This document shows, piece by piece, positions 1-45,419 of a stretch of DNA of 45,419 bases; positions within the stretch are counted from its first letter, which is position 1, and each line of letters starts with the position of its first letter. A program made the position numbers and the translations under genes. The stretch comes from a bacterium (GTDB lineage: Bacteria; UBA9089; UBA9088; JAGUXG01). The stretch lies in NCBI GenBank assembly GCA_043798435.1, contig JAZDOR010000128.1:1-45419 (forward strand). The letters run 5' to 3'. Below the pieces are notes generated by a model, which saw only the letters and a program-made list of their open reading frames with translations, did not search any database and was not told the origin of the DNA.

Positions 1-118
1 GATTTTTCAGGATTACAAAAGATTCTTATTTAATTCTTATCTTGTAAATCAGCGTTAATCTGCGTCCCATCTTTCTCCAATTCTCCCCTTTCCCAATTTC
101 TCCATCTTATAACGGTTA
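1..118 (-). repeat. Window-truncated copy of a class-1 word-hairpin element (inverted copy of 9806-9935)
   Basis: The reverse complement of 1-68 matches 9866-9933 (ggacgcagattaacgctgatttacaagata.gaattaaataagaatc...taatcctgaaaaatc) with a few mismatches. 69-118 mirrors 9806-9865 (ataaccgtt..ataagatggagaa). The terminus supplies the TAA stop of the adjacent CDS. Confidence 0.8.
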
Positions 119-1576
119 TTTGGAAAAGACCTCTGCCTGAAAGACTTCAAAGACTGCGTCTTTTCTCTTATAGGCGTCTTCAGCCAGCCCTGCCTTGAGT
201 GATAAGTGCATCAGGGTCTCGGGAAGTGTCCAGCCTTGCTCTGGTGCAACCTGTGGGAGAAAGACTGATTGCCTTCCACCTACATTCAAAACAATTCCAT
301 CCCTGCCAAGAACAATATCTGTCCAGGTTCCTATTTTCTCTGGCTCAGAAAGGACTGAAACCTCTATCTCCATATCAGGAAGCTCATCAACGGTGACAGG
401 GGGAAACCGATAATCTTTTGAACAGGCATTTATTGCATTCTCTATGACCGCCTGATATAAAGGCTTTATCGGCCAGATATAACCGATGCAACCCCTGAGG
501 TTTCCTGCTTTTTCTAAGGTGACAAAGACGCCTGAGGGCTCAGCAAGTCTTGAGCTTTTTAAGGAGAAGCCAGGAATTTTTCCCTCCTTCACAAAGAGTT
601 CCACTGTATCTTTCGCAATCTTTAGAAGCTCTTCCTTTTCTTCTTTAGTCAATCCCTTTTTGGTAAAGGCAATCCCAGCATAGCCTACAACACCATCCTT
701 TTTTCCATAGGGTGTATCCCCTGAATTATAATAGAGCAAGGTTTTTGGCTTTAGTTTGAGAAGCTTTGCCACCTTGAGACCTACAATAGTTGGGCTGATG
801 CCACAGAGGTATGTTGAAAGACCTGGAATTTTGGATGAATGGACCCCCATCTCCCTTTTTGTAAGCTCAATCTCATCAAGATTCTCAATCAAGGCTATGG
901 TCTCTCTGTCAACCTTGTTTGCCTCCTCATATTCTGGATAGTGTGAAAGGTCTGTGGAGACAATCACTATGGTTTTATCATTCATCACAGACTTTATAGC
1001 AGAAGCAAGCCTGTCAAACTCATCCATATCCACCCTTCCCACCAGGATAGGCACAATCTTTATCTCTGGAAAAAGCACCTTAAGATATGGAAGCTGAACC
1101 TCTATTGAATGCTCTGGTGCATCTGCCTCTGCTACCTCCGATAGCCCACAAGTCTCAGCAATCTTTTCTGCCTTCTCTTTATCAATAGAGAGCGTGCCAG
1201 GAGGAATCTCATAAGCATCCCCAAGATAGATAGATGGAGTGTCCAGCGGATAGTGGTGCGACACACCTAAAATTATAGCTGTCTCATAATCCTCCCCTTC
1301 CATCTGCTTAAAAGCCTCTGCTGCTGCCCTGCCTGAGTAAACATAGCCTGCATGGGGAACAATTAACATTTTGGGTTTCTGGTCAACTACCTTCTTGGCT
1401 TCAGAAAGAAACCCCTTTACCATTCCTTCACAAGCCTCCCTACCCCCTGGATAAAACCCGATTGCTGCTGGTTTTCTAATTCTCATAACCTTTTCCTCCT
1501 TCTCCTGCTTTACCCCTTCACAGGAGACAGCAAGAAAGATCAATCCTATAATAAAAATTGGCTTTTTCATAATCAA
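116..1576 (-). CDS. Memo-like (AmmeMemoRadiSam protein B) fused to an AMMECR1 domain (protein A), with a possible N-terminal signal/lipoprotein peptide
   Basis: Memo-type N-half (RKPAAIGFYPG, IVPHAGYVYSG, DLSHY). AMMECR1 C-half (GVFVTLEK.GNLRGCIGYI). The long form starts at TTG with MIMKKPIFIIGLIFLAVSC. An alternative ATG at 1486 is preceded by a strong GAAGGAGG. Confidence 0.85.
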   Translation of the reverse strand: MIMKKPIFIIGLIFLAVSCEGVKQEKEEKVMRIRKPAAIGFYPGGREACEGMVKGFLSEAKKVVDQKPKMLIVPHAGYVYSGRAAAEAFKQMEGEDYETAIILGVSHHYPLDTPSIYLGDAYEIPPGTLSIDKEKAEKIAETCGLSEVAEADAPEHSIEVQLPYLKVLFPEIKIVPILVGRVDMDEFDRLASAIKSVMNDKTIVIVSTDLSHYPEYEEANKVDRETIALIENLDEIELTKREMGVHSSKIPGLSTYLCGISPTIVGLKVAKLLKLKPKTLLYYNSGDTPYGKKDGVVGYAGIAFTKKGLTKEEKEELLKIAKDTVELFVKEGKIPGFSLKSSRLAEPSGVFVTLEKAGNLRGCIGYIWPIKPLYQAVIENAINACSKDYRFPPVTVDELPDMEIEVSVLSEPEKIGTWTDIVLGRDGIVLNVGGRQSVFLPQVAPEQGWTLPETLMHLSLKAGLAEDAYKRKDAVFEVFQAEVFSK

Positions 1577-1629
1577 CTAAATTGGAGAAGTTCCATCTAT
1601 ATTTTCTTACTTTATACCCAAACACATAC

Positions 1630-2358
1630 TTATTTTCCAAACCCTTTTGTTAGCCCAGATATATAGCCCGAATCATATTGCTCTCTTTTCTCTATTGCTT
1701 CTTTTAATGCCCTTTCTGCCTCAGCCATAGAAATTTTAGCCTTCTCGCAAGAGCTCTCTTTTTTTGCCTGGTCAAGCATCCTTTTGGCTAAAGAAAGACT
1801 CTTCCTGGCATACCTCTCTGCCCCCTCTTCTTCAGCTTTCTCTATCATTCTTTCTGCATTTACGATAAGCTCCCATGTAGCATGTTTGTCCTCTTTTTTT
1901 GCTGGTTCTGGCAAAGTCTTCTCTTTTGGCTCTTCAATCCGCAATTCCAATATCTTCTCTTCTACCTTTGGCTTTACCACTTCTTTCTTTGGGACTACTA
2001 TCACTTCTGCTTCTTTCTTCGGCAAAACTTCTTTTGTTGGCTCTACTCTTTTTTCAATTCGCGATTCGCAATTCGCAATTCGCGATTCTTCCACCATTCT
2101 CATAGAAAGGTTTATAAAGAAAGGTGTGGTCTCTTCTTTCTCTATAACTACCTCCCTTTCCTCACCAATCCAACCTTCTTTCTTTGCCAGGAATTTGTAT
2201 TTTCCAGCTTTTAGTTTGAACTGAGAAGGCGTCTCTCCTACTAATTTTCCATCAAGAAGGATACCTACATCAATTACAGGCCATGAGGCAACATAAACCT
2301 CAACCTCCTGACAAAACCCAGCCCCAACAAAAAGAATCAAAAAAAGAATAACCTTCAT
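1630..2358 (-). CDS. Secreted PEGA-domain protein with a Lys/Glu-rich linker and a helical C-terminal domain
   Basis: Signal peptide MKVILFLILFVGAGFC. PEGA-like segment ILLDGKLVGETPSQFKLKAGKYKFLAKKEGW. Low-complexity KKE/PKK region. Lies 2 nt downstream of the preceding OMP gene. Confidence 0.55.
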   Translation of the reverse strand: MKVILFLILFVGAGFCQEVEVYVASWPVIDVGILLDGKLVGETPSQFKLKAGKYKFLAKKEGWIGEEREVVIEKEETTPFFINLSMRMVEESRIANCESRIEKRVEPTKEVLPKKEAEVIVVPKKEVVKPKVEEKILELRIEEPKEKTLPEPAKKEDKHATWELIVNAERMIEKAEEEGAERYARKSLSLAKRMLDQAKKESSCEKAKISMAEAERALKEAIEKREQYDSGYISGLTKGFGK

Positions 2359-2360
2359 TA

Positions 2361-3215
2361 TTAAAATAGAAAGCCCACCTCAAACCTCTGAGAGTTTCCC
2401 AGGTCATACTCACTTTCAGAAAGAAAGCTCCAGTTAAACTTCCACATTCTAAATGCCATTCCTGCCCCACAGGCTATATCCCCATCATCACATCCTGCTC
2501 TGAGAAATATCTTCTCTACAGGCTCTGCTTCTATCCCAATGTGCCATTGCCAATCCTTCTTTTTCTTACTTGTCTCCCTCTTCATATTAAGGTCTCCGGC
2601 CAAAATCAGTTTTTCGTTTAAGAATTTTTTTGCCGCACCAAACCTCAGCTCACTGCGAAAGGATTCATTCTTGACTGAGGAAGCCAGATTACGCAGGACC
2701 AAACCACAGCTAAAATCAGGGGTTGGAAAAGAACTTGCTGTATAAAGAAGACCCAGATCAAGCCCAAATCCACTTCCTCCCTCTATTTTGCTACTCATTG
2801 TCAGCCTTTTGAGATTAACACCAAGGGAGATAGCCGGGCTATATGGCTTAGTAGCCAAAGAGAGAATATACTCTGATTCCTTCATCCTGCTCTTCTTGGC
2901 TTCTTCTCCTTCTTCAAGGCTCGCCCATTTATAAAGCCATCCAAAACCTATGCCACTCTTTTTTCCAAGTGGTTGAGCCAGAGCCAGCCAGTCAATATAT
3001 GTTGCCTCTGCGGAAAGCGGATTTGCATGAATAAAAGAGACCTCAGCAGAGCCTATCTGGGAAAGCCCGGCCGGGTTCCAATAAATAGCAGAACTGTCAT
3101 CTGCCACAGCACAGAATGCTCCACCCATTCCTTGGGACCTTGCACCCACTCCAACATCTATGGGTGTTGCAAAGGATAGCTTAGTTAAAAAAATGATGAT
3201 TATTAGTCTTTTCAT
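2361..3215 (-). CDS. Outer-membrane beta-barrel protein, PorV/PorQ (UPF0164)-like
   Basis: Signal peptide followed by GARSQGMGGAFCAVADDSSAIYWNPAGLSQ, then alternating beta-strand pattern and a C-terminal aromatic residue (F). Paralog at 20056-20973. Confidence 0.65.
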   Translation of the reverse strand: MKRLIIIIFLTKLSFATPIDVGVGARSQGMGGAFCAVADDSSAIYWNPAGLSQIGSAEVSFIHANPLSAEATYIDWLALAQPLGKKSGIGFGWLYKWASLEEGEEAKKSRMKESEYILSLATKPYSPAISLGVNLKRLTMSSKIEGGSGFGLDLGLLYTASSFPTPDFSCGLVLRNLASSVKNESFRSELRFGAAKKFLNEKLILAGDLNMKRETSKKKKDWQWHIGIEAEPVEKIFLRAGCDDGDIACGAGMAFRMWKFNWSFLSESEYDLGNSQRFEVGFLF

Positions 3216-3224
3216 TTTTTACCT

Positions 3225-3336
3225 TTGATAAAGATAAGTTTTGACTCCGTTAATAGATTTGCTCTCTTTGAAATTGGTTGTATCCATTAGTTTTTTATAA
3301 GTTTCCTCATCTATCCGTATCTCTTTGGCTTCAGAA
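3225..3336 (-). pseudogene. Orphan duplicate of the last ~37 codons of the cyclase gene (copy B of a 112-bp direct repeat)
   Basis: About 90% identical to 4108-4220. Translates as YSEAKEIRIDEETYKKLMDTTNFKESKSINGVKTYLYQR*, compared with the cyclase tail HSEPGEIRIGEETYKKLMDKTNFKEDKSIDGVKTYLYQND*. No upstream coding body. Confidence 0.8.
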
Positions 3337-3355
3337 TATCCCCCACCACATATTC

Positions 3356-3751
3356 CTACTCTTTTAACATCAGCAGTTGTTCAATTCTTTCTATGAATCT
3401 CTGTGCATCGGTCACTACTTTTTCTGCCTTTTCTTGAGTAATGATTGCCTTCTCTTCATAGTCGCTATCTTCCCTTAGTTCCTTTGCATCCACAAGAATT
3501 TTTTGATATTCTTTTTCCACCAAACCTGTCTTTACAAAGTGAAGGGCAAACATTGATTTCACGCCTTTATGGGTAATTGGATTAAGCCTTTTGTTAATCA
3601 AGGCTGCCCTGGCAGCATGAAAGATAGCATAATAGGCTGGTGGAACAGCACCATCAAAGTCTCTTTCTTCAAGAAGATGTTTGGCTGTTTTAAGCTTGGA
3701 CTTACTCTTCTCTATCCGCAATGGTATCAGGTCTTTTAGGCTACCTTCCAT
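3356..3751 (-). CDS. HEPN domain protein (toxin partner of MNT)
   Basis: 131 aa, helical, with AIFHAARAAL and REDSDYEE (HEPN R-x4-6-H-like region). Overlaps the upstream MNT gene by 16 nt. Confidence 0.75.
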   Translation of the reverse strand: MEGSLKDLIPLRIEKSKSKLKTAKHLLEERDFDGAVPPAYYAIFHAARAALINKRLNPITHKGVKSMFALHFVKTGLVEKEYQKILVDAKELREDSDYEEKAIITQEKAEKVVTDAQRFIERIEQLLMLKE

Positions 3752-4107
3752 AAATCAACACCTTCCTTTCGAATATTTTCTAAAAATATGTTTGGTGTAC
3801 CAGCCGAAGAATCAAGGTATTCAGATTGATCCCTTATTTTCAAAGAGATGTCAACGAAGGAATCAAGAAAAACATCTGTTACTACTCCATAAACCATTCC
3901 TCTTAGCTCTAAATCCTCTTTGTCAACCACCAATAAGATATCAATATCTGATTGGCTATTGGCATCACCGCGGGCTTTGGAACCAAAGAGTTTAATATTC
4001 TTAATTCTTTCTGGAGCCACGGTTAATAAGCCTGAGAGCAGGTCTTTTATAGCCCCTTCTTCTTTTTGATTAAACCTTGCTTTTTTGGGGAGGTTAATTT
4101 TAATCAT
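3736..4107 (-). CDS. Minimal nucleotidyltransferase (MNT), partner of HEPN
   Basis: Pol-beta NTase motif LFGSKARGDANSQSDIDILLVV. The likely start is the ATG at 4107 (MIKINLPKK), within ATGATTAA overlapping the cyclase stop. The longer ORF start at 4137 lies inside the cyclase CDS. Confidence 0.8.
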   Translation of the reverse strand: MIKINLPKKARFNQKEEGAIKDLLSGLLTVAPERIKNIKLFGSKARGDANSQSDIDILLVVDKEDLELRGMVYGVVTDVFLDSFVDISLKIRDQSEYLDSSAGTPNIFLENIRKEGVDLWKVA

Positions 4108-4960
4108 TTTGATAAAGATAAGTTTTGACTCCGTCAATAGATTTATCCTCTTTGAAATTGGTTTTATCCATTAGCTTTTTATAGGTTTCCTCACCTATCC
4201 GTATCTCTCCAGGCTCAGAATGTTTTTGTAAATGCCCGGCGATGTCCATTACTTCACTTGTCCACTTTCCTTTCTCTTCAGCTTCATCTACAAGGCAAAC
4301 ACCAGTATTTATTCCAATCCTTACCATAATCGGCTTCTCCAACCTATTCCTTTCTTTGTTAAAATCACTTAATCCTTCCTGAATCTGGATTGCAGACTCA
4401 ACCGCCTTGTCAGGATTTTGAAAGGTGCAGAGTCCACCATCACCACTCCAGACTACCTCTCCATTATTCTCCTTCGCAATTCCTTCTACATGGTTATGAT
4501 ATTCATTGAAAGTGTATTTAATATCTAAAACATCTTTACCTTCTTTAATTACGGTTGAACCTGCCACATCAATAATTAAGAAGGTTATCTTCTTGTAAAA
4601 TTTTTCTTTTCTTCTGGCTTGCCAATAATCTTTATATTTAATTTCAGTCTTCGCAACTTGTTGTCCATCAATATACATGATTATTTCTTTATTTTTTAAA
4701 CTCCAAGTAACAGCAATCATGTGTCTTTGATTGGTGTCTAATAAAGAAACATCATGTTCAACATCAGTACGTCCTTTTCCTAAATAAACATGAAAGAATT
4801 TTAATCTATTATCACTATCTTTCACCATAAATATACCACCATTTGAAGGGCTGAGTTGAATTAGAGGAATTGTCTGACCATCATTAAATTGAACCTTACC
4901 CGCATTAATCCAAAAACTAATTGTACCTTCTTTTATATTATCCAACTTTTGATTATTCAT
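4100..4960 (-). CDS. LamG/ConA-like domain fused to a class III nucleotidyl cyclase catalytic domain
   Basis: N-half resembles Laminin_G_3 (GTISFWINAG...HMIAVTWS...IIMYIDGQQV). C-half has class III cyclase hallmarks (FLIIDVAGST, WSGDGGLCTF, VRIGINTGVCLV, DIAGHLQK..EPGEIRIGEETY). ATGA overlap with the upstream small ORF. Confidence 0.72.
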   Translation of the reverse strand: MNNQKLDNIKEGTISFWINAGKVQFNDGQTIPLIQLSPSNGGIFMVKDSDNRLKFFHVYLGKGRTDVEHDVSLLDTNQRHMIAVTWSLKNKEIIMYIDGQQVAKTEIKYKDYWQARRKEKFYKKITFLIIDVAGSTVIKEGKDVLDIKYTFNEYHNHVEGIAKENNGEVVWSGDGGLCTFQNPDKAVESAIQIQEGLSDFNKERNRLEKPIMVRIGINTGVCLVDEAEEKGKWTSEVMDIAGHLQKHSEPGEIRIGEETYKKLMDKTNFKEDKSIDGVKTYLYQND

Positions 4961-5232
4961 TTTCCTCCCACTTTTTCAATACCTTCTTGGTACTCTTGTG
5001 AAATTTGATTTGCATCAACTGAGGCACCATAAAAGTTGCAATTATTATAATGTACTTCTCGAGATTGATACTTACTCTGCAGACTCACAATTTCGTTTAG
5101 AGTACTAACTTCTTTCTCAGCTTGTCTAATCTGGTGCCTGAGCGTAAAATAAGCAATTAACGACCCTATAATTGCTATTGGCACACCAATTATTGCTGAT
5201 AAATTTGCCAAAAGTTGTATATTCATTATCAT
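4957..5232 (-). CDS. Small single-pass membrane protein, first gene of the cyclase operon
   Basis: 91 aa. One hydrophobic helix (LLANLSAIIGVPIAIIGSLIAYFTL) followed by a polar tail. Stop overlaps the cyclase start by 4 nt. No recognisable domain. Confidence 0.5.
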   Translation of the reverse strand: MIMNIQLLANLSAIIGVPIAIIGSLIAYFTLRHQIRQAEKEVSTLNEIVSLQSKYQSREVHYNNCNFYGASVDANQISQEYQEGIEKVGGK

Positions 5233-5395
5233 TTCACTTTTTTCATCTTATTTAAATTGCAGATAACGACAAAGATTACCTGCAGCGAGGAAGATTACCA
5301 CCAAATTTTATGAGCAAAAATAAAACCTTGATAAACCACAAAACCTTCTCAAACACGCCCAAGTCTCCTTTGTCAGGTGCAAAGTAGCGTTAGGC

Positions 5396-5743
5396 TTATA
5401 TTCTCCAAAATCCTAACCACTCACGCAAAGAATTTTCTAAGCTTTTAGCGTCTAAAGCAGATAGATTACCGACCTTTTTAATAATTAATCTTCTGTTTAC
5501 AGTATAAATCCCACGCTTAACTGCTGTCGCCACATTAAGTCCTGCATCAACCCAGTACATCAACACAAACTCACCAGGCAAGAGAGATATTATTTTGCTG
5601 GTTAAGGGAACTACAAAAACATCCTCAGAGATATGGGGAGCACTTACAACAACCGCTGGTCTAACCTTTGAAGTTGATAAATCTGCAAATGGATAATGGA
5701 CTAAAATCACATCACTTTTTGAGTAATTGTGCATATACATCAT
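5396..5743 (-). CDS. PemK/MazF-family type II toxin
   Basis: SDVILVHYPFADLSTSKVRPAVVVS...VVPLTS is typical of the MazF/PemK fold. The start is probably an internal Met (5743 or 5734) rather than the ORF-track start at 5767. Overlaps the antitoxin gene. Confidence 0.75.
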   Translation of the reverse strand: MMYMHNYSKSDVILVHYPFADLSTSKVRPAVVVSAPHISEDVFVVPLTSKIISLLPGEFVLMYWVDAGLNVATAVKRGIYTVNRRLIIKKVGNLSALDAKSLENSLREWLGFWRI

Positions 5744-5915
5744 CCTCTGGATTATCCCAAACAGCATCTAAAGAGACTTGACTTGCATTTTGCCAGAATT
5801 GCTGTTCTCTTCTATCAGGTAATAATGTTACTAAAACCTTTGTTCCATCAGGAATATCCATTTTTTCCAGAAGTTCTATTCTTTTGTCTTGGGTAACTGC
5901 CCATACAGTCTGCAT
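5712..5915 (-). CDS. Small antitoxin-like protein paired with the MazF-like toxin
   Basis: 67 aa directly upstream of and overlapping the toxin. N-terminal beta-rich segment (AVTQDKRIELLEKMDIPDGTKVLVTLL) resembles AbrB/SpoVT- or DUF104-type antitoxins. Confidence 0.55.
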   Translation of the reverse strand: MQTVWAVTQDKRIELLEKMDIPDGTKVLVTLLPDRREQQFWQNASQVSLDAVWDNPEDDVYAQLLKK

Positions 5916-5988
5916 CTAAAAACCTCCTTATTTAGCTTATAGTATTGAGTGTATAGTTTGTAGAAAGAAAAAGTCAATTTGAAAAAAC

Positions 5989-6017
5989 TTGATTTTATCT
6001 TCTGAAGTAGGTATTAT
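5989..6017 (+). promoter_or_regulatory. Putative sigma70 promoter for tRNA-Met
   Basis: TTGATT (5989-5994), 17-nt spacer, TATTAT (6012-6017), about 29 nt upstream of the tRNA 5' end. Confidence 0.45.
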
Positions 6018-6045
6018 ACTTAATATATACTGAAAAATCAAAAAT

Positions 6046-6119
6046 GGCGGTGTAGCTCAGTTGGTTAGAGCACGCGGCTCATATCCGCGGGGTCCGGGGT
6101 TCAAATCCCTGCGCCGCTA
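6046..6119 (+). tRNA. tRNA-Met (CAT), elongator type
   Basis: Hand-folded cloverleaf: acceptor GGCGGTG/CGCCGCT, D arm GCTCAGTTGGTTAGAGC, anticodon loop CTCATAT, T arm CGGGGTTCAAATCCCTG. No encoded CCA. The D arm and variable loop resemble E. coli metT. tRNA-Ile2 is not excluded. Confidence 0.85.
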
Positions 6120-6135
6120 TTTTTTTGGATAAAAG

Positions 6136-9100
6136 ATGGGAGAGATATTAAGTAAGGCAGATGGGTTTGTTCCTGAAAGGCAAGAGACTGAAGAGGCTAT
6201 AGAGCCAGAAAGTGTTTTAGAAGAGAGTGAAGCCTTAGAGATTGAAAGACTCCTGTCAGAAATGGTCACTGTGGAAGAAGACCTTCCTGATGAGAATGAA
6301 GAAGAGGAAGAAGAGCCTGCCTATCCTGAAGAAGAGTTAGCCATAGAAGATTTACTGCTAAGACCTGAAGAAGGATTTTCTTTAGAAGATGAAGGATCGC
6401 TTACCGATGTTAAGTTATCAGGAGAAGAGTCATTAGAAACAGAAGAACCGCTACAGCCTGAAATCCCACAAGAGCCTGCAGAAGAGAGTATAGAAGATTT
6501 TTTGGGCGGTGAAGAGGCAATGCCTGAAGAACCGTTACAACCTGAAATCCAAGTAGAGACGCCTGCAGAAGAAAGCATGGAGGATATTTTGGGCAGTGAA
6601 GAAGAGACGCCTTTAGAGCTACCGCTACAACCTGAAATCCAGGTAGAGATACCCGCAGAAGAGAGCCTGGAAAATCTTTTGGGTGAAACGCCTTTAGAAT
6701 TGCCTGAAGAATCGTTACAGCCTGAAATCCAGGTAGAAGCACCTGTAGAAGAGAGTCTGGAGGATATTTTAGGCAGTGAGGAGGCAATGCCTGAAGAACC
6801 GCTACAGCCTGAAATCCAAGCAGAGGCACCCGCAGAAGAGAGTCTGGAGAATATTTTGGGTGAAATGCCTTTAGAGATACCAGAAGAACCGTTACAACCT
6901 GAAATCCAGATAGAAGCACCTGCAGAAGAGAGTCTGGAAGATCTTTTAGGTGAAACGCCTTTAGAGCTACCACTACAACCCGAAATCCAGGCAGAAACAC
7001 CCACAGAAGAGAGTCTGGAAGATCTTTTGGGTGAAGCGCCTTTAGAGTTGCCTGAAGAACCATTACAGCCTGAAATCCAAGCAGAGACATCCGCAGAAGA
7101 GAGCATAGAAGATCTTTGGGGTAGTGAAGAAGCAATGCCTGAAGAACCGCTACAACCTGAAATCCCACAAGAGCCAGCAGAAGAGAGCCTGGAAGATATT
7201 TTGGATGAAACGCCTTTAGAATTGCCTGAAGAACCGTTACAATCTGAAATCCAGGCAGAGACACCCGCAGAAGAGAGCCTGGAAGATCTTTTGGGTGAAA
7301 CGCCTTTAGAGTTACCAGAAGAACCGCTACAGCCTGAAATCCAGGCAGAGACATCCGCAGAAGAAAGTCTGGAGGATATTTTGGGTGGTGAAGAAGAGAC
7401 GCCTTTAGAGCTACCGCTACAGCCTGAAATCCAGGTAGAAACACCTGCAGAAGAGAGTCTGGAGGATATTTTGGGTGAAACGCCTTTAGAGTTACCAGAA
7501 GAACCGTTACAACCTGAAATCCAGGCAGAGACACCCGCAGAAGAGAGTCTGGAGGATATTTTGGGTGATGAGGAGGAAATGCCTTTAGATCTACCAGAAG
7601 AAGAATCCACCTTTCCTGAAAAAACAATGGAGGACTCATTAAAATCAGAAGAAGTATCTGCTATTGAACCACCTTTGGAAGGAGAGAGGATGGAGATGGC
7701 TGCTCTTCTTAGACCAGAGGAGAAAAAACAGCCCTCGAAAAAGAAAACCTTCTCTATAAAAAAGAGATATGTTGTTATTCCCATCATCATAGCTATAGCT
7801 GCTATTCCTGTCTGGCTTTTCTATTCAACAAAAAATACCTTAGAAAAAGGCTTACTCAAGGTAAGTGAAGGAAAGACAGAAGAGGCAGAGAAAAGCCTTG
7901 ATAAGGGTCTCCAATTTCTCATCTTCAAAAAGGAAAAGGCTTCTTGGTATCAAAGGTTTGGAGAGGAGTATAAGAAGATAGGCAGGTCTGACCTTGCCTC
8001 CAAAAAGTTTTCTGAAAGTTTAAGCATTTGTCCAACAGACAGAAAGATGCAGGATTATATATTAAATCCCATCATAGCCAGGAAGGAATATAAAGAGGTA
8101 GAGGAGATAGCAAACCATATTCTTGAAAAAGACCCGAGAAGTGTCTCTGCCCATATTGCTTTAGCCAAAGTAGCCCTTGCCAAAGAAAAGCCTGAAACAG
8201 CCATCAACTACCTGAAGAATGGTGCATTAAAGATAAAGATAGATGACATTCCATCGCTCTCTCTCCTGATGGAGGTCTATTTTGATGAGAAAAAGTATGC
8301 TGAGCTTATCAGCATCCATCGTCTTTGCATAGACACCCTTAAGATTAAGAAGCCACTCAACCCTAAAATGCTGACTAAGGCAGCAGAAGCCTTTATTTCT
8401 GACCAAAAGCTCAATATAGCTACACCTGTATTAGAAGAAGTGGTGAGGGGTTATCCTGAAGAGGTAGAGGCAAGGTATCTTTTGGCATCTGTCAGGGTAA
8501 AGGAAAAGAGAACAGAGGAGGCAAAGAAGGAGATTGCTGAGGTCTTCAAAAGGGATAGCAAACATCCATTGGCACATAACCTTCTTGGAAAAATACTGCG
8601 AGATGAAAAAGAGTATGCGGGTGCTCTCAAGCATTTCCTCGCAGCCGTAGAAAAAGATCCTAATTTAACAGAGGCTCACCTTTCCATAGCTGACCTATCC
8701 TATCTTCATTTTAATGACTATCTCTCAAGTATTAAGCATTATAACTCTGCTTTGACTGGAGGGCTTACCTCGGAAAAGACTCTTTATAGCTTAGGGGCAT
8801 CATACTATTTTAATGGAGAGTATGAAAAGTCGGCTAATATTTGGGGGCGTCTTGATAAATCTCCTGAGCTCCTCTGCAATATAGGAAATAGCCATTTGAG
8901 AAGCGGAAAACTTAAGGTAGCAGAAGGAGAATACAAAGAATCAGCCCAACTTTTCAAGGAGAAGCTAAGAAAGGAGAGGCTATCTCCATCTGATAGACAG
9001 AAAACCTACTCTTATTTGGCAGACACTTACAACAATATTGGGCTCATCTTAGAGCTTAAAGGAGAGACTGAAAGAGCTCAAGATGCCTACTTTGATGCTG

Positions 9101-9261
9101 TCAACACAGGAAAGCTGGCTAAGATTGAACACAGGGAAGGCTACCAGAACCTTATAAATCTACTGAAAGGCGAAAAAAATACAATATCCTTTGGCATTTC
9201 TGGCAAGATTGAGAAGGAATTGGTGAAAATAGGGCAGGAGGTAGGAGGTAGTAGTCATTAG
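6136..9261 (+). CDS. Membrane-anchored TPR protein with a very acidic N-terminal tandem-repeat region
   Basis: 13 repeats of about 30 aa (LQPEIQAETPAEESLEDILGETPLELPEEP). Basic stretch KKQPSKKKTFSIKKRY followed by a TM helix (VVIPIIIAIAAIPVWLFY). About 480 aa of TPR-like helical repeats. Confidence 0.8.
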   Translation: MGEILSKADGFVPERQETEEAIEPESVLEESEALEIERLLSEMVTVEEDLPDENEEEEEEPAYPEEELAIEDLLLRPEEGFSLEDEGSLTDVKLSGEESLETEEPLQPEIPQEPAEESIEDFLGGEEAMPEEPLQPEIQVETPAEESMEDILGSEEETPLELPLQPEIQVEIPAEESLENLLGETPLELPEESLQPEIQVEAPVEESLEDILGSEEAMPEEPLQPEIQAEAPAEESLENILGEMPLEIPEEPLQPEIQIEAPAEESLEDLLGETPLELPLQPEIQAETPTEESLEDLLGEAPLELPEEPLQPEIQAETSAEESIEDLWGSEEAMPEEPLQPEIPQEPAEESLEDILDETPLELPEEPLQSEIQAETPAEESLEDLLGETPLELPEEPLQPEIQAETSAEESLEDILGGEEETPLELPLQPEIQVETPAEESLEDILGETPLELPEEPLQPEIQAETPAEESLEDILGDEEEMPLDLPEEESTFPEKTMEDSLKSEEVSAIEPPLEGERMEMAALLRPEEKKQPSKKKTFSIKKRYVVIPIIIAIAAIPVWLFYSTKNTLEKGLLKVSEGKTEEAEKSLDKGLQFLIFKKEKASWYQRFGEEYKKIGRSDLASKKFSESLSICPTDRKMQDYILNPIIARKEYKEVEEIANHILEKDPRSVSAHIALAKVALAKEKPETAINYLKNGALKIKIDDIPSLSLLMEVYFDEKKYAELISIHRLCIDTLKIKKPLNPKMLTKAAEAFISDQKLNIATPVLEEVVRGYPEEVEARYLLASVRVKEKRTEEAKKEIAEVFKRDSKHPLAHNLLGKILRDEKEYAGALKHFLAAVEKDPNLTEAHLSIADLSYLHFNDYLSSIKHYNSALTGGLTSEKTLYSLGASYYFNGEYEKSANIWGRLDKSPELLCNIGNSHLRSGKLKVAEGEYKESAQLFKEKLRKERLSPSDRQKTYSYLADTYNNIGLILELKGETERAQDAYFDAVNTGKLAKIEHREGYQNLINLLKGEKNTISFGISGKIEKELVKIGQEVGGSSH
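6440..7605 (+). repeat. Coding tandem repeat, about 84-105 bp unit, 13 copies
   Basis: The motif ccgct/ttacaRcctgaaatccaRgYagaR recurs 13 times. Unit length varies through GSEEAMP and GGEEETPLELP variants. It generates long spurious antisense ORFs. Confidence 0.9.
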
Positions 9262-9290
9262 TCATTGGTCATTAGTCATTAGTCATTGGG
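9253..9290 (+). repeat. Heptamer microsatellite (tagtcat/tggtcat, 5 copies) spanning the stop codon of the TPR gene
   Basis: gtagtcattagtcattggtcattagtcattagtcattgg read directly. Confidence 0.8.
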
Positions 9291-9327
9291 TAATAGACAA
9301 TAGGTAGGAAGCAAGACAGGAGCAGAG

Positions 9328-9864
9328 ATGAAGCTACAGATAAAAAAATATGGTCATCCTATATTGAGAAAAATAGCAGAGCCAATCAAAGAGATTGATG
9401 GGGAGATAATAGGGTTTGCCTCTAATATGTGTGCGACTATAGCCTCTTTTAATGCTATAGGGCTTTCTGCAAATCAGGCTGGAAAGGCAAAAAGAATCTT
9501 TGTGGCAAAAAATGAAGAGAGGCTATTAGTCTTCATCAACCCTAAGATAATAAGCCAGACAGGTGCGGAAATAGCAACAGAGGGATGCCTTAGCTTCCCA
9601 GGGCTATTTGGTGAGATTGAGAGGGCAATAACGGTCGTGGTTAGTGCCATCAGCCTACAGGGAAAGGAGATTAAAATTATAGCCAGAGATCTTTTAGCCC
9701 GAGCCATCCAGCATGAAATAGACCACCTTGATGGAATCCTGTTTATTGACCGAGCAGATAAGAAAGAGAGAAAGAGGATGCTTTCACAGTGGAAAGAGAT
9801 AAAATGTAACCGTTCAGGTAGTATAAGATGGAGAAATGGAGAAAGAGGAGAATTGAAGAAATAG
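9328..9864 (+). CDS. def: Peptide deformylase
   Basis: The three PDF motifs are present (GLSANQAG, EGCLSFPG, QHEIDHLDG). The last ~19 codons (CNRSGSIRWRNGERGELKK) are read out of the adjacent repeat element. Confidence 0.92.
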   Translation: MKLQIKKYGHPILRKIAEPIKEIDGEIIGFASNMCATIASFNAIGLSANQAGKAKRIFVAKNEERLLVFINPKIISQTGAEIATEGCLSFPGLFGEIERAITVVVSAISLQGKEIKIIARDLLARAIQHEIDHLDGILFIDRADKKERKRMLSQWKEIKCNRSGSIRWRNGERGELKK

Positions 9865-10014
9865 GACGCAGATTAACGCTGATTTACAAGATAGGAATTA
9901 AATAAGAATCTGCGCTAATCCTGAAAAATCCTGAAAATCTGCGTTCTAATTCTTCCCCATCTTCTCCCTTTCTCCTTTCTTCCTGCATCTTAAAATATAG
10001 CCGCGAACAGTTAC
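9806..10014 (+). repeat. Class-1 word-hairpin element (termini GTAACCGTTCAGG ... CGCGAACAGTTAC)
   Basis: Imperfect terminal inverted repeats. Internal arms use ggagaa/ttctcc and gcagat/atctgc words. Inverted paralog at 1-118. Same termini as 11998-12158, 36196-36340 and 40875-41029. Confidence 0.8.
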
Positions 10015-10022
10015 GAATTTAA

Positions 10023-10979
10023 TTGAAAAAAATGATAAACTATCAGAAACCACTTATATGGAAAGATGGGGTCTTAGAAATTCTTGACCAGAGAAGGCTT
10101 CCAGAAGAGGTTACATGGATTTCCTGTAAAACGGACAAAGATGTTGCCGAGGCGATAAAATCAATGGCGATAAGGGGAGCACCAGCCATAGGTGTTGCAG
10201 CAGGCTATGGGGTCGCTCTAAGTCCTGACCCTATCTCAGCTATTGAGGTCTTGAGAAATACAAGACCTACGGCAAAAAATCTATTCTATGCCTTAGATAA
10301 AATGAAAAAAGGCATAGAAGAAAAGGAATGTCTCCTCTCTTTAGCCAAAAGGATAGAGGCTGAAGAGGAAGAGAGAGACTTGAAAATAGCAGAATATGGA
10401 CTTTCTCTTATAAAGGACGAAGCATCTATTCTCACCCATTGTAATGCTGGACCCCTTGCCACAGTAGGGATTGGAACGGCACTCGGTCCAATATTACTTG
10501 CCAAAGACAGGGGCATAAAGATAAAGGTCTTTGCCACAGAGACAAGACCTGTGAGACAGGGTGCCAGGATTACAATGTGGGAGCTTACCAGGGCAGATGT
10601 TCCAGCAACATTGATTACAGATACAGCTGTGGGTTACATTATGAGCAAAGGCTTTGTGGATGCAGTCTTTGTTGGTGCGGATAGGATTGCCAGAAATGGA
10701 GATACAGCAAATAAGATAGGCACATACCAGATAGCTGTGCTGGCAAGGTTTCACAACCTCCCATTCTATGTAGCTGCTCCCTCTTCAACTGTGGATATTG
10801 ATTGTCCAGGCGGAGATGAGATTGTGATTGAAGAAAGACCCAAAGAAGAGGTTACACATTATGACTTTCCTGCCATAAACCCAGCCTTTGATGTTACGCC
10901 TGCCTCACTTATCACCAGGATAATCACAGAGGATGGAATATTTGAGCCACGAGATAACTTTCAGATTCAATATGATTAA
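10023..10979 (+). CDS. mtnA: S-methyl-5-thioribose-1-phosphate isomerase (eIF-2B alpha/beta/delta family)
   Basis: LEILDQRRLPEE, IKSMAIRGAPAIGVAAGYG, THCNAG, GADRIARNGDTANKIGTY. TTG start at 10023, or ATG at 10032. Confidence 0.85.
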   Translation: MKKMINYQKPLIWKDGVLEILDQRRLPEEVTWISCKTDKDVAEAIKSMAIRGAPAIGVAAGYGVALSPDPISAIEVLRNTRPTAKNLFYALDKMKKGIEEKECLLSLAKRIEAEEEERDLKIAEYGLSLIKDEASILTHCNAGPLATVGIGTALGPILLAKDRGIKIKVFATETRPVRQGARITMWELTRADVPATLITDTAVGYIMSKGFVDAVFVGADRIARNGDTANKIGTYQIAVLARFHNLPFYVAAPSSTVDIDCPGGDEIVIEERPKEEVTHYDFPAINPAFDVTPASLITRIITEDGIFEPRDNFQIQYD

Positions 10980-11019
10980 ATCTTTGAAATTCTCAGCGAG
11001 CCCTAAAGGTGAGATTCTA

Positions 11020-11901
11020 TCATTCACTCAGCCAGGACGGAGAGAAGAGCTTGTAACAGAGCAAGATATTGACTGTCTTTACATATTCAACCTGTTCAGG
11101 GGTCAAGCCTGATAAATCTTGCTCTTTGCCATCCATTGCATCATAAACAACCTGTTGCAGGTCTGGTCTTTTGCCTTTGGCTATCTCCATTAGCTTTTCA
11201 TCTTCAGCATCCACAATGGCTGATCTCATCCCCTGTCTTTCTGCCATAATCAGGAGCGTGCGATTGATTATGGGCCTGAGCTCTGCTGGCACACCATTTG
11301 AAGCATTGGAGAGACCACAGGTGGTTTTACACCCGGGTGCTATCTCCTCAAACATCGGTACAGACTCTATCATAAATTTGACTGCATCCTGCTGAAAGGC
11401 GATGGGTGGAGTAAATGGGTCAAACCAGAGATCTTCATTCGCCACCTCATACTCCATAGCCTTTCCTATCAGCTCTGCGGCTAACATTCCCCGCTCATCA
11501 TTATCCCTCGGAAGACCCTGACCGCTTATAAGCAAACAGACGCATCCCGCATTATACTTCTTCGCCAAAGGAAATAATGCGTCCATCCTCTCTGGAATAC
11601 AGGAGATAGAGTTTATAACCGCAGGCTGTTTTACAATCTGCAATCCCCTTTCTATAGCCTGAATGTTCAGGGTGTCAAGAAATAAGGGAAGGTCGGAGAC
11701 TTCCTGCACCTGCTTAACTATCCATTCCATAATCTCAGGACCCTCCTTGCTTGCCGGACCTATATTTAAGTCAATATAGTCCGCACCTTCCTTCGTTGCC
11801 ATAACAGCTATCCCCTGAATAGTCTTTGCATCTCTTTCTTTGATGGCGGTCTTTACCCTGCCAGAGATGACATGAATATTCTCTGCCACACAAATAACCA
11901 T
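11020..11901 (-). CDS. Pterin-binding methyltransferase, methyltetrahydrofolate:corrinoid (MeTr/AcsE)-like
   Basis: DHPS-like TIM-barrel signature: GADYIDLNIGPA, INSIS, CGLSNASNGVP..RP.INRTLL.MA...GM.SAIVD. Strong AAGGAGG SD upstream. Confidence 0.65.
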   Translation of the reverse strand: MVICVAENIHVISGRVKTAIKERDAKTIQGIAVMATKEGADYIDLNIGPASKEGPEIMEWIVKQVQEVSDLPLFLDTLNIQAIERGLQIVKQPAVINSISCIPERMDALFPLAKKYNAGCVCLLISGQGLPRDNDERGMLAAELIGKAMEYEVANEDLWFDPFTPPIAFQQDAVKFMIESVPMFEEIAPGCKTTCGLSNASNGVPAELRPIINRTLLIMAERQGMRSAIVDAEDEKLMEIAKGKRPDLQQVVYDAMDGKEQDLSGLTPEQVEYVKTVNILLCYKLFSPSWLSE

Positions 11902-11946
11902 ATCTACACCTCCTTTTTAATAGTAAGCACTAAGAACTTGTCTATA

Positions 11947-11975
11947 AATATACCGAGAATAAATCAGGTTTCCAA
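11947..11975 (-). promoter_or_regulatory. Putative sigma70 promoter of the MeTr-like gene, formed by a solo class-2 terminus
   Basis: On the minus strand: TTGGAA (11970-11975), 17 nt (ACCTGATTTATTCTCGG), TATATT (11947-11952), 45 nt upstream of the ATG at 11901. Confidence 0.55.
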
Positions 11976-11997
11976 AAAAAATTGATTACCTTTTATC

Positions 11998-12158
11998 GTA
12001 ACCGTTCAGGCTATACATCAAGAGTGTAAGAAGGGGGATAAGGAGATAATGGGGATATGGAGATATTCATTTTTAATTCTTAATTTTTAATTCAAAATTT
12101 TATCCCCTTATCTCCATAATCTCTATATCTCCTTTTTTTACACTACCGCAGCGATTAC
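11998..12158 (+). repeat. Class-1 word-hairpin element with ggagataagg/ccttatctcc core
   Basis: Termini gtaaccgttcaggctatacatcaagagtgtaag ... ttacactaccgcagcgattac. Inverted paralog at 36196-36340, related copy at 40875-41029. Confidence 0.85.
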
Positions 12159-12175
12159 CTTTTATCTCTATCCCC

Positions 12176-14506
12176 TCACATAATCCTTTCCATAATTATC
12201 TGAAGCCTCTGGTTCACTCTATCTATCAAAAGGTCTGCACGCTGTTTTATCTCCTTTCTCTGCTCGTCTGTATTCTCAACCAACCTCTTTACCAGATCAT
12301 TCCTTGTCCAGTTTGAGCCAGGAGGAATCAAAGAGGTCACATATCTTAAGGTCTTTTCGTCTAAGTTGGAAAGCCTTGTATTGACTGCTTCTATAGCTGT
12401 TTCATTTTGCAGGGCAGGCATTCCACCTCCTCCTTCTGGCACAGGAACAGGGTATGAGGCTGGATATGAAGGATATGGAGATGATGCACCAAATTGCTCG
12501 GAAGAGACTTCGGGTAATTCTTCAGGTAATGCTTCAGACAATTCCATCGTCTCTGTTCTTATGGGAACTAAAGGTGTAGAACCAAAGAATCCAGTCTCCC
12601 TTTTTTTGACACCAAGACGCTCTATTATCTGACTGACAGCAGGAGAGCCAACCTTTCCGAGTGCCTCAGTGGCTGCCTTACTCACCCTTTGGTCTGAATC
12701 AGCCAATGCCCTGGCTAAAGCAGGAACTGCCTTCTGACTCCTTGTCTCACCAAGGGCTTGAGCTGCTGCCTGCCTTATATACCACTCGTTATCTGAAAGC
12801 CTTTCAATCAATGCTGGAACAGCATCCTTGCTCTTTATCTGACCCAGGGCAGTCACATACGCCTTTCTCACATAAGGATGATAATCGCCAATCTGGGTGA
12901 GAGCCTTGATGAGTGCAGGGGCTGCTGTCTCCTGGTCGTCTGTCTGTCCCAGAGCAAGTGCTGCTGCCTCCCGGACATACCATTTGTCATCCTCTAAGGC
13001 ATGGACAAGTGAAGAGACTGCCTCTTTTCCAATCTTTCCTAAGGCTTGAGTAGATGCTTCTCTTACATACGGATGGCTGTCTGAAAGGGCTTTTATCAGA
13101 TGAGGAATGGCAGGCTTTCCAATAGTTCCTAAGGCGGTAGATGCACCCTCTCTCACATAAAGATTTCCATCTCCCAATGCCCTGATACATCTGGTAATGG
13201 CTGGTTCACCTATTCTGATCAGGGCTTGAATAACTGCTTTTCTTACATAAGGATGGCTATCTCCAAGCCTCTCTATCAAGGGAGGTATTAAATCTGGGTG
13301 CTTCAGTTGTCCGCAAGCAATAGCTACTGTCTCTCTGGCATAAGGATGAGAATGACTTAAGCCCTGGGTAAGTGTGGGAATCACCACTTCTCCCATCTTA
13401 GCTAAAGCTGTGGCTGTAGCAATACGCAAACTTTTATTTGAACTGTCTAAAGTAGCAGAAAGGGCTTGAATCGTCTCTGACCTACCAAGCTCTCCCAGGG
13501 TAATAATGCAAGCACTCTTTACGCTCTCATCATCATCTATGACCAACCTTTTAGCTATGGCCCCGGCTGCGATTTCTGCCTTCAGGTCTTTCAGAATAAT
13601 TATAGCTGTCCTTCTAACCACAGCATCTTTATCTTCAAGTGCTTTTGTTATGGTTGCGACAGCATCTTCTTCACCTATCTCAGATAAGGCAAGGAGGGTT
13701 CCTGCCCGAACTTCAGGGTTAGGGTCCTTTATCTTCTTTCCAAGTTTTGCTACTGCAGAGCTCCCAATCTTTCCTATAGCTTTAGCTACAGACTTTCTGA
13801 CTGATGGGTCAGGGTCAGCCAGGTTATTGACCAGAATATTTATTGATTTTCCTCCTATCCTGCCTAATGATTGAATAACTACATCTCTCATTTCTGGGTC
13901 TTCATCGCTTAAGAGCAAAGATAAAGGAGAGATAGCCTTTTCTGATTTTATTCTTCCCAGAGCCTGGATAGCAGCAGTCTTTACAGTCCTACTGCTGTCT
14001 GAAAGGCGAAAGAGAATGTCATCAACACTTTTTTCGTCCTGCAAGAGACCCAGCGAAGAGACCACTGCCTCTCGGACAAGGGGTTCGTTATCCTTCAGGA
14101 GATTTCGTAAGGGCTCTAATGCTCGCTTGTCTTCTAATTGACCGAGGGTGATGGCAGCCTGGCGACGGATAAACTTTTCCTCATCTCCTAATCTTTCAAT
14201 AATAACAGGAATAGCCTTTTCTCCCCTGATTCTACCGAGTGCCTCTAAAACAGAAAGGGTCGTAGTTCTGTCACTTATCTCGGAAAGGGTTTCAATCAGG
14301 GCAGGGATAGCTTCTTTTCCTATTTGAGATAGAGCTAAAATTGCAGCCTGCCTTACCTCGCCATGAGGATCAGACAAGGCTCTCATAAGCTCTGGAATGG
14401 CCGGGAGACCTATGTGCCCTAAAGCTAAAGCTGCGGCTTGACGAATATGAAGCCTGTCATCCTTGAGCTGTGGCATTATATCGCCAACTTTAACTATATC
14501 TGGCAT
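12176..14506 (-). CDS. HEAT-repeat (PBS-lyase type) protein
   Basis: More than 20 repeats of the pattern D.. .VR..AA.ALG.IG...A...L...L.D. Pro/Tyr-rich linker and a helical C-terminus. The likely start is the ATG at 14506 (MPDIVKV). The ORF-track extension to 14620 looks non-genuine (no coding signature). Confidence 0.8.
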   Translation of the reverse strand: MPDIVKVGDIMPQLKDDRLHIRQAAALALGHIGLPAIPELMRALSDPHGEVRQAAILALSQIGKEAIPALIETLSEISDRTTTLSVLEALGRIRGEKAIPVIIERLGDEEKFIRRQAAITLGQLEDKRALEPLRNLLKDNEPLVREAVVSSLGLLQDEKSVDDILFRLSDSSRTVKTAAIQALGRIKSEKAISPLSLLLSDEDPEMRDVVIQSLGRIGGKSINILVNNLADPDPSVRKSVAKAIGKIGSSAVAKLGKKIKDPNPEVRAGTLLALSEIGEEDAVATITKALEDKDAVVRRTAIIILKDLKAEIAAGAIAKRLVIDDDESVKSACIITLGELGRSETIQALSATLDSSNKSLRIATATALAKMGEVVIPTLTQGLSHSHPYARETVAIACGQLKHPDLIPPLIERLGDSHPYVRKAVIQALIRIGEPAITRCIRALGDGNLYVREGASTALGTIGKPAIPHLIKALSDSHPYVREASTQALGKIGKEAVSSLVHALEDDKWYVREAAALALGQTDDQETAAPALIKALTQIGDYHPYVRKAYVTALGQIKSKDAVPALIERLSDNEWYIRQAAAQALGETRSQKAVPALARALADSDQRVSKAATEALGKVGSPAVSQIIERLGVKKRETGFFGSTPLVPIRTETMELSEALPEELPEVSSEQFGASSPYPSYPASYPVPVPEGGGGMPALQNETAIEAVNTRLSNLDEKTLRYVTSLIPPGSNWTRNDLVKRLVENTDEQRKEIKQRADLLIDRVNQRLQIIMERIM

Positions 14507-14734
14507 TATGATAATAAGTGTATGGAAAAAAAAGAAGCAAGTCAAGAAGAATGTAAACTGCGATTCAGAATATAAAGATGATAACGACGGCTGTTTAGAA
14601 TGGGAAATAAGTAATATCAACGCTCCAAACCTGATTCGACATAAACCGTCTGTCCTTTAAAACAAAAACGAGTCAAACCTTGCCGTTGCTGGGATGGTTC
14701 ATTTTATCGTTTTTCCCTATGATTTCTTTTGGAA

Positions 14735-15045
14735 ATTGGAAATTAGAAATTGGGAAGAAAAGATTCTGCTTCTGTGCTATACCTAAAAGAAATTGGTTTA
14801 CAAAAAAGTAACTACTCAGGTTCAAGGATTAAAAAGTTCACGGTTCAAGGTTCACGGTTAATCCTCTTATTCTCTAACCTTGAACTTTGAACCTCAGAAC
14901 TATAAACGAATCAGGTTCAAGGTTCACGGTTAATCCTCTTATTCTCTAACCTTGAACTTTGAACCTCAGAACCATAAACGAACACAATTTTTGCAAACCT
15001 GATTTATTTAGGTATAATTTCAAATTTCTAATTTCAACTTCATCT
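14735..15045. repeat. Composite class-2 element: nested inverted repeats with a 72-bp internal tandem duplication
   Basis: Outer gaaattagaaatt / aatttctaatttc. Termini tatacctaaaagaaattggtttacaaaaaa (14778) and tttttgcaaacctgatttatttaggtata (to 15016). The ggttcaagg...ccttgaac hairpin is present twice (14842-14910, 14914-14982). Confidence 0.85.
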
Positions 15046-15113
15046 TTTAACCGCAAGATTTCAAACAAAAGTGAACCGTCCTAATCTTCTTCTATTTAGC
15101 GTCTTTTCTTCAC

Positions 15114-16937
15114 TCATTCCACAGTAACGCTCTTGGCTAAGTTTCTTGGTTTGTCAACATCCTTTCCGCGCATAACCGCAATATGATATGCCAAAAGCTG
15201 GAGAGGCACAACAGAGAGGATTGGGGTGAACATTTCAAGTGTCTTTGGTATATAGATGACATCATTGGCTACATCTCGTATCTCATCATCCCCTTCTGTA
15301 GCCACAGCTATTACCTTTCCCTTTCTTGCCTTTATCTCCTCAAGGTTGGATTTTGTCTTCTCATAGACGCTATCCTTTGGAATGATAGCTACAGTCGGAA
15401 AGTTCTCATCTATCAGGGCGATTGGTCCGTGCTTCATCTCACCTGAGGGATAGCCTTCTGCATGAATATAGGATATCTCTTTCAGTTTTAAGGCTCCCTC
15501 AAGGGCTATGGGAAAGTTATACTTTCTGCCAATGTAGAGAAAATCGTTATATTTTGTATATCTTTCTGCTATCTCCTGTATCCTTTCATTCTGGGTAAGA
15601 ATTGAGTTGATCTGGTCTGGGAGCTCTTTGATAGCCCTGGCAATCTTTCGGCCTGTGACTAAAGACATCTCCCTTTGCCTTCCAATCATAAGGGTAAAGA
15701 GGAAAAGAACTGCAAGTTGTGAGACAAATGCCTTGGTTGAAGCAACCCCTATCTCTGGTCCAGCGTGATTATAAACACCAGCGTCTGTCTCTCTGGCTAT
15801 GGTAGAGCCGACAACATTCACAATACCCAGGACCAAAGCACCCTTTCTTTTAGCTTCCGAAACAGCAGCCAAAGTATCTGCTGTCTCTCCTGATTGGCTT
15901 ATAGCCAAAAGTGCGGTTTTATCCCTTTCTATAATAGGCTTTCTGTAGCGAAACTCTGAGGCATACTCAACCTCTGTTGGCAGACCACCATACTCCTCAA
16001 AGAGATACTCTCCTATCAGCCCAGCATAATAGGCTGTTCCACAAGCAGTAATAATCAATCTCTCTACACGACCAAGCCTATCCTTGATCTCCTCTAAGCC
16101 CCCTAATTTAGCCAACCCATCTTCCTCTATAATCCTTCCTCTGGTTGAATCCTCCACCACCTTAGGTTGCTCAAATATTTCCTTGAGCATAAAATGAGAA
16201 AAGCCCCCTTTTTCTGCCTGCTCTATCTCCCATTCTACCAGAGCAACCCTATCCTTTATAACACTTTTGCCGGAAAAGGAATGGAAGCCGTCTTTCTTGA
16301 CAACAGCAATCTCTCCCTCTTCAAGATAGACAACCTCTTTTGTATATCTAATAATAGCCGAAACATCCGAAGCAACAATATTCTCATTATTTCCAAGCCC
16401 AACAAGGAGAGGGCTTCCGGACCTAGCCACAACAATCTTATCTGGCTCCAAAATAGAGATGACGGCTATGCCATAAGTTCCCCTGACCTTTGAAAGTGCA
16501 TCTGCTACTGCTTGCTCAAGATTCCCCTTGTAGCCTTCTTCTATCAGGTGAGCCAGAACCTCTGTGTCTGTATCTGAGGAGAAGCTATGCCCCTTTTTAA
16601 TAAGCTCGTCTTTTAAGTGCCTATAGTTTTCAATGATGCCATTGTGAACAACAAAGATTTGTGCTTTGCAATCACTATGAGGATGGGCGTTCCTCTCTGA
16701 TGGCTCTCCATGGGTTGCCCATCGGGTGTGGGCTATGCCTATCTTTCCATTGACAGGTGTATTTTCCAGCTTTTTGGTAAGCTCAGCTACTTTACCTTCT
16801 GTCTTGACTATGACCGCACCATCATTCAGCGTTACCAGACCTGCAGAGTCATAACCCCGATACTCAAGCCTGGTTAAGCCCTCAAGGAGTATCTCCTTTG
16901 CCTCTCTATTTCCAACATAACCTACAATTCCACACAT
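15114..16937 (-). CDS. glmS: Glutamine--fructose-6-phosphate aminotransferase (isomerizing)
   Basis: MCGIVGY N-terminal nucleophile, two SIS domains, C-terminal KPRNLAKSVTVE. Confidence 0.97.
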   Translation of the reverse strand: MCGIVGYVGNREAKEILLEGLTRLEYRGYDSAGLVTLNDGAVIVKTEGKVAELTKKLENTPVNGKIGIAHTRWATHGEPSERNAHPHSDCKAQIFVVHNGIIENYRHLKDELIKKGHSFSSDTDTEVLAHLIEEGYKGNLEQAVADALSKVRGTYGIAVISILEPDKIVVARSGSPLLVGLGNNENIVASDVSAIIRYTKEVVYLEEGEIAVVKKDGFHSFSGKSVIKDRVALVEWEIEQAEKGGFSHFMLKEIFEQPKVVEDSTRGRIIEEDGLAKLGGLEEIKDRLGRVERLIITACGTAYYAGLIGEYLFEEYGGLPTEVEYASEFRYRKPIIERDKTALLAISQSGETADTLAAVSEAKRKGALVLGIVNVVGSTIARETDAGVYNHAGPEIGVASTKAFVSQLAVLFLFTLMIGRQREMSLVTGRKIARAIKELPDQINSILTQNERIQEIAERYTKYNDFLYIGRKYNFPIALEGALKLKEISYIHAEGYPSGEMKHGPIALIDENFPTVAIIPKDSVYEKTKSNLEEIKARKGKVIAVATEGDDEIRDVANDVIYIPKTLEMFTPILSVVPLQLLAYHIAVMRGKDVDKPRNLAKSVTVE

Positions 16938-16945
16938 AATTAAAG

Positions 16946-17009
16946 TGATTAGTTATCGGTAATCAGGTGATCGGTAATACTGATAACCGATTACTGATGA
17001 CCGATTACC
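16946..17009. repeat. Word repeat ggtaatc / gattacc in both orientations, between glmS and the upstream gene
   Basis: gtgattagttatcggtaatcaggtgatcggtaatactgataaccgattactgatgaccgattacc read directly. Imperfect palindrome. Confidence 0.6.
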
Positions 17010-17043
17010 AAGATTTTACTTCAGATAGCTAAAGTGCTACAAT

Positions 17044-17385
17044 TTATTTGAATAGTCCAAACCCCTTTTTCTTCTCCTTTTCTTCCTCTGTCTCCCTCAT
17101 CTTCCTCTCTAAAGCCTCAATCTTTCTGCTTGCCTCAAGGAGCTGTTGCTTACAGGTGGCATACTTTGCCGTAGAAGCCGTAGCAGCCTCCTGAGCAGCA
17201 AGAAGCTCTGTTCTTAGCCTTTCTACCTCAGTCTTTAGAGATGCTTCCATCTCTTTGTATCTTTTCTCAAGGTCAGAATATTCCTTCTCTTTGAGCATTA
17301 GCTTTTTCCTCAGCTCATCTGCCTCCCATAATTTACTGGCAATCTTTGAAAAATCCCCTGTACTTTCCATTTTTTCCTCCTCCAT
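17044..17385 (-). CDS. Coiled-coil protein of unknown function
   Basis: 113 aa, heptad-rich and charged (LKEKEYSDLEKRYKEMEASLKTEVERLRTELLAAQE). No domain recognised. Confidence 0.45.
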   Translation of the reverse strand: MEEEKMESTGDFSKIASKLWEADELRKKLMLKEKEYSDLEKRYKEMEASLKTEVERLRTELLAAQEAATASTAKYATCKQQLLEASRKIEALERKMRETEEEKEKKKGFGLFK

Positions 17386-17402
17386 CTTGAACTCTTTAAA
17401 AC

Positions 17403-18377
17403 TTATACCTGTTTAAGACTTATCCCAAATTGTTTCTCTATATTATAATCAACCCCATGGACTATGCCACTGCCATTAGCACAACAAAGCTTTCTTTTTC
17501 TAACATCCTCACTCCATTTTGGGTTAGCTGCATCTGCACGACGATTGGCTATTATCCTCATCTTCCCTACCTCTGTTTCTTCTTTTGACAGATTAGCAGA
17601 TAATTGCTTAATATCTGCAAGGATTTGTGTTTTAATCAGATTGCTTATGCTTCCATTTTGTACCTTTATATCAAACATCAAGGCTGCTGCTCGCTCTGAC
17701 CACAAGCTGTAGTCTGAGCAAAGCTGGAGTGCACTTTTATATAATACATCGGCATATTTTACCTCAATATTTTGGAATTCTTCACATCTTCCTAATGTTT
17801 TAAGCATTCCTTGCCATGGTTCATTGAGAATATGCTTGACCGGATGTTGAATTGATCTGGCAAATTCCATCAGCTCCTCTTTATCCGAGTTTAAGACTTC
17901 TACAAGTGTCTCAAATCTTTCATGGAAGATATTCCTGACCATATTTTCGTGATTTTTTATCATCTCTTTAAGCATTGGTTGTAGTGACCCCTGTCCAAAG
18001 TTCCATTGACATGCCCCAAAACTTATTCCCTGACCATCAAAATCACCACTTATCCCAGCAAAGCAGTCTGGAATCCCCTTATTAGTTTCAAATGACCCGG
18101 TAAGGGCAAGACACTTATAATCAAGTGGTTTGGTAGTAATAGAGGGCACTATAATTTCTTCTCCGGCAAATAATGCCTTCCATGTATCTGGTCCTATAAT
18201 GCCATCTACTGTAATCTTTTTTGTGTTTTGAAAGGCTTTAACCGCTGATTCTGTCCCACCACCAAAATCTCCATCAATAGTACCCTTATAGTAGCCTGCC
18301 GCCTTAAGCCTTTCCTGTATCTTCTTTACCTCATCACCCCTTGAGCCTAACCTGTAAACTGTTTTTGTAATATCCAT
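17403..18377 (-). CDS. Peptidoglycan-binding (PG_binding_1) protein with an uncharacterised, possibly muramidase-like C-terminal domain
   Basis: GSRGDEVKKIQERLKAAGYYKGTIDGDFGGGTESAVKAFQ...VDGIIGPDTWKAL. The likely start is the ATG at 18377 (MDITKT), preceded by AAGGAAGG. The ORF-track extension to 18476 runs into the repeat. Confidence 0.7.
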   Translation of the reverse strand: MDITKTVYRLGSRGDEVKKIQERLKAAGYYKGTIDGDFGGGTESAVKAFQNTKKITVDGIIGPDTWKALFAGEEIIVPSITTKPLDYKCLALTGSFETNKGIPDCFAGISGDFDGQGISFGACQWNFGQGSLQPMLKEMIKNHENMVRNIFHERFETLVEVLNSDKEELMEFARSIQHPVKHILNEPWQGMLKTLGRCEEFQNIEVKYADVLYKSALQLCSDYSLWSERAAALMFDIKVQNGSISNLIKTQILADIKQLSANLSKEETEVGKMRIIANRRADAANPKWSEDVRKRKLCCANGSGIVHGVDYNIEKQFGISLKQV

Positions 18378-18401
18378 GAGAAACAACCTTCCTTTTATAG
18401 T

Positions 18402-18565
18402 TATACCGAAAAGAAATTGGTTTACCAAAAAAAAGTAACTACTCAGGTTCAAGGGGCTAAAGGGTTCAAGGTTCACGGTTAATCCTCTTATTCTTTAACC
18501 TTGAACTGTGACCTCAGAACCATAAACGAACACAATTTTTGTAAACCTGATTTATTCTCGGTGTA
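18402..18565. repeat. Class-2 word-hairpin element (ggttcaagg core) with both termini
   Basis: tataccgaaaagaaattggtttaccaaaaaaaa ... ggttcaaggttcacggttaatcctcttattctttaaccttgaac ... tttttgtaaacctgatttattctcggtgta. On the minus strand the left terminus reads TTGGTA-17-TATAAC, 22 nt upstream of the ATG at 18377. Confidence 0.85.
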
Positions 18566-18767
18566 AAATGAAAAATGAATGTTTGTCTTCCTATTCTTTC
18601 TTGTCTGATGAATATTATGTCTTATAAAAACCACTAAGTCAAATAAAAAATTAAATAGAGAAGGGTTATGGTTATTGTCTGGGAGAACTCTGTTTTTGGG
18701 GCAGTGAACTGATAGAAGGCTACTGGTGTATCCTGGGCAATCCTTATGTTTCCTGCACCTGATGGTG

Positions 18768-18897
18768 CCTCGTCTAATTGATATATCTTTTTAGTCTATA
18801 GTCTGATGTCTAAGTCTCGTGTCTATTTCGTTAGTCTGAGTCTGGAGTCTTAGGCTACTTAAATTTTTGCTAAACCATGTTTTCATTAGGTATGCTT
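18768..18897. repeat. Partial class-2 element (agac/gtct core, right half only)
   Basis: About 105 bp nearly identical to 33803-33898 (atatatct.tagtctatagtctgatgtctaagtctcgtgtctatt.cgttagtctgagtctg.agtcttaggctacttaaatttttgctaaa). A related stretch occurs at 32424-32492. Confidence 0.8.
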
Positions 18898-19244
18898 TGG
18901 TTAATCCGTAGTTTAGTAGCTTTCTGATTTCCAAAACCGCCTGCTTTGCACTCCGTTTGGGTCTAAATCCGTTCCTCCATACCCTTGAATTCCCTCCCTT
19001 TGTCTATGTTTCCAACCCAAATAGTTGGCTTTTCTGACAAAAGAGCAACTACTGTATTCATCTTACGACCCCTCCTTTTTATAGAGATATTAGTATCCCT
19101 ACTTTATATGTCGGCAAAAAGGGTTTTTTACTTTAATACTTTTTTACATAACTCTAAGTTTACAGCAGATCTTCTGTCGTTTAAGAATAGCCACACTCAA
19201 ATGAATTTTCTTTTCTTGTATTTAACTTTCGGTAAATAGATACC

Positions 19245-19928
19245 CTAAAACTTATGCCCTGTCACCATTAGTATTCCAACCCCAATGATAAGCGTGCCAC
19301 TTATGATGGAGATGAGCCTGAAATACCTCTTTATCTTCTCTATAGACGAAATGAATGTGCCCAGTGCCAGGCTGGTCAGAATAAACGGCAGACCCAGCCC
19401 TAATGAATAGAAGCTCAACAGGATAACGCCTTCAGTAACCTTCTCTTTTGTGGCGGCAAAGCCAAGGATTGTGCCCAAGATAGGATCAACGCAGGGTGTC
19501 CAGCCAAAGGCAAAGGTAAAACCTAAAAGGAATGAACCCAGTAAATTTTTGGGGATTTTTGTGAGATGAAACCTCTTTTCAGTCTGGAGAAACCTTATAT
19601 TGAATATCCCCAAAAGATGCACGCCAAAGATGATGATTACCGTGCCTAATATCAGCCTGAGTATCCTCTCATAACCCAGGATAAACCTGCTGAGATAGGT
19701 AGCCGAAGCACCCAATGAGATAAAGACAGAGGAGAAACCAAGCACAAAGAAGATTGCACTTAGCAGAACCTTTCCCAAAGCCTTTTTCTTAGCCTCTGTC
19801 TCAGTCAATTCATTTATAGATAGCCCCGAGATAAAGCTGAGATATAGGGGAATCATCGGCAGGACACAAGGCGAGAGAAAAGACAACATCCCGGCAAAAA
19901 AGGCAACAAAGAGAGAAATATCTTTCAT
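19245..19928 (-). CDS. ccdA: Cytochrome c biogenesis / thiol-disulfide transporter CcdA (DsbD family)
   Basis: Six predicted TM helices. FLSPCVLPMIPLYLSFISG and GWTPCVDPILG motifs. Confidence 0.88.
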   Translation of the reverse strand: MKDISLFVAFFAGMLSFLSPCVLPMIPLYLSFISGLSINELTETEAKKKALGKVLLSAIFFVLGFSSVFISLGASATYLSRFILGYERILRLILGTVIIIFGVHLLGIFNIRFLQTEKRFHLTKIPKNLLGSFLLGFTFAFGWTPCVDPILGTILGFAATKEKVTEGVILLSFYSLGLGLPFILTSLALGTFISSIEKIKRYFRLISIISGTLIIGVGILMVTGHKF

Positions 19929-20055
19929 TTATAGTTGAAGAGGCTGGAAAGAGTAGAGAGGAATACCCAATATCCAATCTGCCACGAGTCTGCCTGTTCC
20001 ATCCTTACTACAAGCATTAGAGCGTGAAGATAAACTCTAATAAAATCCCTTTATG

Positions 20056-20973
20056 TCAATACTTGGTGGATAAGGAGACAAAGTAGGAATCTCCCAGAGA
20101 ATCTCCTGGTTGGTAGGCAAAGTCAAAGGAGAAGAGCCTGTGGTTTATGCCAAGACCTGCTGTAAGCCCAGAGCCTTCCTTCTGGGGGCCAGACCGGACA
20201 CCAAGCCTTATAGCAAAGGTCTTTTGAATAGTTGCTTCCAAGCCTGCTCCAACATAAGGTTTATTATCATTAGGCAGGGTTGCATCGGCAACAAAGATGA
20301 TGGGAAGTCTATCAAACTTATGAGATAAGCCTACTTTAGCACACAATGGAAGCGGGTCGCTATCCTTCTCAAACTTTATATTTGTGCCAATGTTCTTAAT
20401 GACTGCACCAAGGGTTGTATTTTTTATCCTTGGAAGATATAGACAGCCAATATCACAAGCAATGCCTGTAGCGTTGCTCTTGTCTATCTCTCCATAAATG
20501 AGCTTTGCTGAGGCTCCTACTGATAAATTCTTCTGGAGACGCATAGCCCCACCTACAGTAAATAGGCTATCAAAGGCTGTCCAGTTTCCCAAGCCTGTAA
20601 TTGGATTGCCACCGCTATCAATATCTGTCTTCTCTTCCTTGCCATATCCAAAATAGGAGAGAGAGATGCCATAGCTTCCATCCTTTCCCCTTGGAATTGT
20701 TGTCGCAATATGACTATAAGATAGACCATCAAACTCTTGAAATGGCTTGAGATACATAAAGGTTGCCTGTCTATCTTTTATCTGGGATAGGCCTGCTGGG
20801 TTCCAGTAAAGGGCATTGACATCATCAGCTAAACCAACAAAGGCTTCCCCCATTGCAGTTATCCTGGCACCCTGGCCTACCTTCAAAAAAGCCATAGCTG
20901 TCTTTCCCGGGTCATTGGCAAAACCTTCCCCCATCAACACACCCAAAACCAAAACTACCATCAGTCTTTTCAT
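20056..20973 (-). CDS. Outer-membrane beta-barrel protein, PorV/PorQ (UPF0164)-like, paralog of 2361-3215
   Basis: Signal peptide. GARITAMGEAFVGLADDVNALYWNPAGLSQ. C-terminal ...FVSLSTKY. Confidence 0.65.
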   Translation of the reverse strand: MKRLMVVLVLGVLMGEGFANDPGKTAMAFLKVGQGARITAMGEAFVGLADDVNALYWNPAGLSQIKDRQATFMYLKPFQEFDGLSYSHIATTIPRGKDGSYGISLSYFGYGKEEKTDIDSGGNPITGLGNWTAFDSLFTVGGAMRLQKNLSVGASAKLIYGEIDKSNATGIACDIGCLYLPRIKNTTLGAVIKNIGTNIKFEKDSDPLPLCAKVGLSHKFDRLPIIFVADATLPNDNKPYVGAGLEATIQKTFAIRLGVRSGPQKEGSGLTAGLGINHRLFSFDFAYQPGDSLGDSYFVSLSTKY

Positions 20974-20990
20974 TTCAAACCTCCTTAAAT

Positions 20991-21085
20991 TAGTTTAGAG
21001 TTTTTAGTTTAGAGTCATACGCATTTTCCTTACCTCTTAACTCTCTATATTAACTATACACTCTACACTATTAACTATACACTTA
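20991..21085. repeat. Word element built from tagtttagag and tatacac words
   Basis: tagtttagagtttttagtttagag ... taactatacactctacactattaactatacac. The same words occur at 5947-5963, 36031-36092 and in the tandem array at 45278-45419. Confidence 0.65.
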
Positions 21086-21145
21086 TATTTATATATCGGC
21101 ATTTTCTGCCTTTTGCTTTAATTATATCTATTTTTCTGTATCTTG

Positions 21146-21694
21146 TCAAAAAATTGTGATTGTGTTTATCATATCCCAAACCTTTTTTAGCCCCTTCTCA
21201 TTGGCAATGCCAAACACAGTAATCTGGCTATCCCCTTCTTCTGGAAATATCTCTATTCTGACCTTTATAACCTTTTCAAATCCCTCTCTTTCTGTAGTTA
21301 AAATAATAAACGAATCTGCCTTTTCCGCTCTGAAAGGCTCAAAAAACTCAGGATTTCTCTCTATCCCTAAGGCAGACAACACCTTTTTATCTTTGAGTCT
21401 GGCTTTCTCTTTATAGATTGCCTGATAAAATTGTTTGATAACCCCGCCGCCATCTTTCCAAAAAAGAATGGAGATGTTTCCATTCTTTTCCGCAAATAAA
21501 ACAGCATCTCCCTCTTCCTTTATCTTCTTGTATTCTGTATAGAGCTTGATTTTGAATCTATAATCCCCATTTTCATAAAACTGGCCAGAGAAATCAGTCT
21601 TTGCCTCGGGAAGTTTCAGTGCCTCCTGACCACATCCTAAGAGCCAAAGGAGGAGTAAGGGTACCAATCTTTTTAAGTTTTTTCTCTGAGTCAC
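21146..21694 (-). CDS. Lipoprotein of unknown function
   Basis: Signal peptide with lipobox LLLWLLGCG. No recognisable domain. Confidence 0.55.
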   Translation of the reverse strand: MTQRKNLKRLVPLLLLWLLGCGQEALKLPEAKTDFSGQFYENGDYRFKIKLYTEYKKIKEEGDAVLFAEKNGNISILFWKDGGGVIKQFYQAIYKEKARLKDKKVLSALGIERNPEFFEPFRAEKADSFIILTTEREGFEKVIKVRIEIFPEEGDSQITVFGIANEKGLKKVWDMINTITIF

Positions 21695-21989
21695 GCTTTA
21701 ATCCCTCGATATATGCCGCCACGGCCAGCTTATTCTTTCCTGTCTGGTCATAGATATAGCCTAACGCATAGTAAAGATTTTTGTCATTTGGGTCAATTCT
21801 AATAGCAGACTTAATATCCATCTCAGCTAAGGTATAGCTTTCAGAGCCTATATAGAAAGCCGCACTCCTCATATATTCTGCCTTTTTCTCTTTCTTAAGA
21901 GTAGACATCTCAAACCCTTTTTCCTTTGCCTTTCCACACCCCAAGAGAAAGGTTATGCAAAAAAGAAGAAATATGCTTTTTATAAACAT
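21594..21989 (-). CDS. Small TPR lipoprotein
   Basis: Likely start at the ATG at 21989 (MFIKSIFLLFCITFLLGCG lipobox). One or two TPR units (AIRIDPNDKNLYYALGYIYDQTGKNKLAVAAY). The 3' end overlaps the next CDS by 101 nt. Confidence 0.55.
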   Translation of the reverse strand: MFIKSIFLLFCITFLLGCGKAKEKGFEMSTLKKEKKAEYMRSAAFYIGSESYTLAEMDIKSAIRIDPNDKNLYYALGYIYDQTGKNKLAVAAYIEGLKRDSEKKLKKIGTLTPPLALRMWSGGTETSRGKD

Positions 21990-22002
21990 ATATTCATTTT
22001 TT

Positions 22003-22108
22003 GTAACTACTTTAGGTTTAGGAGTTAAAGGGTTCAAGGTTCACGGTTAATCTCCTTACTCTCTAACCTTGAACCGTGAATCTCGGAACTGTGAACCTGA
22101 ATAGTTAC
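22003..22108. repeat. Word-hairpin core (ggttcaagg/ccttgaacc) flanked by gtaactac...atagttac
   Basis: gtaactactttaggtttaggagttaaagggttcaaggttcacggttaatctccttactctctaaccttgaaccgtgaatctcggaactgtgaacctgaatagttac. Related to the cores at 14842 and 18450. Confidence 0.8.
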
Positions 22109-22114
22109 CACCCT

Positions 22115-22450
22115 TTAAGCCTCTAACCTCTCTTTTTCTTCTTTTGCCGCTCTTTTTCCTGCCTCAATAGCCTTAGTTAGAATAGACTTCTTCTCTATAA
22201 CAACCTCTTTTCCCTCGAAAAGCATACTTTCAATCTTTTCTTTTCCTGTCTCAACCACAGCCCCAACCTTATCCCTTATTTCATGAGCCAATTCCTCTCC
22301 TTTCTCCTTCACTTTCTCTGCTGCCTCTTCTATCCTTTTGCGAGTCTCTTTCCCTGAATAGGGTGCAAGAAGAATCCCTGCTACTGCTCCGCAGGCTGCT
22401 CCAGCTACAAAAGCAAAAATAAGAGAAAGTCTTGAATCTCTTTCTTCCAT
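22115..22450 (-). CDS. YtxH-domain protein
   Basis: N-terminal Gly/Ala helix plus LLAPYSGKETRKRIEE, followed by a charged helical tail. Confidence 0.7.
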   Translation of the reverse strand: MEERDSRLSLIFAFVAGAACGAVAGILLAPYSGKETRKRIEEAAEKVKEKGEELAHEIRDKVGAVVETGKEKIESMLFEGKEVVIEKKSILTKAIEAGKRAAKEEKERLEA

Positions 22451-22453
22451 CTC

Positions 22454-22789
22454 TCACCTCCTTGATAAGATTTTAAGTATAACATCTGTTCCTGCTTTTA
22501 CCCCAGCAACTATTGAAAAGACCGTGATAATTGGACTAATAATACGATTTTTAATGGTTGAACCCTCTAAGGTATTATTTATCTTCTTTGTCAGCTCATT
22601 TGATTGGTCTATAACATTGAAAGTCTTTTCTCTGATCTCAGGCCAATCCTCCCTTATATCCAAAACTAACTCAGCCAGGCTATCTGCACACCTTCTCACT
22701 GATAGAAAGGTAAGTATGCCATATACTGTCACTACTATTGACAGGCAAGCAATTATAAAAACCGATATTGCTGTAATTAAAGCGACCAT
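22454..22789 (-). CDS. DUF948-like membrane protein (usual partner of YtxH)
   Basis: N-terminal TM helix followed by a helical domain. Located 3 nt upstream of the YtxH gene. Confidence 0.55.
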   Translation of the reverse strand: MVALITAISVFIIACLSIVVTVYGILTFLSVRRCADSLAELVLDIREDWPEIREKTFNVIDQSNELTKKINNTLEGSTIKNRIISPIITVFSIVAGVKAGTDVILKILSRR

Positions 22790-22820
22790 GTTAAAACTCT
22801 ACTGTAATTAGCTGATTGGT

Positions 22821-22891
22821 GTCAAGATATTTTTTTGCAAGGAGCAAAAAAATATAAGGTTCTGACAGAGCCAGAATAAAAAGGAAATTTC
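22821..22891 (-). repeat. Hairpin-plus-TTGACA element (family D), inverted copy of 35834-35900
   Basis: The reverse complement reads gaaatttcctttttattctggctctgtcagaaccttatatttttttgctccttgcaaaaaaatatcttgac. TTGACA (22820-22825, minus strand), 18 nt, TAGAGT (22796-22801), which ends 6 nt before the ATG at 22789. This would give a near-leaderless mRNA. Confidence 0.6.
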
Positions 22892-22900
22892 TATATAATT

Positions 22901-23006
22901 AAGATAAGGAGAAGGGGAGAATTGGAGAGAATTCAGAATACAGAATTAAGAATATTCTGACTCCTATTAACCTTCTGAAGTTTCTCCATCTTCCCCTTTT
23001 CTCCTT
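22901..23006. repeat. Word hairpin using ggagaa/ttctcc and cagaata/tattctg words
   Basis: aagataaggagaaggggagaattggagagaattcagaatacagaattaagaatattctgactcc...tttctccatcttccccttttctcc. Confidence 0.6.
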
Positions 23007-23028
23007 TTATATTTACTTTAGCCTACCT

Positions 23029-23391
23029 TCAATTTTCTTTAAGAACCTCTTCTATCATCCCGAACATCTTCTCTGGCTTGAATGGCTTATGGATACAGCC
23101 ATAGGCTCCTTGCTTAATTGCCTCTAAAAGAAGCTCTTCCACAGCAAACCCAGTCATCATAATCACTTTTACTTTTTGGTCTATCTCCTTTATCTTGATA
23201 AATGTCTCCACGTCATTCATCTCAGGCAGCCTGATGTCCATCATAATCAGGTCGTAGTGAGCCTTTTTTACCTCCTCAATAGCTTTATAGCCATCCAGAC
23301 AAGGCTTTGCCGTGTAGCCTTTAAGCTCAAGGATGGCTCCTAACATCTCCGCCAAATCCTTCTCATCATCAACAATCAGTATCTTTGCCAT
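23029..23391 (-). CDS. CheY-like single-domain response regulator
   Basis: MAKILIVDDEKD...DLIMMDIRLPEMN...MMTGF...KPF. Start chosen at the ATG at 23391. Confidence 0.85.
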   Translation of the reverse strand: MAKILIVDDEKDLAEMLGAILELKGYTAKPCLDGYKAIEEVKKAHYDLIMMDIRLPEMNDVETFIKIKEIDQKVKVIMMTGFAVEELLLEAIKQGAYGCIHKPFKPEKMFGMIEEVLKEN

Positions 23392-23422
23392 TTTGAAATA
23401 AAGATTCACCACTCAAGACACA

Positions 23423-23593
23423 GAGAAATAAAAAATTAGACACTGATATACACAGATGGTCACAGAAAAGATATTTAGACACTGATTTACACAGATACTC
23501 ACAGATAATTTTTTAATTCTTATCAGTGTAATCTGTGTTAATCTGTGTCAAAAATATTTTCTTTAGGGTTTTCGTTTTTCGGGTTTTCGTGTT
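23423..23593 (-). repeat. 172-bp cacagat/atctgtg element, left copy of a near-identical inverted pair
   Basis: The reverse complement differs from 27339-27510 at only 3 positions (2 substitutions, 1 single-base indel). Confidence 0.95.
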
Positions 23594-23639
23594 GCTTCTT
23601 TCTCCGTGCCTCCGTGGTTCATATTCTTATACAAGATAG

Positions 23640-25883
23640 TTACCCTTCTATCGGCAGGCTTACCACAAACCTTGTGCCTACACCTACCTCGCTCTCTACC
23701 TCAAGCTTTCCAGAGTGCTCCTCAACAAATCTCAAGCAGACAGAAAGCCCAAGACCTATCCCCTTTGCCTTTACAGTATAGAATGGGTCAAATATCCTGG
23801 CCAAATTCTCCTTTTCTATCCCCGGGCCATTATCAGAGATACTCACCCTAACAAAATCCCCTTCTTTCTCACTTTTTACTTTTAACTTTTTACTTTTAAC
23901 TTCCTCCATCGCCTCTGTGGCATTTTTTATAAGATTAACAATCACCTGCTTCAGCCTTTCTGTATCACCCAGGATATTGGGCAATTCACCAAGCTCCTCC
24001 CTTACCTCTATCTCAGAAAGGGTATCTGGTGGTAGCTCATCTAAAGCCTCTTTGATGATATAATTCAGATCTACCTTGGTCTTCTTTAACTCAATAGGTC
24101 TTGAGATGTCAAGGAGGTCATTGATAAATCCTGTTGCCCTGAAAGTGGCGTTTTCCATACTATGAATAGTCTTTTGAGCCATATCATTCTCAGGGAGGAT
24201 CTCCTTAAGGAGATAGAGACCATTGGTTATAACCTGCAAGGGATTCCTCACCTCATGGGCAGCTTCTGCTGCAATTTGAGAAATGGTTGATAATCTCTCT
24301 GCATCTTTCAGCCTCTCTTCCATCCTTTTCTTTTCAGTGATATCCCGGAAGACCATAACTACGCCAAGTATATTGCCCTTTGCATCATAAATGGGTGCAC
24401 CGCTATCAGCGATTATCCGCTCCTGGCCATCTTTTCCAATGAGAAGTGTATTGTTGGCCAGGCCTACAATCATCCCAGAGCTAATCACCTTCTCTACAGG
24501 GTCCTCACACCTTTCTCTGGTCTGCTCATTAACGATATAAAAGACATCACTTGTATGCTTAGCAAGGGCATCCTTCTCTTTCCAGCCTGTCAATTCCTCA
24601 GCCACCTTGTTAAGCAGGACCACCAGCCCTTTTGTATTGGCAACAATGACACCATCGCCTATGCTCCGCAAAGTTACATCAAGCCGCTCCTTCTCCTCCT
24701 CAAACAGATTAGCCAACCCTCCAATCTGAAGAGAGACAGAGCTGATAGATTGAACAATGTCATGGCTCAGGATATTTATGGGCCTAAAAAACTCATCGTA
24801 ATCTGCTGCAGCAACTATAGACCACCTTGCCTCCTTTATGTTCAGGGGCATTGCATACTGAAACTTATCTATCACCTCACCTTTCATATTCATCCCCTGA
24901 TAGTAAGAGTAAAACTCATCTCCTTTTATTGCCCTGTCGTGCCAATCATAGAATCCGTGCAGGAATTCAGAGGGTCTATGCTCTTTTTTAAGCACATCCC
25001 TTTCTACATTTATCACCCTTTTATCAGGATGGAAGATTATCCTGCCTGTCTGGCGGTCAATTATGCCAATATAACCACCCTCTCCAACCTTCTGGGTGGC
25101 TAAGCTGATAAACCCTTCATTACTCTGCAAGCTGGGAAGGTCAATGGAGGTGTAATTGGCTAAATATATCTCTAATATAGCCTTTACATTTAGGACCTTC
25201 TCTTTCACAGACCTTATGGCTACTGCCTCCAGATTTTCCTTGAGCCTCTTAGCTACATCCCCTTCTAATCTGATAAGTGTTTCATAAAGTTTTTTGCTTA
25301 AGGTAGCCTCAGGCTCTCCCAGCCTCTTTATTAAGAGATATTGCCTTGCCAAAAATTTGGCTAAACTTGTATAAAACCACCTTTCTATGTTCTCATAAAG
25401 GAAGGAAAAGAATTCCCTCTCTGTCCACCCAAGTTTTTCAGAAAATAGAGAATAACATTCTGGGGTATATCTTGATAGCTTATCTGCGTCCTTGACAATG
25501 GCATCCTCTTTGCTGACAGGCTCTCTTCTCGTGTCATGCCACAATATAATCTCGGCAATCTCTTCTATCTCCTCCTTTGGTAAATTCAGGTCAGAGAGGA
25601 TCTTTTTGGCTATATTACTGCTCTCTATCTCGTGTTTGTGTCTCAATTCCACATCCTCTAATCTAAGGACAGGCTTCCTTACCCTTACCTCATCCTCGTG
25701 TGAGAAGATGTGCCAGCCTGTATCGTGCAGGATTGCCGCTGGAATGACTATCCTTTCATTACCTTCCTCTTCTTGGAGCAATCTCTTTGCCATCTCTAAG
25801 CTGGATAGAAGATGAACCAAATCTCTCTCATCCCGACAATACCCCTTAGCCTTCTCTAACATAGCCTCAAATAGTTTTTTCAT
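23640..25883 (-). CDS. Cytoplasmic multi-domain sensor histidine kinase (HD domain, Cache-like region, PAS, HisKA, HATPase_c)
   Basis: HD motifs (AAILHDTGW, WHDT, DADKLS). PAS (SIGDGVIVANTKG...FRDITEKK). H-box AAHEVRNPL. N/G boxes (LIKNATEA, ISDNGPGI, GIGLGLSV). No TM segment. Confidence 0.85.
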   Translation of the reverse strand: MKKLFEAMLEKAKGYCRDERDLVHLLSSLEMAKRLLQEEEGNERIVIPAAILHDTGWHIFSHEDEVRVRKPVLRLEDVELRHKHEIESSNIAKKILSDLNLPKEEIEEIAEIILWHDTRREPVSKEDAIVKDADKLSRYTPECYSLFSEKLGWTEREFFSFLYENIERWFYTSLAKFLARQYLLIKRLGEPEATLSKKLYETLIRLEGDVAKRLKENLEAVAIRSVKEKVLNVKAILEIYLANYTSIDLPSLQSNEGFISLATQKVGEGGYIGIIDRQTGRIIFHPDKRVINVERDVLKKEHRPSEFLHGFYDWHDRAIKGDEFYSYYQGMNMKGEVIDKFQYAMPLNIKEARWSIVAAADYDEFFRPINILSHDIVQSISSVSLQIGGLANLFEEEKERLDVTLRSIGDGVIVANTKGLVVLLNKVAEELTGWKEKDALAKHTSDVFYIVNEQTRERCEDPVEKVISSGMIVGLANNTLLIGKDGQERIIADSGAPIYDAKGNILGVVMVFRDITEKKRMEERLKDAERLSTISQIAAEAAHEVRNPLQVITNGLYLLKEILPENDMAQKTIHSMENATFRATGFINDLLDISRPIELKKTKVDLNYIIKEALDELPPDTLSEIEVREELGELPNILGDTERLKQVIVNLIKNATEAMEEVKSKKLKVKSEKEGDFVRVSISDNGPGIEKENLARIFDPFYTVKAKGIGLGLSVCLRFVEEHSGKLEVESEVGVGTRFVVSLPIEG

Positions 25884-25898
25884 TTTGTTTGGCGATTT

Positions 25899-26126
25899 TT
25901 ACATTACCTCCTTGAACCTTTCTATTGTTAAATCTGCATCTTCCAAGATACTTTTTAGGATTTTCGGATGAAGAATCTTGCTTAAATGATGAGGAACAGT
26001 TACTCTCCTGCCTTCTCTATTTTTGTATATTCTGTGTTTTCCGCTTTGCCGACTCAGAAAAAAACCTGCCTTTTCTAATGCCCGAATAGCATTAGCAGTA
26101 GTTATTCTTGGAAGCCTTTCAGTCAT
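25899..26126 (-). CDS. hicA: HicA-family mRNA interferase toxin
   Basis: ALEKAGFFLSRQSGKHRIYKN.EGRRVTVPHH. 4-nt overlap with the hicB-like gene. Confidence 0.8.
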   Translation of the reverse strand: MTERLPRITTANAIRALEKAGFFLSRQSGKHRIYKNREGRRVTVPHHLSKILHPKILKSILEDADLTIERFKEVM

Positions 26127-26347
26127 ACTACTACCTCCAATGAAGTCAAGCTAACTGACTCAGATCGTAGAATTTCCTCACCATTTTCTTTTCTGTCCTC
26201 TACATGTAATTGAATGGCGTCTTTAATATTTTCCAAAACCTCTTCATAAGTATCTCCCTGTGTATAGCATCCTTGAAAATCTGGACAGAAAGCATAATAA
26301 CCATCACTGGTTTTTTCAATTACTGCCGAAAAATGAAAAGTGTTCAT
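26123..26347 (-). CDS. hicB: HicB-family (UPF0150) antitoxin, short form
   Basis: FSAVIEKTSDGYYAFCPDFQGCYTQGDTYEEVLENIKDAIQLHVE. Confidence 0.8.
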   Translation of the reverse strand: MNTFHFSAVIEKTSDGYYAFCPDFQGCYTQGDTYEEVLENIKDAIQLHVEDRKENGEEILRSESVSLTSLEVVV

Positions 26348-26374
26348 CGCTTTTCCTCCTCTATTTTTAAAAAA

Positions 26375-26468
26375 TCGCTAAAGAAAATATTTACTTTTTC
26401 TATTTTTCGTTCTTTCGGGATTTCGTGATTATATTTTATTTCTCCAAAGTCTCCATGTCTCTGTAGTT
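26375..26468. repeat. Core-less, rearranged relative of the 172-bp element
   Basis: ctaaagaaaatattt ... tttttcgttctttcgggatttcgtg ... ttttatttctccaaagtctccatgtctctgtagtt matches the flanking parts of 23560-23600 and 27500-27536 but lacks the cacagat core. Confidence 0.6.
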
Positions 26469-26480
26469 AAACACCTACTT

Positions 26481-27311
26481 TCATTTTCTGTTCCATATTG
26501 TTTCAGGCCTTGCCTGGAGAATGACTATATCACTGTCAATAGCCCATTCAATATCCTGATAACAGCCGAAGTGCTTTTCTATCTTTCTACCAAGGGCGAC
26601 AAGCTCTCTAAGACGGCCTTCTCCCAACATATTTTCACCCTCTATCCTGTCAGTAACCTTGTCAACAATAAGGGAGATGGGGCTAGTCCCTCCCGAAAGG
26701 ATACCCTCAGAAAGACCAGCAGAATACTCCAGAAATATCTTTGAGCCATCCCCTGTGGCTGGGTTGACAGTAAACATCACCCCAGAAAAGCTCGGTTTTA
26801 CCATTTCCTGGATAATAACAGCCATAGCCATATTTGAAACCTCTGTAATCTTAAATCCCATCTTCCTTAGATGCGTCAGACATCTGAAAGAGAAAGCACT
26901 CTGCCAGCATTTTATGATAGATTCAAAAAGGTTTTCAGTCCTCACATTGAGGGATGTCTCATATAGTCCGGCAAAGCTTGATCTGCCCAAGTCTTCTATT
27001 ATTGATGAAGACCTGACTGCAAAGGGTGTTCGTATCTCTTTGCACGCATTGGTTATTTCATCAGCCATTACATCTGGAAAACTGCACAAAGCAAGAAGCT
27101 CCTCTATCTCTTTCCATCCCTCTTTTACCTCAAGCAACCCCTTGATTTTATCTTCTATCTCATTGAAGGAGATAAAGTCTAAGAATGCTTGGGTCGTTAG
27201 GGTGAACCCCTCTGGAGTCCGTATTCCAAGCATCTTTACCTCTTTCAGGTAGTAGCTTTTCGTTCCTACCTCAGACAGCGTCGCCTCATCAACCCCCCAT
27301 TTTATATACAT
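26481..27311 (-). CDS. PEP/pyruvate-binding (PPDK_N, ATP-grasp) domain protein
   Basis: GTKSYYLKEVKMLGIRTPEGFTLT, FAVRSSSIIEDL...SFAGLYETSLNV, AVIIQEMV, SGVMFTVNP, QDIEWAID. Start chosen at the ATG at 27311. The ORF-track extension runs into the repeat. Confidence 0.8.
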   Translation of the reverse strand: MYIKWGVDEATLSEVGTKSYYLKEVKMLGIRTPEGFTLTTQAFLDFISFNEIEDKIKGLLEVKEGWKEIEELLALCSFPDVMADEITNACKEIRTPFAVRSSSIIEDLGRSSFAGLYETSLNVRTENLFESIIKCWQSAFSFRCLTHLRKMGFKITEVSNMAMAVIIQEMVKPSFSGVMFTVNPATGDGSKIFLEYSAGLSEGILSGGTSPISLIVDKVTDRIEGENMLGEGRLRELVALGRKIEKHFGCYQDIEWAIDSDIVILQARPETIWNRK

Positions 27312-27338
27312 ATTTACCGAGATAGAAGTAAAAGGAGA

Positions 27339-27510
27339 AACACGAAAGCCCGAAAAAACGAAAACCCTAAAGAAGATATTTTTGACACAGATTAACACAG
27401 ATTACACTGATAAGAATTAAAAAATTATCTGTGAGTATCTGTGTAAATCAGTGTCTAAATATCTTTTCTGTGACCATCTGTGTATATCAGTGTCTAATTT
27501 TTTATTTCTC
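27339..27510 (+). repeat. 172-bp cacagat/atctgtg element, right copy of the inverted pair
   Basis: See 23423-23593. Lies between the two PEP-synthase-like genes. Confidence 0.95.
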
Positions 27511-27552
27511 CAAAATCTCCGTGTCTCTGCGGTTAATTTCTTCTTCACTTGG

Positions 27553-29463
27553 CTAAAGTGTTACCACTTCCACAGTCCCTTTTCCTCCATCAACCCTTAT
27601 GAACTGGCCCGTCTTGATAAGCTGGGTGGCTATGCCTGTGCCAACAACAGCAGGCATGCCATACTCCCGACAGACTATAGCCGCATGACTCATTATTCCA
27701 CCTGTATTAGTAACAATCCCAGAGAGTTTTCCAAATATTGGTGTCCAGGAAGGGGTGGTTATCGGGCAGACCATTATATCACCCTCTTCTATCGTATCTA
27801 AATCATCTACTGATAGGACCACCTTAGCCCTTCCCTCTACAATACCAGGTGAGGCAGGGTGCCCCTGTATCTTAGCCTCAGTACTTGCCTCAAGCCAGGC
27901 ATCTATCTTCTCAGAGACAACCCCCCAGAGCATAATGGTAAAAGGCTCGGTGATCTTCTCAGGTGGGGTGCCTAAGGCTGGGCCTGGTTGGTATTTTGCC
28001 AGAGCAGAAATTATCCCCCTTCTCTTGGCTATCTTTTCTGGCCAATAAAGGGGGCCCCTGGCCAAAGAACCAATCGCCCAGGAGGAACAAAGGTCATATA
28101 GTGCGGCAGAGACCTCATATCTATTCAGATAAAATATATCCTCCTCATCGCAGAAGAAGCCATTCTTCACAAAAACCCCGCCAAGTTGCCTCATCTTATT
28201 CCAGAATATGGTATGGTGCCAGTGTTCAACATAGAAGTTATGCTCTTCAACATAAGGAAAGACCGTTTTTGCCAAAGATAGCTTTTCAAGGAATGCCTTT
28301 TTCTCCTCCCCTGTCCTTAATAGCTCATAATAGCCATTACTTAGCCTCTCTGCCTCTCTTCGTATCTCCTCTTGTTGTCTTTCTATACTCTCTCCTGTCT
28401 CTAATTTTTTAATATACCCTTTTATGGCTGAGAACGGCACGGACAGGTCATCTATCCAGCTTCTTGGTAAATGGTAGAAGCCTGTGCCAGAGCTGAAATA
28501 AAACCAGGGGTCTTTAGCCTTCTCTAAAGCCTCCAGCCATTTTTTGCCAGCTGGAGTTTTCTGTAAGATTACTAATATCTCATCAATCCATGAGTTACTC
28601 TGATAGTTACCAGAAACTCCAAGACTGGTTGCAGGCTTTGCCAGATTTCTCAAGCTCTCATCCTCAAGATTGACTATCTCATCAATCCCTGAGGAAGCCA
28701 GAAAGATGTCAGAAACCCCAAGGCTGACAGCAAGCTTTGCCAAATTTCGGAGTTCAGTATCAGGCCTGAATAGGAGAACATCTATGCCCGCGACCATTTG
28801 GGTGATGGTCTGGTCAGAGATATCAGGAAAGACCTTCTTCATAAAGATTGAAAAGTCAAGAAAGGCAGCATAGCCAAGGTTCAGAAACTCAAAGTGAAAT
28901 GACCATATCCTGGACATACTTTCTAAAAGTCTGTTATATGCCTCCTGCAGCCGAAATCCTGTGGAAATGCCAACTGCATTACTGACTATAGCAATATCCT
29001 CTTTTTCAGGTAGATCCGGGATTTCTATCTTTTTTAATCCCTCAATCTCGACCGTTACCTTCTCCTTCCATTTGGCATAAAGGCTCTCCCAATTTTGATA
29101 GTAAAAACCTGCCCTTTCTGTAAAATCCTTTACCCTTTCCTCTATCTCCTTGGGATTGTCAACAGGGATTGGACTAAGATACACATATCCATTTAGAACC
29201 CTTATATCTATGCCTAATGCTGGGGGAACCATAAATACCCGTGTATTATATTGCCCTAATGAGGATATGGCTATTTCAGCTGTAAAGGTATCAAACGGAT
29301 ATAAAGGTGTGGTCCAATGCATAGTGTCGCAGAACCAGAACCTATCCTCAAATTCCCTGCGCTGGTCACTAAACAGAAGATAGTAAGGATACATCTCCTC
29401 CCAACCCTCTGCACCCTCTGGTGTTTTCACCTCATAAGACTTCGGAAACCTTTTTTCAGACAT
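27553..29463 (-). CDS. Large protein with a C-terminal PEP-utilising-enzyme mobile (swivel His) domain and an N-terminal domain of unknown function
   Basis: C-terminus: GHPASPGIVEGRAKVV...GDIMVCPITTPSWTPIF.KLSGIVTNTGGIMSHAAIVCREYGMPAVVGT. An internal ~33-aa tandem duplication (LRNLAKLAVSLGVS... / LRNLAKPATSLGVS...). Confidence 0.8.
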   Translation of the reverse strand: MSEKRFPKSYEVKTPEGAEGWEEMYPYYLLFSDQRREFEDRFWFCDTMHWTTPLYPFDTFTAEIAISSLGQYNTRVFMVPPALGIDIRVLNGYVYLSPIPVDNPKEIEERVKDFTERAGFYYQNWESLYAKWKEKVTVEIEGLKKIEIPDLPEKEDIAIVSNAVGISTGFRLQEAYNRLLESMSRIWSFHFEFLNLGYAAFLDFSIFMKKVFPDISDQTITQMVAGIDVLLFRPDTELRNLAKLAVSLGVSDIFLASSGIDEIVNLEDESLRNLAKPATSLGVSGNYQSNSWIDEILVILQKTPAGKKWLEALEKAKDPWFYFSSGTGFYHLPRSWIDDLSVPFSAIKGYIKKLETGESIERQQEEIRREAERLSNGYYELLRTGEEKKAFLEKLSLAKTVFPYVEEHNFYVEHWHHTIFWNKMRQLGGVFVKNGFFCDEEDIFYLNRYEVSAALYDLCSSWAIGSLARGPLYWPEKIAKRRGIISALAKYQPGPALGTPPEKITEPFTIMLWGVVSEKIDAWLEASTEAKIQGHPASPGIVEGRAKVVLSVDDLDTIEEGDIMVCPITTPSWTPIFGKLSGIVTNTGGIMSHAAIVCREYGMPAVVGTGIATQLIKTGQFIRVDGGKGTVEVVTL

Positions 29464-29474
29464 GATTATTCAAC

Positions 29475-29620
29475 TATGCCCAATGAAAATTGGTTTGCAA
29501 AAATTCAGACAGACATCAGACATCAGACTAAAAATCTTCCCTTTAAGTCTGAAGTCTAATGTTCTTGAGTCTATAGTCTTTTTTAACCATCTTTTTGCAA
29601 ACCTGATTTGTTTGGGTATA
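29475..29620. repeat. Class-2 word-hairpin element (cagac/gtctg core) with both termini
   Basis: tatgcccaatgaaaattggtttgcaaaaa ... cagacagacatcagacatcagac ... aagtctgaagtct ... ctttttgcaaacctgatttgtttgggtata. Confidence 0.8.
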
Positions 29621-29639
29621 TCTTCTTTTCTTCTACGGG

Positions 29640-29864
29640 TTAAGCACTTTTTCGAATTAATTTATTATCAAGTTCAAGTTTGTAGGAAAGGATTGTTTTG
29701 ATATTTATCTTCTTAGAGGCATTGAGTATTTCTATGCCAACTATTTTATCTTCAGATGCCATATCTAAATTCACACCCTCTGAAATCTCAACAACTCCAT
29801 CAGGCTTTTGGTTTCCTAACCTAATATACATGGCATCAACCTCATTATCATAATGTACTCTCAT
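29640..29864 (-). CDS. DUF2283-family small protein (putative antitoxin)
   Basis: YDNEVDAMYIRLGN.....VEISEGVNLDM.....IVGIEILNASK is the typical DUF2283 pattern. 4-nt overlap with the upstream gene. Confidence 0.7.
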   Translation of the reverse strand: MRVHYDNEVDAMYIRLGNQKPDGVVEISEGVNLDMASEDKIVGIEILNASKKINIKTILSYKLELDNKLIRKSA

Positions 29865-30088
29865 CTCTTCCTTCCTTTCTTCAGTGGATAGTTTGTTACT
29901 ACGGTTATTAAATCTTCTTCAACAGAGACGACTATTTTTAAGGGATATTTAAATCCCGAAATAGGTTTTATAATCTCATGTTCACCTTGATGTAAATTCA
30001 TGTTCCTTAAAATGTCTATTACCGTAGATTCTGAAATTCCGTAAAGTTTTGCTCGTCTTTTAGCATGACGTGAGAATTTTATCTCCAT
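29861..30088 (-). CDS. DUF4258-family small protein (putative toxin)
   Basis: IKFSRHAKRRAKLYGISESTVIDIL... resembles DUF4258, which commonly pairs with DUF2283. Confidence 0.6.
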   Translation of the reverse strand: MEIKFSRHAKRRAKLYGISESTVIDILRNMNLHQGEHEIIKPISGFKYPLKIVVSVEEDLITVVTNYPLKKGRKR

Positions 30089-30177
30089 CAGATATTATAC
30101 TCAACTAACTTAGGTTTCCAAATTTTCTTAAGTTTTTCCATCTTTCCTTCATTGCACCTGAACAGTTATAAATAGAC

Positions 30178-30726
30178 TTACTTCTTCTTCTTGATATCTT
30201 TCAGCTTTTTTCGCCTGAGGTAGTCTGCTACCAACTCTTGACACTTATCCTTTACGAAACCATACTTCTTTTCATAGACCAACATCTCTCCATCCTTATC
30301 AAAAAACCTGTTTACGCTTCTAAACCCCATTTGAAAGTAGAAATTCCTTGATCTTTGATCCTCTGGAATGTTCACAGTGATAAGCTGGAGATTATGCTTT
30401 TGAAGGAGATTCTCAAGGAATGTGACCAGATTTCTTCCCACACTCCTTCTCTGTCTGTCTGCCCTTGCTGCTAACCAGGTTATCTCATATTCTCTTTGCC
30501 ATTTCATTCTTCTGTATCCAATCACTCCAATAACCTCTAAATCCTCCATATAGACATAAAACCCTCCCTCTTCTGGCTCGGGTTTTTTCTTTAAAAAAGA
30601 TTTGATGTCCTCTTTTAACCTGTTTATGGCTAATGGATTGAAGAAATGTGGAAGTCCAGAGAAGATTTGAATGACAGAATCTACTGCCTGTTCATTTAAT
30701 GGTTGAATCATGGTATAAAAAAGCAA
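30178..30726 (-). CDS. GNAT-family N-acetyltransferase
   Basis: Acetyl-CoA binding region LAARADRQRRSVGRNLVTFLE plus NFYFQMGF. Lys-rich C-terminal tail. Confidence 0.7.
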   Translation of the reverse strand: MLFYTMIQPLNEQAVDSVIQIFSGLPHFFNPLAINRLKEDIKSFLKKKPEPEEGGFYVYMEDLEVIGVIGYRRMKWQREYEITWLAARADRQRRSVGRNLVTFLENLLQKHNLQLITVNIPEDQRSRNFYFQMGFRSVNRFFDKDGEMLVYEKKYGFVKDKCQELVADYLRRKKLKDIKKKK

Positions 30727-30749
30727 CTATTGCCCTTTTAAGATTAAAT

Positions 30750-30904
30750 CTGTAAACGAATAGAACGAATTAAACTAAAAAGAATAAATAGATTTGTTAA
30801 ATTCGCTTAATTCGTTTACCTATAAATCAAAATTGAAGAGGCACTACTCAAGTAGCAAGAATACAGAATTCAGGAGTCAGAATTCAGAATACCTGAACAG
30901 TTAT
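30750..30904. repeat. Two adjacent word hairpins (aacgaat/attcgtt, then cagaat words) ending in cctgaacagttat
   Basis: gtaaacgaat (30752-30761) pairs perfectly with attcgtttac (30810-30819). This is followed by caagaatacagaattcaggagtcagaattcagaatacctgaacagttat, which resembles a class-1 terminus. Confidence 0.65.
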
Positions 30905-30950
30905 AAAAAATTTCCTTAAAGGTTTTTTGAAAAAATGCCGATATATAAAT

Positions 30951-31009
30951 AAGGACGAGAGTGTAGGTGCGAACTTTCCCCTCCTATTCTACACCTACTT
31001 CTCGTCCTT
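30951..31009 (-). terminator. Possible intrinsic terminator of nusA
   Basis: Minus-strand RNA AAGGACGAGAAGUAGGUG...CACCUACACUCUCGUCCUU gives 9-bp and 7-bp helices with a small internal loop. It is followed by AUUUAUAUAU. The 5' arm includes the last codons and the stop. Confidence 0.4.
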
Positions 31010-32209
31010 ATTTTCTTTGTTTTTAACATAATCAAGAATGGTTTGAGCCTTTACCTTGCCTATCCCTTTTACTTCAGTAAGCCCTTCAATTCCTTTCCTG
31101 GCAACATCCCCGAAGTTCCGTATCCTTATCTTCTTAAGCTCTTTTATCAATACATCAGAAACCCCGGGTATGGAAGCTACATCTTTCTCTTCCCAGTACT
31201 GCTCTTCAGTTCGGACATCTAATTTGAAGCCTGTAAGTTTTGCGGCAAGCCTCACATTTTGACCATCGCGACCTATAGCCAGAGAAAGCTGGTCCTTATC
31301 TACAATAACTGTTGAACTTTTTTTCTCCTCATCCACAATCAACCTTTTTGTCTTAGCTGGAGAAAGGCTTAATGAGATAAACTCCTCATAATTATCTGAG
31401 AAAGGAATAACATCAATCTTCTCGCCTCCCAACTCATTCATCACAGAGCGAATCCTGCTTCCCCTCACCCCAACACAGGTTCCAACTGGGTCAAGCTCTT
31501 TCTTGGTTGATAAAATAGCTATCTTGGTTCTCATCCCCGGCTCTCTGGCTATTCTTTCAATCTTGATAAGCCCTTCTGCAATCTCTGGCACCTCCATTTC
31601 AAACAGCTTTCTTAGTAATTGAGGGTGTGTTCTTGATAGTATTACCCGTGTAGTGCGACCTACATCTTTTACATTCGCTATGTATGCCTTTATTCGGTCT
31701 CCAATTCTATACCTTTCCCTCTTTATCTGTTCTTCTTCTGGCAAAATAGCTTCAGTCTTTCCAAGGTCTACAAATATGGCATCTTCTTCTATCTTGCGAA
31801 CAAGTCCTGTGGCAATGTCTCCTTCCCTTTCCTTAAACTCCTTAAATATAACATTCCTCTCAGCCTCTCGTATTCTCTGAGTAACAACCTGCTTTACAGC
31901 CTGAGCTATTATACGAGAAAAATCTAAAGTAGGTTGTGAAATCTCAACTACATCTCCTATTTCAGCATCTTTTTTAATATCTCTTGCATCTTTTAGGAGT
32001 ATCTCCTTTGTTGAATCCTCCACCTTAGCCACAACATTCTTCAGGATAAAGACCATCAGATCACCCTTATCAGGGTCAAAAGATACCTTAACTTCAGCAC
32101 CTTCGTATCTCTTTTTGCAGACAGAGAGTAAAGACTCTTCTATCATTTCAAGAAGAATAGTCCTTGATATCCCCTTACTCTTTTCAATTTGAGCCAAAGA
32201 TTCTATCAA
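30995..32209 (-). CDS. nusA: Transcription termination/antitermination factor NusA
   Basis: N-terminal domain (EKSKGISRTILLEMIEESL), S1 domain, two KH domains (GVRGSRI, AIGRDGQNVRLA), C-terminal HhH. Non-ATG (TTG) start. Confidence 0.92.
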   Translation of the reverse strand: MIESLAQIEKSKGISRTILLEMIEESLLSVCKKRYEGAEVKVSFDPDKGDLMVFILKNVVAKVEDSTKEILLKDARDIKKDAEIGDVVEISQPTLDFSRIIAQAVKQVVTQRIREAERNVIFKEFKEREGDIATGLVRKIEEDAIFVDLGKTEAILPEEEQIKRERYRIGDRIKAYIANVKDVGRTTRVILSRTHPQLLRKLFEMEVPEIAEGLIKIERIAREPGMRTKIAILSTKKELDPVGTCVGVRGSRIRSVMNELGGEKIDVIPFSDNYEEFISLSLSPAKTKRLIVDEEKKSSTVIVDKDQLSLAIGRDGQNVRLAAKLTGFKLDVRTEEQYWEEKDVASIPGVSDVLIKELKKIRIRNFGDVARKGIEGLTEVKGIGKVKAQTILDYVKNKENKDEK

Positions 32210-32234
32210 TAAATTTTTCTTATTATAACCCCCT

Positions 32235-32267
32235 TTATATTTCTTGCTACTGCAAGAAATATCTTGA
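32235..32267. repeat. Family D hairpin atatttcttgc-tact-gcaagaaatat followed by cttga
   Basis: Same hairpin as 35867-35900. Degenerate relatives at 22826-22855 and 35797-35828. Confidence 0.7.
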
Positions 32268-32337
32268 ATTATAAAATTCTATATAACAAAAAGCAAACAA
32301 TTTTTTATAGCCAATGACTTACAGGTTTTTTCGTAAC

Positions 32338-32492
32338 TATACCGAGAATAAATCAGGTTTACAAAAAGATGGTAAAAAAGACCATGGACTTCAGACCATA
32401 GACACGAGACTCAGACTTTTTAATTAATATATCTTTTTAGTCTATAGTCTGATGTCTAAGTCTCGTGTCTATTTCGTTAGTCTGATGTCTAC
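32338..32492. repeat. Class-2 element with left terminus only (agac/gtct core)
   Basis: tataccgagaataaatcaggtttacaaaaa ... agacacgagactcagac ... gtctaagtctcgtgtct. On the minus strand the terminus reads TTGTAA-17-TATAGT, facing nusA. Confidence 0.8.
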
Positions 32493-32696
32493 ATAGAAAA
32501 CGAAAATATATAAAAATTAGCCTTTTTACGAAAGAGTCAAAGAGTCATTTTTAAACATTTTGGTTTATAAACAACAATTTAACCCAAAGGATGCAAAATA
32601 TGGGTAGTTACATAAATTTGCAAAAGTTCAGTAATTACCTTTTCTGTGGGATTTTTATTGACACAGATGAGAGCTTGAATATATCTTTTGTAAGTA

Positions 32697-32975
32697 ATGA
32701 GAAGGATGCTGGCTGAAATGAAAGTGGGCGAAATAGGAGTGATTTCCGAAATTCAAGGTGGAGAAAACTACACCAAAAGGCTTTCAACATTGGGAATCGT
32801 TGTTGGGGCAAATATTAAGAAGCTATCCCAACAAGCCCTTCGTGGACCTGTAGTTGTAGAGGTGGGCAGGTCAAAAATTGCCATTGGCTTTAGTCTGGCA
32901 AAAAAGATAGTGATGGAGGTAGAATTAGCTTTTGGAGACACGGAGAACTTTGGAGAAATAAAATATAAGAGATAA
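32697..32975 (+). CDS. feoA: FeoA-domain protein (orphan; no feoB follows)
   Basis: L.EMKVGEIGVISEIQGGENYTKRLSTLGIVVGANIKK......GPVVVEVGRSKIAIGFSLAKKI. Confidence 0.7.
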   Translation: MRRMLAEMKVGEIGVISEIQGGENYTKRLSTLGIVVGANIKKLSQQALRGPVVVEVGRSKIAIGFSLAKKIVMEVELAFGDTENFGEIKYKR

Positions 32976-33041
32976 CTACGAAAGTCTTAATTGAGATTGT
33001 TTCCATACAGAGGTATGTGTTTGGCAGTAATAAACTTGGTT

Positions 33042-33590
33042 CTACTGGCTTTCTCTGTGGATACATATCCAACTTTCCACAAGGTAGCAGGATAGTAATC
33101 CTATAATTCTTAAAGTTTCTAAATCCCCTTGCTGCTGATTCATCTGTTGAATTTTGCTGTTTATCCCCTCGGCTACAGCATTTGTTATTCTATGTTTAAG
33201 ATAGGTTAAAATATTATCAAGATGTCTTTTTATCATTATTTGCTATAGGTTTGAGTCGGGAATGTGTTGCCCACCAGTACCACTTCTTGAAGAAGTTCCT
33301 TGCAGCCTTTTCATATGTATATTTCCATAATCGCAGAAATATTTTCTTTATTGTCCATGCACGACCTACTTTTAGCTCTTTATTCTTTAGCTCCCCAAAT
33401 GCCTTTTTCTGCTCTTCTGTCCAGTTGCAAGGGTTGGTTAGCCATAGATACCTTGTGCCTTTAAGGATGTCTACTCCTTCTTTTCTTAAGCTTCTATTTT
33501 CTTCCTTATCTTACCTTGTCTATAGTTATTGCCACTTTTTCCTTAGTCATTTGAACTGGAAATCTAAGTAGTGGTTGTTCAACCAGGAAA
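33042..33590 (-). pseudogene. Degraded C-terminal part of an ISL3-family transposase
   Basis: Minus-strand frames give FHVQMTKEKVAITIDKVR*, LKGTRYLWLTNPCNWTEEQKKAFGELK...RAWTIKKIFLRLWKY...FFKKWYWWATHSRLKPIA, then (frameshift) MIKRHLDNILTYLKHRITNAVAEGINSKIQ, then (frameshift) LDMYPQ. There are several stops and frameshifts, and no N-terminal half. Confidence 0.75.
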
Positions 33591-33677
33591 TTCTGGGGTC
33601 AATTCCTTTGTCTTTGAGCTTCTCTTCTGCCCAATACTGCCGATTTAAGAAATACAACCCAAACCTAAAGCCAAAGC

Positions 33678-33905
33678 TATACCGAGAATAAATCAGGTTT
33701 CCAAAAAAGGTGGTTGAAAAAGACTATAGACTCAAGAGCATTAGACTCAAGACTATTTTATTACAAAGACTCAAGAACATTAGACGCAAGACTAAGACCT
33801 TTTAATTGATATATCTTAGTCTATAGTCTGATGTCTAAGTCTCGTGTCTATTTTGTTAGTCTGAGTCTGTAGTCTTAGGCTACTTAAATTTTTGCTAAAT
33901 CATGT
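33678..33905. repeat. Full class-2 element (agac/gtct core) whose right terminus overlaps the tyrA stop
   Basis: tataccgagaataaatcaggtttccaaaaaa ... agactcaag words ... gtctaagtctcgtgtct ... cttaggctacttaaatttttgctaaatcatgttttcatt. The last 6 nt are the final tyrA codon plus the stop (...MKT*). Confidence 0.8.
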
Positions 33906-34724
33906 TTTCATTGGACATATCAAACCCTTTGCATCTTTTTGTATCTCTTGAAATTTCTCCAAAATATCACCCCTCTCAATTGCTTCCTGCCACTCAGAGA
34001 TTATATCCTTCATCTTAGATAACCCCGACAAAATATTGCTTTTGTTGGTCAAGCATATTTCATTCCAGAGAGAAGGAGGGGATAAGCTCAACCTGGCCAT
34101 ATCAGTAAATCCAGTAGAAACAAGGGCTTCTGCACCTCCTCTCTTTACCAAATCCACCAGAGAAAAAGAGAGGATATGCGGAATATGAGAGGATAGGCTG
34201 ACTATCCTGTCGTGTTCTTCTGCATCCATCTCTATCACTTTTGCCCCAATCTTTTCCCAGAGATGGCAAACCTTCTCTTTTGCAGATGTGTCTGTATCCT
34301 TGGTTGGCGTGACCACAACTAAGGAGTTAGAAAAGAGTGAGGCAGAGGCTGATTCTGAACCTTGTCTGTGTGAACCAGCCATTGGGTGACTGCCAATAAA
34401 TTTAGGAAGGATGGGGGATAGTTCACTCACTATTCTCTCTTTTGTTGAGCCGGCATCAGTGACTATGCTCTCTTTGGCAAAATGAGAGAGTTTCTTTCCA
34501 ATCTCTATGATGGCTAAAGGCGGTGTGGCAAGAAATATGAGGTCTGCATACTCTGCCCTGTTCAGGTCATCTGTTGCTTCGTCTATACAGCCAAGTTCTT
34601 CGGCTTTTTTGAGGTTCTCCCTGCTCCTTCCAATCCCAATAACCTTGTTTGCCAATCCCTTTGCTTTTATCGCCAGACCAATAGAACCACCAATCAAACC
34701 GACACCTACTATAGCTATTTTCAT
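33900..34724 (-). CDS. tyrA: Prephenate dehydrogenase
   Basis: MKIAIVGVGLIGGSIGLAIK Rossmann fold, GSHPMAG, HD...S.SH.PH. Confidence 0.88.
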   Translation of the reverse strand: MKIAIVGVGLIGGSIGLAIKAKGLANKVIGIGRSRENLKKAEELGCIDEATDDLNRAEYADLIFLATPPLAIIEIGKKLSHFAKESIVTDAGSTKERIVSELSPILPKFIGSHPMAGSHRQGSESASASLFSNSLVVVTPTKDTDTSAKEKVCHLWEKIGAKVIEMDAEEHDRIVSLSSHIPHILSFSLVDLVKRGGAEALVSTGFTDMARLSLSPPSLWNEICLTNKSNILSGLSKMKDIISEWQEAIERGDILEKFQEIQKDAKGLICPMKT

Positions 34725-35737
34725 TGAAGGGTTCTGCCTACAGCCAGGGCAACCTTTTTAGCCATTATAACCAGCTCTCTAAACTGCACAGGTGTAAGGG
34801 ACTGTTCGCCGTCAGAAAATGCTTCCTCTGGATTTGTATGCACCTCAATCATCAAGCCATCAGAGCCCGCAGCAATTGCCGCCAGAGTCAAGGGTGCGAC
34901 TAACTTCACTTTTCCAGCAGCATGAGATGGGTCAGCTATCACTGGCAGGTGGGTGAGGCTTTTTAAGGCAGGAATAGCCGCAATATCAAGTGTATTTCTG
35001 GAATGGTCAACGAATGTCCGTATTCCCCTTTCACATAAAATTACATCCGAGTTTCCACCTGCGAGAATATACTCTGCCGACATAAGAAACTCTGTTACTG
35101 TGGCAGACATTCCCCGCTTCAAAAGGACAGGCTTTCTTACCTTTCCAACCTCTTTTAGAAGAGAGAAGTTCTGCATATTCCTTGCCCCTATTTGAATCAC
35201 ATCAGCATATTTAAGGAGGATATCAATATCCTTTATATCCATAAGCTCTGTGACAATAGGAAGCCCGGTTATCTCCTTTGCCTCAACAAGCATCTTCAAG
35301 CCCTCCTCTTCTAACCCTTGAAAGGCATAAGGAGAGGTTCTTGGCTTAAATGCTCCACCCCGCAGGAGTGTAGCACCCCCTTTCTTTACCTCACAAGCAA
35401 TATTTATAATTTGCTCCCTATTCTCCACTGAGCAGGGCCCGGCAATGATGACTAATTCTCTACCTCCAATCTTTACCCCATCTACATTGATGATACTATC
35501 CTCTTTCTTAAACTCTCTGCTGGCTAACTTGAATGGTTTTAAGACTGAAATAACCCTCTCTACCCCAGGGAATGTCTCCAATTGTTCTTGAGACACGATT
35601 CTCTCATCACCAATAATATTGATGACGGTTCTCTCTACGCCCTTTGAGACAAAGGGATTGAGTTGTTTACTCTTCAACTTTTCAACAATATGTTTGATGT
35701 TCTCCTCTGTGGCCGATGGTTCAAGAATAATAATCAT
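34721..35737 (-). CDS. 3-deoxy-7-phosphoheptulonate (DAHP) synthase, type I-beta, with an N-terminal ferredoxin-like regulatory domain
   Basis: Thermotoga-type architecture. N-terminal ~65-aa regulatory domain, then IAGPCSVE, LRGGAFKPRTSPY.FQG, KRG, DPSH. 4-nt overlap with tyrA. Confidence 0.88.
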   Translation of the reverse strand: MIIILEPSATEENIKHIVEKLKSKQLNPFVSKGVERTVINIIGDERIVSQEQLETFPGVERVISVLKPFKLASREFKKEDSIINVDGVKIGGRELVIIAGPCSVENREQIINIACEVKKGGATLLRGGAFKPRTSPYAFQGLEEEGLKMLVEAKEITGLPIVTELMDIKDIDILLKYADVIQIGARNMQNFSLLKEVGKVRKPVLLKRGMSATVTEFLMSAEYILAGGNSDVILCERGIRTFVDHSRNTLDIAAIPALKSLTHLPVIADPSHAAGKVKLVAPLTLAAIAAGSDGLMIEVHTNPEEAFSDGEQSLTPVQFRELVIMAKKVALAVGRTLQ

Positions 35738-35796
35738 AATGCTAAAATTATAGGTGGGGCAAGTTAGTTTAGCAAGGATTTTTTGTATTGCCTTAT

Positions 35797-35925
35797 ATTT
35801 CCGCTACTCGTAAGAAATATCTCGATTATATAGGAATTTCCTTTTTGTTCTGGCTCTGCCAGAACCTTATATTTCTTGCTACTGCAAGAAATATCTTGAC
35901 AGCCTATTTCTTTGGTTACTAAACT
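35797..35925 (+). promoter_or_regulatory. Family D hairpin element carrying a putative promoter for the tRNA-Leu/tRNA-Met pair
   Basis: Degenerate hairpin at 35797-35828, full element at 35834-35900. TTGACA (35896-35901), 18 nt, TAAACT (35920-35925), 15 nt upstream of tRNA-Leu. Confidence 0.5.
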
Positions 35926-35940
35926 TATATAAGTTAATTT

Positions 35941-36024
35941 GCCGAGGTGGCGGAATTGGCAGACGCATCGGACTTAAAATCCGCTGAGGTTTTCCTCGTG
36001 TCGGTTCGACTCCGACCCCCGGCA
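35941..36024 (+). tRNA. tRNA-Leu (TAA)
   Basis: Class II tRNA. Acceptor GCCGAGG/CCCCGGC (one A-C mismatch), anticodon loop CTTAAAA, long variable arm (GAGGttttCCTC), T arm GTCGGTTCGACTCCGAC. No encoded CCA. Confidence 0.88.
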
Positions 36025-36030
36025 GTAAAA

Positions 36031-36092
36031 TAGTGCATAGTTAATAGTTATTACCTTATACTAAACACTATACACTAAAAACTATACACTTG
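36031..36092. repeat. tatacac/ctaaac word spacer between the two tRNAs
   Basis: tagtgcatagttaatagttattaccttatactaaacactatacactaaaaactatacact. These words are the reverse complement of the 45278-45419 array unit. Confidence 0.6.
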
Positions 36093-36094
36093 TA

Positions 36095-36166
36095 TGCGGG
36101 GTGGAGCAGTGGTAGCTCGCAAGGCTCATAACCTTGAGGTCACAGGTTCAAATCCTGTCCCCGCAC
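36095..36166 (+). tRNA. tRNA-Met (CAT), initiator-like body
   Basis: TGCGGGGTGGAGCAG...GCTCG...CTCATAA...GGTTCAAATCC..CCCCGCA closely parallels E. coli tRNA-fMet. However, the anticodon stem has only two G-C pairs next to the loop, and positions 1-72 form U-A. Confidence 0.8.
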
Positions 36167-36195
36167 CCTTTTTTTGTAACATTAAGAGAAAAACC

Positions 36196-36340
36196 GTAAT
36201 CGCTGCGGTAGTGTAATAAAAGGGGATATGGAGATTAAGGAGATAAGGGGATAAAATTTTGAATTAAAAATGAATTATCTCCATATCTTTTCTTATCTCC
36301 TTATCCCCTCACACTTTTGATGTATAGCCTGAACGGTTAC
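36196..36340 (-). repeat. Class-1 word-hairpin element (ggagataagg core), inverted paralog of 11998-12158
   Basis: gtaatcgctgcggtagtgtaa ... ggagattaaggagataagggg ... ccttatcccctcacacttttgatgtatagcctgaacggttac. Confidence 0.85.
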
Positions 36341-36438
36341 GAAAAACCTCAATAAGAAGTCCTCCTTCTCTCCAACAATAAATCGTATTACAAGAAAAGG
36401 TTGCTATGGCTATTATTCTATGGTAAAATAGCTAAGTT

Positions 36439-37038
36439 ATGGAAGAGAAGGTAAACACAAAGGCAGACTTGATAAGGCTATTTTTCCTGTATTCTGCCAT
36501 CTCTATCCCTGTGGTGAATAGCAAGAAGGAGATTGCCGGCTTCCTCTCAAAGCAGGATATAATCGCCTCCTCTGGGATGATGGAGGATTTGAATATGGGG
36601 ATACAAAGGGTGATTGAGCACCACTTAAATACTGTTGACCGAGAGAATATTAACTCACTCAACCTTCTTCTCCAAAACTTCAGCCGAACAAAGAAAATTC
36701 CAGTCATAGACCAAAAGGGCAAGATAATTGACACCTGGCAGAGGGGACAGCTTATATCTGCCTGGGAGGGAGAAGAGGAGACAAAATACCCTGATTTATT
36801 TGATAAACTCTTGGTTGGTGTGGTCGTGACTGATGCCTCTGGAAAGATAGCCTATCTCAACCCCGCGGCTGCCTCTATGGCGACTGAAAAAGGAAAAAAG
36901 AAGGGAAGGAATCTCTCTGAGGTCTTCCTTGTAAATTTAGAGTCAGAGCCTGTCTTAAATAAGAGAGTAAGCGGTCTAATATTTGATGCCGCACCTATGG
37001 TGGATGGTGTCATATACATTATCAGAAAGGCTGAATGA
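36439..37038 (+). CDS. CBS-pair plus PAS-like domain protein
   Basis: Two CBS-like units (ISIPVVNSKKEIAGFLSKQDII; KKIPVIDQKGKIIDTW), then a PAS-like N-cap (LLVGVVVTDASGKIAYLNPAAASM). Confidence 0.55.
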   Translation: MEEKVNTKADLIRLFFLYSAISIPVVNSKKEIAGFLSKQDIIASSGMMEDLNMGIQRVIEHHLNTVDRENINSLNLLLQNFSRTKKIPVIDQKGKIIDTWQRGQLISAWEGEEETKYPDLFDKLLVGVVVTDASGKIAYLNPAAASMATEKGKKKGRNLSEVFLVNLESEPVLNKRVSGLIFDAAPMVDGVIYIIRKAE

Positions 37039-37071
37039 AGAATATGTGTTTATTTGTTTATAAAGGAAAGA

Positions 37072-37110
37072 GAACACGAATTATACGAATGTTCGAATAT
37101 CACGAATAAC
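37072..37110. repeat. acgaat word cluster (4 copies) upstream of the GC-rich ATPase gene
   Basis: gaacacgaattatacgaatgttcgaatatcacgaataac. Same word as 30750-30820. Confidence 0.5.
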
Positions 37111-37180
37111 TATATCAAAACTGAAAACTATGCTTGCCAAACAAACAATAAATACTTAAACTGAAGGTTATAAGGTTATT

Positions 37181-38914
37181 ATGATAACAAAGCTATTTAT
37201 TCACAATTTCAAACGGCTCAGGGATGCGGAAATCCCTTTGGGTAAAACAGTTGTGTTTATCGGTCCCAATAATTCTGGAAAAACTACGGCGTTACAGGCG
37301 CTAACACTCTGGGATGTAGGCATACGCGCGTGGAATGCCAAACGCAAGGGAAAGTCCTCACCTGCAAAACGGCCCGGAGTTACCATTAACCGCCGGGATC
37401 TGATCTCAACATCAGTGCCTGTGGCTAATTTGTTATGGTATGGGTTAGACACCCGACGTAGCGTAAAACTTGGCATGCAAAACATCCGCATTGACATTTC
37501 TGTTTCTGGAGTGACTAAAGGCAAAGAGTGGAATTGTGGTTTAGAATTTGATTTTACTAACGACGAATCGTTTGTCTGTCGTCCCTTGCGCTTGCCAGAA
37601 TTCAAGGATGTTCCTGTAACGAAAGCGGAGTTCTCCGAGATTCCAGTCGAAGCGTCAAACATCCGATTCGCCTTTTTACCCCCTATGTCAGGGTTGACAG
37701 ATAGGGAGTTTGTCAAGGAACCTGGTGAGATCGGAGTGCTTATCGGTCAGGGGCAAACAGCCCAGGTTCTACGGAATCTCTGTCACCTAATCTATAAGAA
37801 TAAGGATTCAGCACACTGGGTTAATCTGGTGAAGCACATCCATAGCTTATTTGGTGTGGAGCTTTTGGAACCACAATATATCGCCGAGCGCAGCGAAATC
37901 ACTATGGCTTACAAGGATGAGCAAGAAAAGAAGCTTGACCTTTCTTCATCAGGCCGAGGACTGCAACAGACATTGCTCTTGCTCGCCCACCTTTATGCCA
38001 ATCCTGGGGCAGTGCTACTCTTAGACGAGCCGGATGCCCACCTGGAGATTCTGCGCCAGCGACAAATTTACAACCTCCTGATTCAAGTTGCCAAGCAGCA
38101 AGGCTCACAGATTATCGCAGCCAGTCATTCGGAGGTTGTCCTCAACGAAGCTGCTGATAGGGATGTGGTCATTGCCTTTGTTGGCAAACCTCATCGTATT
38201 GATGATCGTGGTTCTCAAGTTTTGAAGGCACTGCAGGAGATTGGCTTTGACCAGTACTATCAGGCGGAACAAACTGGTTGGGTGCTCTATCTGGAAAACT
38301 CCACAGACCTGGCCATTCTTCAGGCATTTGCTAAATCTCTTGGTCACGATGCACAGCCATACCTTGAGCGTCCCTTTGTGAAGTATATTGAAACCAATCT
38401 GCCCCAAAAAGCCCGCGACCATTTTTTCGGTTTACAGGAAGCCAAGAATGATCTTATAGGCATCGCTATTTTTGACCACCTTGACAAGGAGCTTCAGTCT
38501 GACAGAGGACTTACCGAGACAATGTGGCGGCGTAAGGAAATAGAAAACTATTTTTGTATGGAAGATGTGCTATTCGCCTATGCCAGATACGATTTGCCAG
38601 ATGATTTGTTCGGAAATGTCGAGAGCCAACATAGAGAAGAGACAATGCGTAATGCCATTACTGAAGTGACGAAGGCGATGAAGACTCTCGACAAGCCTGA
38701 TCCCTGGTCTTCGGAAGTCAAGGCAACAGATGAGTTTCTTGACCCGCTTTTTAAGAATTACTTCCATAAACTCGGACTGCCGTTGCAACTACGAAAATCC
38801 GATTATCACATCCTTGCCGGTTTGGTGCCGAAGGAAAAATTAGACACGGAGATCACGGAGAAACTTGACACCATCGTGGCTATAGCTGAGAAAGCAAAGC
38901 CGAGGACGGAGTAA
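37181..38914 (+). CDS. ABC/SMC-type ATPase fused to a Toprim/DUF4435-like C-terminal domain (OLD-family or fused-PARIS-like defence candidate)
   Basis: Walker A GPNNSGKTT, signature-like LSSSGRGLQQ, Walker B VLLLDEPDAHLE, H-loop ASHSE. C-terminal VLYLENSTDLAILQ, IFDHLD, WRRKEIENYF. GC content and Arg/Ala codon choice (CGC/CGG, GCC) differ visibly from the neighbouring genes. Confidence 0.65.
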   Translation: MITKLFIHNFKRLRDAEIPLGKTVVFIGPNNSGKTTALQALTLWDVGIRAWNAKRKGKSSPAKRPGVTINRRDLISTSVPVANLLWYGLDTRRSVKLGMQNIRIDISVSGVTKGKEWNCGLEFDFTNDESFVCRPLRLPEFKDVPVTKAEFSEIPVEASNIRFAFLPPMSGLTDREFVKEPGEIGVLIGQGQTAQVLRNLCHLIYKNKDSAHWVNLVKHIHSLFGVELLEPQYIAERSEITMAYKDEQEKKLDLSSSGRGLQQTLLLLAHLYANPGAVLLLDEPDAHLEILRQRQIYNLLIQVAKQQGSQIIAASHSEVVLNEAADRDVVIAFVGKPHRIDDRGSQVLKALQEIGFDQYYQAEQTGWVLYLENSTDLAILQAFAKSLGHDAQPYLERPFVKYIETNLPQKARDHFFGLQEAKNDLIGIAIFDHLDKELQSDRGLTETMWRRKEIENYFCMEDVLFAYARYDLPDDLFGNVESQHREETMRNAITEVTKAMKTLDKPDPWSSEVKATDEFLDPLFKNYFHKLGLPLQLRKSDYHILAGLVPKEKLDTEITEKLDTIVAIAEKAKPRTE

Positions 38915-38945
38915 TCATATGGTTTCGTTTAGCAATTAACTTACA

Positions 38946-40115
38946 ATGAAAATATGGAAAAGTTTATCAGGAAAAATAGAAGGGAGTGTTATCACCTCCG
39001 GGATATTTGACGGCATTCATATTGGCCATCAAACCTTGATAAAGAAGACTGTAAAATCTGCCAAAAAAAGGGGTATTCCCTCTATCCTTCTCACCTTCCA
39101 TCCACATCCAAGGTCTGCTCTCTTTATCCTTGCCGAAAAGGAGAGAGAAAGGCTTATTGAAGAGCTTGGGATAGACATAATGCTCTACTTAGACTTTAAT
39201 GAGATAAAAGACCTTCAGCCAGAGAGGTTTGTCCAAGAGATTCTTATAGAAACCCTTGGTATGAAAGAGATATGGATAGGCTCCGACCATAGGTTTGGAA
39301 AAGCTCAGGAGGGAGATGTAGGGCTACTCCGTAAGCTCTCTGGCAGATATGATTTTGAGGTTTTCTGTATGAGTGATGTCATTTTAGAGAATGAAAGGGT
39401 GAGCAGCTCTAAGGTAAAAGAGCTTTTGGCTTCTGGCAGGATACAAGAAGCAGAAAGGCTTTTGGGAAGACCATACACTGTGAATCTTCCGGTAATAAAG
39501 GGTGCAGGCAGGGGAAAGGGAATGGGTGCCAAGACAGTAAATATGGACTGGCCAGACATTTTTCTCCCAAGGCTTGGGGTCTATGGTGTGAAGGTGAAAA
39601 TAGTCCACAGTCAACAGTCCACAGTCCACAGTGAAGAGGCAAAAATAGTCAATAGTCAACAGTCAATAGTCAATAGACAGCAGAATACAGAATACAGAAT
39701 ACAGAATACAGAATACAGTAAAGAAGAGAGTCAACAGTCAACGGTCAACAGTCCACAGTCAACGGTCAATAGTAAAGAAAAGGAGACTATGGACAATGGA
39801 CTATGGACTATGGACAATTTTGATGGAGCTGAGCTTGATGGGATAGGAAACCTTGGAAGAAGACCCACATTCTCTGAAAACGAGCTCCTCTTTGAGGTTC
39901 ATATCTTCGGGTTTTCTGGAAATCTTTATGGAAAAAACCTTTCTGTCCAATTTTTAGAGTGGATACGGGATGAGATAAGGTTTTCCAGCAAAGAAGCCCT
40001 CTCTGCCCAGATCAAGAAGGATATAGAAAAACTTGCCAGAAGAAGGGGTGATATAGTATCCTATGGGGGTTGCGCCTGTGGCTCAATGGAAGAGCAACGG
40101 ACTTCTAATCCGTAG
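38946..40115 (+). CDS. ribF: Bifunctional riboflavin kinase / FMN adenylyltransferase carrying a 73-codon repeat-derived insertion
   Basis: FAD-synthetase half (GIFDGIHIGHQ, LTFHPHP). Kinase half (GRPYTV...G.GRGKGMG..T.N...GVYGV ... GNLGRRPTF...FEVHIF.F.G.LYG..L.V.F...IR.E.RF). Interrupted at 39600-39818. The 3' end overlaps tRNA-Arg. Confidence 0.88.
   Translation: MKIWKSLSGKIEGSVITSGIFDGIHIGHQTLIKKTVKSAKKRGIPSILLTFHPHPRSALFILAEKERERLIEELGIDIMLYLDFNEIKDLQPERFVQEILIETLGMKEIWIGSDHRFGKAQEGDVGLLRKLSGRYDFEVFCMSDVILENERVSSSKVKELLASGRIQEAERLLGRPYTVNLPVIKGAGRGKGMGAKTVNMDWPDIFLPRLGVYGVKVKIVHSQQSTVHSEEAKIVNSQQSIVNRQQNTEYRIQNTEYSKEESQQSTVNSPQSTVNSKEKETMDNGLWTMDNFDGAELDGIGNLGRRPTFSENELLFEVHIFGFSGNLYGKNLSVQFLEWIRDEIRFSSKEALSAQIKKDIEKLARRRGDIVSYGGCACGSMEEQRTSNP
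39600..39818 (+). repeat. In-frame word-repeat insertion inside ribF
   Basis: agtccacagtc / atagtcaatagtc words, then cagaata x5, then agtcaacRgtc words, then gactatggac words (approximate reverse complement of gtccacagtc). 219 bp = 73 codons with no stop. Encodes VHSQQSTVHS...NTEYRIQNTEY...MDNGLWTMDN. Confidence 0.85.
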
Positions 40116-40146
40116 GTTGACCGTTCGAGTCGGTCCAGGCGTACCA
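40072..40146 (+). tRNA. tRNA-Arg (TCT) with encoded CCA
   Basis: Acceptor GCGCCTG/CAGGCGT, D arm GCTCAATGGAAGAGC, anticodon arm ACGGA-CTTCTAA-TCCGT, T arm GACCGTTCGAGTCGGTC, discriminator A plus CCA. Confidence 0.88.
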
Positions 40147-40168
40147 TTAGATAACACCTGTTTTAGAC

Positions 40169-40861
40169 ATGGAAGAGCTAATCTATACCTATATATTCAA
40201 CCTGGGTAATGGTAAAGAGAAGGAATTTCGTGTTAGACTGGATTCTGAAACCTTAAATTGCATCCAGCCAAAAGAGACAGTAAACCCTGAATGGACAAGA
40301 TTAGAATATGCCAAATGCAGAAACTGCCCTTTAACTTCTTCCCAAAATGAGTTTTGCCCTATTGCGGTAAATCTTGTTGGCCCAATTACTTTTTTTAAGG
40401 ATTCAATTTCATACGAGAAGGCTGATGTCTTAGTCAAGACAAAAGAAAGGGATATCTTTGCAAAGACTACCATCCAAAAGGGCTTAAGTTGTTTGATTGG
40501 AATATATATGACAACCAGTGGATGCCCGATTATGGAGAAGCTGAAGCCTATGGTCTATCAACACCTGCCATTTGCCTCTCCAGAGGAGACAATCTACAGA
40601 GCAACATCTATGTATCTACTTGGGCAGTACTTTCTGAATAAAGAGGGAAAAACCCCAGATTGGGAGCTTAAGGGTTTGGTTAAAATATATGAGGAGATAC
40701 GGATAGTGAATCAGGATATCTGTAAAAGGTTAAGGGATGCTGCCAACGAGGATGCCAGTGTTAATGCTGTGGTTATCCTGAATGTCTTTGCAGATATGCT
40801 ACCTTTTTCCATAGAAAGAGGTTTGAATAGATTGAAGCATCTATTTTCCCCGTATTTCTAA
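40169..40861 (+). CDS. Conserved-looking Cys-containing protein of unknown function
   Basis: 230-aa ORF with coding-like composition. Cys pairs at CRNCP...CP and SGCP. No family recognised by eye. Confidence 0.45.
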   Translation: MEELIYTYIFNLGNGKEKEFRVRLDSETLNCIQPKETVNPEWTRLEYAKCRNCPLTSSQNEFCPIAVNLVGPITFFKDSISYEKADVLVKTKERDIFAKTTIQKGLSCLIGIYMTTSGCPIMEKLKPMVYQHLPFASPEETIYRATSMYLLGQYFLNKEGKTPDWELKGLVKIYEEIRIVNQDICKRLRDAANEDASVNAVVILNVFADMLPFSIERGLNRLKHLFSPYF

Positions 40862-40874
40862 ATTAGAATTGCTG

Positions 40875-41029
40875 GTAACCGTTCAGGTAGTGTAAGAAAA
40901 GAGAATATGTAAGGGGATATTATAGAGAGATAAGGAGATATTATTCTAATTCAAATCCTTCATCTCCATATCCCCATTATCTCCGTATCCCCCCTCTTAC
41001 ACTCTTTGATGAATAGGCTGAGTGATTAC
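40875..41029 (+). repeat. Class-1 word-hairpin element (ggagata core)
   Basis: gtaaccgttcaggtagtgtaagaaaag ... gagataaggagatatt ... atctccatatccccattatctcc ... cttacactctttgatgaataggctgagtgattac. Confidence 0.8.
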
Positions 41030-41034
41030 AATTG

Positions 41035-42009
41035 CTAACAGGAAAGCCACTTAGCCACATCTTTAGCAAAGTAGGTGATGATTATATCAGCACCTGCCCT
41101 CTTTATGCAGGTTAGAACCTCCAGGACAACCCTCTTTTCATCAAGAAATCCTGAAGAGCCCGCAGCCTTAATCATAGAATACTCACCACTCACTGAATAG
41201 GCGGCAACTGGATAGCCAGTCTCTTCTTTTACCCTGAGAATGAGATCAAGATAGGCTAAGGCAGGCTTCACCATCACAATATCCACACCCTCAGCTATAT
41301 CCAGCCGTATCTCCCTTAAAGCCTCGTCGCTGTTGGCAATGTCTAATTGATACGAACTCCTGTCTGAAAAGCGTGGAGCACAGTCTGCCGCCTCCCTGAA
41401 GGGTGAATAGAAAGAGGAGGCATATTTGGCTGAATATGACATAATGGCCGTATCAGAAAAGCCTGCTTCATCCAAACACTTTCTGATAGCAGCGACCCTT
41501 CCATCCATCATATCAGAGGGAGCAACCATATCAGCTCCAGAGGCTGCCTGGGATAGGGCTATCTTTGCCAGAAGCTCTAAACTTTCGTCATTTGCAACCT
41601 TGCCATTTCTTACTATCCCACAATGACCAGAAGTTGTATACTCACAGAGGCATGTATCAGTAATCACTATCATATCTGGCACATTAGCCTTAATCTCAGC
41701 CACTGCCATCTGGATTATCCCATCCTTGGCGTAGCTTTCAGACCCCATCTCATCCTTTATCTTTGGTATCCCAAAAAGAAGAATGGCTGGAATGCCAAGA
41801 GTCTTTGCCTCCCTCACCTCTTCTATAAGCGTATCTATAGAGAAATGAAAGATGCCCGGCATAGACCTTACCTCTTTTCTTATGCCTTTGCCGTGGACAA
41901 CAAAGTATGGCATAACAAGGTTATCTATAGAAAGCCTTGTTTCCCTTATCATTCTTCTCAAAGCCTCAGATTTACGCAACCTTCTTGGTCTATAGATAGG
42001 AAAATACAT
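41035..42009 (-). CDS. hemB: Porphobilinogen synthase (delta-aminolevulinate dehydratase)
   Basis: RPRRLR, DTCLCEYT.SGHCG (Zn-type Cys cluster), MVAPSDMMDGRV, SYSAKYAS.FYGPFR-like, VMVKPA, YSVSGEY. Start at the ATG at 42009, preceded by GGGAGG. The ORF-track extension is repeat-derived. Confidence 0.93.
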   Translation of the reverse strand: MYFPIYRPRRLRKSEALRRMIRETRLSIDNLVMPYFVVHGKGIRKEVRSMPGIFHFSIDTLIEEVREAKTLGIPAILLFGIPKIKDEMGSESYAKDGIIQMAVAEIKANVPDMIVITDTCLCEYTTSGHCGIVRNGKVANDESLELLAKIALSQAASGADMVAPSDMMDGRVAAIRKCLDEAGFSDTAIMSYSAKYASSFYSPFREAADCAPRFSDRSSYQLDIANSDEALREIRLDIAEGVDIVMVKPALAYLDLILRVKEETGYPVAAYSVSGEYSMIKAAGSSGFLDEKRVVLEVLTCIKRAGADIIITYFAKDVAKWLSC

Positions 42010-42043
42010 CTTTACCTCCCATATGCAATCTGATAGATAGCTC

Positions 42044-42155
42044 GATATAAATAGAACACGGATAACGCTGATGAAATGGATAAACACGGATTTTTATATT
42101 TTAATCTGTGTAAATTCGTAGTATCCGTGTCATCTGCGTGCTATTATCTCTTATT
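42044..42155. repeat. 112-bp cacggata/tatccgtg element upstream of hemB
   Basis: gatataaatagaacacggataacgctgatgaaatggataaacacggatttttatattttaatctgtgtaaattcgtagtatccgtgtcatctgcgtgctattatctcttatt. Paralogs at 43336-43445 and 43461-43571. Confidence 0.85.
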
Positions 42156-42196
42156 GAAATGCTAAATTTGCAATTTACAATGAATTTCCTCTGCCT

Positions 42197-43294
42197 TTAC
42201 GGCGCATCTAAACACATACCATTCTCTATATAACAACAAGGGTCCTCTGCCCAGATATCTTTATTAGAAAACCCTGCTCTAACCCGACAGCCACCACATA
42301 TATCTTTATATTTACACTCGCCACATCTTCCAGTAAGATAGTGTTCCTTTTCTCTGAGTTTAACTAAGAATTCATTTTCATTCCAGATTTGACTAAATCC
42401 TTTTTCTCGGATATTCCCTAAGCTTTCTCTCCAGAACTGGCAGGGATAGAGATCCCCTTTTGGGTCAATACAGACCAATTTCTTACCTGCAGAGCATCCA
42501 CTATACATCAGCAAGTGCTTTCTTGTCCGCTCTTTTTCCTCTTGAGGCACATAATTTAATAGACTTACGCCATCTGCTGGGTTGCAGACAGTGAGTATCT
42601 CTAATCTATCGGAAAGCTCTTCTGCCTTTTTTAGAAGATACTCAATATACTCACCCCTCTCAGAATTGTCAAGGTCATACTCCGTAATATCCCTTCCCCT
42701 TCCAGTATAAACAAGGTTATAGATACATAGCCTCTTAATCCCTTCCGATAGCACAAGCTCAATTATCCCGGGAAGCTCTTTTAGGTTTAGCTTGGTAATG
42801 GTAAGCCTCACCCCTGCCTTTATTCCTTCTTTTTTTAAGAGCCGTAAGCCCTCTAAGGCTTTATCAAAAGCACCCTCTACCCTTCTAAACTTATTATGTG
42901 TCTCCCTAAGTCCATCAAGGCTTATGCCGACATAAGAAAAACCTGAGTCTTTAATCTTCTTTGCCACATCAAAAGTGATTAAAGAGCCATTGGATGAAAT
43001 AGCCGTCTCTATCCCCCTTTCTTTAGCCAGGGCACCCAACTCAAAGATGTCTGGTCGCAGAAGAGGTTCTCCTCCAGAAAGGAGAAGCAGGGAGACCCCC
43101 ATATTAGCTAAATCATCAATTAAGCCTTTTGCTTCCTGGGTAGATAGCTCATTCTGATACTCTTTGTCAGAGGCAGAGATATAGCAGTGGCAACAACTAA
43201 GATTGCATCTATTGGTAATATTCCAGGCTACTATTGGCTTGCTCATTGCAGAGCTTGCCGACTCTCCCTTTAATAACTTAGTAATTCTAATCAT
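42197..43294 (-). CDS. Radical SAM / SPASM-domain enzyme, AhbC/AhbD/NirJ-like (probable alternative heme pathway)
   Basis: ITNRCNLSCCHCY radical-SAM cluster. GGEPLL. C-terminal SPASM Cys pattern (CSAG...C.....CGECKYKDICGGCRVRA). Adjacent to hemB. Start at the ATG at 43294. Confidence 0.7.
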   Translation of the reverse strand: MIRITKLLKGESASSAMSKPIVAWNITNRCNLSCCHCYISASDKEYQNELSTQEAKGLIDDLANMGVSLLLLSGGEPLLRPDIFELGALAKERGIETAISSNGSLITFDVAKKIKDSGFSYVGISLDGLRETHNKFRRVEGAFDKALEGLRLLKKEGIKAGVRLTITKLNLKELPGIIELVLSEGIKRLCIYNLVYTGRGRDITEYDLDNSERGEYIEYLLKKAEELSDRLEILTVCNPADGVSLLNYVPQEEKERTRKHLLMYSGCSAGKKLVCIDPKGDLYPCQFWRESLGNIREKGFSQIWNENEFLVKLREKEHYLTGRCGECKYKDICGGCRVRAGFSNKDIWAEDPCCYIENGMCLDAP

Positions 43295-43335
43295 AATTTG
43301 TAAAATTATATATGTAATCCGATATAGATAACTTA

Positions 43336-43571
43336 ACATAAATAGCACACGGATAACGCTGATGAAACGGATATTCACGGATTTTTATATTTCATCTGTG
43401 TCCATCCATAGTATCCGTGTCATCCAAAGTGCTATTCTATTTTAAGCCATCATTGAAGTTGACATAAATAGCACACGGATAACGCTGATGAAACGGATAT
43501 TCACGGATTTTTATATTTCATCTGTGTCCATCCATAGTATCCGTGTCATCTGCGTGCTATTATCTCTTATT
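43336..43571. repeat. Two tandem copies of the cacggata/tatccgtg element upstream of the radical SAM gene
   Basis: Copies at 43336-43445 and 43461-43571 are nearly identical over about 95 bp (acataaatagcacacggataacgctgatgaaacggatattcacggatttttatatttcatctgtgtccatccatagtatccgtgtcat). Confidence 0.9.
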
Positions 43572-43574
43572 ATC

Positions 43575-45275
43575 CTAATCTATACTGCCTACTGTTCCAC
43601 TGCCTCCTGCCTCCGAACCTTTTATCCCATAGAGAACAATCATCCTTTCTGCAATCTCACGAAATACGGGTGCGGCAATTGTTCCTCCATATCTTACCCC
43701 TGCTTGTGGCTCATCTATCATCACCAGTATAGCTACCTTTGGATCTTCTGCTGGAAACCACCCGACAAAGGAGGCAACAACCTTATCCTTGTCATATCCG
43801 TGAGGGGAAGCCTTCTCTGCTGTTCCTGTCTTTCCACAAATCTTGTATCCCGCAATTTTAGCTGAAACACCTGTTCCTTTCTCAACAACATCAATCATTA
43901 TATCAGATACCTGCTTTGCCACCTCGCAAGAAATAACCCTTCTCTTCACAGAGGGATAATACTCCTTCACTATGTAATCCTTTCCCTCTGAGACCCGAGA
44001 GACCAGGACAGGTTTGACAAGTAAGCCTTGATTGGCAATAGTGCTGATAGCCATCAATACCTGAAGGGGTGTAACGCCAATCCCATAGCCAAAGGAGAGA
44101 TTAGACTTTGCAAGCTCAGAGGGTTTGTTTCTTGGCAAAATTCCTTTCTCTTCCTCAGCAAGACCAATTCCTACTTTATCTCCAAATCCAAACTGCTTGA
44201 GATAATCAACTAAAATTTTGCCGTCTAATCTCTGGACAGCCTGAGTCATGCCCACATTACAAGAGTTTATCAAGACATCCCTGAAGGTCTGGTCTCCGTG
44301 TTTATGGACGCAGGAGATTTTTCTCCCTCCTACCTCCATACTTCCTGGACAGAAGAATTTATCACCCTCCTTCACCACCCCTTCCTGTAATAATATGGCA
44401 CAGACAACAGCCTTGAGAAGTGAGCCTGGTTCTGTAATCCAAGAGATGGCTCTATTTTTTAAGCTATCTTTTTCAACCTTTTTCCACTCAGACGGGTTCC
44501 AGTCAGAATAGACATTTGGATCAAAAGATGGCCAGCTACAACTGGCAAGAATCTCACCAGTCCCAACTGCCATCACAATTACAACCCCTCCCTTTGCCTG
44601 ATATTTCAAGCAGGTTTCTTTCAACCTCTTATAGGCAAGGTATTGGATGTTTGAAGAGATAGAAAGAGAAAGGTTATATCCACAAAGCTTCTCTGGAAAT
44701 CTCTCTTTGGTATAGGTAATAGAGCCTACGCCATCTTTTTCTATCACTATCTTCTGGCTTCTGCCTGCAAGATACTTATTCCATGCCCCTTCAATCCCAC
44801 AAAGCCCTTGAATCTTCTCGGCATCATCCTCAAATTTTACAAAACCGAGAAAGCTGCCTATGGGTTCACCTAAGGGGTAAAACCTCTTACATTCAGGAAG
44901 AAAGTTGATATTAGGAATCTTTTCTCTTTCTATCTTTTCTGCCAGACTCCTTGGAATTCTCCGAACAATCCAACCCACCTTTTTGGGGGAGGCTCCACAC
45001 AGCCTGGCTATTTTAGATAAATCTTTGCTTTGCATTCTTTTGGGAGAATAAATAGACCAGGTCTCATTACTCATAGCTAAAATTTCATTATCCCTATCAA
45101 ATATTGTGCCGCGTGGCATGACATAAGTTCTATCTCTTTTCTGTATCCTGTTTGCCTTCTTGACAAACTCACCCCTTTTTATTACCTGAATATCAAATAA
45201 ACGGACAACAACCACAAGAAAGACAAGGACTGTTATCGCCCAAACAATGATTATTCTTTTTTGATATGGTCTCAT
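43575..45275 (-). CDS. Class B penicillin-binding protein (FtsI/PBP2-type peptidoglycan D,D-transpeptidase)
   Basis: N-terminal TM anchor, PBP dimer domain (RGTIFDRDNEILAMS). Transpeptidase motifs SLLK (in EPGSLLKA), SCN, KTGTA. Confidence 0.88.
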   Translation of the reverse strand: MRPYQKRIIIVWAITVLVFLVVVVRLFDIQVIKRGEFVKKANRIQKRDRTYVMPRGTIFDRDNEILAMSNETWSIYSPKRMQSKDLSKIARLCGASPKKVGWIVRRIPRSLAEKIEREKIPNINFLPECKRFYPLGEPIGSFLGFVKFEDDAEKIQGLCGIEGAWNKYLAGRSQKIVIEKDGVGSITYTKERFPEKLCGYNLSLSISSNIQYLAYKRLKETCLKYQAKGGVVIVMAVGTGEILASCSWPSFDPNVYSDWNPSEWKKVEKDSLKNRAISWITEPGSLLKAVVCAILLQEGVVKEGDKFFCPGSMEVGGRKISCVHKHGDQTFRDVLINSCNVGMTQAVQRLDGKILVDYLKQFGFGDKVGIGLAEEEKGILPRNKPSELAKSNLSFGYGIGVTPLQVLMAISTIANQGLLVKPVLVSRVSEGKDYIVKEYYPSVKRRVISCEVAKQVSDIMIDVVEKGTGVSAKIAGYKICGKTGTAEKASPHGYDKDKVVASFVGWFPAEDPKVAILVMIDEPQAGVRYGGTIAAPVFREIAERMIVLYGIKGSEAGGSGTVGSID

Positions 45276-45277
45276 GA

Positions 45278-45419
45278 TAGTTTAGAGTGTATAGTTTAGA
45301 GTGTATAGTTTAGAGTGTATAGTTTAGAGTGTATAGTTTAGAGTGTATAGTTTAGAGTGTATAGTTTAGAGTGTATAGTTTAGAGTGTATAGTTTAGAGT
45401 GTATAGTTTAGAGTGTATA
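45278..45419. repeat. 14-bp tandem array (tagtttagagtgta), about 10 copies, running off the window edge
   Basis: Perfect 14-nt periodicity read directly from 45278 to the end of the window. Begins 2 nt upstream of the PBP start codon. Confidence 0.95.

Follow-up and report, generated by a model that had tools for sequence, protein, structure and literature searches.

STRR heptamers and SDR of heterocystous cyanobacteria were reportedly described by Mazel in 1990 and Elhai in 2008, and Ogata in 2000 is said to have found Rickettsia palindromic elements lying in frame within protein-coding genes. Intergenic heptameric repeats are over-represented in Nostoc (PMC4692102). Elements of the IS630 family target the dinucleotide TA, which is duplicated upon insertion (PMC2170065). 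The inverted repeats of IS66 are 20-30 bp long, start with GTAAGCG and are associated with 8-bp direct repeats (PMC11946415); in Pseudomonas the IS66 repeat reads GTAACCGTCCGGGCA (PMC12888890).

The window considered here is the whole analysed stretch of 45,419 nt from an uncultured bacterium, whose GlmS shares 92% identity with the one from a Candidatus Desantisbacteria MAG. Many of its spacers hold word-hairpins, long and imperfect palindromes with arms built from tandem words. With a probability of roughly 80%, these are copies of MITEs which carry the ends of two known IS families and slippage-prone short tandem repeats in their arms. Their density is unusual, yet they are a kind of selfish DNA already known: where the sequence-only reading saw no described family, MITEs with IS630-family or IS66-like ends provide a described class that fits. 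Hairpins are real at most of the sites that it listed, but they do not occupy nearly every intergenic spacer, as it had claimed. Word-hairpins occur in 16 of the 30 spacers of at least 50 bp, some dispersed repeat is found in 22 and none in eight, and dispersed repeats account for 8% of the window, or for 39% when only the DNA between its genes is counted. Among the exceptions, 18775-18894 is a half element, the sites at 9.26 kb (9252-9287), 37.09 kb (37076-37108) and 30.87 kb hold direct arrays only, lacking a complementary arm (the first two stand alone), the hairpin at 20985-21095 is weak, and the site at 39.68 kb lies within the ribF reading frame instead of a spacer. The features are as follows (L numbers denote loci outside the window; z compares the fold of single-stranded DNA with 200 dinucleotide shuffles).

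1..111, no strand assigned: incomplete family A copy with inner GCAGATTAACGCTGATT core and TTCTCC-word arm; the window begins inside it; matches the reverse complement of 9822-9930 at 89% identity
9806..10016, + strand: family A MITE with IS66-like ends, exact GTAACCGTTCAGGTAGT at 9806 and degenerate right end ...GCGAACAGTTAC at ~10005-10016; GGAGAA/TTCTCC word arms outside, GCAGAT-word hairpin inside; its first 59 nt provide the final ~19 codons of def (ORF 9328-9864); RNA fold of 9800-10022, -72.8 kcal/mol; z = -3.3 for 9850-9990
11949..11978, - strand: solitary IS630-type end, TTTTTGGAAACCTGATTTATTCTCGGTATA on the minus strand, 100% identical to 33678-33708; it lies 48 nt upstream of the gene start at 11901 and has the look of an outward sigma-70 promoter
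11998..12158, - strand: family E MITE with IS66-like ends, GGAGATAAGG words, 8-bp duplication CTTTTATC; copies at 36.2 and 40.9 kb
14729..15040 (14729-14777 + 15017-15040), no strand assigned: GGAAATT-word hairpin, a multi-copy repeat split near its apex by the element at 14778-15016; uninterrupted paralogues in L137, L198, L167, L229 and L188 (79-96% identity)
14778..15016, + strand: C-type MITE with IS630-type ends, GGTTCAAGG words, 72-bp internal tandem duplication and TA target duplication
16945..17010, no strand assigned: GGTAATC/GATTACC word hairpin, ends unclassified; z = -5.3; 3-4 related metagenome copies with varying word numbers
18402..18565, + strand: C-type MITE of 164 bp with IS630-type ends and dispersed copies, ~160 bp being the commonest metagenome size class; ORF 17403-18476 starts inside it, so that the first ~33 codons are probably non-coding
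18775..18894, + strand: D-type half element, right arm of AGTCT-type words and degenerate IS630-type end; 95% identical to 33803-33912; no hairpin (z = +0.4, unfolded)
20985..21095, no strand assigned: family H, weak hairpin of TAGTTTAGAG / ACTATACAC words; z = -2.1; related long array in L170
22003..22108, + strand: free-standing C core of 106 bp with IS66-like ends, GTAACTACTTTAGG ... CCTGAATAGTTAC; z = -3.9
22905..23012, no strand assigned: hairpin of outer GGAGAA/TTCTCC and inner CAGAATA words, ends unclassified; z = -4.2; 15 partial metagenome matches
23423..23593, + strand: family B copy 1, CACAGAT words with a period of ~10, matching the reverse complement of 27339-27510 at 98% identity; z = -4.7 for 23440-23560
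27339..27510, - strand: family B copy 2, in opposite orientation to copy 1; ORF 26481-27398 begins within it
29475..29620, + strand: D-type MITE of 146 bp, CAGACAT / AGTCT words, IS630-type ends as in the C type with an unrelated core; z = -6.15
30750..30822, no strand assigned: AACGAAT/ATTCGTT hairpin; z = -5.5; near-identical copies elsewhere (L200, L234), truncated in L229
30840..30904, + strand: direct array of CAGAAT words terminating in an IS66-like end, CCTGAACAGTTAT
32338..32497, + strand: D-type element, left IS630-type end and word hairpin; right end not found
33678..33919, + strand: D-type MITE of 242 bp with both IS630-type ends, the right one overlapping the 3' end of gene 33900-34724; RNA fold of 33670-33899, -64.2 kcal/mol
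36026..36094, no strand assigned: family H words in the tRNA-Leu/tRNA-Met spacer, pairing weak
36196..36340, + strand: family E MITE, 8-bp duplication GAAAAACC; z = -3.0
39596..39820, + strand: heptamer arrays in the ribF ORF (AGTCMAY, CAGAATA, GACTATG), the outer arrays complementary (inverted repeat)
40875..41029, + strand: family E MITE, 8-bp duplication AATTGCT(G/A)
43379..43571, no strand assigned: family F, ATCCGTG / CACGGAT words, two direct copies flanking a hairpin; a third copy at 42047-42155 lies upstream of hemB
45277..45419, + strand: family H, perfect 14-nt array of ATAGTTTAGAGTGT, 10.2 copies, continuing past the window end

Different loci had been thought to use unrelated words; loci with a common word turn out to be copies of one dispersed repeat (86-98% identity over 45-170 bp), not independent inventions. 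All queried families recur in a 646 kb set of metagenome-scan contigs, mostly drawn from the one metagenome containing this population, with the exception of the two short fragments G2 35790-35830 and H 36026-36094. Family E is represented there by 16-19 near-full-length copies. Family F is low in copy number, with only three matches in the metagenome loci, and may represent a common 5' leader instead of a MITE. The short gat-taac-gat pattern, GATTAACRCNGATT, proposed to link otherwise unrelated cores is real (six matches against 0.07 expected) and confined to three related core types, A, B and F, with at least one copy in each. The conserved ends are likewise borne out: CCTGARYRGTTAY has nine matches where 0.5 are expected, bordering hairpins with differing words, and an end module of ~30 nt has four against none expected, looser matching giving 11 end copies in the window. 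The idea of mobile elements whose ends are conserved while their repetitive cores vary is supported, the ends being terminal inverted repeats accompanied by target duplications, but there is more than one family: two or more types of end are present, besides nested composites and a number of arrays without any ends. Recognisable ends were found neither at 16945-17010, 22905-23012 and 30750-30822 nor in families B, F and H.

The first end type, of about 28 nt, consists of TA followed by TACC…AAATCAGGTTTGCAAAAA. Six full-length elements outside the window carry it, each with an IS630-family transposase, and both ends could be read in four. In L135 (68-2010) the two ends enclose an ORF with DDE_3 and HTH domains (E = 1e-30); L164, L165, L227, L245 and L247 are also transposase-bearing and have the same terminal module. 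The word-bearing terminal repeats of a 226-bp MITE in L161 match those of L135, which is consistent with a MITE origin by internal deletion. A scan for this end returned 115 contigs, mostly from a single metagenome, Ga0180007/Ga0180009; complete elements measure 132-259 bp, and 160 bp is the most frequent length. The TA duplication is seen directly in the window, ctgtgc-TA[TACC...GGTA]TA-atttcaaa compared with ctgtgcTAatttcaaa in empty paralogues. This end is shared by three or more large core clusters that have no relation to each other (C with 24 members, CAGAAT with 15 and D with 11, besides many small ones), and B-type cores also occur within IS630-type ends in the metagenome, for example in L147. 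There is no transposase gene in the window, and the sole trace of an IS630-type transposase in this population's contigs is a 41-residue remnant in L136; the elements have probably been mobilised in trans within this genome.

The second end type starts GTAA(C/G/T)CG..CAGG(TAGTGTAAGA) and comes with target duplications of 8 bp. Copies of family E start with GTAAGCG, GTAACCG or GTAATCG, and the three found within the window all have such direct repeats. In other MAGs GTAACCGTTCAGG ends are paired 113-296 bp apart (two wider pairs are due to chance), and 7-8 of the 8 flanking bases are identical in 22 of 41 pairs. In MAGs labelled Anaerolineales and Poribacteria, multiple copies of the same 17-nt end occur around GC-rich cores of a quite different kind. 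The assignment to IS66 goes by end sequence and duplication length only, because no IS66 transposase (tnpA-tnpB-tnpC element) with matching ends was found in the ~1.4 Mb of loci searched. A clean 8-bp duplication is found neither at the A copy (9806-10016) nor at 22003-22108.

Mobilisation by a transposase supplied in trans would need the ends only, leaving cores free to differ, swap and nest. Elements insert into each other, which gives rise to onion-like palindromes. The one demonstrated case of nesting is the insertion at a TA near the apex of the GGAAATT-word hairpin, and apices may be preferred targets more generally. The words would be short tandem repeats, mostly heptamers, that gain and lose units via replication slippage; as complementary words pair in any register, the hairpin would survive such changes. 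Word number varies independently in the two arms, which points to slippage: in the CAGAAT family, left arms of 2-7 words occur with right arms of 4 (once 8; r = -0.15), and in the C family a left arm of 12, 28, 29, 35 or 56 nt is combined with a right arm of 20-22 nt (r = -0.02). It is these copy-number differences that suggest slippage. Turnover of the elements is recent: strains that are ~98% identical overall have a family E element in the 22.0-22.1 kb spacer where the window has the C-core element, and in relatives at 72-74% GlmS identity the spacers around glmS are compact.

The best-surviving alternative, though an improbable one, is that functional RNA or DNA structure is primary (bidirectional terminators, mRNA-stabilising 3' hairpins or protein-binding arrays) and that selection keeps the architecture while the words drift neutrally. 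The folds speak for structure: eight of the loci listed above beat their dinucleotide shuffles, with z from -3.0 down to -6.15, and stable folds are enriched in spacers, z falling below -3 in 21% of mostly intergenic 150-nt sliding folds compared with 2.3% of coding ones. Many elements lie directly downstream of genes, and the IS630-type end resembles an outward sigma-70 promoter (TTGCAA, 16 nt, TATAAT at 14991-15018), with the ends at 11949 and 18402 sitting 25-50 nt upstream of likely gene starts; some elements may act as promoters or terminators. The common RNA-structure requirement that the sequence-only reading had considered nonetheless finds no support: across 15 E copies the main stem contains zero compensatory pairs (covariation term +0.41), and the elements show no clear orientation bias relative to flanking genes. 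One-sided changes in E favour G-U over A-C (~21 versus 9 cells, which are non-independent), a faint hint of pairing in one strand. Terminator-like sites are unenriched (24 versus 19.4 expected), the apices are AT-rich and a consistent T-run is lacking, Rfam families other than tRNA are absent, and close relatives do without the hairpins. Moreover, the target duplications and the empty site demonstrate that the elements arrive by insertion.

Still less probable is an origin in place, as a product of host replication in which heptamer slippage makes an array and intrastrand template switching (quasipalindrome correction) mirrors it. Tandem repeats most often have a period of seven (20 of 64 arrays, with 7 more at period 14), and the direct arrays at 9.26 and 37.09 kb stand alone. 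The ribF array, which lacks transposon ends, grew stepwise at one site, at 0, +33, +57 and +219 nt in L011, L010, L009 and the window, in frame and with complementary outer arrays kept; protein alignment gives 73 extra codons relative to the insert-free ribF of L011. It seems to have expanded in place, and transposition therefore need not explain every word array. The independent word numbers of the two arms are, however, the opposite of templated symmetry, which tells against the 'templated' option raised earlier, and the majority of hairpins exist as dispersed, near-identical copies bounded by terminal repeats and target duplications. That the elements are of the REP/REPIN type, mobilised as single-stranded hairpins by a RAYT (IS200/IS605-like TnpA), is very improbable: palindromic, intergenic and high-copy as they are, they measure 100-240 bp rather than 20-40 bp, share one end type with DDE-transposase IS630 elements, have no Y1 transposase among the window ORFs read, and misfit the once-suggested IS200/IS605 or RAYT partner because they make target duplications (TA or 8 bp), which IS200/IS605-type transposition is not known to produce.

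As MITEs, the elements come closest to those derived from IS630/Tc1-mariner transposons (bacterial Stowaway-type counterparts; the ISY100 family of cyanobacteria), with which they share the TA duplication (PMC2170065), terminal inverted repeats of ~25-30 nt in common with HTH + DDE_3 full-length elements, and a short, non-coding, multi-copy nature. They differ in having many unrelated cores per end type and long hairpins of tandem 7-10-nt words, in being nested and very dense (39% of intergenic DNA) in a candidate-phylum host, and in that a transposase was not found in the window, nor clearly in the population. With the IS66 family and MITEs bearing its ends they have in common the GTAAGCG/GTAACCG start and 8-bp direct repeats (PMC11946415, PMC12888890), a link by end sequence and duplication length only. 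Nezha, other cyanobacterial MITEs, Correia, ERIC and BOX are likewise intergenic, palindromic, stable and target-duplicating (reviewed in PMC3184786), and internal tandem repeats also appear in BOX and a Porphyromonas MITE (PMC4596501); the likeness observed is architectural, and here the 7-10-nt words are mirrored in both arms and several families have ends in common. The ribF insert parallels what is reported of the Rickettsia palindromic elements, being an in-frame palindromic repeat tolerated in an essential-type gene and adding a peptide loop, but it consists of heptamer arrays expanded in place without recognisable ends and is not a fixed-length copy. The STRR and SDR of cyanobacteria reportedly also form heptamer arrays in spacers, sometimes as inverted pairs, and mosaics of nested small repeats, whereas the present arrays belong to another phylum, use other words and lie within defined transposon ends.

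The word-hairpins, imperfect intergenic palindromes with arms of tandem 7-10-nt words and their reverse complements, had been put down to a mobile or templated element family or to a common requirement for RNA structure. The mobile reading was right: they are MITEs, and their ends are those of two insertion-sequence families already known. The observation itself is largely real but overstated. Inverted-repeat and tandem-repeat scans recovered the listed words at the listed places, and long imperfect hairpins were seen in the spacers in RNA folds, the check that the sequence-only reading had proposed. DNA folds gave z = -3.0 to -6.2 for eight tested elements (200 dinucleotide shuffles), and with sliding 150-nt folds 21% of the mostly intergenic windows fell at z < -3 vs 2.3% of the coding windows. 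The commonest tandem-repeat period is 7. An exact tandem 6-mer test for mirrored arrays found only 4 bins vs ~0 in shuffles, but is too strict for imperfect words, and fold z-scores were used instead. Repeats occupy 8.3% of all nucleotides in the window and 39% of those that lie between genes. Nearly every spacer was said to carry a word-hairpin; among the 30 spacers of at least 50 bp this is true of 16, while 22 hold a repeat of any kind and 8 none. Some individual loci also fell away: 18775-18894 is a half element rather than a hairpin (z = +0.4), 20985-21095 is a hairpin but only a weak one (z = -2.1), those at 9.26, 30.87 and 37.09 kb have their words in direct orientation with no complementary arm, and the one at 39.68 kb lies not in a spacer but within the ribF reading frame.

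In a self-comparison, loci with the same word proved 86-98% identical over 45-170 bp and form dispersed families (forward-strand coordinates):

1-111 and 9822-9930: family A
23423-23593 and 27339-27510: family B
14.8, 18.4 and 22.0 kb: family C
18.8, 29.5, 32.4 and 33.8 kb: family D
12.0, 36.2 and 40.9 kb: family E
42.1 and 43.4 kb: family F

All queried families recur in 646 kb of metagenome-scan contigs, mostly from the metagenome that holds this population, with the exception of the short fragments G2 (35790-35830) and H (36026-36094). The two family B copies are 98% identical and inverted, and the 3.7 kb between them hold a histidine kinase gene, a toxin-antitoxin region and the start of a PEP-utilising enzyme gene; HicA/HicB homologues were called in a related assembly (L001) in the stretch that aligns with 25884-26388 of the window.

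Two types of end bound these cores. The inner type is a terminal inverted repeat of 13-23 nt that begins GTAACCGTTCAGG(TAGTGTAAGA) and is present in both orientations. Its 13-nt motif CCTGARYRGTTAY occurs nine times in the window (0.5 expected), always bordering a word array on the outside, whichever the word, and a longer end, GTAACCGTTCAGGTAGTRTAAGA, is common to families A and E. Each of the three E copies of the window sits between 8-bp direct repeats (CTTTTATC, GAAAAACC and AATTGCT(G/A)), and an E copy of a near-identical strain between copies of TTTYACTC. E copies in the metagenome begin with GTAAGCG, GTAACCG or GTAATCG (GTAAGCGTTCAGG, GTAACCGTTCAGG, GTAATCGCTGCGG), and their conserved end reaches ~23 nt. 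The IS66 family is characterised by 20-30-bp inverted repeats with a GTAAGCG start and by 8-bp direct repeats (PMC11946415), and a Pseudomonas IS66 end reads GTAACCGTCCGGGCA (PMC12888890); the inner type shares both the start of the inverted repeat and the 8-bp direct target repeats. An IS66-type element, with tnpA, tnpB and DDE transposase genes between or next to such ends, was not found in the retrieved loci, and for that reason the ends are named only 'IS66-like'. The ORFs adjoining unpaired ends encode DprA, a nucleotidyl transferase and an LTD-domain protein. Long pairs of terminal inverted repeats in L085 and L098 and the ORFs of L060 were considered as an autonomous IS66-type element and proved to be due to chance or to be ordinary genes.

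The distribution of the IS66-like end was followed with the 17-mer GTAACCGTTCAGGTAGT in one genome per species (596 Gb), where ~69 chance matches are expected and single matches are therefore uninformative. Several MAGs carry from 5 to >20 copies, in which the ends are paired 113-296 bp apart (two wider pairs are due to chance), and 22 of 41 such pairs in other MAGs have 7-8 of 8 flanking bases identical. The cores within these ends differ wholly by host: those of an Anaerolineales MAG and a Poribacteria MAG are GC-rich and without words, those of low-GC MAGs are word-built. The multi-copy MAGs are labelled Anaerolineales, Poribacteria, Chloroflexaceae and, in several cases, simply as unclassified 'bacterium' (L013-L129); protein similarity to the window gave no taxonomic placement for those rich in IS66-like MITEs. 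A 17-nt end with its own core in each MAG group suggests an insertion-sequence lineage of wide distribution. The same is suggested for both end types by their presence in MAGs labelled as several different phyla.

The outer type of end, IS630-type, is ~28 nt long and begins TATACC..GGTTTGCAAAAA, again in both orientations. A ~30-nt module, TATACCGAGAATAAATCAGGTTTCCAAAAAA, flanks word-hairpins in either orientation, with 11 end copies in the window, and serves as the terminal inverted repeat of the following elements:

14778-15016: element with IS630-type terminal inverted repeats
18402-18565: element with IS630-type terminal inverted repeats
29475-29620: element with IS630-type terminal inverted repeats
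33678-33919: element with IS630-type terminal inverted repeats

A metagenome scan for this end returned 115 contigs, most of them from Ga0180007, the sample holding this population. Complete elements there measure 132-259 bp, mostly 160 bp; TATA...TATA bounds every one of them, and no longer duplication was seen. Behind one 22-23-nt end stand clusters of 24 (GGTTCAAGG words), 15 (CAGAAT) and 11 (AGACT) as well as many small ones, all with unrelated cores, and the earlier impression of conserved ends joined to unrelated cores is thereby borne out.

For the IS630-type end a candidate autonomous element can be named. In L135 two ends, at 68 and 2010, enclose an ORF (751-1812) of 353 residues with DDE_3 (E = 1.2e-30), HTH_33 and HTH_23 domains, i.e. 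the single HTH + DDE transposase within matching inverted repeats that is expected of IS630/Tc1-mariner; an extra ORF of 121 residues lies on the opposite strand. Two further elements of 1.12 kb (L164, L165) have a matching end on both sides, and three more transposase-bearing contigs (L227, L245, L247) carry the terminal module. All six derive from other samples. A 226-bp MITE (L161) ends in the word-bearing terminal repeats that the L135 element also has, as would be expected had it arisen by internal deletion from an element of that kind. In contigs of this population the only trace of the IS630-type transposase is a 41-residue remnant (L136). Contigs of ~1.1-2 kb without host labels carry abundant homologues of the L135 transposase, the two retrieved coming from other samples. 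A long end pair in L225 (2629 bp) encloses ordinary genes and no transposase.

Insertion can be read from an empty site. When the two flanks of 14778-15016 were joined by a single TA and compared with other contigs, they matched uninterrupted sequence in five of them: the empty sites read ...ctgtgcTAatttcaaa..., the window ...ctgtgc TA[TACC...GGTA]TA atttcaaa.... These filled and empty paralogous sites show the TA target duplication directly. Insertion at TA with TA duplication is a defining trait of IS630/Tc1-mariner transposition (PMC2170065). The element sits near the apex of another word-hairpin, a multi-copy one with GGAAATT words, and nesting recurs elsewhere. The C core is free-standing with IS66-like ends at 22003-22108 and also lies within IS630-type ends as the 160-bp C-type, which then spread as one unit; in the metagenome B-type and E-type cores are likewise found within or beside IS630-type ends. 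Families A and B have an inner core, GATTAACRCNGATT, and an apex, TTAATTCTTA, in common. The short motif that the sequence-only reading saw in otherwise unrelated cores is thus present, but the cores are not unrelated, and it is because A and B share these parts that they seemed to be so linked.

The words themselves vary in number among the copies of a family, independently in each arm. In the CAGAAT family there are 2-7 words on the left and 4 (once 8) on the right (r = -0.15), and C-type arms measure 12, 28, 29, 35 or 56 nt on the left and 20-22 nt on the right (r = -0.02). This independence argues against templated copying from arm to arm, and the 'templated' option offered earlier is set aside on these figures. 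Replication slippage within each array would produce independent changes in the two arms, and the hairpin would survive the gain or loss of words because complementary words can pair in any register. What appears to be the clearest case of array growth in place is ribF (38946-40115), where inserts at one spot, between GVYGVKV and the conserved GNLGRRPTF motif, measure 0 (L011), +33 (L010), +57 (L009) and, in the window, +219 nt. The relatives have 0, 11 and 19 codons at this position; the window has in-frame heptamer arrays of 219 nt at 39596-39820, encoding 73 residues and confirmed by a second sample (P0121). Outside ribF only one other perfect array of the AGTCAAC type was found. The 3' end of the ribF ORF runs into tRNA-Arg (40072-40146), and its C-terminus is unlike that of its relatives.

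There is a slim chance that the word arrays are not slippage debris but do some work, for the elements or for the host, which could take two forms. Some Tc1-like transposons have an inverted-repeat/direct-repeat organisation, and the arrays could by analogy be phased arrays of binding sites. The terminal repeats of L135 are unusually long (~105 bp) and each already contain a heptamer array (ATGGCAA/ATGTCAA); such arrays are not in the terminal repeats of four full-length relatives (L164, L165, L245, L247), so that this clade of elements can do without them. Alternatively, a heptamer-specific expansion process in the host lineage, akin to cyanobacterial heptamer repeats, could build self-registering hairpins and even lengthen the essential RibF in frame. 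In this second case the MITE ends would meanwhile be spreading ready-made promoter and terminator modules across the genome.

Selection for structure, according to which functional hairpins keep the architecture in place, finds no support: 15 aligned E copies show no compensatory pair along the main stem, with a covariation term that is slightly unfavourable, the elements show no clear orientation bias relative to flanking genes, and terminator-like sites are not enriched. Sites that resemble intrinsic terminators (GC-rich stem and T-run) numbered 24 vs 19.4 expected in 1-20 kb, where only one terminator-like site (18832-18857) falls within a listed element. The RNA-structure requirement proposed earlier is accordingly left without support. 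A strain ~98% identical overall has another family in the 22.0-22.1 kb spacer, in a locally more divergent tract, and around glmS the spacers of relatives whose GlmS is 72-74% identical are compact. The IS630-type end looks like a promoter that points outward, and at some sites a likely gene start follows closely downstream of it; elsewhere it points in the wrong direction, and any regulatory use would be a side effect.

Two repeats look different. A conserved stretch of ~90-110 nt with ATCCGTG/ATCTGTG words (42047-42155, 43336-43424, 43462-43571) precedes what are probably the true starts of hemB (41035-42087) and of a radical-SAM gene (42197-43378); the third copy adjoins, and the listed N-termini of both ORFs (…FISVIRVLF…) derive from it. 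With few copies elsewhere, it could be a common leader or regulatory region of tetrapyrrole genes instead of a mobile element. ATATTTCTTGCTACTGCAAGAAATAT, a short conserved palindrome with CTTGA(C/A)A after it, occurs at 22850-22899, 32235-32267, 35795-35820 and 35867-35899, once ~45 nt upstream of tRNA-Leu, with more copies in the metagenome; it looks more like an operator beside a -35 box than a MITE.

The elements also affect annotation and assembly. Gene callers have likely mis-set ORF ends at the following places, and the annotated RibF carries a repeat-encoded loop of ~73 residues:

9806-9864: C-terminus of def, where the listed ORF ends inside a repeat element
18402-18476: N-terminal extension of ORF 17403-18476, in a repeat element
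27339-27398: N-terminal extension of ORF 26481-27398, in a repeat element
33900-33919: 3' end of gene 33900-34724, in a repeat element

The window starts inside a family A copy (1-111) and ends inside a perfect 14-nt array of 10.2 copies (45277-45419), and at both ends a repeat has probably broken the assembly. The breaks in many related contigs fall ~100 nt from an IS630-type end, and repeats account for the poor assembly of this lineage's genomes. Parts of the window were found at 96-99.8% identity in independent assemblies (L001, L163, L186, L204, L209, L241), and the repeats are therefore not assembly artefacts.

The host has a G+C of ~41% in the window, most genes on the minus strand and four tRNA genes, beyond which no Rfam match reached the gathering score in the window. 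A heterocystous cyanobacterium, the first guess from the heptamer style, was ruled out by GlmS (15114-16937), which shares 92% identity with a protein attributed by name to a Candidatus Desantisbacteria MAG, and by a gene content that is not that of cyanobacteria. No recorded protein matched this GlmS exactly, but contigs nearly identical to the window were retrieved. ORF 6136-9261 encodes a TPR-domain protein whose N-terminal half holds an acidic repeat of 30 residues (…EEPLQPEIQAETPAEESLEDILG…); the underlying 90-nt unit is present in ~13 imperfect copies at 6442-7584. HEPN and nucleotidyltransferase genes lie at 3356-4137. A 577-residue AAA_21/AAA_15 ATPase (37181-38914; AbiEii-like, OLD-type family by Pfam name) lies between a 199-residue gene and ribF; since these two are adjacent in a sister MAG (L010), with no ATPase gene between them, it is a probable inserted gene of defence type.

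REP/REPIN sequences are 20-40-nt palindromes without target duplication and are linked to a Y1 (RAYT) transposase. The suggested RAYT partner does not fit: the elements are 100-240 bp long with duplications, and no Y1 transposase was seen among the window ORFs read. MITEs are smaller than ~300-500 bp without coding capacity and have terminal inverted repeats, a target duplication, many copies and an autonomous partner. Complete elements of the window are 106-242 bp long and those of other genomes 113-296 bp, and they consist of repeats and AT-rich loops; both end types form terminal inverted repeats, and dispersed copies are many. Target duplications are of 8 bp (3/3 E copies, 22/41 pairs elsewhere) or of TA, with empty paralogous sites. 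A candidate autonomous partner with matching ends was seen for the IS630-type only in other samples and not found for the IS66-like type in the retrieved loci; hairpins at 16945-17010, 22905-23012 and 30750-30822 and those of families B, F and H have no recognisable ends and are candidate members only. The class is a familiar one, MITEs that bear the ends of two insertion-sequence families already described, and no new kind of element or mechanism is revealed. The elements stand out for how densely they lie, for their nesting and for arms with word arrays prone to slippage, and offer a compact natural case of one set of transposon ends carrying many unrelated, fast-changing cores, in which nesting and empty vs filled sites are readable straight from the sequence.

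Follow-up and report, generated by a model that had tools for sequence, protein, structure and literature searches.

The closest described counterparts of the repeats analysed here are the Correia elements (CREE/NEMIS) of Neisseria and the MITEs of the IS630 family. In the Correia 'Black promoter', a -35 hexamer and a partial -10 hexamer lie inside the element end, and the flanking sequence completes the -10 at some sites (PMC2649163; see PMC9330008). IS1, IS2, IS10, IS30, IS256, IS257, ISAba1 and other insertion sequences carry an outward -35-like hexamer near their end, and their insertion can create a fusion promoter (PMC9330008; PMC9208149). Promoter activity was experimentally shown for CREE and has been demonstrated for the IS-borne promoters, usually via selected activation of resistance genes, whereas the elements described below have a promoter-like sequence only and, compared with the IS-borne promoters, show no orientation bias. 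With the IS630 family, they share a transposase of ~340 aa with HTH and DDE_3 domains, a parent IS of ~1.2 kb with TIRs, the duplication of a TA target and short TIR-sharing derivatives amplified to many copies. Nezha of the Nostocales is an example of such an IS630-family MITE derivative.

The window, i.e. the whole analysed stretch of 45,419 nucleotides, is contig C222 of a 2.23-Mb draft genome (233 contigs, 40.8% GC) of an uncultured candidate phylum. Within the window, the 23-mer TATACCGAGAATAAATCAGGTTT occurs exactly at 11949, 32338 and 33678 on the plus strand and with one mismatch at 18543-18565 on the minus strand; no match was found in 100 dinucleotide-preserving shuffles. Diverged copies start at 14778, 18402 and 29475 (plus strand), and the tips of mirror copies lie at 15016 and 29620. 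In total, the window holds four near-exact and six diverged copies of the motif, which is far above chance. The first-pass annotation had placed the motif at these same starts, with mirror copies at 15016, 18565 and 29620, and all of them were recovered; two degenerate mirror ends that it listed at 18897 and 33905 also exist, but with their tips at 18894 and 33919. The elements and termini of the window are compiled in Table 1.

Table 1. Repeat elements, solo termini and associated features in the window
Feature	Position	Strand	Description
Solo A-type terminus TATACCGAGAATAAATCAGGTTTCCAAAAA	11949..11978	+	Outward reading TTGGAA-17-TATATT, 9/12 matches
Host repeat of another family, ends GGGAyGGTTCA...TGAACCGTCC	14690..15081	.	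MITE 14778-15016 inserted in it
Complete 239-bp MITE	14778..15016	.	Left TIR 14778-14807 C-type, right TIR 14988-15016 B-type
Complete 164-bp MITE	18402..18565	.	Left TIR C-type, right TIR A-type
Right-half fragment of ~240-bp MITE type	18791..18894	.	Degenerate F-type TIR 18864-18894
Complete 146-bp MITE	29475..29620	.	Left TIR like right end (IRR) of parent IS; right TIR B-type
Degenerate B-like terminus	30096..30124	+	6 mismatches
Left part of ~240-bp MITE, A-type TIR, truncated near 32490	32338..32490	+	Tip 128 nt from nusA start
ISL3 transposase remnant, two frames, profile positions 99-225 of 240	33042..33510	-	Target of 33678 terminus
Complete 242-bp MITE	33678..33919	.	Left TIR A-type; right TIR degenerate F-type (33889-33919)

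The genes that the first-pass annotation had named beside these elements (pterin-binding/MeTr-like, HEAT, glmS, PG-binding, PEP-mobile-domain, nusA and the ISL3 remnant) were identified as such. Of the distances it gave, 45 nt between the -10 hexamer and the MeTr-like gene and 22 nt for the PG-binding gene agree with direct reading, while the HEAT gene lies at 157 nt, taking its longest ORF, and not at ~270 nt. From the outward end of the 11949 terminus it is 47 nt to the pterin-binding gene start, and the inner side of this terminus adjoins a different, 'class-1' repeat; the left tip at 18402 precedes the ATG of the PG-binding gene by 22 nt, the hexamer at 29475 only ~9-14 nt from an ATG, and the left end at 33678 abuts the truncated ISL3 pseudogene. 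No Rfam family matches any of the elements, and the same search of the window returned only four tRNAs.

Two side observations concern the flanks of these elements. The 'class-1' repeat beside the 11949 terminus is bracketed by the direct repeat GATTACCTTTTATC (11984-11997, 12153-12166), which may be a target duplication or part of the ends of the class-1 element. At the other end of the region, the gene at 33900-34724 (minus strand) is prephenate dehydrogenase (tyrA), and the right TIR at 33889-33919 contains its stop codon and its last ~5 codons; therefore, insertion of the MITE replaced the C-terminal tail of tyrA.

Genome-wide, an exhaustive Hamming scan allowing up to 6 mismatches to six variant consensus sequences detected 173 termini, to which 18 of a seventh, degenerate type are added (~190 in all); a control scan of the genome with the reversed consensus sequences detected none. 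Similarity among the copies ends exactly at TATACC, and the outer flanks are unrelated between copies. Thirty-one inverted pairs of termini form complete elements of ~130-670 bp, mostly 160-161 bp, without coding capacity. In the typical complete element, the left end is C-type (TATACCGAAAAGAAATTGGTTTAC) and the right end B-type (TATACCCAAACAAATCAGGTTTGC). Among the 22 copies of the 160-bp type, the mean pairwise identity is 89%, with conservation spread evenly along the element. At least four unrelated interiors occur with the same ends. The complete 239-bp MITE of the window represents the 160-bp type extended by an internal 72-bp tandem duplication (14842-14910, 14914-14982), and folding of its single strand gave one long hairpin (z = -8.9).

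The interiors consist of hairpins of heptamer repeats of the GGTTCAA, AGACTNN and GAATTCA types (14842-14982, 18463-18531). One interior module (22031-22099) also occurs without TIRs, and tandem arrays of heptamers are likewise found alone, e.g. at 45249-45419. A further observation relates to the assembly itself: many contigs (C45, C50, C51, C178, C228, C103, C89, C18 and others, at positions ~110-140) stop ~138 nt inside a MITE copy. The repeats therefore break the assembly, which fits a k-mer-limited assembly; the fragmentation into 233 contigs is largely caused by the MITE repeats, and the copy numbers given here are underestimates.

Two nested insertions allowed us to compare filled with empty sites. 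On contig C145, a 160-bp MITE lies inside an IS derivative, and the same site is empty on C94 and C34 (TTATTC-TA-TCCCTT); the filled site reads TTATTC-TA-[TACC...GGGTA]-(T)A-TCCCTT, the right-hand TA copy having lost one nucleotide. In the window, the host repeat at 14690-15081 reads ...CTGTGC-TA-[TACC...GGTA]-TA-ATTTCAAATTTC..., with the TA duplicate on both flanks of the MITE, whereas more than 20 other copies of this repeat genome-wide are uninterrupted (...CTGCTTCTGTGC-TA-ATTTCAAATTTC...). Since both insertions have uninterrupted paralogues, the elements were inserted at TA and duplicated this TA. The evidence for mobility thus comes from paralogous filled and empty sites within one genome. 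When two genomes of the same genus were searched with the HEAT-glmS region, no orthologous empty site was found, as the loci lack synteny there: HEAT and glmS are located on different contigs or beside different neighbours.

The host repeat belongs to a second abundant family of ~150-bp hairpin repeats with more than 20 copies (e.g. on C8, C90, C103 and C178), the arms of which are built from GAAATTA/GAAATTG heptamers. One such repeat, whose loop holds the IS630-type MITE, makes up the entire HEAT-glmS intergenic region.

The same ends bound a transposase gene. A profile search returned fragments of Pfam DDE_3 above the cut-off in a broken gene on contig C34. This copy (C34:14498-15658) opens with TATACCCAAAAGGAGTTAGTTTGCAAAAAA as its left end (IRL) and carries a degraded transposase with 17 stops and several frameshifts; read through, the protein of ~340 aa shows HTH_29, HTH_33 and DDE_3 (E=1e-28), which is the IS630-family architecture. 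C34 breaks off within the final bases of the IS, and identical sequence runs on in C54 and C55 to the right end (IRR), TATACCCAATAAAAATTGGTTTGCGAAAAAA, at C54:26825 and C55:6288, 35 nt past the transposase stop. Joining these overlapping contig ends gives an IS length of ~1.19 kb. The DDE transposase with N-terminal HTH domains, its enclosure by TIRs in a single-gene element of ~1.1-1.2 kb and the insertion at TA with a 2-bp duplication all agree with membership of the IS630 family. The same right end is also present beside a homologous gene in one genome of the same genus, and a related end was found in a genome of the same order. Internally deleted derivatives of the IS are located on C94 and C145.

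No intact transposase copy is assembled in the draft genome, and the one copy that is nearly complete is a pseudogene; both the present mobility of the elements and the assignment of an enzyme to them are therefore deduced rather than observed. The A-type TIR differs from the right end of the IS at ~8 of 30 positions, and its true partner may be a second, unassembled IS630 relative. Separately, a 21-bp palindrome, ACGGACTAATATATTAGTCCG, occurs twice in the degraded IS630 copy (C34:14691 and 15062) and once, exactly at the deletion junction, in the derivatives (C94:2587 and C145:19207). This arrangement suggests that recombination between the two ACGGACTAATATATTAGTCCG copies produced the short derivatives.

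Taken together, the elements are short, non-coding and multi-copy, they share their TIRs with an IS, and they duplicate their target. The first-pass suggestion that the motif marks the terminus of a MITE is borne out by the 31 inverted pairs, the TA duplication and the IS with the same ends. We consider it highly probable that the 30-bp motif is the TIR of MITEs mobilised in trans by an IS630-family (Tc1/mariner-like, DDE) transposase, and that its likeness to a promoter is incidental.

The distribution among related genomes shows the pattern expected of lineage-specific MITE bursts. A pattern combining the two main variants gave 68 matches in this genome, 69 in one congener and 6 in another, and zero or one in each of 58 further genomes. 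The congener with 69 matches has its own dominant variant, CAAGT.

Two other explanations do without an IS630-type MITE. The motif could be the operator of a dedicated host transcription factor, i.e. a regulon signal and not mobile DNA, since a protein might bind a block of 20-30 bp whose conservation extends past the hexamers, and the G-variants contain a palindrome, TTTGCAAA, as read directly from the sequence. We regard this as very improbable: the motif is invariably found at the termini of inverted-repeat elements, which show a TA duplication and empty-site paralogues, it lies downstream of genes as often as upstream, a transposase gene is flanked by it, many contigs break off at it, and its copy number differs more than tenfold between congeners. 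The 'dedicated DNA-binding factor' that the first-pass annotation had offered to explain the conserved block would most simply be the IS630-family transposase, whose degraded gene has the same ends.

Less probable still is a classification of the elements as REPIN-like doublets that a RAYT (an IS200/IS605-type Y1 transposase) would mobilise. They do form hairpins, are intergenic and measure ~160 bp, and the genome encodes two Y1_Tnp proteins; however, neither of the Y1_Tnp genes (C122:46947, C28:6531) has a terminus near it. Moreover, unlike REPINs, the elements duplicate a TA target, and the same ends are found on an IS630-family gene. Membership in the REPIN/RAYT group was rejected on the distance of the Y1_Tnp genes from any terminus and on the TA duplication.

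Within the reading as IS630-type MITEs, the first-pass annotation had gone one step further and described the termini as outward sigma-70 promoters with an invariant spacer, delivered to genes as in the Correia elements. As a rival explanation, the ends could act as functional promoters of the 'Black promoter' type that drive genes on the left and antisense RNAs on the right (e.g. opposite the 3' end of glmS), with the copies kept for this reason. The anatomy is indeed there: on the complement, the A-type copies literally read TTG(G/T)AA-17 nt-TATAnn, and almost all termini of the genome show a -35, a gap of 16-18 nt and a -10. In terms of anatomy only, this matches the 'Black promoter' (TTGSAA, 16-18 nt, TATA plus two flanking nucleotides). 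The first hexamer is TTGCAA, TTGGAA or TTGTAA in 105 of 143 termini, and 49 of the 143, about a third, pass a lenient sigma-70 filter. The same anatomy is experimentally functional in the CREE of Neisseria (PMC2649163), and a preference for TA/TATA targets favours fusion promoters (PMC9330008). The candidate promoters upstream of the tRNA genes in the window look canonical (TTGACA-18-TAAACT), and therefore the organism probably recognises standard hexamers. The right end of the 239-bp MITE, which is directed at the 3' end of glmS, reads TTGCAA-16-TATAAT (14991-15018) and, with 10/12 matches, equals these candidate tRNA promoters in consensus match.

The spacer, in contrast, is not invariant. 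It measures 16, 17 or 18 nt and falls into at least four sequence variants; the 17-nt spacer of the A-type is present in only 4/10 termini of the window, and spacers of 16 nt and differing sequence occur at 14778, 18402, 29475, 15016 and 29620. When the best-fitting hexamer distance is taken for each terminus across the genome, 16 nt prevails (109 termini), ahead of 17 nt (21) and 18 nt (13).

The argument that the left termini point at gene starts holds within the window, yet it loses its weight as evidence once gene order is considered. All genes between 11 and 36 kb of the window lie on the minus strand, and it is for this reason that the left ends face gene starts there; the target of the 33678 terminus, moreover, is the interior of the ISL3 pseudogene. 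The gene calls underlying the genome-wide comparison (1,794 genes, 81% coding) come from a home-made caller based on ORFs and codon usage that suffices for assigning strands but not for placing starts exactly. By these calls, both genes run in the same direction in 1,334 of 1,561 adjacent pairs (85%), an unusually long same-strand order for a bacterium, and the ends of repeats in the window therefore look as if they were aimed at gene starts.

Genome-wide, the ends are oriented at random relative to genes, an outcome that the first-pass annotation, in proposing this check, had itself named as refuting its promoter reading. We counted 73 outward ends at a gene start against 85 at a gene end (binomial p=0.38), and the informative class, made up of solo termini between co-directional genes, was split 21 to 18. 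This result was stable at three gene-call stringencies and three distance limits. For variant A, 8 ends face a gene start and 17 a gene end. Start-facing copies do not have the better -10 either: T at its last position, which depends on the flank and occurs in ~37-40% of termini, was found in 27/73 start-facing and 36/85 end-facing termini, TATAAT in 6 and 12 of them, respectively, and the lenient filter was passed by 21/61 start-facing versus 25/70 end-facing termini. The frequency of 9/12 consensus matches is at background for a genome of 41% GC (23 versus 14.5±4 in shuffles; 13 versus 14±4).

Finally, variation within the end is greatest in the '-35'. Mismatches per site in the '-35' and in the 'spacer' amount to 0.126 and 0.071 for variant B, 0.052 and 0.024 for variant C, and 0.113 and 0.040 for variant A, and conservation is the same in start-facing and end-facing copies. 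A '-35' that is least conserved within the variants is the opposite of what a selected promoter would show, and it resembles a recently amplified transposase-binding end. Together with implausible targets such as the interior of the ISL3 pseudogene (33678) or an ATG ~9-14 nt from the hexamer (29475), and with a window pattern that is explained by one-strand gene order, these data make it unlikely that the termini were delivered and kept as promoters. Of the proposed parallel to the Correia elements, the anatomy stands and the recruitment for genes does not. Nothing in the genome points to selection or orientation of the ends for driving genes; their random orientation speaks against having been selected as promoters, but does not mean that they are transcriptionally silent.

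The reading as MITEs of an IS630-family transposase would account for these features as follows. The elements insert at TA and duplicate it, and given this duplication, the terminal TATA is composed of two nucleotides of the element and the 2-nt target duplicate. The whole end of ~30 bp would serve as the recognition site of the transposase, and we infer that the enzyme binds the TIR there. Conservation of the 'spacer' would then follow from this recognition site and the young age of the copies, with no need for a promoter function. The likeness to sigma-70 promoters (TTGSAA, 16-18 nt, TATAnn) would be a by-product of an AT-rich TIR and a TA target, leaving the ends with a presumably weak and incidental promoter potential. 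At some sites, the two flanking bases complete a fair -10 box, and such copies could fire, like the Correia 'Black promoters'. That some copies initiate transcription is nevertheless doubtful. By the same measure, we think it improbable that a subset with a flank-completed TATAAT or TATAnT (e.g. 14991-15018 opposite glmS) does so and that the MITE burst might in this way have seeded dozens of sense and antisense starts.

Compared with CREE/NEMIS, the MITEs described here are likewise non-coding elements of ~100-240 bp with TIRs of ~26-30 bp that start with TATA, both groups insert at TA and fold into a long hairpin, and both carry an outward -35 and a partial -10 inside the end, with the -10 completed by the flank at some sites. 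In contrast, their sequences are unrelated, the host belongs to a different phylum, and a candidate parent IS, of the IS630 family, is identified for the MITEs here. The CREE core motifs CCGGTACGG and TCAGGACAA were not found in the consensus of the 160-bp MITE, and an identity with the Correia element was rejected, as the CCGGTACGG/TCAGGACAA ends are lacking and the host is not Neisseria. The Correia TIR reads TATAG.GGATTAA...AAATCAGGAC; its likeness to the TIR found here (TATACC...AAATCAGG) is offset by ~4 nt and was treated as coincidental.

Relative to known IS630 MITEs, the TIR sequence and the hairpin interiors made of heptamer repeats are new, several interior types occur per end, the host is a member of an uncultured candidate phylum, and the assembled parent copy is degraded. 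The elements represent a previously undescribed, IS630-derived MITE family with ~190 termini in a 2.2-Mb draft genome and a variant in a congener. That they read like promoters is a known and largely automatic consequence of an AT-rich TIR with TA as its insertion target, here without a genomic signature of function. This calls for caution, as the ends of AT-rich, TA-inserting transposons are automatically read as -35/-10, and one-strand gene order mimics an aim at genes. The defined ends and the TA target can be used for masking and annotating related genomes, and the MITE family explains why these MAGs are fragmented ~138 nt inside repeats. Should some copies turn out to be active, they would constitute a second, independent case of Correia-like promoter-bearing MITEs, in a distant uncultured phylum and a small genome of the Desantisbacteria type, although the phenomenon as such is already known.

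Beyond the genus, a 19-mer of the TIR was found in 12 DNA stretches of public genomes (596 Gb), compared with ~4 matches expected by chance according to our own calculation. Eight of them belong to the MAG 'bacterium Yes70-25', a third congener, and the others are single matches, including one in a MAG titled Candidatus Desantisbacteria, which the genome index assigns to the phylum of the genome analysed here. The exact 19-mer is present in MAGs assigned to other phyla, namely in an Omnitrophota contig (JAGVOB010000121.1, 22-40) and in an Ignavibacteriaceae MAG; the Omnitrophota copy continues as a recognisable D-type end at the edge of the contig. Horizontal spread of the IS family could explain this, and so could mis-binning of a contig.

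Follow-up and report, generated by a model that had tools for sequence, protein, structure and literature searches.

A compact ABC ATPase-Toprim protein as a probable one-gene anti-phage nuclease of the OLD/PARIS group

The ORF at positions 37181..38914 of the 45,419-nt stretch of bacterial DNA analysed here (the window; the gene and the features annotated in and before it lie on its forward strand) encodes a 577-aa protein composed of an N-terminal ABC ATPase, a Toprim-like nuclease domain, and a helical tail. Structure modelling gives this protein an ATPase + Toprim fold, whose C-terminal domain has AriB of the PARIS system as its nearest relative, followed by the Toprim domains of GajA and OLD. 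The protein is most likely a self-contained nuclease of the OLD/PARIS superfamily that acts as a one-gene anti-phage system of the abortive-infection type, a reading that we hold with reasonable but far from full confidence; its role in defence, its target, and its trigger are all proposed by analogy with known systems. The family to which it belongs constitutes a branch of the OLD/PARIS anti-phage group that has not been named before, and we treat it as a family of its own because the Pfam thresholds for DUF4435 and the OLD Toprim are not reached and because HEC-04 is absent among the PADLOC matches listed.

The ORF is complete and intact. Its ATG start codon corresponds to residue 1 of the homologues in the alignment, and both the extent of the gene and every motif quoted in the original prediction are present in the translation. 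The gene had also been said to stand out from its flanks in base composition and codon choice. This is clearly the case for the arginine codons, with a CGN:AGR ratio of 25:7 in the gene against 91:386 in the 24 other long ORFs (odds ratio 15, Fisher p = 8e-12), and the gene ranks second most atypical in synonymous codon usage among the 25 ORFs of the window. Nevertheless, the term GC-rich was an overstatement and is valid in a relative sense only, as the GC content is a modest 0.469, compared to 0.410 for the whole window, and GC3 is 0.49, compared to 0.39-0.44 in most neighbours; the differences in GCC, CTG, and TTA codons are small. Only 0.1% of segments of this length reach a GC content of 0.469. 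By its composition the gene is foreign, and it was horizontally acquired by its Desantisbacteria-like host.

The gene was further described as wedged between a CBS/PAS gene and ribF with short spacers. The spacers are 142 nt on the 5' side and 31 nt on the 3' side, and the downstream gene is indeed ribF (38946-40115), but the CBS match of the upstream gene (36439-37038) is sub-threshold (E = 6e-4, under the Pfam cut-off) and Pfam returns no PAS match in it. This weak-CBS gene, with a GC3 of 0.505, was considered as a partner in the same acquired segment and rejected because no such neighbour recurs in the homologue loci. A sigma-70-like promoter match, TTGCCA-17-TAAACT (37134..37162), which is a consensus match only, occurs 19 nt before the start codon and is followed by an AAGG sequence resembling a ribosome-binding site. 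Since no terminator was found, the gene and ribF may be co-transcribed. Near the ATPase-Toprim gene, the window contains neither a restriction system nor any other defence gene, and no terminal inverted repeats, target-site duplications, or tRNA-derived att repeats were found around it. We searched host relatives for an empty insertion site via ribF, NusA, and the DUF6901 neighbour, and none was identified: the ribF relatives in metagenomes are at most 38% identical to that of the window, in the close host relatives identified via NusA (83-92% identity) the genes are arranged in another order, and no other record contains the exact DUF6901 neighbour. The same gene junction was found in a single 1.9-kb contig and in no other.

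The N-terminal region (residues 1-345, 37181..38215) is an ABC/SMC-type ATPase domain, in agreement with the original prediction, with Pfam matches to AAA_21 (1.5e-20) and AAA_15 (2.4e-20). Judged from its sequence, the domain is intact and corresponds to the ABC ATPase expected of the OLD family in the broad sense. It includes a Walker A motif, GPNNSGKT (residues 28-35, 37262..37285; GPNNSGKTT at 28-36), with the conserved residues G28, G33, and K34, the ABC signature motif LSSSGRG (residues 254-260, 37940..37960), a Walker B and D-loop, LLLDEPDAHLE (residues 279-289, 38015..38047), with conserved D282, E283, and D285, and an H-loop, ASHSE (residues 314-318, 38120..38134), with conserved H316. 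All of these motifs are at least 94% conserved in 52 diverse family members. The most variable segment of the family occurs in the ATPase insert (residues 141-160, 37601..37660; majority-residue fraction 0.17) and is a candidate trigger-sensing surface. This ATPase is predicted to lack a long coiled-coil or helical-bundle insert. The best PADLOC matches of the full protein are all ATPases of defence systems, namely NsnB (3.1e-26), AriA (6e-23), mad3, AbiLi, GajA, and Old, and the top match, NsnB, covers the ATPase part only (residues 1-324).

The AlphaFold model of the C-terminal domain (pLDDT 96.3) shows a β-α-β-α-β-β core in which E372 follows strand 1 and D432 follows strand 3. The model thus contains the Glu after the first strand and the Asp motif after the third that are typical of a Toprim fold, with low Foldseek TM-scores to AriB, OLD, and GajA (0.26-0.35). 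The predicted core spans residues 366-470 (38276..38590), with strands at 367-371, 402-404, 426-431, and 444-448 and helices between them. The first Toprim motif, LYLENSTD (residues 369-376, 38285..38308; VLYLENSTD from 368), carries the conserved E372 and D376 and has the consensus LYLEGxTD; the second, IFDHLD (residues 430-435, 38468..38485), carries the conserved D432 directly after strand 3. The ENSTD sequence had been taken for a departure from the usual E-G-x-x-D, but it reflects a Gly-to-Asn change within a subfamily and is no peculiarity of the family, because the family consensus is E-G-x-T-D. In the WRRKEIENYF segment (residues 449-458, 38525..38554), which aligns to positions ~490-544 of the PADLOC AriAB profile, W449, E453, E455, N456, and Y457 are at least 94% conserved, and the acidic residues E372, D376, D432, E453, and E455 are conserved family-wide. 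The C-terminal helical region (residues 471-577, 38591..38911; long helices 476-502, 515-531, and 556-571) has conserved E557, L562, and D563 and is possibly a dimerisation module like that of AriB.

When the C-terminal model is compared to the PDB with Foldseek, AriB (8ux9_A) is the only significant match (E = 6.7e-4, prob 0.95), and GajA and Thermus OLD come next; alone, this domain reaches only E ~0.3 with OLD (6p74) and GajA. The whole model gives another order, with Thermus OLD 6p74 first (E = 1e-12, 650 columns), then GajA and retron Eco8. Nothing significant was found for the C-terminal model among the viral structures of BFVD, and a profile built from the C-terminal family alignment gave chance matches only against PDB sequences (Fic proteins and a colicin immunity protein, E >= 0.16). 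The full protein matches the AriAB profile at E = 4.1e-14, the best-aligned stretch being the ATPase segment 273-344 on profile positions 328-400, and a Pfam/PADLOC scan of the C-terminal domain of the window protein alone gave no domain match. Among 42 C-terminal domains of the family, 12 weakly match the Toprim half of PADLOC AriAB (PDLC02981; best 5.6e-7, positions 490-544 of 694) and two match AriB, one of them collinear with AriB positions 2-108 of 236. The PADLOC matches of these domains are to AriAB or AriB; the Old and GajA models are never among them, nor is HEC-04.

DUF4435 (PF14491) is absent from the window protein and from all 42 C-terminal domains at E <= 10. OLD-like_TOPRIM (PF20469) has no match at E <= 10 in the window protein, whereas two of the 42 match it below threshold (best 1.7e-4); three family members touch this profile, with P0232 at 20.7 bits against a cut-off of 23.2. 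By sequence, neither Pfam family is thus reached at its gathering threshold. A bridge to DUF4435 through the BREX-embedded relative from Nostoc was considered and abandoned, as this protein gives E = 0.043 only for DUF4435, and its 20 homologues have no Toprim/DUF4435 annotation. The originally proposed Toprim/DUF4435/OLD-like module is therefore borne out by the Toprim model, the AriB match, and the AriAB matches, but not by the two Pfam families. The defence-nuclease interpretation had been expected to fall if no Toprim/DUF4435 similarity appeared by profile or structure, and similarity of the Toprim/AriB type is present.

Clustering at 50% identity divides the family into 737 clusters. It is present in the genomes of at least 581 species and widespread among uncultured environmental phyla. 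It is distributed patchily: full-length homologues of near-identical length at 70-77% identity occur in many unrelated phyla. In the 52 diverse members, 62 positions are at least 94% conserved, including every catalytic motif, and the mean column identity in the close subfamily is 78% across phyla, which is unusually high and not typical of a sensor that evolves fast. None of 50,697 phage records contains a member of the family, and plasmids are almost devoid of it. The gene moves singly between unrelated genomic sites and phyla.

Conserved housekeeping contexts around the homologues had been named as a second observation that would speak against defence. There is no such context: 145 Pfam families are found among 138 flanking proteins, and 20 of the 77 homologue loci (26%) lie inside restriction-like Res/Mod/PLD-SNF2 operons, the rest being solitary with no recurrent partner. 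The close homologue P0099 (70% identity) lies in a DUF499/DUF3780/DUF1156 operon, flanked by its DUF1156 and PLD-SNF2 genes, an arrangement seen on at least six contigs, and close homologues in a DUF499/DUF1156/SNF2 (Hma-like) operon stand beside an MNT-HEPN pair (locus L004). Another homologue (locus L001) occurs among the toxin-antitoxin pairs YafQ/RelB and PemK/MazE, some close homologues sit between housekeeping genes, and the distant relative from Nostoc is found between pglX and pglZ of BREX-1. No conserved small partner ORF occurs downstream of the homologues, the sole cluster arising from the shared Mod gene read out of frame. We also observe that upstream ORFs repeatedly overlap the start codon by 7 nt in homologue loci. 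As judged from the protein consensus, this overlap is probably a by-product of a conserved Met-Leu-Thr start, since ATG CTG ACN would make an out-of-frame TGA; it is absent in the window copy, which starts with Met-Ile-Thr.

We propose that the N-terminal ABC ATPase would regulate the C-terminal Toprim domain, a putative two-metal nuclease. The ATPase would, by analogy with PARIS, OLD, Gabija, and HEC-04, sense a signal of infection, perhaps a phage anti-restriction protein because homologues are embedded in modification-based systems. ATP binding or hydrolysis would then unleash the nuclease in cis, which might cut host tRNA, like AriB, or DNA, like OLD, and so stop phage growth. With sensor and effector in one chain, activation would therefore occur by conformational change or oligomerisation and not by release as in two-gene PARIS. 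A bolder version, which we put forward only tentatively and regard as doubtful, is that the family forms a distinct compact OLD-like class, in which an ABC ATPase devoid of a coiled coil is fused in cis to an AriB-type Toprim; it would serve modification-based immunity (type III-like RM, Hma, BREX) as a portable sentinel encoded by one gene, which senses anti-restriction factors, cleaves tRNA, and spreads between phyla as a naked gene without recognisable integrase, repeats, or att sites.

The main competitor, to which we give roughly one chance in four, is an enzyme of the Class 1 OLD type, which would nick or degrade phage or host DNA instead of tRNA, with ATP hydrolysis tuning DNA cleavage. 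The top whole-chain structure is that of Thermus scotoductus OLD, then GajA, the Toprim domains of three members touch the OLD profile, and the gene has no conserved partners, which is the defining organisation of Class 1, whose Vibrio representative is a DNA nickase active in defence (PMC12392090). On the other hand, the nuclease domain taken alone ranks AriB first, as its sole significant match, its family resembles AriAB/AriB in PADLOC and not Old or GajA, and the conserved W-x-R-x-E-I-E-N-Y aligns to the AriAB profile.

Two further explanations dispense with a dedicated anti-phage role. The protein could be a selfish addiction module, that is, a latent nuclease toxin checked by its own ATPase, whose gene would be kept and would spread since its loss or disturbance is costly. 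The single-gene spread with very high conservation across phyla, the copies among toxin-antitoxin pairs in L001 and L004, and the Pfam label of AAA_21, 'putative AbiEii toxin, Type IV TA system', are all compatible with this. We nevertheless consider it improbable, as there is neither a separate antitoxin nor a conserved small partner ORF, and embedding in restriction, BREX, and Hma operons fits the pattern validated for defence genes; moreover, toxin-antitoxin activity and abortive-infection defence are not mutually exclusive. Least probable of all, and by our estimate very unlikely, is a housekeeping ATPase of DNA repair or chromosome maintenance (RecF/RecN/SbcC-like or Cran1-like) whose resemblance to defence proteins would be incidental. 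Cran1, an archaeal OLD-family ATPase, has a non-defence role in the cell cycle, the genes flanking the window copy are housekeeping genes, one of which it may be transcribed with, and there are weak SMC_N and RecF matches. Both matches are, however, under the Pfam cut-offs for the full protein (39.1 against 40 and 28.8 against 172, respectively), and the patchy spread of near-identical-length copies, the non-conserved neighbourhood, and the foreign codon usage argue against such a role.

ABC-ATPase/Toprim pairs (OLD, Gabija, PARIS, HEC-04, AbiL, MADS) belong to the most widespread immune modules of bacteria, and enterobacteria, Bacillus, Vibrio, and their phages are the sources of those studied experimentally. 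As the nuclease domain is unrecognised by the Pfam and PADLOC models run, defence inventories of uncultured environmental phyla may miss this family. If the one-gene defence reading holds, the protein offers a convenient minimal system, in which a PARIS-like sensor would control an AriB-like nuclease in one chain from which no effector can be released. Should the link to restriction, BREX, and Hma operons stem from a guard function against anti-restriction proteins, the family would be a further example of 'anti-anti-restriction' immunity.

Compared to Gabija (OLD class 2), the protein has the same ATPase + Toprim chain as GajA, with whole-chain matches to 8u7i, 8sm3, and 8x5i over ~660 columns, but the GajA PADLOC models match the Walker A region only and no GajB/UvrD-like helicase is present in the window or recurrent among the homologue loci. 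Likewise, the match to NsnB of Menshen (NsnABC) comes without NsnA or NsnC, the window neighbours being the weak-CBS gene and ribF, and no such partners recur in the homologue loci. In PrrC/RloC, an N-terminal ABC ATPase controls a C-terminal nuclease, classically within a restriction-modification operon, and is triggered by a phage anti-restriction factor, and this operon embedding resembles the Res-X-Mod arrangement of our homologues; the PrrC nuclease domain is not known to be a Toprim, and the PrrC/RloC model is absent among the top PADLOC matches listed for the full protein. HEC-04 is an ABC ATPase fused to a Toprim, embedded in Hma, whose phage defence needs both active sites (Walker A and nuclease residues), and IbfA (518 aa) is a similarly behaving ATPase-Toprim fusion. 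Homologue P0099 shares this nesting of a one-gene fusion in an Hma-type helicase/methylase/ATPase operon, whereas the window copy is not embedded. The HEC-04 model is absent among the best 25 PADLOC matches of the full protein (all E <= 1.5e-9), and IbfA, compared by description, is plasmid-borne in enterobacteria, unlike this family, which is chromosomal in uncultured environmental phyla.

Class 1 OLD enzymes (P2 Old, Thermus scotoductus OLD, Vibrio cholerae OLD) have the same one-polypeptide form of about 510-590 aa, with an ABC ATPase followed by a Toprim and no obligate partner, but the PADLOC Old model matches the ATPase N-terminus only. [quoted passage not shown] Fused single-gene PARIS exists, with two known clades of merged ariAB, although the present protein is ~117 residues shorter than the 694-position AriAB model and matches it at full length through ATPase segments only. 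It also differs from PARIS in the undetected DUF4435, in the lack of a predicted long coiled-coil or helical-bundle insert, and in that release of the effector from an AriA hexamer is inapplicable to a single chain; PARIS and P2 Old ride on phages and satellites, where this family was not found. The two-metal acidic residues of AriB are E26, D30, D88, E90, and E122 (PMC11464382). Compared by spacing, not superposition, E372, D376, and D432 are arranged like E26, D30, and D88 (offsets 346, 346, and 344; D432 and D88 are 60 and 62 residues past the first Glu, respectively), the position of E90 is not acidic here (D-H-L-D, no D-x-E), and E453 and E455 are candidates for E122. AriA is among the top matches of the ATPase, and AriB is the best match of the nuclease. 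As a branch of the OLD/PARIS group, the family is plausibly a new variant within known bacterial immunity and not a new principle.

The focal gene is an ORF of 577 codons at 37181..38914 on the + strand, exactly where the original prediction had placed it, and all of the peptide strings cited there occur in its translation. Residue 1 lines up with the N-termini of 65 homologues, which supports the ATG start codon. A spacer of 142 nt separates the gene from a 199-aa ORF upstream, and one of 31 nt from ribF downstream, whose ORF carries FAD_syn and Flavokinase domains; the upstream neighbour, first read as a CBS/PAS gene, shows CBS similarity only below threshold and no PAS domain. The identical junction (weak-CBS gene, 142 nt, MITKLFIHNF...) occurs in a 1.9-kb contig from a second sample, so that the arrangement is not an assembly chimera.

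The focal protein is intact, with both catalytic centres conserved, and shares the domain architecture of OLD and PARIS. Its first 345 or so residues form an ABC-type ATPase that matches the Pfam models AAA_21 (1.5e-20) and AAA_15 (2.4e-20), with an SMC_N score slightly under the Pfam cut-off. Each of the best PADLOC matches is to the ATPase subunit of a defence system, namely NsnB of Menshen (E-value 3e-26) and AriA of PARIS (6e-23 and 1e-21), with further matches to mad3, AbiLi, GajA, Old, and PtuA, and all of these alignments are confined to the ATPase part. Across 52 members sharing just 37-61% identity with the focal protein, conservation is at least 94% at the residues of Walker A (G28, G33, K34), the signature motif (G258, G260, Q263), Walker B/D-loop (D282, E283, D285), and the H-loop (H316), and the retention of these motifs in such diverse sequences indicates that the ATPase is very probably catalytically competent. 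Candidate surfaces for specificity are the least conserved segments of the family: residues 141-160, 81-100, and 201-220 within the ATPase insert, and residues 461-500, which follow the Toprim core. Residues 166-201 (about nt 37676-37783, FLPPMSGLxDREFxKxPGEIGVLIGQGQTAQVLRNL) are among the most conserved of the family, with M169, G171, E176, G189, G191, L197, R198, and N199 at 94% or more. Despite this conservation, residues 168-191 are the lowest-confidence part of the full-length model (pLDDT < 50), and the segment may be ordered only in an oligomer or with a ligand bound.

The C-terminal 230 residues have no Pfam match at E ≤ 10, and the C-terminal family profile has none among PDB sequences. 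The domain occurs in 737 proteins among 1.84 billion cluster representatives searched exhaustively with HMMER. In the full-length matches, which are about 550-630 aa long, it lies at the C-terminus, indicating that it is specific to a single architecture; no stand-alone AriB-like form was found in this search, and the shorter matches look like fragments. The original prediction of an OLD/PARIS-type module in this region is supported by the predicted structure and by PADLOC profiles. In a model of the domain built from a 42-sequence diverse alignment (mean pLDDT 96.3, pTM 0.91), the core has the Toprim layout, in the order strand 367-371, helix, strand 402-404, helix, strand 426-431, strand 444-448, with E372 immediately following strand 1 and D432 immediately following strand 3. 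When the domain by itself was compared with the PDB by Foldseek, a single match was significant, chain A of the PARIS complex 8ux9 (E = 6.7e-4, probability 0.95), a chain of 306 residues that is AriB, judged by its size. AriB in 8v46 ranks next, then GajA and Thermus OLD, both with non-significant E-values, and the TM-scores of the domain matches are low (0.26-0.35), which makes the kinship distant. Across both of its domains, the full-length model aligns with the OLD protein of Thermus scotoductus (E = 1e-12, 650 aligned columns), with GajA, and with retron Eco8, and the ATPase-only PtuA and SMC heads match its N-terminal half only. Of 42 C-terminal slices, 12 match the fused-PARIS model AriAB in PADLOC (best 5.6e-7) and two match AriB, and any other model is matched by at most one slice; the aligned AriAB positions (about 490-544 of 694) belong to its Toprim half, and in one member positions 2-108 of 236 of AriB align collinearly.

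The metal-binding residues of AriB are E26, D30, D88, E90, and E122 (Burman et al., PMC11464382). E372, D376, and D432 mirror the first three at offsets of 346, 346, and 344, and by their spacing E453 and E455, in a conserved W-x-R-x-E-I-E-N-Y motif, are candidates for the remaining metal ligands. The E-N-S-T-D motif had been regarded as unusual; the Gly-to-Asn change is indeed present, but only within the focal subfamily, the wider-family consensus L-Y-L-E-G-x-T-D being the canonical E-G-x-x-D.

The description of the gene as GC-rich holds in relative terms (0.469 vs 0.410 for the window, a value reached by only 0.1% of equal-length windows), but not in absolute ones. Its codon choice is unlike that of the host, as had been proposed, most strongly for arginine, with a CGN:AGR ratio of 25:7, where the remaining 24 long ORFs show 91:386 (Fisher p = 8e-12, odds ratio 15). 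Scored by the window's own synonymous codon usage, it is the second most atypical of 25 ORFs. The most atypical is a 227-aa ORF at 19245-19928 (-), with a GC3 of 0.52, which may be another foreign gene or no real gene.

The focal gene is solitary in the window. The surrounding ORFs encode prephenate dehydrogenase, DAHP synthase, RibF, DUF6901, ALAD, a radical-SAM/SPASM protein, NusA, GlmS, PBP, and similar products, and there is no restriction or other defence gene among the window's long ORFs. NusA is 92% identical to a fragment labelled Candidatus Desantisbacteria (next best ≤58%), which places the host near that lineage. The gene lies in a tRNA-rich stretch, with tRNA-Leu(TAA) at 35940-36025 and tRNA-Met(CAT) at 36095-36168 about 1 kb upstream, and tRNA-Arg(TCT) at 40072-40146 sharing 44 nt with the end of the ribF ORF, whose stop codon ends at 40115. 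Between tRNA-Met and the weak-CBS gene, an imperfect, non-coding long inverted repeat occupies 36216-36309, with arms AGGGGATATGGAGAT / ATCTCCTTATCCCCT that are 93% complementary and a nested 20-nt pair besides. About 4 kb upstream of the focal gene, a 64-aa ORF at 33042-33236 (-) is a transposase remnant, its match to the 240-position ISL3-family DDE transposase model being limited to positions 192-225 (E = 2.7e-8). The ribF ORF (38946-40115) contains an in-frame insert of about 70 aa in its riboflavin-kinase half (39596-39812), built of degenerate AGTCAAC/AGTCCAC-type repeats (a 52-nt family in four copies and 14-nt tandem units) and encoding 'SQQSTVHS...QQSTVNSPQSTVNS'; the 124 positions of the Pfam Flavokinase model are spread out over residues 173-363. 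A non-coding repeat of about 115 nt (42039-42153, 43330-43444, 43456-43520; 65-nt core 86-97% identical) stands directly upstream of the ALAD (hemB-like) gene and of the radical-SAM/SPASM gene, with the third, partial copy 126 nt further on. It creates spurious common 'FISVIRVLF..SYL' N-terminal extensions in the mechanical ORF list, and may be either a regulatory region common to the two genes or a small repeat element.

Full-length relatives with 69-77% identity and a nearly constant length (573-598 aa) carry labels of Acidobacteriota, Planctomycetota, Methylococcaceae, Nitrospira, Syntrophales, Hydrogenedentes, and others. In a scan with one genome per species, relatives occur in at least 581 genomes, from many bacterial phyla and one Bathyarchaeota MAG. 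The focal family is horizontally mobile as a single gene. It is absent from the 50,697 phage records searched, only remote relatives (≤26% identity) occur among 72,556 plasmids, and no att-like or terminal repeats were found around the focal gene. No vehicle for this mobility could be recognised, and the conservation across phyla is very high for a presumed immune sensor.

Neighbours were clustered over 77 non-redundant homologue loci. The gene lies inside a restriction-like operon at 20 of them (26%), with an upstream Res-like helicase (about 1,000 aa) in 10, an N6_N4 methyltransferase downstream in eight, and a PLD-SNF2 helicase in eight; every other neighbour recurs in at most four loci, and no conserved small partner ORF was found. 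A conserved housekeeping context, which would speak against a defence nuclease, was looked for, and a bulk Pfam scan of 138 immediate flanking proteins instead returned 145 different families, the commonest being DNA methylase and ResIII and the remainder unrelated housekeeping enzymes. RelB/YafQ and MazE/PemK pairs adjoin the gene at one locus, one homologue lies between dxs and mraZ, and flanking by a Res-like gene and a 1,279-aa methyltransferase also occurs. Loci L004-L009 (e.g. L004 1122-13527) show a DUF499/DUF3780/DUF1156/PLD-SNF2 (Hma-like) operon in which the ATPase-Toprim gene and an MNT-HEPN (NTP_transf_2 + HEPN) pair are embedded as adjacent cassettes, followed by a Schlafen/AlbA_2-HATPase gene and DUF2130; the exact same homologue, P0099, is present in 68 blocks of the indexed collection (24 contigs read). 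The Nostoc sp. ATCC 53789 plasmid pNsp_c encodes a distant relative of 625 aa (L174 5001-6878; 26% identity, E = 3e-22, aligned through the Toprim motifs), whose gene is nested in an annotated BREX-1 system, where it is flanked by pglX and pglZ and has a HEPN-domain gene upstream; for the C-terminal domain of this relative only 20 homologues were found, some named 'ATP-dependent nuclease' in UniRef. At many loci, L001-L004 among them, the called upstream ORF ends 7 nt inside the ATPase-Toprim gene. From the protein consensus, this overlap may be a by-product of the conserved N-terminus Met-Leu-Thr (ATG CTG ACN, giving an out-of-frame TGA), in which case it would mimic translational coupling.

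The PARIS ATPase, AriA, senses Ocr, an anti-restriction protein, and releases AriB, which dimerises and nicks the tRNA-Lys anticodon stem as a two-metal ribonuclease. Class 1 OLD and Gabija proteins carry ATPase and Toprim on one chain, with DNA as substrate. HEC-04, an ATPase-Toprim fusion found nested within Hma systems, confers on E. coli a phage protection that depends on its Walker A as well as its nuclease residues, and its homologue IbfA aborts P22-like infection. We propose by analogy that the focal protein would be an ATP-regulated, cis-autoinhibited Toprim nuclease, which an infection cue would switch on and which would then arrest the cell. A phage anti-restriction factor is a reasonable candidate for the trigger because nesting in restriction, Hma, and BREX operons is frequent. 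Since the nuclease domain is AriB-like, tRNA is a somewhat likelier substrate than DNA. The effector is not releasable from its scaffold, so activation must differ from that of two-gene PARIS.

This kind of system is well known, with fused forms already described and validated, and a specialist would not be greatly surprised by it. The branch is apparently unnamed, since sources label its members just 'AAA family ATPase' or, wrongly, ABC transporter ATPase; it goes unrecognised by the Pfam and PADLOC domain models that were run, and it occurs widely in phyla that have been little studied. The focal protein resembles the OLD family, in the broad sense, in build and in its proposed working, but the family reaches neither the Pfam OLD-like_TOPRIM nor the DUF4435 model and matches the merged PARIS profile AriAB only piecemeal. 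HEC-04 is absent from the PADLOC matches listed, and the required partner genes of Menshen, and that of Gabija, are missing beside the focal gene and do not recur at the homologue loci. These proteins, whose nuclease domain comes closest to AriB and whose overall organisation comes closest to Class 1 OLD and merged PARIS, are best described as a family of their own within the ABC-ATPase/Toprim defence superfamily.

Follow-up and report, generated by a model that had tools for sequence, protein, structure and literature searches.

Heptanucleotide arrays as an in-frame insert in the riboflavin kinase domain of RibF from an uncultured bacterium

The ribF locus and its in-frame insert

The window, meaning the whole stretch of DNA analysed here, is one complete contig of 45,419 nt from a metagenome-assembled genome, and contains 35 ORFs. 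One of these encodes RibF (Table 1), a type I bifunctional FAD synthetase with an N-terminal FMN adenylyltransferase (FMNAT) module, a C-terminal riboflavin kinase (RFK) module and the conserved motifs of this class (a PTAN-type segment, PTF and the catalytic Glu). The product matches the sequence of PDB entry 2x0k at 4e-39. The closest RibFs are from uncultured bacteria, among them one (P0008) labelled Candidatus Desantisbacteria, and the nearest named relative belongs to Candidatus Desantisbacteria, at 82% identity. In a search of contigs with the RibF sequence, identity was at most 40% among the matches listed.

Table 1. Features of the ribF locus and of the repeat block within it, in window coordinates.
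Feature	Position	Strand	Basis
ribF ORF, bifunctional riboflavin kinase / FMN adenylyltransferase, 389 aa	38946..40115	+	Pfam, PDB sequence match, Foldseek
FMN adenylyltransferase (FAD_syn) domain, aa 12-155, uninterrupted	38979..39410	+	Pfam, 3.4e-40
Riboflavin kinase (Flavokinase) domain, aa 173-363, split by insert	39462..40034	+	Pfam, 2.3e-31
Net in-frame insert, 219 nt = 73 codons relative to uninserted orthologues	39600..39818	+	Orthologue alignment, reading-frame analysis
Module 1: AAAATAG + (AGTCCAC/AGTCAAC) x about 4.5 + spacer AGTGAAGAGGCAAAA	39597..39644	+	Tandem Repeats Finder (TRF), repeat family D9, module alignment
Module 2: AAAATAG + (AATAGTC) x4.7 + (CAGAATA) x5.4 + spacer AGTAAAGAAGAG	39641..39728	+	TRF, module alignment; CAG for TAG at 39660
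Module 3: (AGTCAAC/GGTCAAC/AGTCCAC) x6.4 + spacer AGTAAAGAAAAGGAG	39729..39784	+	TRF, module alignment
Inverted array (GACTATG/GACAATG) x4.4 + TTTT, right stem arm	39785..39822	+	RNA folding, arm comparison
AGTCCAC/AGTCAAC array	39602..39673		TRF
AATAGTC array	39644..39676		TRF
CAGAATA array, x5.4, 100% matches	39681..39718		TRF
AGTCAAC array, x6.4	39729..39773		TRF
GACTATG array, x4.4	39785..39815		TRF
tRNA-Arg(TCT), overlapped by the last 44 nt of the ribF ORF	40072..40146	+	

The match to the Flavokinase profile is stretched, with 191 residues covering the 120 profile positions (1-120), and RibF is the only product among the 35 ORFs with a visibly inflated Pfam domain span. Alignments to the FAD synthetases of Corynebacterium ammoniagenes and Thermotoga maritima in the PDB break at about residue 222 and resume at about residue 300. 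The inserted 219 nt are preceded by GGTGTGAAGGTGAAA and followed by TTTGATGGAGCT. Across this region the protein reads ...GVYGVKVK, then IVHSQQ...TMDN and then FDGAELDGIGNLGRRPTF, so that the GVKV-GL-DG... of uninserted sequences corresponds to GVKV-K(73 aa)F-DG... in the window; SQQSTVNSPQSTVNSK is an example of the peptide within the insert. The initial annotation had described a stop-free insert of this length in the riboflavin kinase half of RibF, with the flanking motifs left intact, and both observations hold: the catalytic residues and the invariant columns T197, N199, G304, P307 and E317 are retained, as are the nearly invariant T308 and F309.

Within the insert there are no stop codons in the ribF frame, and between three and six in each of the other five frames. 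Any given frame remained open in 73 of 5000 dinucleotide shuffles of the insert (1.5%), and is open in 3% of the intergenic 219-mers of the window. The AATAGTC array contains TAG, and the sole copy that would place this triplet in frame reads CAG (position 39660).

Two assemblies from different projects, L084 (ENA ERZ928008) and L085 (JGI Ga0180007), contain a 219-nt insert in which all copy numbers equal those of the window and a single substitution (A>G at 39781, K>R) is the only difference. Since their flanks are 1.3-1.8% divergent from those of the window, the insert is no product of mis-assembly. The window and L085 differ at 15 positions downstream of the insert, and of these changes 11 are synonymous and four are non-synonymous. 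The open frame, the independent assemblies and the mostly synonymous changes thus point to a real, in-frame insert in a gene which, judged from these substitutions, is under purifying selection with its insert in place. Mis-assembly of the repeats, or decay of ribF to a pseudogene with an intact paralogue elsewhere, is a very improbable explanation. Repeats do break assemblies here, both at the end of the contig and at a scaffold gap that adjoins the site in one relative (L002), but mis-assembly is at odds with the agreement of three independent assemblies, one A>G aside, and decay with the open frame, the intact motifs and the nature of the downstream substitutions. The equal copy numbers in the three assemblies also indicate that slippage is not fast at present.

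An AlphaFold2 model of RibF, built from a 62-sequence alignment, has a mean pLDDT of 84.9, with values above 90 in both enzyme modules and of 30-65 at residues 221-291 or thereabouts. The model superimposes on the FAD synthetase structures 2x0k and 1mrz with target-normalised TM scores of 0.82-0.87 (Foldseek). The insert occupies the tip of a beta-hairpin, between the strands at 211-220 and 296-305; this segment has one modal length in 44 of 62 diverse RibFs. According to the model, the enzyme core is intact despite the insert, and the 73 residues, which are rich in Q, S, T, N, K and E, probably form a disordered loop; the proposal that the insert would map to a loop is thereby supported. Assignment of the site to the L4c-FlapII loop of the C. 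ammoniagenes enzyme was considered and rejected. That flap comprises residues 259-264 or so of the Corynebacterium FADS, in the loop that follows PTF (PMC5428420), and is downstream of the insertion point; the insert site is upstream of the PTF motif.

Architecture of the repeat block and arrays elsewhere in the window

About 85% of the 73 extra codons belong to period-7 tandem arrays, in which 7-nt units are arranged head to tail, with 4.4-9.9 copies in each of four arrays (TRF). These arrays are organised as three modules in tandem followed by an inverted array. The general form of a module is AAAATAG, then four to six heptamers, then a purine spacer AGTRAAGARRAG. The spacer of module 3, AGTAAAGAAAAGGAG, and the sequence that follows it are also present in a 57-nt insert of a related ribF (vide infra). 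The spacer of module 1 and the start of module 2 (AGTGAAGAGGCAAAAATAGTC) closely resemble the host flank and the start of the insert (GTGAAGGTGAAAATAGTC), which suggests that the unit of duplication included ribF sequence and, consequently, that duplication occurred in place and not through repeated transposition.

The ends of the block are palindromic. The left arm, AAAATAGTCCACAGTCAACAGTCCACAGTCCACAGT (39597-39632), matches the reverse complement of 39785-39822 with seven mismatches in about 36 positions, giving a stem of about 35 bp with the terminal inverted repeats typical of a MITE or REPIN. The earlier observation that the end word gactatggac approximates the reverse complement of gtccacagtc is therefore correct and extends to about 35 nt, including AAAAT/ATTTT, between 39597 and 39822. 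The predicted RNA fold of the insert is less stable on the sense strand (-43.5 kcal/mol, z -2.7) than on the antisense strand (-65 kcal/mol, z -6.4), because four of the differences between the arms are C/T transitions, which give C.A oppositions on the sense strand and G.U pairs on the antisense strand. It is plausible that this asymmetry has a coding reason, as CCATAGT in the sense arm would create an in-frame TAG and CCACAGT would not. No Rfam family was detected in or near the insert, and a promoter and terminator scan returned no signal above chance.

Period-7 arrays are a trait of the source genome: there are 14 in the 45-kb window, compared with 20 in 883 kb of unrelated loci. The window has no arrays of period 5 or of periods 8-12, and 7 is the sole enriched period between 5 and 12, the trivial period 6 aside. 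Outside the insert there are ten further arrays, with different units, dispersed through the window, and seven of the ten are intergenic. The construction of array, loop and inverted array recurs in the intergenic elements at 14826-14905 (z -6.8), 22905-23012 (z -4.5) and 36212-36312 (z -6.1). The contig also ends in a 14-mer array.

The initial annotation had described the insert as made entirely of intergenic-type words, which is only partly right. All of the quoted words are present and the period-7 architecture is common to the intergenic DNA, but exact k-mers taken from the insert show no enrichment in intergenic over coding DNA of the window, and only CAGAATA-like arrays recur there (at 22921 and 30858). 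In its architecture the insert is nevertheless the same kind of hairpin-forming short-repeat DNA as that of the intergenic spacers. A protein search with the 75-aa insert peptide gave no match; RibF itself was likewise not recovered, perhaps on account of low-complexity words.

Inserts in related RibF sequences

Two sister sequences have shorter inserts at the same codon. In L001 (P0002) there is a net insert of 57 nt, AAAATAGGCAGT(AGTCAATG GTCAATG GTCAATG)GTAAAGAAAAGGAGACTATGAACAATTTT, and in L003 (P0004) a net insert of 33 nt that is a degenerate heptamer run, AAAATAGTCAACGATCAATGGAGTATAGACAATTTC. All three inserts (window, L001 and L003) have the same ends, and that of L001 has the core GTAAAGAAAAGGAGACTATGRACAAT in common with the window insert; the three are therefore considered homologous. 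No significant fold was found for the short inserts of L001 and L003, so the long stem is specific to the window lineage. A comparable low-complexity segment in close orthologues that lack the intergenic repeat family had been named as evidence that would count against the initial reading. Smaller segments do exist, but at least one relative that has such a segment (L003) also contains an intergenic heptamer array, and the initial reading is not refuted on this ground.

The insert is absent from this codon in P0003, in P0005-P0008 and in more distant RibFs. L002 lacks it as well. Over 4.6 kb the identity between L002 and L001 is about 99.5%; at the site L002 has GLDGKEL and L001 has ...NFDGEWL, and in L002 a scaffold gap with a 55-nt duplication lies just past the insert site. 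The difference between L001 and L002 is a within-species polymorphism, and may reflect recombinational exchange of alleles rather than gain or loss in place. The insert-bearing RibFs do not form a clean clade, as pairwise identities group P0003 and P0008 with P0002. Their distribution must accordingly involve loss, recombination or repeated gain.

A more distant parallel is provided by P0084, a RibF that is 34% identical to that of the window and has a 30-residue insert in the same loop. Its DNA (L138) reads (ACAGAGR)n - A8 - (YCTCTGT)n, a near-perfect hairpin with z scores of -6.7 and -8.1, and its relatives are Nitrospirota (Thermodesulfovibrionales, Dissulfurispiraceae). Across 105 of these Nitrospirota sequences the loop ranges from 21 to 81 residues, with the base length in 19, while the remainder of the protein has 293 residues in 65 of the 105. 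Heptamer arrays with inverted partners are found in the RibF loop of L141 and L142 (ACTCGTC, GTTACTC), and the unit AATAGTC occurs both in the window insert and in L138. In three separate groups, homologous loops differ by exactly seven residues, that is 21 nt or three heptamers, a step that slippage within the arrays would be expected to give under a reading-frame filter. The arrays are not confined to ribF. In L138 the CoaE protein has an in-frame array insert of 16-23 residues, and its C-terminus and stop codon derive from a (CAATAGT)n array; in L141 there are arrays inside thiD and other ORFs. On the basis of these sequences, heptamer arrays appear to have entered the same RibF loop independently in Nitrospirota. 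No paper linking heptamer repeats to Desantisbacteria or Nitrospirota was found in a literature search.

Selection for the insert, either as an RNA or DNA hairpin regulating ribF (through stability, antisense or pausing) or as a disordered loop modulating the assembly or activity of FAD synthetase, might explain why the loop is expanded in 86 of the 105 Nitrospirota RibFs and in three Desantisbacteria-like lineages, why the antisense fold is so stable, and why the insert is conserved across three samples apart from one A>G. However, among relatives the loop varies freely in sequence, length and foldability, and insert-free alleles exist. The arrays in CoaE and other genes fit a general tolerance, and neither an Rfam match nor a terminator or promoter signal above chance accompanies the insert. 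A selected function is accordingly judged improbable.

Removal of the insert from the mRNA, or its bypass by the ribosome, would leave it untranslated, and the long hairpin would indeed bring its ends together. Yet removal would need neither a length that is a multiple of three nor a stop-free frame, and every allele seen has both, whether of 33, 57 or 219 nt or differing by 7-aa steps in Nitrospirota. With no match to an intron or other RNA family, this explanation seems even less credible than an assembly artefact or a decayed gene.

Origin of the insert and comparison with known repeats

The initial annotation took the insert to tie the intergenic repeats to a mobile origin. If a non-autonomous mobile element (MITE, REPIN or RPE-like), also resident in intergenic DNA, had inserted here in one step, this would account for the terminal inverted repeats of about 35 nt and for the presence/absence polymorphism between the near-identical L001 and L002. 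It would likewise account for units that are found in more than one place, namely the heptamer ACGAGTG, which is arrayed both in the L141 ribF insert and in a nearby spacer, the CAGAATA-like arrays at two intergenic sites of the window, and the AATAGTC unit common to the window insert and L138. Against this, the 45-kb window contains no second copy of the element or of the AGTCAAC/AGTCCAC words, and no transposase or RAYT is present among its 35 ORFs. No target-site duplication is seen by eye: the flanks GTGAAGGTR and TTYGAYGGA have no direct repeat, and the insert stands in place of GGATTG of the empty allele. Moreover, the homologous inserts at this one codon are graded (33, 57 and 219 nt), the internal modules copy host flank, and the short alleles have no significant hairpin. 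The proposed link to a mobile origin is thus not upheld. As an account of the locus this explanation is unlikely; one-step insertion is possible for the original small insert, and is not supported for the 219-nt block.

The explanation that we regard as probable is that the insert consists of heptanucleotide arrays resembling STRR sequences, with inverted terminal arrays, which became established at a structurally permissive hairpin tip of RibF, grew in place from a smaller insert, were filtered by reading frame and now form a tolerated loop. Growth in place is suggested by the shorter homologous inserts of 33 and 57 nt in sister species, by the three modules and by the host flank contained in the first repeat. 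The ancestor common to the window lineage and the sister species would have had an insert of about 30-60 nt at this codon, bounded by AAAATAG...GACAATTT, and in the window lineage this would have grown to 219 nt. Growth may have proceeded by tandem duplication of a module (AAAATAG, heptamer array and AGTRAAGARRAG), and also by replication slippage or template switching inside the arrays. As ribF is essential, the survivors would be those whose net change in length is a multiple of three and which have no in-frame stop. The block would then be transcribed and translated as a 73-residue loop projecting from the enzyme surface, and this loop would be tolerated rather than required. The slippage and duplication mechanism, the neutrality of the insert and its translation are deduced from the features described above.

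Repeats of 7 nt have precedents. Mazel and colleagues reportedly described, in 1990, the cyanobacterial STRR heptanucleotide repeats, with the units CCCCAGT, TTGGTCA and CAACAGT. The AGTCAAC of the insert is a rotation of CAACAGT, which we take to be the STRR3 unit, and the (CAATGAC)n of L138 and L141 is a rotation of the complement of TTGGTCA, presumably another STRR unit. The arrays described here resemble STRR sequences in their tandem 7-nt units, in the many different units per genome and in their dispersed, mostly intergenic location. They differ in their hosts, which are Desantisbacteria-like bacteria and Nitrospirota, in the pairing of arrays with inverted arrays as long hairpins, and in their in-frame position within the catalytic domain of an essential enzyme. 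Mrazek et al. (2007), as cited in PMC4679880, treated long heptanucleotide SSRs in general. The same source concerns the TAACTGA direct repeats of marine Beggiatoaceae and some cyanobacteria (MacGregor 2015, PMC4679880), which are built of one unit, with stop codons in every forward frame, lie mostly just upstream of start codons, and have a proposed regulatory role; their possible mobility was also discussed. Like the arrays described here, they are direct repeats of heptamers, abundant between genes and occasionally located in or overlapping ORFs, with stop codons constraining orientation and frame. In contrast, the present insert has many units, chosen or mutated to be stop-free, occupies an internal loop of a conserved domain and has hairpin symmetry.

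The comparison with Rickettsia palindromic elements (RPEs) made by the initial annotation remains apt for palindromic repeat DNA that is tolerated in frame in a conserved enzyme, and is not supported for a transposed copy of a mobile element. As summarised in PMC10969869, the RPEs of Ogata et al. (2000, 2002) form many-copy families, known in Rickettsia, of elements about 100-150 bp long with a conserved consensus and peptide. The insert and the RPEs have in common a palindromic repeat located in frame in a conserved housekeeping gene at a fold-compatible site, a translated surface peptide and a functional gene; in the present case the ~35-bp stem and open frame are observed, the loop and intact core are predicted, and translation and gene function are deduced, the latter from sequence comparison. 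The insert differs in occurring as one copy in the 45-kb window rather than as a multi-copy family with a conserved consensus or peptide, in having relatives in Candidatus Desantisbacteria rather than in Rickettsia or Rickettsiales, and in consisting of heterogeneous 7-nt tandem arrays that are graded in size among relatives and would have been duplicated in place. The composition of the block places it with the heptanucleotide long SSRs, and its behaviour resembles that of RPEs.

MITEs occasionally give in-frame fusions (PMC10969869), and with REP and REPIN sequences they share the character of short hairpin-forming non-coding repeats dispersed in intergenic DNA, but for the insert the window yielded neither a conserved head motif nor a RAYT, transposase or target duplication, and its arms are tandem arrays, not a unique palindrome. 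At contingency loci, frameshifts switch surface or virulence genes on and off. The insert resembles such SSRs as a slippage-prone tandem repeat in coding sequence, with a unit that is not a multiple of three; its host, however, is an essential enzyme, its copy number is the same in three samples, and changes are frame-preserving (21 nt) only, every allele seen being in frame.

A bolder proposal is that heptamer-array hairpins specifically and repeatedly land, or expand, at the tip of the RibF beta-hairpin, and that they do so in two or more phyla (Desantisbacteria-like bacteria and Nitrospirota of the Thermodesulfovibrionia type). We hold this to be doubtful, if slightly less so than one-step insertion of a mobile element. 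If true, it would imply an unrecognised targeted or self-propagating mechanism, in the form of selfish elements of a new class, which spread through template switching and have no transposase, or alternatively a selected role of the hairpin or loop in flavin-cofactor synthesis.

What the locus adds to earlier descriptions is a stepwise allele series and a RibF hot spot that extends across phyla. Selfish repeat DNA inside protein genes, best known from Rickettsia, would be extended to free-living uncultured phyla and to 7-nt hairpin arrays, and the process is visible step by step, in alleles with 0, 33, 57 and 219 nt and in the 21-nt loop steps of Nitrospirota. Such loci offer a natural system for the study of how non-triplet microsatellites persist and grow in essential genes under a frame filter, of the origin of new disordered protein segments, and of which enzyme loops are permissive. 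In practical terms, inserts of this kind lengthen domain spans, disrupt assemblies and can lead annotation astray, and strains of these lineages could be distinguished by their hypervariable RibF loop as a marker.

Heptamer arrays in Nitrospirota genes

In an alignment of 105 RibF sequences from Thermodesulfovibrionia-type Nitrospirota, the loop matching the site of the RibF insert varies widely in length, from 21 to 81 residues. The DNA encoding this loop in three Nitrospirota contigs (L138, L141 and L142) consists of heptamer arrays and their inverted partners, and homologous loops differ in length by exactly 7 residues. Besides ribF, in-frame heptamer arrays are also present in other housekeeping genes of L138 and L141, including coaE and thiD. 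The L138 CoaE carries an insert of 16-23 amino acids, and a (CAATAGT)n array provides the final residues and the stop codon of its gene.

The ribF locus

The gene neighbourhood of ribF is different in each of three related species; in the window, a gene encoding an AAA_15/AAA_21 (AbiEii/OLD-like) ATPase lies directly upstream. The end of the ribF ORF falls within tRNA-Arg(TCT), with an overlap of 44 nt, and the last ~26 RibF residues (ARRRGDIVSYGGCACGSMEEQRTSNP) have no counterpart in the orthologues. In L002, a Desantisbacteria MAG contig without the insert, an N run bordered by a 55-nt duplication immediately follows the polymorphic insertion site and divides ribF into two called genes. This arrangement is probably a scaffolding artefact resulting from co-existing alleles.

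Repeats elsewhere in the window

Several period-7 or short-repeat arrays touch ORFs in the window. One, a (GAATCGC)5 run, occupies the linker that follows a PEGA domain, and another falls in a histidine kinase, within its HATPase region; the stop codon of a 1041-aa TPR protein comes from a TAGTCAT array, and the C-terminus of peptide deformylase reaches into a repeat hairpin. Within the N-terminal half of the TPR protein there are also ~13 copies of a 90-nt repeat, each specifying an acidic, proline-rich stretch of 30 amino acids.

The contig terminates inside a perfect (ATAGTTTAGAGTGT) x10 array. Related 14-mer/7-mer arrays occupy several spacers in both orientations, and the assembly is evidently disrupted by these repeats. 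Hairpins of the form (GGTTCAA/GGTTCAC)n - loop - (TTGAACC)n make up a dispersed family of four copies, two of which are in tandem (72-nt spacing, 98-99% identity). A ~30-nt conserved motif, TATACCGAGAATAAATCAGGTTTCCAAAAA, recurs upstream of many minus-strand genes, including nusA and genes for a PEP-utilising enzyme and a HEAT-repeat protein; its complement reads like a promoter (-35 TTG.AA / -10 TATA). Around a radical-SAM/SPASM gene and hemB there are three copies of a 95-nt repeat, two of them 98% identical, in which CACGGATA/ATCCGTG words are abundant.

Repeats also bound two segments. A 3.8-kb segment carrying an HD-PAS histidine kinase gene and a PPDK_N-domain gene lies between 157-nt inverted repeats (99% complementary), and could be invertible or composite. 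Direct repeats of 114 nt (89% identity) enclose a HEPN/nucleotidyltransferase pair, and a MazF-like toxin gene is also present.

Coordinates of repeats and associated features
Feature	Contig	Position
RibF loop array	L138	3150-3302
RibF loop array	L141	10679-10837
RibF loop array	L142	10679-10801
coaE (in-frame heptamer array)	L138	1813-2433
thiD heptamer array	L141	8612-8638
Further heptamer arrays in genes	L141	6858-6931, 20876-20905
N run with duplication	L002	2670-2769
ribF/tRNA-Arg(TCT) overlap	window	40072-40115
Period-7 or short-repeat arrays touching ORFs	window	2055-2089, 23869-23902, 9233-9290, 9822-9864
90-nt repeats, TPR protein	window	6442-7584
Contig-end array	window	45277-45419
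Arrays related to contig-end array	window	20991, 21048-21083, 36057-36090, 5933
GGTTCAA/GGTTCAC hairpins	window	14842-14982, 18463-18531, 22031-22099
TATACCGAGAATAAATCAGGTTTCCAAAAA motif	window	11949, 14778, 18402, 29475, 32338, 33678
TATACCGAGAATAAATCAGGTTTCCAAAAA motif, inverted	window	18536, 29580
95-nt repeat	window	42039-42133, 43330-43424, 43456-43550
157-nt inverted repeat	window	23423-23579, 27354-27510
114-nt direct repeat	window	3224-3337, 4108-4221
MazF-like toxin gene	window	5396-5767
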